From positions 1-26,933 of the IMG/VR virus record IMGVR_UViG_3300026546_000016: a stretch of DNA of 26,933 nt, one strand, 5' to 3'. Position 1 is the stretch's first letter. Each line of letters opens with the position of its first letter. Position numbers and translations under genes: made by a program. The notes below the pieces were generated by a model, which made no database searches, was not told where the DNA came from, and saw only the letters and a program-made list of their open reading frames with translations. Below are positions 1 to 26,933 of the stretch, one piece after another. Source of the stretch: a virus (Duplodnaviria > Caudoviricetes).

Positions 1-129
1 AGATTAAGGTTAGTTGAAGGAACTACTGCTAGAATAGATGAAAGAACCAAACAAGCTAATAGACAAATTCAAAATATAGACAAAAAAGTTGATGCTATCC
101 TAACTAAATGGAAGCGTCACAGACGTTAG
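1..129 (+). CDS. 3' end of a gene truncated by the window edge; coiled-coil C-terminus (…RLRLVEGTTARIDERTKQANRQIQNIDKKVDAILTKWKRHRR*)
   Basis: Frame 1 is open from base 1 to TAG at 127-129. It has a heptad-like pattern and a basic tail. Not in the supplied ORF track because it lacks a start. Confidence 0.6.
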   Translation, partial: RLRLVEGTTARIDERTKQANRQIQNIDKKVDAILTKWKRHRR

Positions 130-143
130 AAAAGGGTATAAAA

Positions 144-404
144 ATGGATACAAAATACAATTCTAAACAATATCACAAGATGACTGAAGAAATTAAAAAT
201 GCTGTACATAAAATGGCTATGTATGGGTTTGTATTTTATTTAGTTATGTTGGCAGTTGCAACTATAGCAGTATGGTTTACAAATTCTGTTGTTGTCATTG
301 TTTTAATTGGGGTTGTTAGTTTGGTTACAAATGTGGTAGTTGACCAACAGGCTCAAAGAATTAGAAGATATTATGAAGCAAAGTACCAAAGAGAGTCAAA
401 TTAA
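144..404 (+). CDS. Small membrane protein with two predicted TM helices (holin-like topology, function unproven)
   Basis: Likely start is ATG 144 after AAGGG; the track start at 108 overlaps the upstream gene. Two hydrophobic stretches (YGFVFYLVMLAVATIAVWF; VVVIVLIGVVSLVTNVVV) precede a charged C-terminus. Confidence 0.65.
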   Translation: MDTKYNSKQYHKMTEEIKNAVHKMAMYGFVFYLVMLAVATIAVWFTNSVVVIVLIGVVSLVTNVVVDQQAQRIRRYYEAKYQRESN

Positions 405-410
405 ACAGGT

Positions 411-602
411 TCAATTAAATTCCCTCCACAAAATCCTAGCTAAATTCTCCAAATTCTCTGCTTGAACAACTTCTAAACCAGTGAACCCTAGCTCCTCTGC
501 TATCGTCAGTAAAGGTATATCAGAGGTTACACTTAAATACCATAGAAAATCTTTATTGGAATCGTCAATTTGTTTATCGAGTAACTTAATTAATTCTTTC
601 AT
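411..602 (-). CDS. Hypothetical protein (63 aa)
   Basis: ATG at 602 preceded by AGGTG (SD-like). It fills the gap between the flanking + strand genes exactly. Confidence 0.6.
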   Translation of the reverse strand: MKELIKLLDKQIDDSNKDFLWYLSVTSDIPLLTIAEELGFTGLEVVQAENLENLARILWREFN

Positions 603-624
603 CTTTAACACCTACGAGGATATT

Positions 625-951
625 ATGAAAATTAACGAAATCGAAGAAAATATACCTACAGTACCAGAAGCTCGCAAGATGTATGCCCAATTCTCAGAGA
701 AAACCAAATGGAACAATATAGTTAAAGCAATTAGTTCGTTTCAACACGCTGTAGAAAACACTGGAGGAGTAGAAGGAAAAGGGGAGGAGTATATTGTAGA
801 GTTAGCTTGGTTAAGTTGGGCTGAATTTCATGCTATTGAGAAGCAGTTGAAGGAATTATTGCGTAAAAAAGGTTGGTATATATTGTCAAGAAATGCTAAG
901 AACCCTAGTATTAGAGTATGTCCATTAGAAAATAGCAATTATGGGTACTAA
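625..951 (+). CDS. Hypothetical protein (108 aa, MKINEIEENIPTV…)
   Basis: GAGGA SD at 616-620 precedes ATG 625. The track start at 481 would overlap the minus-strand gene. Confidence 0.7.
   Translation: MKINEIEENIPTVPEARKMYAQFSEKTKWNNIVKAISSFQHAVENTGGVEGKGEEYIVELAWLSWAEFHAIEKQLKELLRKKGWYILSRNAKNPSIRVCPLENSNYGY
673..688 (-). promoter_or_regulatory. Candidate sigma-54 promoter inside the 625-951 gene, facing the 411-602 gene
   Basis: Minus strand reads GGGCAT-ACATC-TTGCG (GG-N10-GC). Predicted TSS is ~60 nt before ATG 602. Confidence 0.4.
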
Positions 952-1547
952 AAAAGGATAGATCCTATAAAACATTCTTTTCTGAGACTCTCATTGGATT
1001 CTTCAGGGACTTTAGAGAATCTTGGAGCAACTAACTCATATCCATGATCCTCTACATGAACCAAGAAATAGTGAGTTAATACAACCGTATCAGATTGAAG
1101 CATCATTAAAGATTTGCTTTTTAGGTTCAGAACTATCTTTTCTCCATATACCTCTCCAAAAAACGTATTGTCTATCTTGTATTCAATATAAACAGGCTGT
1201 AGTAACTTCTCCCCATCTTTAGTAATTGTAAGGAAATCCATACCATTTTCATTATGATGTTTTTCAACAGTATATCCATTACAATGATATTGCTCTTTTA
1301 CTTCTTTGCTAAATGGTACATTCTCCATCTGTTGTATAGCAGAAGAAATTGCATCAAAATCTAATGGAAGATCTGTTAAACAGTTTTCATGAAGAAATTG
1401 CTCTACCAACTGCTGTAATTTGGAGTTGTCTTTTGCATCTTTTCCTATGTTCAATTCTGGAACAGTTGTAAGCCATTCAGTAAATGCCAAGATTGCTTCG
1501 TGGGTTGATGGTTTGCTTTGTCTTAATTCTAATCTCATGCTGTTCAT
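948..1547 (-). CDS. Hypothetical protein (199 aa)
   Basis: Long ORF with AGGAG SD. It converges on the 625-951 gene with a 4-bp overlap. Confidence 0.8.
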   Translation of the reverse strand: MNSMRLELRQSKPSTHEAILAFTEWLTTVPELNIGKDAKDNSKLQQLVEQFLHENCLTDLPLDFDAISSAIQQMENVPFSKEVKEQYHCNGYTVEKHHNENGMDFLTITKDGEKLLQPVYIEYKIDNTFFGEVYGEKIVLNLKSKSLMMLQSDTVVLTHYFLVHVEDHGYELVAPRFSKVPEESNESLRKECFIGSILF

Positions 1548-1599
1548 TATATTTCTCCTATATTAAAAATAAACAAAAATGATTCTAGGACAATACAGT

Positions 1600-1615
1600 A
1601 GCAAGAGATATACCA
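1600..1615 (-). promoter_or_regulatory. Sigma-54 (-24/-12) promoter for the 948-1547 gene
   Basis: Minus strand reads TGGTAT-ATCTC-TTGCT; intergenic and correctly oriented. It shares CTCTTGCTA with the 4151 and 6881 copies. Confidence 0.7.
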
Positions 1616-1702
1616 ATAAATGCTGTAAAATGAATAGAACCTTTATATACTATAGTCGTCTAATATATATACTATTGTCCATATTATACAGGAGAAAATC
1701 TA

Positions 1703-1921
1703 ATGGATATATCTAAAGTAGTGTCTAAGATTACCAAAGAACACAAAGAATTGAATGACAAAATTGTAAAACTAGAAGAGTTCTTGGAGTCAGATAGGGT
1801 TTCGGTTGTTTCTGAAGACAATCTATGTTTGTTACAACTTCAACTCTCTTACATGAATGGATATTCTAAAACATTGATGTCCAGAATTAGTAATTTAAAG
1901 GAATCTACCTCTGCTAAGTAG
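1703..1921 (+). CDS. Small helical-hairpin phage protein resembling the crAss001_48-like family
   Basis: Pattern E..EL..KI.KL..F…LL..QL..M..Y...L..RI recognised by eye; AGGAG SD upstream. Confidence 0.65.
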   Translation: MDISKVVSKITKEHKELNDKIVKLEEFLESDRVSVVSEDNLCLLQLQLSYMNGYSKTLMSRISNLKESTSAK

Positions 1922-1922
1922 C

Positions 1923-2438
1923 TTACTCCACTAAGATGTTAAGCCAATCATACTGTAAATCCCCTATATTTCCATCAATGAATGCTCTTCCAGAGGATAT
2001 AAAATCCAAGCATTTTTGAAATTGGAGATCTCTTCCATAGTCTAAATAAGGTAACTCATACCAATACTCTGCCAAGAATACTGCTACTTCATCTAAGCCT
2101 TGTAGTAATTTTTCCCAGAAAAGGAACATGGATTTACAGGAGGTTTGCCTTACGAAATCTAAAGAAGCATATAAAATACTTGCTTCTCTTAAATTCTCTC
2201 GTATTTCCTCAATAGTCCCGAAGAAAACAGGGTAACTTGGGTCTCCAAGATGTTCTTTTGACTGTTCATATTTGGGTAGTAAGATGTTTGTTAAGTATTC
2301 TGACATTCTATGATTGAGAGCTAATCTATCTGGATCTGTGCAATCATCTGGAAAACTACTTAATATGGATTCTTCCTGAATCATCTCTATCATAGGGTGT
2401 TTGGTTCTTGTGGTTTGATTTGCCTTTTTGATACACAT
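1923..2438 (-). CDS. Hypothetical protein (171 aa)
   Basis: ATG 2438 with AAGGAG SD. Its stop lies 1 bp from the stop of the convergent 1703-1921 gene. Confidence 0.8.
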   Translation of the reverse strand: MCIKKANQTTRTKHPMIEMIQEESILSSFPDDCTDPDRLALNHRMSEYLTNILLPKYEQSKEHLGDPSYPVFFGTIEEIRENLREASILYASLDFVRQTSCKSMFLFWEKLLQGLDEVAVFLAEYWYELPYLDYGRDLQFQKCLDFISSGRAFIDGNIGDLQYDWLNILVE

Positions 2439-2507
2439 AATGTACTCCTTGATTGTGAAGAGTTTCTATATACCTATTTGTTAAGGATTTCAGGCACATA
2501 GACTAGG

Positions 2508-2597
2508 TGGAATGGCTTACGCCATCCAGTACTTTAAAGGGGGTTTAGTGAGATTGTAAATGAACCCTTTCTAAGGAGATATATCTGGATACCTCCT
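2508..2597 (-). other. Three consecutive hairpins in an intercistronic region (candidate structured RNA)
   Basis: Minus strand: AGGAG…CTCCT (2574-2597), AAAGGG…CCCTTT (2536-2570), and TGGATGGC-GTAA-GCCATTCCA (2508-2528, GNRA loop). Confidence 0.5.
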
Positions 2598-2631
2598 ATG
2601 TTTATTGGATTTTCTTAGTGATTCTGGAGGG

Positions 2632-2787
2632 TTACTTCATTTCAGCTTCTTCTTGGAGGTCTTCCATGATGTCAATGCAGGGGGCTACATCTCCGATGAA
2701 CTCCATCCATGCTCTCTCCTGCTCGAAGGTGGCTACTAGGTCTTGGAGGTGTTTTTCTTGGTCTGTCATGTTTTCTGAGTATCTCAT
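2632..2787 (-). CDS. Small acidic hypothetical protein (51 aa, MRYSENMTDQEKHLQDL…)
   Basis: ATG 2787 with AAGGA SD, downstream of the sigma-54 motif at 2847-2862 and a C-UUCG-G leader hairpin. The track start at 2877 lies upstream of that promoter. Confidence 0.65.
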   Translation of the reverse strand: MRYSENMTDQEKHLQDLVATFEQERAWMEFIGDVAPCIDIMEDLQEEAEMK

Positions 2788-2846
2788 TTTTTCTGTCCTT
2801 TTTCTAAGGGGTTTTTGGTTTCTGTCCGAAGACGAGCAGAACACTA

Positions 2847-2862
2847 TGCACTCTATATGCCA
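2847..2862 (-). promoter_or_regulatory. Sigma-54 (-24/-12) promoter for the leftward genes
   Basis: Minus strand reads TGGCAT-ATAGA-GTGCA (GG-N10-GC). The predicted TSS falls just before a GTC-TTCG-GAC hairpin. Confidence 0.6.
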
Positions 2863-3152
2863 ACTACATAAAAACAAAGCTTCACTGGGAGAGTAAGGGA
2901 AACTATATTATATAGAATACATCTGCTATCTAAATACATTACTCTTTCAGATTTCTGACATCAGTTTTTTGAAATCCTCAGTTTTTTGATGGTTAATTGA
3001 TTCTGTCATTAGAGTATCTATTATATAGAGGCACTTCTATTAGGACATCAATATGACAATGAAGCAACAGGTGGGTATCTTAGCATATCTAGTCGATGTA
3101 CCTGTCCAATCTCTTTACCTATTTACTTGTGTCCTGTCTATTCAAGTAAAAG

Positions 3153-3205
3153 TCTAGGATTCTGGATTATTCTAGGATACTGGAAAATATGTCTAGGATA
3201 CTGGA
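3153..3205 (+). repeat. Three direct copies of TCTAGGATWCTGGA
   Basis: Copies at 3153-3166, 3171-3184 and 3192-3205, with one mismatch in total. Confidence 0.9.
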
Positions 3206-3466
3206 CTCTTCATAGAAGAACGATATTTAAACCACTTGACATAATAGATTAGAACAGCTTTTCCTATTTAATGTATAGAATCTCCATTTTCAGATTCAGA
3301 AGAGCTATTGAAAGAAAACAGGGCTTCATAAATAGATTCTAAGAGCTTTTTTTGACTTCACCTATACAAACATATAGACCAGCCATTAATTCCTCTGTAT
3401 GTCCTTTTTTAGTGCCTTATTTCAAAGGATACCTGTTTTGGTGGATATTTTCTGCCTGCTTCTACT

Positions 3467-3895
3467 ATATTCTCCAGCCATATCTTGAAGGTTACAGAAG
3501 TGGTTACAAAAAATGTAACAGTTACAAAAAAGTTACAGTCAATGTAACCAAGAAAACTTAATAGAAATAGATACTTAAAGTATAAAGTTACAAGTTACAT
3601 TAAAATAGGTTAATATATAGAGAAGTAATACATAGAATAACAGTAGTAGTATTAGCGTATGGAAATAGGTATATATAAGAGAGATTGATGTAACCTTGTA
3701 ATTCTGTAACTTCTACTTCTAAGTGTCTGTTCTATAAAAGCTATTTCAGTTACACTAAAAATGTAACCTTGTTTTCATTTTGTTACCTATTATTGTAACC
3801 AGCTACACTAGCCTGTTTTCATTGGAGAAAAAGTAGTTACAAGGAAAATTACAAAAATGTAACCTAGTAGATGTAAAAAATGTAACCAGTATTAA
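3467..3895 (+). repeat. GTTAC/GTAAC iteron array with an AT-rich core, copy A (candidate replication origin)
   Basis: About 17 GTWAC motifs in both orientations flank a motif-free AT-rich spacer (~3600-3688). Homologous to the reverse complement of 20703-21108. The repeat is directly seen; the origin role is inferred. Confidence 0.85.
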
Positions 3896-3966
3896 AAAAT
3901 GAAATCCATCGTTCATCTATTAAATAGAGAGATATTAAAAAAAGTAAAAAAAAGTTGTAAAAAAGG

Positions 3967-3995
3967 TTGACAAACAATTATGGAATACATATACT
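3967..3995 (+). promoter_or_regulatory. Sigma-70-type promoter with A-tract UP element
   Basis: TTGACA (3967-3972)-N17-TATACT (3990-3995), with A-tracts at 3937-3964. Confidence 0.75.
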
Positions 3996-4033
3996 GTGAA
4001 TGTTACATTAGTGTTAAGAGTCATAAACAAATG

Positions 4034-4077
4034 AAAAGACCCTGCCAGTGAGATAGTCATTGAGCAGGGTTTCTTTT
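4034..4077 (+). terminator. Intrinsic-terminator-like hairpin
   Basis: ACCCTGC-CAGTGA-gatag-TCATTG-a-GCAGGGT followed by TTCTTTT. Confidence 0.6.
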
Positions 4078-4150
4078 ATGTCCATAGCACTTAATATCTT
4101 TGTCTCAAGAGAAAAACACTTTGGAGGCAATATGATATTACCCTAGCTTC

Positions 4151-4166
4151 TGGCACATCTCTTGCT
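4151..4166 (+). promoter_or_regulatory. Sigma-54 (-24/-12) promoter upstream of the primase-helicase
   Basis: TGGCAC-ATCTC-TTGCT is a perfect match to TGGCAC-N5-TTGCW. Confidence 0.85.
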
Positions 4167-4202
4167 AATGTATCTTTCTGAAACTTTTTTGAACCAAAGG
4201 GG

Positions 4203-4232
4203 TTGACAACAGGTATGTGTAAGTACTATAGT
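4203..4232 (+). promoter_or_regulatory. Possible sigma-70-type promoter for the primase-helicase
   Basis: TTGACA (4203-4208)-N18-TATAGT (4227-4232). Confidence 0.5.
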
Positions 4233-4288
4233 GACCCTTGTTATGGTTTTAATGTCAAATCCACTTAATTAATTGAAGGAGAAATCCC

Positions 4289-6868
4289 ATGTTTATGACC
4301 ATTTTTAACAATGTAACAGACCAACAAGGTAAAGTAGCTAATCCATCTTTCGACAAATTCTTTGAAATGCTAGAAGCTGAAGCAAAGAACACAACACCTA
4401 AAAAAGAATGCAGATTGTGGTCTCCAGCAGTATATGTAAATGGAAATAGAAGTAAGGGATCTGAATTAGAAGAGAAAACAAACGTAATTGGCTTGGATAT
4501 AGATGGTATATCGAAAGAAGAAATGGAGACAGTATTTAGGTTCTTAGCCCCATTCAAATATATTGCACATACAACAGCTACTCATGGGTTGAAACAGGTA
4601 AAAGCAAACGAAAAATGGAGAATCATACTTCCATTACAACATTTCGTTGGAGAAGCTAATTACCTCAAGATTACCAATTACATCAACAACAGTATTGGTA
4701 AAGTCTTAGACAAACAAACCCTTTCAGTTAAACGCTTATTCTTCTTCCCAACATCAGAAAATGGAAAACCAAGACTCTATAAAAGTGATGGTCAATTACT
4801 CTCATTGTCTTTTGTTGAAAAAGAGTTAATTGAAGACCCAGATGAATTTGTTACTGCTGATGTAGAATATGAAGTAGATGCTCCTGTAGTAGAAGATACA
4901 TTTGATGGAGATTTAACTGAAGATACAGTCGAAGCCGAAGTAAGACCTACAGTAGAAAATATAGTTGAATATATCTCCTTTTATGCAAAAGATGCTGGAG
5001 ATGGTGAACGTCATGAACAACTCATGAGATTGACCTTAATTTTAGCCAAACATAACCAAAAATATACTGACAACCAAGTATCTCAGATGTTTGAGCGACT
5101 CATTAAAGAAAACAATACAAATGGTGGAACAGACTCCATAGAAGAAGTAATCGAAAAGTACACTTCTGCTGTTAAGAAAATTAAACAAGGCGAATTAGAA
5201 GCAGAGCAATCTAAAGCTAGTGTATTTGTTACTCCAAAAGGTGAAGAAACAGAAGAACAAAAGGACAAGAGAAGGATTGAAGAAGCTCAACAACGCTATA
5301 TCCAAGACCTTGATAGAGAAAATAGACTTTCTGTACCTCCAAGACACATCTTTACTAAACAAGAAGCAGAAGAATTAGGTATTCCTCATCTTTTTATGGT
5401 AGTTCAACAAGGTAAATCTGTTCTAAAAGAGATGTGTATGTCAAATGAAGGTCAGTTGTACCCTGTAACTATTCCAAAATCATCCATTAAAGACAACCTC
5501 GAAACAGACTATTGGATTAAAAGAGGATATGACATATTTCAAGTAAAAAATGAGTTCAAGAAAGACTCAAAAGGTAAAAAGAAGTTAGTCAAAGTCGTAA
5601 GAAAAATGACTTCCAGCACTTTCTTTTCAGTTTATGTAGCTAAAAATGCCAACTTTGAGACCATGACAACTTTATTTCACAACAAAATTAATGTTGATGG
5701 AACTAGACTCTATTTACCATTAAAAGGTAGAGTATCTTATGAACCAAAACAACATGATGAAGTAAAAGAATTGATAGATCTTCTTGGAGGAAAGAACAAA
5801 ACTAGATTACGTAGATGGTTTGAACTCTTTGCTGACAATTCAATGAATCCCAAAGGACGTAGCACTTCTGGAGCATTAAGTGTTCTAGTTCTTATAGGTA
5901 AATCTGGAGTTGGAAAATCCTCGATCATTGACTTCTTGAGTGCTTATGTAAATCCTTCCAAAAGAAATACTTTAGATCTCATGGCAGGAACATTTACAGA
6001 TGCTTTAGAACAACAATTTGTAGTTGGTCAAGATGAAACTCAAACCGCACTTAGTTCCAATAAAGTACAAGGATTCATTCGACAATTAATTAGTGCAAAT
6101 GAACATACTCTAAATAAAAAGTTTGGTGGATTAACTTCTATTAAAGGGTATCTAAGAATTGTATTAGCTGGTAATGACTACGGTATTTTACCTTCCAATG
6201 GTATTGAAACTGATGATGCAAGAGATGGATCTGTCGTTCGATTCCTAATAAATCCACTAGATGAAGAAGACCAACAAAAGAAATTGAGAGTATTCTGGGA
6301 CAAAATTACAGAAGAAGGTAGATATGAGGAATTAAAACAACATTTCTGTGAACAATTAGAGTGGTGGAAACAAAATCCACAAATGCTTTCACCTAAAGAA
6401 GAACAACAAAAATATGGCATCAAAGACCTCAGATTTGGAGTATATTCTGCACCTGAAAAATACACTGAATTAGTTGCATCAGGAGCTTCTGGAAACATTT
6501 CTCAACAATACTTCTCTGATGCTGTTCAAAGTTGGTTAAAGAATCCAGAACTTTTATCCAGTATCTCTGAAGGTGATAGTCCTGATATTGCTATTATGAA
6601 GAATGATGAAATGTTCATAAGACCAACAGCATTAGAAACCTTCCTATATCAATTTAAAGACAAAGATGATTGCGACAAAAAACATATTACAAGAGCCACT
6701 CTTAAAAAAGTACTTAATACCTTCAAAGTAGGTGGAACTAAGGTAATTAAAAGCAACAACAAATCAGCTAGATATGCTAGAATCCCTAAGACCTCCATAT
6801 ATCTCTTGTTGAAAGATACAATGGATAGAGACGAAATTACAGAATTACTTAGTACATTCTCTGGTTAA
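4289..6868 (+). CDS. AEP-type primase (PrimPol) fused to a PriCT-like region and an SF3/DUF5906-like helicase
   Basis: N-terminal AEP motifs LWSPAVY, IGLDIDG, HTTATH, WRIILPL; PriCT-like GDGERHEQL; Walker A GKSGVGKSS, Walker B VVGQDE, and motif C RIVLAGN. GAAGGAG SD. Confidence 0.88.
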   Translation: MFMTIFNNVTDQQGKVANPSFDKFFEMLEAEAKNTTPKKECRLWSPAVYVNGNRSKGSELEEKTNVIGLDIDGISKEEMETVFRFLAPFKYIAHTTATHGLKQVKANEKWRIILPLQHFVGEANYLKITNYINNSIGKVLDKQTLSVKRLFFFPTSENGKPRLYKSDGQLLSLSFVEKELIEDPDEFVTADVEYEVDAPVVEDTFDGDLTEDTVEAEVRPTVENIVEYISFYAKDAGDGERHEQLMRLTLILAKHNQKYTDNQVSQMFERLIKENNTNGGTDSIEEVIEKYTSAVKKIKQGELEAEQSKASVFVTPKGEETEEQKDKRRIEEAQQRYIQDLDRENRLSVPPRHIFTKQEAEELGIPHLFMVVQQGKSVLKEMCMSNEGQLYPVTIPKSSIKDNLETDYWIKRGYDIFQVKNEFKKDSKGKKKLVKVVRKMTSSTFFSVYVAKNANFETMTTLFHNKINVDGTRLYLPLKGRVSYEPKQHDEVKELIDLLGGKNKTRLRRWFELFADNSMNPKGRSTSGALSVLVLIGKSGVGKSSIIDFLSAYVNPSKRNTLDLMAGTFTDALEQQFVVGQDETQTALSSNKVQGFIRQLISANEHTLNKKFGGLTSIKGYLRIVLAGNDYGILPSNGIETDDARDGSVVRFLINPLDEEDQQKKLRVFWDKITEEGRYEELKQHFCEQLEWWKQNPQMLSPKEEQQKYGIKDLRFGVYSAPEKYTELVASGASGNISQQYFSDAVQSWLKNPELLSSISEGDSPDIAIMKNDEMFIRPTALETFLYQFKDKDDCDKKHITRATLKKVLNTFKVGGTKVIKSNNKSARYARIPKTSIYLLLKDTMDRDEITELLSTFSG

Positions 6869-6880
6869 TCGTCATATTCT

Positions 6881-6896
6881 TGGCACACCTCTTGCT
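6881..6896 (+). promoter_or_regulatory. Sigma-54 (-24/-12) promoter upstream of the DNA polymerase
   Basis: TGGCAC-ACCTC-TTGCT in a 75-bp intergenic gap; 20/21 identical to 4151-4171. Confidence 0.85.
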
Positions 6897-6943
6897 AATG
6901 TGGGAGGGTGTCATTTTTCTTTTAACACCTTTGGAGGTAAACC

Positions 6944-8869
6944 ATGAAAACCATCGTCATTGATACAGAAACAGTAGTAGTTCCTAATGAAAACATATTT
7001 AAACCCAAACAAGTAGTATGTCTTTCCTTAGCTTCTAAAGAATATCCAAATGGTACTTTATATCCCACATTTGAAATAGAGCAGGTTATGAGAGATGTAT
7101 TGACCTCTGACAGTATAATTGTTGGACATAATATATCGTATGATATGAGAGCTTTAAGAAATTCCTTTCCTTCTCTCCAACCTTTAATTGACCAAGCATA
7201 TTCTGAAATGAGAGTAATGGATACCATGATTCAGGCTCGGTTACTTTACATTAGAGAACCGAATAGGTTTAGTGCATCAGATCGTAGGTATTCTCTGGAT
7301 AAACAAGTAGAATACTGGTTAAAGGACAAATCAGTAAACAAAGAAGACGAATGGCGTATGAGATATGGAGAACTATTAAACAAACCTATATCTGAATACC
7401 CAGAAGAAGCTAAAAAATATGCTATCCATGATGCCTATATCACTAGAAGACTTTGGATGAAACTCCAATTAGTTCTAGGACAAAATAAACCTGAACCTGC
7501 TTGTGCTAGAGAAACTACCTTTGACTATTCCCTATCCAATATCTCAGAAAATGGATTAAAGGTGGATAGAATTGAAGTTGAAAGAATAGAAAGGTTCTTA
7601 GAAGAAAGGATTGCTACATTAGAAGAGGAATGTAAACCCCTATTCCATGAAAAAAAGAAGAAAGGTAAATATACAGTCAACCAAAAGGAACTAAAAAGAA
7701 GAGTAGAAGCATCTTATGAAGTCAAAAAAAGTCCATATATGAAAGCAGAAGTACCTAGAACAGACAAAGGAAACATCATCACCAATGAAGAAACCTTAAA
7801 ACAATGTTCAGATCCTCTACTTCAAAAGTATCTGGAATTAAAACAGTACAAAAAGTTAAACTCAACTTATATTGGCAAATTAAATACCAATTATGTCCAT
7901 CCTCGTTACAAAGTATTAGGTGCTGTTACAGGTAGAACATCTTGTTCCAGTCCTAATGTCCAGAATCTTCCAAGAAAGGGAGATATTCGCTCATGTTTTA
8001 TTCCATCAGAACTTGGTAGGGTATTCATAGCTTGCGATTATTCTGCTCAAGAGATGAGGACTCTAGGACAAGTTTTATTGGACAAATTTGGAGTAAGTAG
8101 ATTAGCTAGTAAATTCAAAGAAGATCCTTATTTCGATCCTCATACATTGTTCGCACAAGAGATGGCTGGAAAACAATGGGAAAATATGGACAAAAAAGCA
8201 CGAAAAGAATTAAGACAAAAAGCTAAGATAGCTAATTTCGGTTTTGCTGGAGGTATGGGAGCAACTACATTGGTTAAATATGCAAAAGGATATGGTACTG
8301 AATTAACACAAGAAGAAGCAGAAACATTAAAATACCACTGGTTCAAGACATGGAAAACTATGTCAAAATACTTCAAAGAAGCAAGCAGAGTATCTAAGAT
8401 GTATAAACCTTTTTTACTTCTTAAAAGACAGCAGATGTTTAAAGGATTCAAGAGATTAAAAGAAGGTGGTTATAGATGTTTTACTCAAATAGCTAATGGT
8501 GAATTTCAAGGTCTAGCTAGTGTAGCTTCTAAATATGCAGTACATTTAGTAGATTTAGCTACCAGAGACTCTAAAAGTATCCTATTTAAATGTAAAATTA
8601 GAGCATTCATTCATGATGAAATCATTTTAGAAGGGGACATGGAGAATAGAACTGCTCAAGCTCAAGAATTAAGTAGGTTAATGGTAAAAGCAATGCAAGT
8701 AATGGTTCCTGATGTCCCAGCAGTAGCAGAACCTTCAGCAATGCACAGATGGACAAAAGAAGCAGAAATGGAATATGAAGATGGAGAATTAAAAGTATTT
8801 GGTACTCCATACTATATAGACTCTACATTAGGAGAAAATTATGATGATGTCGATATTTGGGACTTTTAG
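6944..8869 (+). CDS. polA: Family A DNA polymerase with 3'-5' exonuclease (no 5'-3' exonuclease domain)
   Basis: ExoI IDTET, ExoII GHNISYD, ExoIII YAIHD; TGRTSCSSPNVQNLP; motif A DYSAQEMR, motif B RQKAKIANFG, motif C IHDEI. Confidence 0.95.
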   Translation: MKTIVIDTETVVVPNENIFKPKQVVCLSLASKEYPNGTLYPTFEIEQVMRDVLTSDSIIVGHNISYDMRALRNSFPSLQPLIDQAYSEMRVMDTMIQARLLYIREPNRFSASDRRYSLDKQVEYWLKDKSVNKEDEWRMRYGELLNKPISEYPEEAKKYAIHDAYITRRLWMKLQLVLGQNKPEPACARETTFDYSLSNISENGLKVDRIEVERIERFLEERIATLEEECKPLFHEKKKKGKYTVNQKELKRRVEASYEVKKSPYMKAEVPRTDKGNIITNEETLKQCSDPLLQKYLELKQYKKLNSTYIGKLNTNYVHPRYKVLGAVTGRTSCSSPNVQNLPRKGDIRSCFIPSELGRVFIACDYSAQEMRTLGQVLLDKFGVSRLASKFKEDPYFDPHTLFAQEMAGKQWENMDKKARKELRQKAKIANFGFAGGMGATTLVKYAKGYGTELTQEEAETLKYHWFKTWKTMSKYFKEASRVSKMYKPFLLLKRQQMFKGFKRLKEGGYRCFTQIANGEFQGLASVASKYAVHLVDLATRDSKSILFKCKIRAFIHDEIILEGDMENRTAQAQELSRLMVKAMQVMVPDVPAVAEPSAMHRWTKEAEMEYEDGELKVFGTPYYIDSTLGENYDDVDIWDF

Positions 8870-8928
8870 TGAACAAACCTCCCTATTTACCGTATTACTA
8901 GAAGACAACTTAAAAAAAGAGGTGTACA

Positions 8929-9471
8929 ATGAAGATTCAATGTAAAAAATGTAAGCAAATGGTAGAATATACGGGGAAACCAACCTCATATACCTACTTC
9001 AAAGAGAAAAACAAATGGATGTGTAGATCCTGTTTTCTACAAAAGAACGCAGATGAAGCCAAGAAGTTCGCAGAAATGCACAATCTTCCTGACTTAATTG
9101 GTTCTGAAAAAGAAGTTAATTGGGCTAATACCATTAGGAAAGGTTGGATTGAAAAGATAGGAGAAGCAAGTAGGAAATTTGCATCGAAAATTACCCAAGC
9201 ATCTACCTTCATAACATTGAGGGAAGCTAAATCAGTCGATGGAGTCCTTCTTGGATTAAGAAAATCTCCAAAATTACAGGTCTTAGGTGGTTCTGAGAAA
9301 CAAGTAGCGTATGCTAAGAGACTTTATTACCAACTATTGATGGAAGATTTACTAAGAGAAGATGCTGGAGAAGAAATAGAGAATGGAGAAATCCTATTAA
9401 AAGCTCTTAAATGTCAAACAGCTAAAGAAGCAATAGACATTCTGAAAGGACAATCCAATGAGAATCTATAA
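8929..9471 (+). CDS. Hypothetical protein with an N-terminal Zn-ribbon and two GSEK(Q/E)VxxA motifs
   Basis: CKKC…CRSC; LIGSEKEVNWANTIR and LGGSEKQVAYAKRL; GAGGTG SD. Confidence 0.8.
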   Translation: MKIQCKKCKQMVEYTGKPTSYTYFKEKNKWMCRSCFLQKNADEAKKFAEMHNLPDLIGSEKEVNWANTIRKGWIEKIGEASRKFASKITQASTFITLREAKSVDGVLLGLRKSPKLQVLGGSEKQVAYAKRLYYQLLMEDLLREDAGEEIENGEILLKALKCQTAKEAIDILKGQSNENL

Positions 9472-10138
9472 TCTTGGTAGTGGTTCTTCAGGAAATTGCA
9501 CATATTTTAAGTTTGATGGATATGAGTTCTTAGTTGATGTTGGTTTTTCTTACAAGGAAATTAAAAAGAGACTTGCTTCTATTGGAGTAGATATTCTTGA
9601 TATTAAAACTATCTTCATAACACATGGACATTCTGACCATAATAGAGCATTACAGACCTTTAAAAAAAGAAACAAACCTATATCCATTAACCCACCTCAT
9701 ATTGGTAGAGCTTTCTCTTTAAACCACTCGGTTCCATGCAAGGGATTTACCTTTGAAGTTCATGAAATTGAAGATGAAAAGATAGGATATTTAACTGATA
9801 CAGGATATGTACCTCCATTTGCTGTTCATGCTTTGGAGAGATGTTCAATCTTAATAGTCGAAAGTAACCATAATGAGGAGATACTATTTACAAACAAATA
9901 TGCAGAAGATAGTAGAATGCCAGCATCTATTTACGACAATATAGTGTCAAAAAAAGGTCATTTAAGTAACAGACAAGCAGAGGAATTAATATCCTTTGTA
10001 CGACCTAAAATTGTAGCCCTTGCTCATTTATCTGCTCACAACAACAATGAACAGCAGTTAAAGCATAGTGGACATTTAATTCTCCAGCAAAATGAAGTGA
10101 CCAAAATAATAGACACAGAAGAAGAGGAGTCAATCTAA
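9458..10138 (+). CDS. Metallo-beta-lactamase-fold hydrolase, YycJ/WalJ-like (probable nuclease)
   Basis: LGSGSSGN, LVDVG, THGHSDH, TDTG, ESNH, GHLSN and LAHLS..NN motifs. Confidence 0.9.
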   Translation: MRIYNLGSGSSGNCTYFKFDGYEFLVDVGFSYKEIKKRLASIGVDILDIKTIFITHGHSDHNRALQTFKKRNKPISINPPHIGRAFSLNHSVPCKGFTFEVHEIEDEKIGYLTDTGYVPPFAVHALERCSILIVESNHNEEILFTNKYAEDSRMPASIYDNIVSKKGHLSNRQAEELISFVRPKIVALAHLSAHNNNEQQLKHSGHLILQQNEVTKIIDTEEEESI

Positions 10139-10286
10139 AATCTTCTTTCTTTTCCATGAGTTGCCTCACCTTTTTCTTTTATTTCCTACCAATATCTTCA
10201 TAAATCTCTGAAAGCCCCGTAGCTCTAAGGTAATCGTCTTTTCAAAAGTTAAAAAACACCTGCAACTATCTGGAATTAAAGGACAG

Positions 10287-10315
10287 TTGACACATTAAAA
10301 GAATAGGTGTATAAA
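10287..10315 (+). promoter_or_regulatory. Sigma-70-type promoter for the packaging/morphogenesis operon
   Basis: TTGACA (10287-10292)-N17-TATAAA (10310-10315). Confidence 0.65.
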
Positions 10316-10413
10316 AAATAGAACATAAAGTATTGAAATTAAAAACCAAAGATGGTCTTAATTGAACCATTTTGTAACAGTTAGCGTCTTAATATAAAGA
10401 GGAGGAGAATAAG

Positions 10414-10824
10414 ATGGCAAGAGTAAAAAATCCATTAAAAAAGAGTCAGAAATGGACTGCTAAGAAGAAGAGAGAACTGGAAGCTCAATTAGTAGAGCTT
10501 GAGGACAAAGAAATAGCAAAGGTTTCAAAAGTTCATGCTGAATTAAGAAAAATTAAGAGAAGTGAAGGTAAATTAAAACCTAAACATTTACTAGATAAAG
10601 TCTTGGAAGTTCTTTTCATTCATGTTGGAAGAATGGGAGAATTAGATGCTAGTGCTACTATTAAAACATCTGTTGAAATTGTAAAAGCACTTGGAGCAGT
10701 AGTAAACAAATTCCCAGAAATGCAGGATGATATTCTTAATGATTCTGAGGATGAAAGTAAAGGGTTGGTTCTTGTGATGAATAAGGTTAAAGATATTAAA
10801 GATGCGAAGAAAAAGGCAAACTAA
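10414..10824 (+). CDS. Putative terminase small subunit
   Basis: Directly upstream of terL; size and basic helical character fit; GAGGAG SD. The function is inferred from position. Confidence 0.55.
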   Translation: MARVKNPLKKSQKWTAKKKRELEAQLVELEDKEIAKVSKVHAELRKIKRSEGKLKPKHLLDKVLEVLFIHVGRMGELDASATIKTSVEIVKALGAVVNKFPEMQDDILNDSEDESKGLVLVMNKVKDIKDAKKKAN

Positions 10825-10840
10825 ATAGCAAGGTAAACCA

Positions 10841-12130
10841 ATGGAAATTCAACTAAATCCTCCTCAGACTAGATTTGTAGAAGCATTAGAACATCATAAA
10901 TATATCCTATTTGGAGCAGGAGTAGGTACGGGGAAGACATTTTTACTTTGTCTAATGGCAGTATATTTAGCTCAAAGAAATGCAGGACACGCTGGACTAA
11001 TAGCAAGTCATCGCTATAACCATCTCCAAGTTGAATTAATTCCAACATTAACTAAGCTATTAAAACAAGCTGGACTATTTAAAAAACATCTGATTCAGAA
11101 GAGGGTATTTGAATTAAAGAATGGGTCAATAATCCAGTATGGGTCTGCTGACAATGATGCTTCTCTTGAAGGAAGAAATGTTGCGTGGGCTTTAGGAGAT
11201 GAGATGAGATTCTGGAGTAGAAGAGCTTATGAGTTCTTCTTAGCTAGAATGAGAGTAAAAGATGCTCCATTTAGTAGATTCTGTGGATTTTCAACATTAG
11301 AAACAAATTGGTTGGAAGATGAATGGCGAGATAATCCTAAAAGGCACGTAATATATGCAACAACTTACGAGAATGCTATTAACTTAGCATCTGACTATAT
11401 AGAGAATCTGGAAGTAACTTTAAGTACTCAAATGTTTCAACTATATGTTATGGCAAAATGGGTATCTGGATCTGATGTTGTTTATTCTGATTTCGATGAA
11501 AAAGTAACTATTGAAAAAGATCTATACCAACCTCACCACCCTATCATTCATGGAGTGGACTTTGGTCTTAAAGCTCCAGCTTGGTTAATGGCACAGTACT
11601 TTGATGTTTGTCCTATTCATGGTACAAAAGGTTGTCTCCATATCATTGATGAAGTAATGCTTGATGATACTAGATTACCTAATGTAGTTAAGGAAGTTCA
11701 AAGAAAGACTGCTATGTACCATTATTCCGATTCTAAGGATTTATATTGCGATCCTGCTGGTGTTAGAAGAGATCCTGTATTTGGAGGTTCAGAAGCTAGT
11801 TTTCTTCAGTCTAGCGATGGTGGAGGATATTCAGTTTACTACAGAACTTCATCTAATACTCGTAGCATCTCTGTAGGTTTGAATATTGTTGCTTCAAGAT
11901 TAATGAATGCTAAAGGTGAGAGAAGACTTTATATTGACGAAAGATTAGCTAAACAAGGGAATAAAAGTAGAGGTATTGTAAGAGCTTTTAAAAACTATAG
12001 ATGGACTGAAAGAAAAGAAGGTAAAGCTGTACCAAAAGAACCTATCCATGATGAATTTAGTCATGTGATGGATGCTCTCAGATATATATGTGTTAATCTA
12101 TTCCCGAATACAGCAGGTATGGTAGCCTAG
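10841..12130 (+). CDS. terL: Terminase large subunit
   Basis: Q-motif LNPPQ, Walker A GAGVGTGKT, Walker B ALGDE; nuclease motifs GVDFG, YCDPAG and DEFSHVMDALRY. Confidence 0.95.
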   Translation: MEIQLNPPQTRFVEALEHHKYILFGAGVGTGKTFLLCLMAVYLAQRNAGHAGLIASHRYNHLQVELIPTLTKLLKQAGLFKKHLIQKRVFELKNGSIIQYGSADNDASLEGRNVAWALGDEMRFWSRRAYEFFLARMRVKDAPFSRFCGFSTLETNWLEDEWRDNPKRHVIYATTYENAINLASDYIENLEVTLSTQMFQLYVMAKWVSGSDVVYSDFDEKVTIEKDLYQPHHPIIHGVDFGLKAPAWLMAQYFDVCPIHGTKGCLHIIDEVMLDDTRLPNVVKEVQRKTAMYHYSDSKDLYCDPAGVRRDPVFGGSEASFLQSSDGGGYSVYYRTSSNTRSISVGLNIVASRLMNAKGERRLYIDERLAKQGNKSRGIVRAFKNYRWTERKEGKAVPKEPIHDEFSHVMDALRYICVNLFPNTAGMVA

Positions 12131-12144
12131 CTTTGGAGAAGAAA

Positions 12145-12432
12145 ATGGTAAAAAACAAACTTAGTGAACATAAGATTCGTAGATATATGGAAGAAGGATT
12201 AGACTATGAACAAATTGCAATTAAAGAAAGAATGAATACTCTTACTGTTAAAAGTAGAATGAGAGATCTTAATATAAAATATCTACGTTGCGATTTATGT
12301 AACAACTATATACCATTTGAAGAATTACATGGAAATATCCCAAAACATAGAGTGGAAGAGGCTAGAATAGTTTTCCATTTCTGTTCTGAACAACATAAAG
12401 AAGATTGGTTAAGAGGAGACTCACATGATTGA
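12145..12432 (+). CDS. Small protein with an HTH-like N-terminus and a TRASH/YHS-like Cys motif
   Basis: ATG 12145 after GGAG; GLDYEQIAIKERMNTLTVKSRM (HTH-like); CDLC…FHFCSEQH. Confidence 0.65.
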   Translation: MVKNKLSEHKIRRYMEEGLDYEQIAIKERMNTLTVKSRMRDLNIKYLRCDLCNNYIPFEELHGNIPKHRVEEARIVFHFCSEQHKEDWLRGDSHD

Positions 12433-13852
12433 AATCTTAAAACAACTCAAAAATGCTATTGGTCGAGATAAGGAAAGACATCTTTATATAGAGAATGTCT
12501 GGAATGTTTATTCTGGTAGCTGGGAGGATTCATCATTGACTACTCCTACACTTAGATCTGGGAAACCATCAAAATCCTTAATTATGAAGGAATTAGAGAA
12601 AAGATTTCCAGTGACATGGAAGAAATTAGCCAGAAATGCAGATACTTCCATAAATCTTCTTAGATGGGCTTCTTCTAAGGTAGGAAATATCTATGATGTA
12701 CCTACTACAAGATTAGTAAATGACGAAGAAGTACCTCAATATGACACTGCAATTCTCCAACAAACTTTAAGTCAATTAGTTCCTCTATCTTATGCTTTAA
12801 GAAATATGTTTATTCGTCCAATGGTTGTTGAAGGTGAAATCCTTTATGACGTAATTAGACCTGACCAAGCTACTGTACTTCCAGATCCATTGAATCCAAG
12901 AAAATTACTTGCAATAGCATATAAGGTTGGAACTAGATATGTTGTTTGGACTAAAGAGAATCATTGGGTCTTTGGATCTCAAGATTTCAACAATCCTATC
13001 TTAAACCCTGAGAACCCAAATAATGTAAATCCTTATGGAATTGTTCCAGTTGTTAGTGTTCCTAATGATTTCCCTATTGGATCGTTCTGGGATACATTTG
13101 GAAGCAATGAACTCTATACATCTTCTATTGAAACTGCTATTGCATTAACAGATTTAAGAAGACTCCAACAAGTAGCATCCCATAAACAGCCATATCTCAA
13201 AGGAGATCCAGATAAGGACTTTGACAGATTTGCTATATTAGACCCTGCTAACCCTATCATATTAAGAGGGAAGGAAGCTACAGCAGGTGTATTAGATCTT
13301 AAAGCAGACTTACAACAAGGAATGTCAACCATATTAAAAATAGCTGGAGCAGTCCTATCTTTTATGGGATTTAATCCTAAGATAGTTACTGGAGAATCTG
13401 CATCACCTCAATCAGGTTTTGCTATATTACTCCAAAATGCTGATTTAGAAGCGGTTAGAGACAAATTAAGAACAACATGGACTCTACATGAGCAATCTCT
13501 ATACAGTGTTACTAGACAGGTAGTTGAAGTTGAAAGGTTACACCCAGAAAATAGTAGTTTAGAATCATTACCTGAAGGACAAATTACTACACTTTTTGGA
13601 GATACCTCAAATCCTCTATCTCCTCAAGAAGAAAAAGATTACTGGCATTCAAGATTACAAGGTGGTACTACTACATTAGTAGATGTTTTAATGGAACTTG
13701 ATGGACTTTCTAAAGAATCTGCTGAAGAGAAAGCATTGGAAATTGAGGAATATAAAAATAGAAGTGCTGTAACAAGTACATTCTTTCCACCTCCAATGGA
13801 AGAAACTGAAGAAACAATAGAAGAACCTGAAGTAAATGAAGAGGATATATAA
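12425..13852 (+). CDS. Portal protein
   Basis: 475 aa after terL; NPYGIVPVV and SGFAI motifs typical of SPP1-like portals; acidic C-terminal tail. Confidence 0.85.
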   Translation: MIEILKQLKNAIGRDKERHLYIENVWNVYSGSWEDSSLTTPTLRSGKPSKSLIMKELEKRFPVTWKKLARNADTSINLLRWASSKVGNIYDVPTTRLVNDEEVPQYDTAILQQTLSQLVPLSYALRNMFIRPMVVEGEILYDVIRPDQATVLPDPLNPRKLLAIAYKVGTRYVVWTKENHWVFGSQDFNNPILNPENPNNVNPYGIVPVVSVPNDFPIGSFWDTFGSNELYTSSIETAIALTDLRRLQQVASHKQPYLKGDPDKDFDRFAILDPANPIILRGKEATAGVLDLKADLQQGMSTILKIAGAVLSFMGFNPKIVTGESASPQSGFAILLQNADLEAVRDKLRTTWTLHEQSLYSVTRQVVEVERLHPENSSLESLPEGQITTLFGDTSNPLSPQEEKDYWHSRLQGGTTTLVDVLMELDGLSKESAEEKALEIEEYKNRSAVTSTFFPPPMEETEETIEEPEVNEEDI

Positions 13853-14620
13853 ATGTCTCACTTAGATTCTTTACTAAAAAAATATGCAACAGTTTTACCA
13901 AATGTTCAAAAGATCCTATTTGACTATTTAAAAAGTAAGAGAGATCCTGTAACTAAATTGTTACCTCCAATCTCTTCTAATGAACTACTGACTGTATTAA
14001 ATAGTGCTGGACTCCAACAAATCCAAGATCCTGAATTACTGCATGAACTATATACATCATCTGTTTCATCTGTATTAAATGAGGTAGCTTCATTGACAGA
14101 TTTGAATATATCGTTAATATCTCCTGAAACAGTAAAACTATCTGTTGAAGGAACTCAAGTACAAATGGCTAGTATATCTCAAAGAGCTTTGTCTAACATA
14201 GGTTCTATTGTTCAAGAATCTGCTCTTATTCCAATGTCTTTAAATACAATGGCTGAGAAATTAAAAACAGAAACCAATGTTATGTTAGGACAAGCCAAAA
14301 CATTAGTGAATACTGGATTAGCTCAAGTTCAAAGGAAATCATTGGTGTCTCAAGCACAGGAAGATTCCTTGTTTCTATATGAAGGAGCAAATGATAGTGC
14401 AACTAGACCATTTTGTAAAGCTATTGTTGGAAAAGTATTTACAAAAAAACAAATAGCAAAACTGAACAACAAACAAGGCTTGGGCGTATTACTAAATGGA
14501 GGTGGGTATAATTGCAGACATAGATGGCTCCCAGTCTCAAAAGAATATGTCAAATCTAATGGATTGGTTTTAGCATCAGAAACTGATGTATTAAAAGCTA
14601 ATTCAGAGGCTACAAGATGA
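13853..14620 (+). CDS. Minor head / head morphogenesis protein
   Basis: C-terminal D..TRPFC…GGYNCRH.W motif; follows the portal. Confidence 0.8.
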   Translation: MSHLDSLLKKYATVLPNVQKILFDYLKSKRDPVTKLLPPISSNELLTVLNSAGLQQIQDPELLHELYTSSVSSVLNEVASLTDLNISLISPETVKLSVEGTQVQMASISQRALSNIGSIVQESALIPMSLNTMAEKLKTETNVMLGQAKTLVNTGLAQVQRKSLVSQAQEDSLFLYEGANDSATRPFCKAIVGKVFTKKQIAKLNNKQGLGVLLNGGGYNCRHRWLPVSKEYVKSNGLVLASETDVLKANSEATR

Positions 14621-15033
14621 AATTAAAATTAACATTAACAGCAGAAGAACAAGAGAGAGTCTCCAAGTTGTTAAATAAAGAACTTGCTGAACTCAATAAA
14701 AAGTTAGCTCTTGCTCAATTAGCTAATATCCAAAGAAGAGTATCTCAAGGTCTGGGATTAGATGGTAAAATGAAACCATATTCAAAATCCTATTCCAAAA
14801 TAAAAAAAGAAGCTGGTAGAAGAGTTAATGTTAGAAACCTAGAATTTACTGGAAGAATGCTTTCAGATATGGGTATTTCAGAGATAGACGATGGAGTATA
14901 TGTAATTCATTTTTTAACAGCCCAACAACGATTAAAAGCACTTTCCAATCAGATGAGAGAAGCATGGTTTGGAATCACTGATGAAGAAAGAAATATGTTA
15001 ATGAAACTAGCTAAGAAAGAGGTAGAAAAATGA
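14617..15033 (+). CDS. Virion morphogenesis protein (neck/tail-completion-like)
   Basis: KPYSKSY.K.K…NL.FTGRML and R.WFGI motifs; ATGA overlaps on both sides. Confidence 0.65.
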   Translation: MKLKLTLTAEEQERVSKLLNKELAELNKKLALAQLANIQRRVSQGLGLDGKMKPYSKSYSKIKKEAGRRVNVRNLEFTGRMLSDMGISEIDDGVYVIHFLTAQQRLKALSNQMREAWFGITDEERNMLMKLAKKEVEK

Positions 15034-15575
15034 CCACAGAAAACAATGGACAACAAGAGCAACAAGAAAACAAAGAAACACCAGAGACCAAAGAAGGTCA
15101 ACAAGAGCAACAAGATACTCAAGAAACACCAGAAACTAATCCTGAAGTTGAAGGTTTAAAGAAACAAATCGAAGATCTCCAATCTCAGCTAACTAAAGCT
15201 AATGAGCAACTTGCTGGATTTACTTCAGAAGCTGAATCGCAAGAGAATAAAAGTAAAGAACTTGAAGCTCTTTTGGAAGCAGAAAAGAAAAGAGTAGAAG
15301 AATTACAAAAAAACGCACTAGAAACCACCTCCCAACGTATTACAGAGATGTTAGATGGTGCAGATAAGAAAATCATTGAAGCATTAAGTCAATTCGATGA
15401 TGACCCTGAAAAGAAATTAGAACACCTTTTACTCATTAGAGAGTATGGGTTACTTAAAAAAGAAGCTCCACCTAGTACATCTAATGATAGGGCTTCTGGT
15501 GATGAAAATAACAAACAGCCCATTTTGTCTTTTTCAGAACTTCAAAAAGCTGAAACTAATGGGGCTTACAAATAG
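15030..15575 (+). CDS. Capsid scaffolding protein
   Basis: Acidic low-complexity N-terminus and coiled coil; directly upstream of the major capsid gene. Confidence 0.75.
   Translation: MTTENNGQQEQQENKETPETKEGQQEQQDTQETPETNPEVEGLKKQIEDLQSQLTKANEQLAGFTSEAESQENKSKELEALLEAEKKRVEELQKNALETTSQRITEMLDGADKKIIEALSQFDDDPEKKLEHLLLIREYGLLKKEAPPSTSNDRASGDENNKQPILSFSELQKAETNGAYK
15048..15137 (+). repeat. In-frame tandem duplication with a 48-bp period (GQQEQQxxxETPET x2)
   Basis: Copies start at 15048 and 15096. Confidence 0.8.
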
Positions 15576-15588
15576 GAGAATATAACAG

Positions 15589-16608
15589 ATGGCTATTCAA
15601 GAACTTAACTCGGCATTCCAAAGAGATATTGGTCAGATTGTCGTTAGTGCTATAAAAAGACAAGGTGTTGGTAATGAACTCGGCTTGAAAAATAGTTGGT
15701 TAGGATTACTTGGATCTTTTAACAGAATCGAATTTATGCCTTTTGCTCCATCTAAGATGGCAGAAAAAATGGTAGTTCCTTATGCTTCAGCAGGCACAGC
15801 AGAGTACTATGATTTGGATTCTGCACCCCAAGCCGCTGGAAATGAGTCTGTAAAGACCGCTAATATTGCTTTTGCAAGTGCAAGAGATGTTATGCGTATC
15901 CGTAATTTCGATGAAGCCGCTCTTAAATCTGAAGTTACATTAGTTAATGAAGGACTTCTTGGACATAATACAAAAGAAGCAATGAAAAACATTGTAGATA
16001 TTATGGAAAAAGGTCTTAGAGACGGTCTTGGTGTAGGAAGCGACCCTTACGGTATGGCATTTTGGGTAAACAACTCCAGTGTTTATGGTAATATCGACCA
16101 AGCTGTTGATACTTGGTCACAAGCTACTCTCATTAATGCAGGTGGATCTGCTTTGAGCTTGAAACATCTTCGTGAAGCAGTTGAAGGTGTTGTTGATGCT
16201 AATGGTGGAGAAGTTCAAGTAATTGTCTCCAGTGCAAGACAACGCAATAAATATCGTGAATTAATTGGGTCAAAAACTACAAACAACAATATGAAAATTG
16301 GTGATGCTGAATATAGTGTTGAATTTTACGATGACATCCCTTGGGTTGTTATTCCAAAAATGACTAATTCTGTAGTTTATGGTCTCAATATGGAAACTTT
16401 TGTAATGAAGATTCTCCTTCAAAAAGCTCCTGATGGTTCTCTTCCTCAGCTTTCTAATATCGAACAAGCTGGTCTTCCATTTGCTATGCGTTATCTTGGA
16501 AATGTAAATGACGATGCTAGATATGCTATTACCAATTACCATCAATTAGTCTGTAGAAAACCTTGGCAGAACTTCAAGATCTATGGTCTTTCCACTTCAC
16601 TTTCTTAA
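15589..16608 (+). CDS. Major capsid protein (HK97 fold inferred)
   Basis: 339 aa after the scaffold, AGGAG SD, followed by a terminator. Confidence 0.8.
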   Translation: MAIQELNSAFQRDIGQIVVSAIKRQGVGNELGLKNSWLGLLGSFNRIEFMPFAPSKMAEKMVVPYASAGTAEYYDLDSAPQAAGNESVKTANIAFASARDVMRIRNFDEAALKSEVTLVNEGLLGHNTKEAMKNIVDIMEKGLRDGLGVGSDPYGMAFWVNNSSVYGNIDQAVDTWSQATLINAGGSALSLKHLREAVEGVVDANGGEVQVIVSSARQRNKYRELIGSKTTNNNMKIGDAEYSVEFYDDIPWVVIPKMTNSVVYGLNMETFVMKILLQKAPDGSLPQLSNIEQAGLPFAMRYLGNVNDDARYAITNYHQLVCRKPWQNFKIYGLSTSLS

Positions 16609-16647
16609 TCTGTTCTTTTTTTGCCTTTTTCTTGGACAGATGAGATT

Positions 16648-16684
16648 AACCTTGCCCTCTTCGGAGGGTTTGGGTTTTTCTTTT
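16648..16684 (+). terminator. Rho-independent terminator after the capsid gene
   Basis: AACCTTGCCCTC-TTCG-GAGGGTTTGGGTT (C-UUCG-G loop) followed by a T-rich run. Confidence 0.8.
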
Positions 16685-16713
16685 AATTTATGTTTTTTTA
16701 GAGGAAATATATT

Positions 16714-17067
16714 ATGGCAGATAACCAACCGACAAATTGGGAAAAGATTTATGATGAAGAGGAAACAATGCCTGTAGGAACATCTGGGATACACGCACGT
16801 AAGATCTACCTCTTTACTCCTCCAAAGTCCTATCCTACTGGAGGATTTGACCTAGACTTAGAAACTAATTGTGGAGTAACTGGAGATATTCTGCTTTGTC
16901 AGCTTGATCCACAGAATGCAAATTCCAACAAGATTGACAAGTTCAATTACACCACAAAAAGGATGGTCATTCGCAACAGAGCAGACAGGACAGAGGTTGC
17001 TGATGGCACAGACATTTCTGGTATCGACAAGGCAAGACTTACAGTCATTTCGATTGTAAACAAGTAA
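16714..17067 (+). CDS. Small virion protein, probable head decoration protein (paralogue 1)
   Basis: Follows the capsid gene; shares Y.TGGFDL and EVAD.TD.S motifs with the next gene. Confidence 0.65.
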   Translation: MADNQPTNWEKIYDEEETMPVGTSGIHARKIYLFTPPKSYPTGGFDLDLETNCGVTGDILLCQLDPQNANSNKIDKFNYTTKRMVIRNRADRTEVADGTDISGIDKARLTVISIVNK

Positions 17068-17108
17068 ACTAGCCAAAATTGGCATTAAACATAATGGAGA
17101 ATTAAAAG

Positions 17109-17444
17109 ATGGCTACATTAACTGGATATACTAAATTGTTTTCAGACCAAGATTCTATTCGAGATGGTTTCAGTGGTTCAAGTCGTCAGATTTATGGTGC
17201 AGTAGGTGGTGCTTATGCTACAGGTGGATTCGATTTAAATCCTCTTACAGATATGGGTGCAGAAGGTACTATTGCTAGTGTAAAAGCAGAATTTCAAGAT
17301 GGTTCTGGTGCATATTACTGTGCATACGACTACACCAACAAAAAGTTGAAGGTATACGTACACGCTACAGGTGCGGAAGTAGCAGACACAACAGATCTTT
17401 CAGCATTGCATTTTCGTATCGAATCTATTTCATCTTTGGTTTAA
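17109..17444 (+). CDS. Small virion protein, probable head decoration protein (paralogue 2)
   Basis: GGAG SD; YATGGFDL…YDYTNKKLKVY…EVADTTDLS. Confidence 0.65.
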   Translation: MATLTGYTKLFSDQDSIRDGFSGSSRQIYGAVGGAYATGGFDLNPLTDMGAEGTIASVKAEFQDGSGAYYCAYDYTNKKLKVYVHATGAEVADTTDLSALHFRIESISSLV

Positions 17445-17503
17445 TTTAATTTAGAAAATAAGAAAAAGGGTAGTGTTTGGCTACCTTATTTGGAGGCTTT
17501 ATC

Positions 17504-17920
17504 ATGGAATATACAGCAAGACAATTAAATGAGATGACCAACACTGCTCGCTTTTCTGCTTACGAGAAGATTGCTAATGAGTCTTCTTTAACAGAAATTA
17601 TGGAATTACCTCTTAGACATCGAGTCCCTGTCATTGATATGGTACGAGGCAATTATGATGCCAGATACTTCTTAGAACTTACTCCAAAGGGTAAGAAGCA
17701 AGCTAAGAAGGACAAAACTGTTAATATTGAAGGTATTGGACAGACCTCTATTTCTTTTAAAGTATCTTCTCCAAAAGGGTTTAGTGCTAGAAGTGCTGTA
17801 TTCCTTTTAGATCGTTATGGAAAAGAAGGAAGACTTGAAGATTGCAGAGGTTTACTCCAAGAAGTTCAAAAACTTACAGATGAAGAAGAATTTAAACAAC
17901 ATTCTGGTGAGGGTAAGTAA
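17504..17920 (+). CDS. Hypothetical protein in the head-neck region (138 aa)
   Basis: ATG 17504 after GGAGG, preferred over the TTG start at 17477. Confidence 0.75.
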   Translation: MEYTARQLNEMTNTARFSAYEKIANESSLTEIMELPLRHRVPVIDMVRGNYDARYFLELTPKGKKQAKKDKTVNIEGIGQTSISFKVSSPKGFSARSAVFLLDRYGKEGRLEDCRGLLQEVQKLTDEEEFKQHSGEGK

Positions 17921-18625
17921 ATGCTAAAGCAGATTCAAAAGGGTTCAACAGCTTCTATTTCAGCTAGATTACTTTTAGAAAGTGAACCTCAAACAATTAC
18001 ATCTGCTACGGTTGAAATTAGGAATCCTAGTGGGTCTGTTTTAGTTCCTGCTACTTCTACTGGAATTAGTGGATTAGGGACATCAGAAGTAACTTACATT
18101 AGGTCTTGGGATTCTTCGACTTTTCCAAAAGATGTTGGATATAAAGCTGTTTGGTTGTTTACTGTTTCTGGTGTTCAATATTCAAAAGAAACTTTTTTTA
18201 ATGTTGTTCCAAGATTGTTAGTTTCAGATTTAACTGATGAAGATATATTTAAAGAGTATCCTCATATAGAAGATGAAGCACCTACAACAGGATTAAAGGC
18301 ATGGAGAATTGCTTGTTGGGAAGAAATTGTAGCAGGTATTTCCTCTACATTTCAGAATGAAGAAGCTCTTGGACGAATATTTAATCCAGATATATTTCAT
18401 CGTTCTCATTTATATGGCACTCTCCATAAATTTTACTTTCAGAATGCTCATTTTACTTCTACAATGAATGAAGATTGGGACAAATCTGCTTCATTTGGAG
18501 AACTATATAAAGAATCTCTTGGAATAGCTATGCAACAATTAGCTATAGATTATGATGATTCAGGGTTAATGGACAATGAGAATCAAGAACCAAAAGCAGT
18601 TGCTACTGTAGAATGGGGAAGATGA
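17921..18625 (+). CDS. Putative head-tail adaptor with an N-terminal beta-rich (Ig-like) domain
   Basis: Beta-rich N-half (ATVEIRNPSG…GYKAVWLFTV) and helical C-half; assignment from position. Confidence 0.55.
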   Translation: MLKQIQKGSTASISARLLLESEPQTITSATVEIRNPSGSVLVPATSTGISGLGTSEVTYIRSWDSSTFPKDVGYKAVWLFTVSGVQYSKETFFNVVPRLLVSDLTDEDIFKEYPHIEDEAPTTGLKAWRIACWEEIVAGISSTFQNEEALGRIFNPDIFHRSHLYGTLHKFYFQNAHFTSTMNEDWDKSASFGELYKESLGIAMQQLAIDYDDSGLMDNENQEPKAVATVEWGR

Positions 18626-19053
18626 TGTTAGCAGATGTACTTACAGAAATAGATTCGGTCATTATTTCCACTGGATTACATATTACAGTAGATGAAACAG
18701 CTTTGAGAGAAGGTTCTTTGTCCCATGCCTCGAAAGCTAAATTTGAAGATTCTTTTGTAACCTCCATTAGTTCACATAGACCTGTAGAAGAATTTAATTT
18801 ACATGAAGAATGGCATAATTTTACATTAGATCTTGAGGTTGGTGGAACTATATCCAGAGATGGGCGTAAATCTGCTGTAGCTTCTCTGTTAAGTAAAATG
18901 GTGGAAGTTCTGGAAGCATTAGTTAGGCATTCTAATTTTTCTCAGATTAAAGGCGTACAATTAAACGAAGATACAACTTTTAGTTTTCTTGATGGGAACC
19001 GAATCGTTGCTCATACGTCTTTTATTGTGTACTACTATTGGAGGACAACATGA
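18622..19053 (+). CDS. Putative tail terminator / neck protein
   Basis: Size, alternating alpha/beta pattern and position before the tail tube; ATGA overlap. Confidence 0.5.
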   Translation: MMLADVLTEIDSVIISTGLHITVDETALREGSLSHASKAKFEDSFVTSISSHRPVEEFNLHEEWHNFTLDLEVGGTISRDGRKSAVASLLSKMVEVLEALVRHSNFSQIKGVQLNEDTTFSFLDGNRIVAHTSFIVYYYWRTT

Positions 19054-19220
19054 GAACGCAAAGAGGTCAAAATGACCATATAAAAGCAAATGAAGAAGTT
19101 AAAAAAACTGAAGAACATAAAGAAATTAAAGAAGTTAAAACAATTAAAGAACCGAACATCATTGAACCTATAGATGCTCATATTTCTGAAATTAAGCCTA
19201 CCAAGAAGGAGACAAACTAA
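19050..19220 (+). CDS. Small K/E-rich low-complexity protein (56 aa)
   Basis: GGAGG SD, ATGA overlap with the upstream gene and TAATG overlap with the downstream gene. Confidence 0.65.
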   Translation: MRTQRGQNDHIKANEEVKKTEEHKEIKEVKTIKEPNIIEPIDAHISEIKPTKKETN

Positions 19221-20563
19221 TGGCAGGGAATTTAAAACTAAAAAATATCGGTACTCTTTTCTTCTGTCCAGAAGTAACTCAGGGTACGGCTAATTACGAC
19301 AATACTACTACAGCATTGGGGACTTCCACTACAGCTATTGTTGCTGGACTTGGTGGTTCTGACGATATGTTTATCGGTCTCCAGATGTATTTTTATTCAG
19401 GAGCTAATGCTGGAAGATTGGTTACAATTACAGATTATGTTAGTTCAACTGGTACTTTCACATTTACTCCTGCTGATGGTGGTAGTGCTTTAAGTGCTGT
19501 AGCTTCAGGAGAGAAATTCACTCTTGGATCTATTCTTCCAAATGCTGTTCCTACAGTGAATGGTACTACAAAAAGCCTTACTAGAGAATGGGAAAGTGAT
19601 ACTCTGGATAAACCATCTGATTTGGTAGGTCTTTCTGAATCAACAGTTAGTGCAGAAGTTCATATTGGTGGACTTGAAAGCTCTGCTGGTGATGGTATTG
19701 ATGCTCCTGTAGATAGATTCACTAGATTCTTGGAAATGATTGGCGAAGTAGATAGTGGAACTGGCACTAAAATTGCCTCTAATTGGTCTTCTGCTACTTC
19801 TGGTTCTGTTTCTAGTATAGCTGGATTAAGTGTAAATAGTCCAATTATGGTAAACAATGAAGTTGCTATCATTGACACTATTTCTGGAACTACCATTACA
19901 GTACATCCTGCTTTCTCTTCAAATCCTCAAGCAAATGATGTAGTATATGCAGGTCAGACATTTACTCCAGATGACACTGGACATTTAAGTTGTACATTCT
20001 GTCATGTACGAGATGACCAACTCTTTATTGCAACAGGAGTAGTTGGGAACTTCAAGACTTCTGGAGCATTCAACGATCTCTTTAAATTTACCTTTGATGG
20101 ACAAGGTGATGGCTGGGATGTAGAAGATTCTTATTCAGATATTGATGGTATCCAATCTTCAGTAAAACCTATTGCATTAATTTCAGCTAGAGTCCATTTT
20201 GGAGATACTACTCTTTGGTGTAATTCTATGGACTTTGATTTTGGACATGGAATCGAGAATTTAGAAGATTGTAATGCTGGTGTTCAAAAGCTCATTACAA
20301 CTAGAGCATCTGTAGCAAGTGTAACCTTTAGAAATGCTAACAAAACCGCATTAACAACTTGGAACAAAGAGAAAACAAAAGGTACATTGGTCATTCAAGC
20401 AGGTGGTTCTCCAGCAGATTGTGTTGTTCTTTATGGAGATGTCCAAATTGTTTCTGTTGAAGATGCGGATTATGGTGGAGTTAGAGGATATAAAGCATCT
20501 CTTAAATTCTATGACGACAGACAGTCTCTAACAGCTTCTAAGCCTCGTTTAGCTAGATTGTAA
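19220..20563 (+). CDS. Major tail (tube) protein with inserted beta-rich domains
   Basis: Ser/Thr/Gly-rich beta protein; last long gene before the tail chaperone and tape measure; AAGGAG SD. No separate sheath gene is seen. Confidence 0.7.
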   Translation: MAGNLKLKNIGTLFFCPEVTQGTANYDNTTTALGTSTTAIVAGLGGSDDMFIGLQMYFYSGANAGRLVTITDYVSSTGTFTFTPADGGSALSAVASGEKFTLGSILPNAVPTVNGTTKSLTREWESDTLDKPSDLVGLSESTVSAEVHIGGLESSAGDGIDAPVDRFTRFLEMIGEVDSGTGTKIASNWSSATSGSVSSIAGLSVNSPIMVNNEVAIIDTISGTTITVHPAFSSNPQANDVVYAGQTFTPDDTGHLSCTFCHVRDDQLFIATGVVGNFKTSGAFNDLFKFTFDGQGDGWDVEDSYSDIDGIQSSVKPIALISARVHFGDTTLWCNSMDFDFGHGIENLEDCNAGVQKLITTRASVASVTFRNANKTALTTWNKEKTKGTLVIQAGGSPADCVVLYGDVQIVSVEDADYGGVRGYKASLKFYDDRQSLTASKPRLARL

Positions 20564-20626
20564 TATATCTATCCTCCTTCCTTTTAAAACCTCTCTAAAT
20601 CCTTCTATTTACATCTTACATTAATA

Positions 20627-20654
20627 TTCCTCCATTTATGTTCCTCCATTTATG
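20627..20654 (+). repeat. Perfect tandem 14-bp duplication TTCCTCCATTTATG
   Basis: Copies at 20627-20640 and 20641-20654, then a partial TTCC. Confidence 0.85.
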
Positions 20655-20702
20655 TTCCATATCAATGTCTCTCCATTTCTCTTCATAGATATTCTGAATC
20701 CC

Positions 20703-21108
20703 TTTAATATCCAGTTACATTTTTACTTCCTGACCTGTAACCAAAGAATCTTTAATGTAAACACATAGTTACATCTGTTACTAAAAAAGGTTACATTTTG
20801 TGTTTTCTATAGTGTAACCGAAACTCCTTTTCTATTTCAACTACTTATGGAAGAAAGTTACAGAATTACAAAGTTACAGAAGGTCTCCTTATATTACTCT
20901 AATTCCATACGCTATTCTATACAACTTCTATTCTATGTATTATTCTACTATATATATATCTATTTTAATGTAACTTGTAACTTTATATATTAAGTATTTA
21001 ATCTTATTATGTTTTTCTGGTTACATCTACTGTAACTTTTTTGTAACTGTTACATTTTTTGTAACCCATTATTGTAACCTCTTTTCTAAGTTAGCAAGCT
21101 GGAGATAT
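20703..21108 (-). repeat. GTTAC/GTAAC iteron array, copy B (inverted, diverged homologue of 3467-3895)
   Basis: Reverse complement of 21029-21066 is identical to 3502-3539 (38 bp). Reverse complement of 20960-20987 is identical to 3581-3608 (28 bp). About 16 GTWAC motifs. Confidence 0.9.
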
Positions 21109-21207
21109 TTTTGATTGTTGAACCGCACAAAATAATAGTGTAAAACGTATATAGTAGGAAGAATTAATGTTTCCAGTAAATGTACAACTAGATATGAGGA
21201 AAGAAAA

Positions 21208-21732
21208 ATGGCTACATTCAAAGATTCAGCAAGACTTGAAAAATTACCTTTCACATTTGTTTCTATTCATGATGCTATTGAATGGGACAAGATGGATATA
21301 TCGAAAGAAGAGTATATCCAAGATAGAGACAATTTAGTAGGAAAAGTTGTTGGAGATGTAATTAAATTTACTCTTCACTATCCTACAAAATCCGAGTTAC
21401 TATATGCTTTTGGTAAATCTGGAGCATCATTCAACAAAGATGGTGAAATGGTATTCGGTAAAATAGATGGATTAGATTCCACTGCTACAGCCTTATTAGC
21501 AATGACAGATCAAGCTATTGAATTAGCTACCCTTTGTATTGAGAAGATTGAGAATTTAAATGATTGTCCAAAGAATATACATGATACCCCTATTCGCAAG
21601 CATTTAAAAAAGATTAAGAAAGACTTTCACAATAAGAAGAAAGAGTATTTTATTCCAAATGTTGTTTTAGAAGAAATAGGTACTCATTTGTTAGTTGGAT
21701 CGAAGGTCTCTGAAGAGGAAAAAAAGCAGTAA
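21208..21732 (+). CDS. Tail assembly chaperone (gpG-like)
   Basis: Between tail tube and tape measure; GAGG SD; ends GAA AAA AAG CAG TAA with a slippery heptamer. Confidence 0.8.
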   Translation: MATFKDSARLEKLPFTFVSIHDAIEWDKMDISKEEYIQDRDNLVGKVVGDVIKFTLHYPTKSELLYAFGKSGASFNKDGEMVFGKIDGLDSTATALLAMTDQAIELATLCIEKIENLNDCPKNIHDTPIRKHLKKIKKDFHNKKKEYFIPNVVLEEIGTHLLVGSKVSEEEKKQ

Positions 21733-22103
21733 ATGCTGTTGCATATTGGTCTGATGCTTCTTCTACGCTAGGGTATTCAAACAACTGTGAAGCTTGTGAG
21801 AAGAACCCTGAATTAAAAGACTTCTGGGGATGTGAAAAAGATTCAGTTGGTTCAAGAAAATATGGAGATCCTATGGTTTATATTCTTGGATCTGAAACAA
21901 CCTCCAGATGTCCAATAGCTTTAATGAAAAACATAAACCTAGCAATGGATCTATATAATGACAAAGAACAAGGTCATTTACCTAATGGAGAAGGACTCAA
22001 TAGTGAAACAGCATATTTTAGGTTTATTATGCCATATATTAAATCTAAGAGTAATGAAGCTAGTAATGTCATTATGAAGAAACGAAATAGAGAAGTAGAA
22101 TAA
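21208..22103 (+). CDS. Frameshifted long form of the tail assembly chaperone (gpGT-like, ~298 aa)
   Basis: The -1 frame from 21726 reads AVNAVAYWSDASSTLGYSNNCEACEKNPELKDFWGCEKDSVGSRKYGDP and joins the track ORF 21873-22103 in frame. Confidence 0.8.
21720..21726 (+). promoter_or_regulatory. Programmed -1 ribosomal frameshift site A_AAA_AAG
   Basis: In-frame X_XXY_YYZ heptamer; the -1 frame stays open to 22103. Confidence 0.85.
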
Positions 22104-22139
22104 TATGTCAACTTTTTACCTAATTAGAGGAAGCACAAA

Positions 22140-24809
22140 ATGTCCAAGTTTAACACCAAAGAATTAAGCATTGAAATAGATACCAATTTAGACATGAAAG
22201 GTGTAGAAAAGGACACAGAAAAACTAGCTTCTACTGTTTCAAATAAAATGAAGAAAATAGGTGAAGGTTTTGCCACATTCGGACTAGCAATGAATGGCAT
22301 TAGTATGGGGATTGGTTTAGTCACAAAAGCTTTTGACTCTTTACTAGGTGTGTTTGGAGATATGCACGCAAGGATGGACGAACTTCATCAAGCAGACTTA
22401 TTTGGAGTATCTTTGGAATCTGCTAAAAAGCTACAAAGTACACTGTCTGATGTCAAAACAACATTTGGAGCATTAAAACTTTTAACCGAATTAAAGATGG
22501 GTGGATTCAACGACAAACAAGCACAAAACTTTGGAGGTATGATTAATGCAATAGCCGCTTTAACAGGTGAAGGTAAAGATGTTATTGAGAAGGGTTTAAA
22601 GGTAGGAAATATAACAGAAACTCAGTTAAGAGCTATTGGAAAAACACAAACAGATGTACAACTTTTATTTCAACAAGAATCGAATAAATTAGGAGGTCGT
22701 TCATTAGATGCACTAGAGAAAGCTAGAGTTTTAACAAGAGCATGGGGTCAAGAATTAACAAATGCTGACCAAGCTCTTGGAAGGTTAGGTCAATCTAATC
22801 CATTCGATGATTTGAAAATGAGTTTAAAAGGGGTTTATGAAGAATTGTTTACTCAATTTACACCTGCATTAAGAGAAATGAGCGATTGGGTTAGAAAGAA
22901 TAAAGGAGAGATTGTAGTTTTTGCTAAAACATCTGCTCTTTTAATTTTTCAACTATTTAAAGGTTTATTTATCTCCATTAAAAGTGCTTTCAATTTTATT
23001 GACAAGTGGTTTCAACACTTTGAAAATACGGCAAATAAAACAAGTGGTATAGTAAAGAAAATAGTGAGGGTGTCTCTTGCTGTATCAACATTAGGAATAT
23101 CGGAAGTAATAGGACATCAAATAAAAACAGTAAATGGTTGGAGGAAAGCCGCAAAAACAGTCGCAAAAGACTTCGATAAGAGTCTAGCTGATGTACTAAA
23201 AAAAGAAATGGTTGTAGCTAAGAAAAGTGAAAAATTTAAAAAAGCATGGGCTAAAAAAGTAGCTAAATCAAGACGAACTAGAGCTGTACAGCAAGCAAAA
23301 TTAGAAGCCGCTCAAGAGACTGGAGCTAGAATTAAAGCCGCTAGAACCGCATTGAGAAACTATGAAGAAACATCATTCGATTTCATTGCTCGTTTAGGGG
23401 CAAAAGGAGCATCTCAACTGGTAGCTGGAGCAAAGCAGACTATCACATTATACAAACAGTTTGCATCTCAAGACTCCAAGTTTATGGAAAGAAAAGGGAA
23501 AGCTTATGCCCTTATGACATTAGCATTAAAAGGTGGTCAATCAGCCGCTGACAAATTACTAGCTTCAGAAAAACAGAAGATTAATATGTTGAAAGCTGGT
23601 TTGTCTCTTATTCCAGCACAAGTTAAACAATCTCAGATATTAAACATTAGATTAAATGAAAGAAAACAAACAAATGCGGCTCTATTAACTATTAGTCTTG
23701 CAATAAAAGCATTGGAAAAATCAAAAATACCTATCGCAGATAAAATGTTAGTCAGGATGATTGCATTTAAGAAAGAGATGTTAGAGCAAAGGGACTTAAA
23801 TAGAGAATTAGTAAAGATTCGATTAGCTTCTTTGAAAATAGAAGAGAAATACTTCCTAAAAAAACAAGCATTAAAGAATACAGCCGCTCAGCTTGCAGAA
23901 GAAAATAAGCTGTTAGGTTTAAGACGTAATTTAGCCATGTTACGAGGTAAAGAAGAAAAGTCCAAATATGACCCAGCAAAGAACATATTACTAAAAGCTA
24001 ATACACAAATACAAGCATTGAAGCTTCAGATTAAGTCTCTATCAAATATGGCTGGAGAAATGACTGAAAAGATTAATGCTAAAGTAATTCAAGGTAAAAG
24101 TAAAGAGATGATGGAAGGACAAATTAAATCCATCAATATCATTCTAGCAAAAAAACGAGAAGAAATAGGGTTAATTAATGAAACTACAAAGGTTCAAATA
24201 GCTAATATATCAACTATTGGAACATTTATGCAATCTGTCATTAAGAAGACTCAAAATATGACCCAGACTCTTGGACAGACATTATATGCTTCTTTTCAAA
24301 GTGGTTTATCAGGGATAGGTGGAATAATTTCATCTACTATGGAAATGTTAGTTACTGGAGTTGACAATGTAGGAGCAACAGTAGGTAAAATGTTCCTAGA
24401 TGTATTAGCTTCTGCGGCTTCCCAATTAGGTGCTTATTTCATAGCGGCTGGTGCGGCTCAGATGTTTATTCCCCCATATACAGGGGCTGGTGCAATAGCT
24501 GGTGGTACTGCTTTACTAGCACTAGCTGGAGCTTTAAAAGGTGTTGGGTCTTTACTAACAGCACCTTCAACTGCTCCAACTTCTGCAAATGCTGGAAAAA
24601 CAATAGCTCCTCCAGTTACTCATACTCAAATACCAAATCAGAAGAGTAATGAAAGAGGAAATACAACATTTTTCTTTGCTACTTCTCCTGTAGGATTTTT
24701 GGCGATGGATGAAAGAGAAACTGCACGAAAATTGAAGGGTTTTGTTAAAAAGATGGGAAGAGATGGAATTGATATTTTACCTCAAAAAATGAATGCTAGG
24801 AGAATATAA
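22140..24809 (+). CDS. Tape measure protein
   Basis: 889 aa, helical and Ala/Lys-rich with hydrophobic Gly/Ala segments; follows the frameshifted chaperone. Confidence 0.85.
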   Translation: MSKFNTKELSIEIDTNLDMKGVEKDTEKLASTVSNKMKKIGEGFATFGLAMNGISMGIGLVTKAFDSLLGVFGDMHARMDELHQADLFGVSLESAKKLQSTLSDVKTTFGALKLLTELKMGGFNDKQAQNFGGMINAIAALTGEGKDVIEKGLKVGNITETQLRAIGKTQTDVQLLFQQESNKLGGRSLDALEKARVLTRAWGQELTNADQALGRLGQSNPFDDLKMSLKGVYEELFTQFTPALREMSDWVRKNKGEIVVFAKTSALLIFQLFKGLFISIKSAFNFIDKWFQHFENTANKTSGIVKKIVRVSLAVSTLGISEVIGHQIKTVNGWRKAAKTVAKDFDKSLADVLKKEMVVAKKSEKFKKAWAKKVAKSRRTRAVQQAKLEAAQETGARIKAARTALRNYEETSFDFIARLGAKGASQLVAGAKQTITLYKQFASQDSKFMERKGKAYALMTLALKGGQSAADKLLASEKQKINMLKAGLSLIPAQVKQSQILNIRLNERKQTNAALLTISLAIKALEKSKIPIADKMLVRMIAFKKEMLEQRDLNRELVKIRLASLKIEEKYFLKKQALKNTAAQLAEENKLLGLRRNLAMLRGKEEKSKYDPAKNILLKANTQIQALKLQIKSLSNMAGEMTEKINAKVIQGKSKEMMEGQIKSINIILAKKREEIGLINETTKVQIANISTIGTFMQSVIKKTQNMTQTLGQTLYASFQSGLSGIGGIISSTMEMLVTGVDNVGATVGKMFLDVLASAASQLGAYFIAAGAAQMFIPPYTGAGAIAGGTALLALAGALKGVGSLLTAPSTAPTSANAGKTIAPPVTHTQIPNQKSNERGNTTFFFATSPVGFLAMDERETARKLKGFVKKMGRDGIDILPQKMNARRI

Positions 24810-24811
24810 AA

Positions 24812-25615
24812 ATGCCACTTCATACAAGACCAATTCTTTTAGGGAAATTACAGATAGATTCAATGAACAATAAAATAGATTGGAAAGAAACAGATTTAAC
24901 AACATCATACGATCTAAGCACAACCGTTTCTGTTATGACCGAATATGGACATACTATATTAGATGCTATTGTTTCAGCAATGACTTCTAAATCAACCGCT
25001 AGTGGACTTGGAATTACATATTCTTGGTCTTTTGAGACTAATGGAAAGGTTACTATTGAAGCAGATTCTAATATGTTCTATTTAAAATTAACAACATCTG
25101 AAACATCAAAGATATTAACAGGTGGAGATGGATTTGTTGGATCTCAAGGTTCAGAATCATTTGGATTTACTATTCAATCGGCTTATCCAGCATACAATAC
25201 ATCTTTTCAAGGAGATGACCAAATAGCTCATAGTTTCTTCCCTAACTATCCTCCTGCTACAGATAGTGGAAATCAATATGAATTTACTACTGCAACTGGA
25301 AGAACTATTGGTGGACAAACAACTACCTATTTATTTTCAGAAACCAACTTCTCTGCTTTAGAAAATGTCTCAAAGAAAACACTAGGTTTTAGGAGAATGA
25401 ATGAGGAAGCTTACAACTCCTATATTAAGTATTTTCTACCTTATGCTTTACAAGGAAACCCTAATGGGATCTTTGCATATATTGAAGATTCAACTGTTTT
25501 AAGTAGTTACGAAGAAAGATATTTATTTGAAAATTCTTTAACTGCATTTACTCCAACTAGAACAAATGATTTAGTATCATGGAGCTTTGATATTACCTCT
25601 ATTCCAAAGGTGTAA
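24812..25615 (+). CDS. Tail protein (distal-tail position)
   Basis: Immediately after the tape measure; Ser/Thr-rich; AGGAG SD. Confidence 0.6.
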   Translation: MPLHTRPILLGKLQIDSMNNKIDWKETDLTTSYDLSTTVSVMTEYGHTILDAIVSAMTSKSTASGLGITYSWSFETNGKVTIEADSNMFYLKLTTSETSKILTGGDGFVGSQGSESFGFTIQSAYPAYNTSFQGDDQIAHSFFPNYPPATDSGNQYEFTTATGRTIGGQTTTYLFSETNFSALENVSKKTLGFRRMNEEAYNSYIKYFLPYALQGNPNGIFAYIEDSTVLSSYEERYLFENSLTAFTPTRTNDLVSWSFDITSIPKV

Positions 25616-25617
25616 AA

Positions 25618-26933
25618 ATGAACAAGACACTTTTTAAAGATACTTTTTTTGACGATGAAATTAGATGGGAAGAAGTAGTTGGATCTGGAACTATTAAAGC
25701 TAATAGAGGAAAATTAGTTTGTTCACTCGCTAATGGTGAGAATGGAGAATGGGTATCTGGAGGCATAAGAAATGCGGATCTAATATATAGGTTTCTATCT
25801 TTATTTCCATCAAGTCGTAAAATTAGTTTGACTTTTAAAACAGAACAACCTACAACGGCAGATGGAGGACTATATGGAGGATTCTATTATTCAGACACAG
25901 ATTGGATTGGGTTTAAGATAGAAAGCTCTCAGATTCAAGTTATAGAGGTCTCAGGTGGTACATTCACGAGTAAAGCATCTATTTCATCTGGTTCTGTAGT
26001 ATATCCAATGGATCTAAAAATTGAAATAGTTAGACCTGTAGCAGGTTCTGGAGTAACATCAACAACATATTCTACATACTATAAAGAGAATGGAGAATGG
26101 GTATTCATATTCTCGAATAGTTTTTCTTCAGTAGTTGATTCAGTCTTTTTTAGTCCATTTAATACAGCTACTCATAAAGCAGTTTCTACAAGTGTTGATG
26201 ATGTAAAAGTAATTTCAAATGATATGCTTTCAAAACCTTCTGCTGGTGGAAGTAGAACTCTATTAGTTGAAATTGGAGGAATATATACAGGCTTTTTAAG
26301 TAATTCATCCAGTAATGCTTCATTATGTGCAGATTGGGTTACATTAACAAGACAAGCAGTAACAAATATACCTAGTTCACCAGCAAGAACTATAGACCCA
26401 TTTACAGGAGATTTTAATTCTCAAGGTATTTCTCTGCAATTAATTGGTGTTGAAGATATACTAAATTGGAATGAAGACCATAAAGGAACTACTTTAACAG
26501 AAGACATTTTGAAACATGATTGGACAATTACTGTAACAGATACTTCTGCTTTCCCTTCAAATGGATATATATGGATTGGTAAAGAAGTCATTCAATATCA
26601 AAGCAAAGATGCAACTCATTTTTATTGGTGTGCCAGAGGAGCTTTAGGTACAAGTCCTGAATATCATTCTAAATATATAGATTCAGATACCCAAGAAAGT
26701 CAAGTTGTTTACAAATCTAATCCTTTTTTAGTTGGAAGAAAAGTACAATTAAGATGGATAGACAATAGTAATGAAATGACAGCAGAAACAAGATTTATTG
26801 GGTGGTTAGATGAGCCTTCTTGGGACAATGGAGTATTTAGTTTTTCATGTGTTAATTCAAATATGATGTTAAAAGAACGAAAAGCAATGACACAACCTTT
26901 TGCGAAAGGAAAACTACTTGGAGGTTCTTTAAA
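25618..26933 (+). CDS. Tail-tip/baseplate-type protein, truncated by the window end (at least 438 aa)
   Basis: ATG 25618 after AAGGTG, with no stop found on reading. Contains TITVTDTSAFPSNGYIWIGKEVIQY…RGALGT…H, a motif common in phage tail proteins. Missing from the ORF track because it has no stop. Confidence 0.75.
   Translation, partial: MNKTLFKDTFFDDEIRWEEVVGSGTIKANRGKLVCSLANGENGEWVSGGIRNADLIYRFLSLFPSSRKISLTFKTEQPTTADGGLYGGFYYSDTDWIGFKIESSQIQVIEVSGGTFTSKASISSGSVVYPMDLKIEIVRPVAGSGVTSTTYSTYYKENGEWVFIFSNSFSSVVDSVFFSPFNTATHKAVSTSVDDVKVISNDMLSKPSAGGSRTLLVEIGGIYTGFLSNSSSNASLCADWVTLTRQAVTNIPSSPARTIDPFTGDFNSQGISLQLIGVEDILNWNEDHKGTTLTEDILKHDWTITVTDTSAFPSNGYIWIGKEVIQYQSKDATHFYWCARGALGTSPEYHSKYIDSDTQESQVVYKSNPFLVGRKVQLRWIDNSNEMTAETRFIGWLDEPSWDNGVFSFSCVNSNMMLKERKAMTQPFAKGKLLGGSL

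Follow-up and report, generated by a model that had tools for sequence, protein, structure and literature searches.

Why a tailed phage should carry two inverted, homologous clusters of GTTAC/GTAAC pentamers, one beside its replication genes and one among its probable tail genes, is the question raised by IMG/VR record IMGVR_UViG_3300026546_000016 (Duplodnaviria; Caudoviricetes). We analyzed positions 1 to 26,933 of this record (26,933 nucleotides, here called the window); about one sixth of a larger assembly (32,409 bases) lies outside it. Both clusters are fairly probably iteron modules that bind the phage's own predicted primase-helicase, element A being the primary origin and element B a second origin-type site, likely an insertion in a probable tail operon. 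The elements and their parts are:

3467..3895, plus strand: element A, probable primary origin; an AT-rich, purine-skewed core lies between two arms that carry 17 GTTAC/GTAAC pentamers in all
20703..21108, minus strand: element B, inverted homologue of A with 16 pentamers; probable second origin-type site
3502..3539, plus strand: 38-bp block, exact match to the reverse complement of 21029-21066
3581..3608, plus strand: 28-bp block, exact match to the reverse complement of 20960-20987, with a tandem GTTACA pair at the core edge
3559..3638: predicted unwinding element of A, the window's second least stable 80-bp duplex
20929..21008: predicted unwinding element of B, the window's least stable 80-bp duplex and its lowest G+C 80-mer (14%)

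Self-BLAST aligned 3489-3774 with 21080-20783 (79% over 303 columns; E 3e-62). The window holds 79 GTTAC/GTAAC pentamers, 17 of them in A and 16 in B, while the densest 400 bp never contained more than 9 motifs when 79 were placed at random 10,000 times. Motifs 1 to 11 have the same orientation in both elements and spacings equal within 1 bp (A, 12, 12, 6, 11, 12, 43, 7, 96, 16, 43; B, 13, 12, 6, 11, 12, 43, 7, 97, 16, 43), and each element has a tandem GTTAC pair, a core of 96-97 bp, and then a GTAAC pair. The 38-bp block includes the palindromes GTTACA-N5-TGTAAC and TGTAAC-N-GTTACA. An earlier note on this DNA had described inverted homologues with some 16 or 17 motifs each and identical 38-bp and 28-bp blocks, all of which we recovered. 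It had also called the two spans colinear, which holds for ~290 bp of clear homology; the last ~120 bp agree at the motif level only (local score p 0.054, not significant), the tube-gene-side arm of B is no longer colinear with A, and the outer flanks show no homology (p 0.32). A coding role was rejected: stop-free runs reach at most 45 aa in A and 74 aa in B.

A and B are two genuine copies and not an assembly duplicate, since in sequencing run X1 the 38-bp block forms one contig with about twice the depth of its surroundings (20.6 versus 8.6-9.5) and four distinct flanks, and since run X2, from a separate study, also contains both.

Substitutions between the copies spare the motifs: 0 of 60 motif columns (those within a pentamer in either copy) differ, whereas 49 of the 223 columns in spacers do (Fisher p 3.6e-6). 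The earlier claim that differences fall mostly between motifs thus stands, and the even spread expected of neutral decay was not seen; at the motif level both A and B are constrained. B is nearly unchanged in X2 over the part covered there (20940-21028 is missing), with 1 change in 20703-20939 versus 13 in the 197 bases of 21093-21289, and none of the changes listed within B touches a pentamer. The duplex stability ranking behind the predicted unwinding elements was computed with nearest-neighbour values. The only feature of the cumulative GC skew at B is a local dip that mirrors the element's own strand bias, so skew does not place an origin; contig depth, being even by construction, carries no replication signal.

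The genes around the two elements supply a candidate initiator and define the surroundings of B:

4289..6868, plus strand: 859-aa primase-helicase (AEP domain at residues ~1-190, helical bundle at ~220-305, SF3 helicase at ~460-730)
residues ~733-859 of that protein: probable winged-helix C-terminus, from the structural model
6944..8869, plus strand: family A DNA polymerase with 3'-5' exonuclease
19220..20563, plus strand: probable tail tube gene, upstream of B, assigned by position and synteny (no family hit)
21208..21732, plus strand: probable tail assembly chaperone gene, downstream of B, assigned by its place ahead of an 889-aa tape-measure-like gene

Element A lies ~400 bp upstream of the primase-helicase gene, with leftward genes on one side and the promoters of that gene on the other. 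B, intergenic like A and 17.3 kb from it, lies ~14 kb downstream of the gene in a 644-bp gap between the probable tail-tube and tail-chaperone genes; terminase, portal, and capsid genes are also encoded in the window. An AlphaFold2 model of the 859-aa protein (117 sequences; pLDDT 84; a first model from 2 sequences, pLDDT 35, was set aside) matched the NrS-1 primase-helicase (Z 15.1), SaPI5 PriRep (Z 12.8), PriRep1 (Z 12.5, reaching residue 855), and S-2L AEP (Z 9.5), with SaPI-type fold matches to 7ola and 7pds. The profile match to NrS-1 (E 4e-10) came with an identity of about 15%. Residues 737-832 are modeled in the order helix-strand-helix-helix-hairpin, and the PriRep1 and Cch alignments run through this C-terminal domain, which, matched separately, scored just Z 7-8; in the Atlas it led to Pox_D5 and HTH_56 clusters, the Pox_D5 link being 17% of one cluster. 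We infer from these matches that the 859-aa protein is a candidate binder of A and B.

If it works as SaPI Rep does, a hexamer would bind the GTTAC(A) repeats on both arms through its C-terminal winged helix, and the bound hexamer would melt the AT-rich core and load itself; the AEP domain would then prime, with handover to the family A polymerase. B retains all that the same loading reaction would need. It may fire as an auxiliary origin, or the bound initiator may stall a fork and start concatemer (sigma) replication, as proposed for SPP1 oriR; we lean only slightly to the former, and transcription of B's operon could hinder firing. The inverted orientation of the two copies is probably incidental. 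Against the origin reading, A lies upstream of the gene, unlike the SaPI ori and most surveyed single copies.

About 2,100 IMG/VR stretches match the repeat module, mostly adjoining primase-helicase-type enzymes of this kind. For a closer survey, 119 pattern loci were reduced to 40 records (at least 27 kb, with 9 or more pentamers lying outside long ORFs; L007 was added and L101 left out). Primase or helicase domains were found in 24 of 31 large neighbours of motif clusters tested, and the primases found alongside the motif are of several unrelated types (Toprim, BT4734-like, Prim-Pol), whereas a helicase-initiator is present in nearly all cases. Most single copies lie directly downstream of the enzyme gene; in G041 the position is upstream, as for A here. 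Homologous dispersed copies (2-3) occur in 6 of the 40 records, which form ~4 kin groups and perhaps fewer lineages; the other 34 have no homologous second copy, the second clusters of G007 and G019 going uncounted because they lack homology to the first. In these six other multi-copy records the copies are always in direct orientation, with identical blocks of 30-80 bp in four. The extra copies lie in the terL/portal gap, in the portal/scaffold gap, or after the lysis genes, and a conservation bias of motif over spacer appeared in all eight copy pairs tested (p 0.02 to 7e-7). In G001, a distant relative whose genome is complete, there is a single cluster and no B, which, with the 34 records above, indicates that a second copy is not generally required.

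The earlier note had proposed twin or bipartite origins on the models of the SaPI origin layout and phage P4. In P4, two separate repeat regions, ori1 and crr, are bound by the alpha primase-helicase with its winged-helix origin-binding domain; crr is a direct-repeat pair, not a homologue of ori1, and is required in cis but does not fire. A and B, unlike these, are full homologues, and each contains an AT-rich core. The SaPI/PICI-like anatomy, the primase-SF3 neighbour, the frequent siting of the motif family next to such enzymes, and the motif constraint indirectly favour the origin part of that proposal, but P4 is not the closest precedent; the literature search, with coverage mostly without subscription journals, returned no paper on P4 crr.

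SPP1 oriL/oriR is closer, and SPP1 was the only phage with a second late-region origin found in that search, as far as the accessible portions of the papers go. Both SPP1 origins consist of repeats and an AT-rich unwinding element and lie 12-13 kb apart (PMC6316719, PMC3485210), one at the replication genes and oriR interrupting the late morphogenesis region (PMC6316719). Forks are proposed to stall at oriR, triggering sigma replication (PMC6316719, PMC3485210), and this role in the concatemer switch is still just a proposal. The present phage likewise has two similarly built sites more than 10 kb apart (17.3 kb), one in the late region. Replication of SPP1 relies on a distinct origin binder gp38 (G38P), a gp39 loader, a DnaB-type gp40, and the host replisome, whereas the window encodes one AEP-SF3 primase-helicase and the phage's own family A polymerase; oriL lies inside gene 38, whereas A and B are intergenic, two-armed, and inverted.

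According to the accessible text, SaPI Reps use a C-terminal winged-helix domain to bind penta- or hexanucleotide iterons on the two sides of an AT-rich centre (PMC9371898), and SaPI/PICI elements pair an SF3 initiator-helicase bearing that domain with a primase that is sometimes fused (PMC9371898, PMC6092414). Both A and B resemble the origins of Rep1, Rep2, and PriRep5, with short iterons, at least two per side and in opposite directions, on either side of an AT-rich centre, and the predicted AEP and SF3 folds suggest a cognate initiator-helicase with fused primase. The SaPI ori, as described there, is one satellite-borne site of 6-12 iterons directly downstream of rep, whereas this phage has two copies of 16-17 repeats, A upstream of the gene, and head and tail genes of its own. 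The NrS-1 primase-polymerase-helicase is the best structural and profile match, at ~15% identity, but a family A polymerase is encoded here as well, and the accessible NrS-1 literature mentions no twin origin. What is known is the two-origin layout of SPP1; what differs is the likely binder, a SaPI-type initiator-helicase. An SPP1-like layout with a different initiator type, in 6 of 40 records, suggests a general solution, and a one-protein initiator makes the twin-origin reading testable by a simple minireplicon. The surprise is limited, because each part is familiar and the functions are predicted from sequence and models. No paper on twin GTTAC origins was found in literature covered mostly without subscription journals and without supplements.

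B could instead be bound by the primase-helicase for a transcriptional purpose, as a roadblock or switch in the late operon by which expression of the chaperone and tape-measure genes would follow the state of replication; we consider this unlikely. Extra copies in G026, G028, G035, and G041 are likewise flanked by late genes, and B has 5 weak promoter-like sites (4.8 expected) and no strong promoter or terminator in the promoter/terminator scan, so late transcripts probably run through it. A roadblock needs repeats, however, and not a conserved, meltable core of 96-97 bp; the insertion points vary by phage, and since late genes make up about half of a genome, a late location is expected by chance.

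Slightly less likely still, B would have no function and be in the course of loss, left over from a duplication or from the exchange of a module with a related phage. The tube-chaperone gap measures 10 bp in L050 and 68 bp in L054 and L055, so B was either inserted here or lost in these three distant relatives, and its tube-side arm has lost colinearity with A. Yet uniform divergence of 17% would leave all 12 of the aligned pentamers intact with a probability of ~1e-5, B has hardly changed in X2, and no core in the window melts more easily. No close relative was returned when IMG/VR was queried with the primase and tube, or GenBank phages and GTDB genomes with the primase; P0002 matched at 58% (primase) and P0004 at 62% (tube). 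The tube alignment yielded only L050 and L053-L055 (L053 is the window's own contig), and element A gave just chance matches of 24-34 bp in GenBank phages. No whole genome of a close relative was found, so that B's age is judged from a single near-identical strain. A second copy at the same tail locus, which the earlier note had proposed to look for in relatives, is present in run X2 and absent from L050, L054, and L055.

That note had also raised inversion of the segment between the elements. Flipping of these 17.5 kb, which hold the replication, head, and tube genes, is very unlikely, whether through homologous or through site-specific recombination. The inverted orientation and the identical 38- and 28-bp blocks would suit it, as would details of X2: the shared node is 42 bp, not 38, and a 97-bp contig with the B outer flank shares these four unaligned letters at its start and lies next to the A-inner contig, which, judged from 30-base overlaps, implies B-outer sequence joined to A-type inner letters. 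A B allele in which two bases are of A type, through conversion or as an ancestral state, would explain the junction equally well, and the junction is ambiguous because X2 has no cover of B at 20940-21028; the orientation data of X1 and X2 are short-word contigs in which the 38-bp node gives no orientation, and no A-B strand-switch joint appears among the joints listed. Inversion is also unlikely as the purpose of the repeats because the six other multi-copy records have long identical blocks with direct copies; no recombinase match was found among 29 window ORFs tested (of an incomplete genome), and inversion would separate the chaperone and tape-measure genes from their operon. Equally doubtful is a broader scheme of a multi-origin, RNA-tuned, invertible replicon, in which phages with self-loading primase-helicases would often bear 2-3 full origin copies among their late genes, while those here would face each other, exchange sequence, and flip the 17.5-kb block, with a short antisense RNA made next to A setting the initiator level.

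It is most improbable that the repeats signal priming or bind another protein (a host nucleoid factor, terminase, or a phage regulator encoded in the sixth of the assembly outside the window) and not helicase-loading iterons: in the accessible text of PMC8718748 the NrS-1 primer start TTTGGTTA overlaps GGTTAC, and this exact site occurs once in B but is missing from A, while palindromic, two-armed, phased repeats suit double-strand binding and the motif's partner is, across several primase types, nearly always a helicase-initiator.

Beside A, three further features were predicted:

3967..3995, plus strand: promoter P1, sigma70-type, near consensus (11/12), directed away from A
4203..4232, plus strand: promoter P2, sigma70-type (11/12), upstream of the primase-helicase gene
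3998..4085, plus strand: predicted RNA of ~85 nt, complementary to the start region of the primase gene over its 5' part (4001-4029)

A GTTAC pentamer at 4002 lies close to the predicted P1 start site. The RNA gave no Rfam match at the gathering score; folding predicts a 3' hairpin (4031-4079), missed by the terminator scan, followed by a U run, and this candidate antisense RNA would cover the primase start.

Elements A (3467-3895, plus strand) and B (20703-21108, minus strand), described in an earlier note as inverted homologues, were both present as claimed, with 17 and 16 GTTAC/GTAAC pentamers, respectively; when motifs were placed at random (10,000 trials), the densest 400 bp held at most 9. 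The pair is a real feature under constraint, built of known parts in an apparently new combination: its origin design is like that of SaPIs and its two-site layout like that of SPP1, and a limited literature search did not find these two together with inverted copies. A and B aligned in inverted orientation at 79% identity (303 alignment columns), and the 38-bp and 28-bp blocks reported as shared were exactly identical. The order and spacing of the first 11 pentamers agreed to within 1 bp. Colinearity, claimed for the full elements, extended to about 3775/20783, past which only the motifs agreed; the outer flanks were unrelated to each other. The differences lay between the motifs, where the note had placed most of them, with substituted columns at 0/60 in pentamers versus 49/223 in spacers. 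By nearest-neighbor values, B (20929-21008) and A (3559-3638) contain the lowest-stability 80-bp duplexes of the window. A long open frame was looked for in A and B and found in neither.

The predicted binder of both elements is the 859-amino-acid primase-helicase encoded at 4289-6868 (plus strand). Its structure model (117-sequence alignment; pLDDT, 84) matched NrS-1 in the helicase region (Z, 15.1; rmsd, 6.6; 365 aligned), SaPI5 PriRep (Z, 12.8; rmsd, 3.7; 215 aligned), PriRep1 (Z, 12.5; rmsd, 6.4; reaching residue 855), and, over residues 1 to 181, the AEP domain of S-2L (Z, 9.5; rmsd, 3.2); a Foldseek search of the model agreed with these fold matches. Residues 733 to 859, with a winged-helix-like element order in the model, are a probable winged-helix domain, graded so because their separate structural matches reach Z values of 7 to 8 only. 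SaPI Reps bind iterons of 5 to 6 nt around an AT-rich center via a winged-helix domain and self-load (PMC9371898), and PICIs in general have this same origin layout (PMC6092414). Most likely, both arms of A (the repeat groups flanking its core) would be bound by the hexameric primase-helicase, which would melt the core, load, and prime there before hand-over to polymerase; melting could be helped by divergent transcription from predicted promoters around A. Since B keeps the arms, spacing, and core, it is likely bound and meltable too. SPP1 provides a precedent: its similarly built oriL and oriR are separated by 12 to 13 kb, with oriR breaking into the late region, and gp38 bound there has been proposed to stall forks and set off sigma replication (PMC6316719, PMC3485210). 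B itself may fire as an origin or may block forks.

A strict core pattern derived from A matched an estimated ~2,100 IMG/VR stretches (extrapolated from 4/64 parts of IMG/VR). Primase or initiator-helicase domains (DUF5906, VapE, D5_N, DUF927/HTH_56, and Toprim) were found in 24/31 large genes adjoining such clusters, and the cluster mostly sat directly 3′ of the neighboring gene. Full-length reading of 40 long records identified two to three dispersed homologous copies (73 to 87% identity) in six (G021, G026, G028, G033, G035, and G041) and no homologous second copy in 34, counts to be read knowing that the pattern picks two-copy records more readily and that copies may hide outside incomplete records. 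Given the kinship among multi-copy records (G021/G033 and G026/G028 at 93 to 94%, these sharing ~68% with G035 across a few kb), the six fall into four groups, which may go back to as few as two or three lineages. A primase-helicase gene (domain scan) adjoined one copy in 5/6 multi-copy records, and kinship with G033 suggests such a neighbor in G021. Extra copies occupied the terL-portal gap (G026, G028, and G035), the portal-scaffold gap (G041), or a site 3′ of endolysin (G028), the remainder lying among unannotated genes. All six records held their copies in direct orientation, with identical 30- to 80-bp blocks in G026, G028, G035, and G041, and conservation was biased to motifs over spacers in 8/8 copy pairs tested. 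Copies in three of the records were as follows.

G028, 21012-21255, 28350-28606, and 50484-50728: three homologous origin-like modules
G035, 5194-5345, 31997-32251, and 40464-40615: three homologous origin-like modules
G041, 17529-17920 and 36989-37377: two origin-like copies, direct, 85% identical

In both G028 and G035, one module lies 3′ of a VapE-type primase-helicase, one in the terL-portal gap, and one near lysis or tail-end genes. G041, a complete record (~40.6 to 40.7 kb), is the multi-copy record closest to the window in layout; one copy lies in the divergent gap 5′ of the primase gene, and the other, nearly opposite it on the circle at a distance of 19.5 kb, fills the portal-scaffold gap of the head operon. 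G028 and G033 also carry reverse transcriptase genes (L177:12754-14001 and L185:40-1197) with 115- to 165-bp repeated stretches nearby, consistent with diversity-generating retroelements.

In three distant relatives (tube identity to the window, 32 to 34%; L054 and L055 alike across the tube-chaperone stretch), the gap between the tube and chaperone genes, which holds B in the window, is 10 to 68 bp versus 644 bp, so B was inserted in the window's lineage or lost in theirs. Complete record G001 (locus L051), a GC-rich distant relative with the window's tail layout, has one cluster only (10522-10760), composed of ten copies of a related word (GTTGAAC/GTTCAAC) and located directly 3′ of a gene that is primase-helicase-like by sequence motifs.

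In sequencing run X1, a possible source of the window, the 38-bp block was a single contig at double depth with four flanks; therefore, A and B are both real, although contigs built at this word length do not orient the intervening segment. A second run, X2, came from a different study and contained a strain ~98 to 99% identical to the window over its long contigs, with both elements present; its A differed from B by 25 letters and 7 gaps, as did the window's A. In B of X2, a single spacer position differed within 20703-20939, and four changes were listed for 21067-21108; no pentamer was hit by any of these, against 13 changes in the 197 bases of 21093-21289. On the tube side of B, X2 was without one copy of a 14-bp tandem repeat (window 20624-20651). 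The node shared by A and B in X2 was 42 bp. Relative to X1, the A-inner contig began four bases further on, and a 97-bp contig with B's outer flank opened at this same node with four unaligned letters. From 30-base overlaps, we infer that X2 has a minority haplotype apparently joining B's outer flank to A-type inner letters (window 21029-21121). A crossover (with inversion) would account for this link, and so would a B allele carrying two A-type bases, as from gene conversion; X2 does not separate the two, because its contigs leave 20940-21028 of B uncovered. The detail favors exchange between A and B, which is plausible as an occasional event. That the elements serve to invert the segment between them is unlikely, as direct copies are kept in other phages and a flip would sever the tail operon. 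Nor is B likely to be a decaying relic, because its pentamers are spared from substitution.

Beside A, a terminated RNA of ~85 nt is predicted within 3967-4085 from a near-consensus promoter (P1, 3967-3995) and a strong hairpin followed by a U run (4031-4079; folding z, −3.9). The 5′ part of this RNA would pair with 4290-4318, codons 1 to 10 of the primase-helicase, over 26 bases (−25.0 kcal/mol), the best among 10,738 windows from the two strands together, excluding those over the RNA's own complement. Base shuffles equalled the RNA on 4290-4318 in 0/1,000 cases, and 15 shuffles gave best-in-window energies of −16.7 to −23.3 (plus strand only, coarser step). The predicted RNA is a candidate regulator of the initiator, of antisense or attenuator type; it may act in trans, repressing initiator translation, or may instead fold back in read-through transcripts, P2 (4203-4232) then being the productive promoter. 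A pentamer lies in each of the two pairing arms, which makes a pair of DNA-level sites an alternative to RNA pairing.

The window is an entire virus record of 26,933 bases (completeness rating, 31%), and a 32,409-base assembly with the same proteins exists. Its genes include the primase-helicase, a family A polymerase, a metallo-beta-lactamase-fold protein, terminase, portal, and capsid; the domain search gave no family match for the tube, chaperone, and tape-measure genes, which were assigned from position and have an order common to L050, L054, and L055. The metallo-beta-lactamase-fold hydrolase (9458-10138) belongs to the phage "metal-dependent hydrolase" family and matched anti-Pycsar Apyc1 weakly, below cutoff. 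Two small adjacent genes 3′ of capsid (16714-17444), both with a GGFDL motif, are paralogue-like in appearance, and one X2 contig joins across them.
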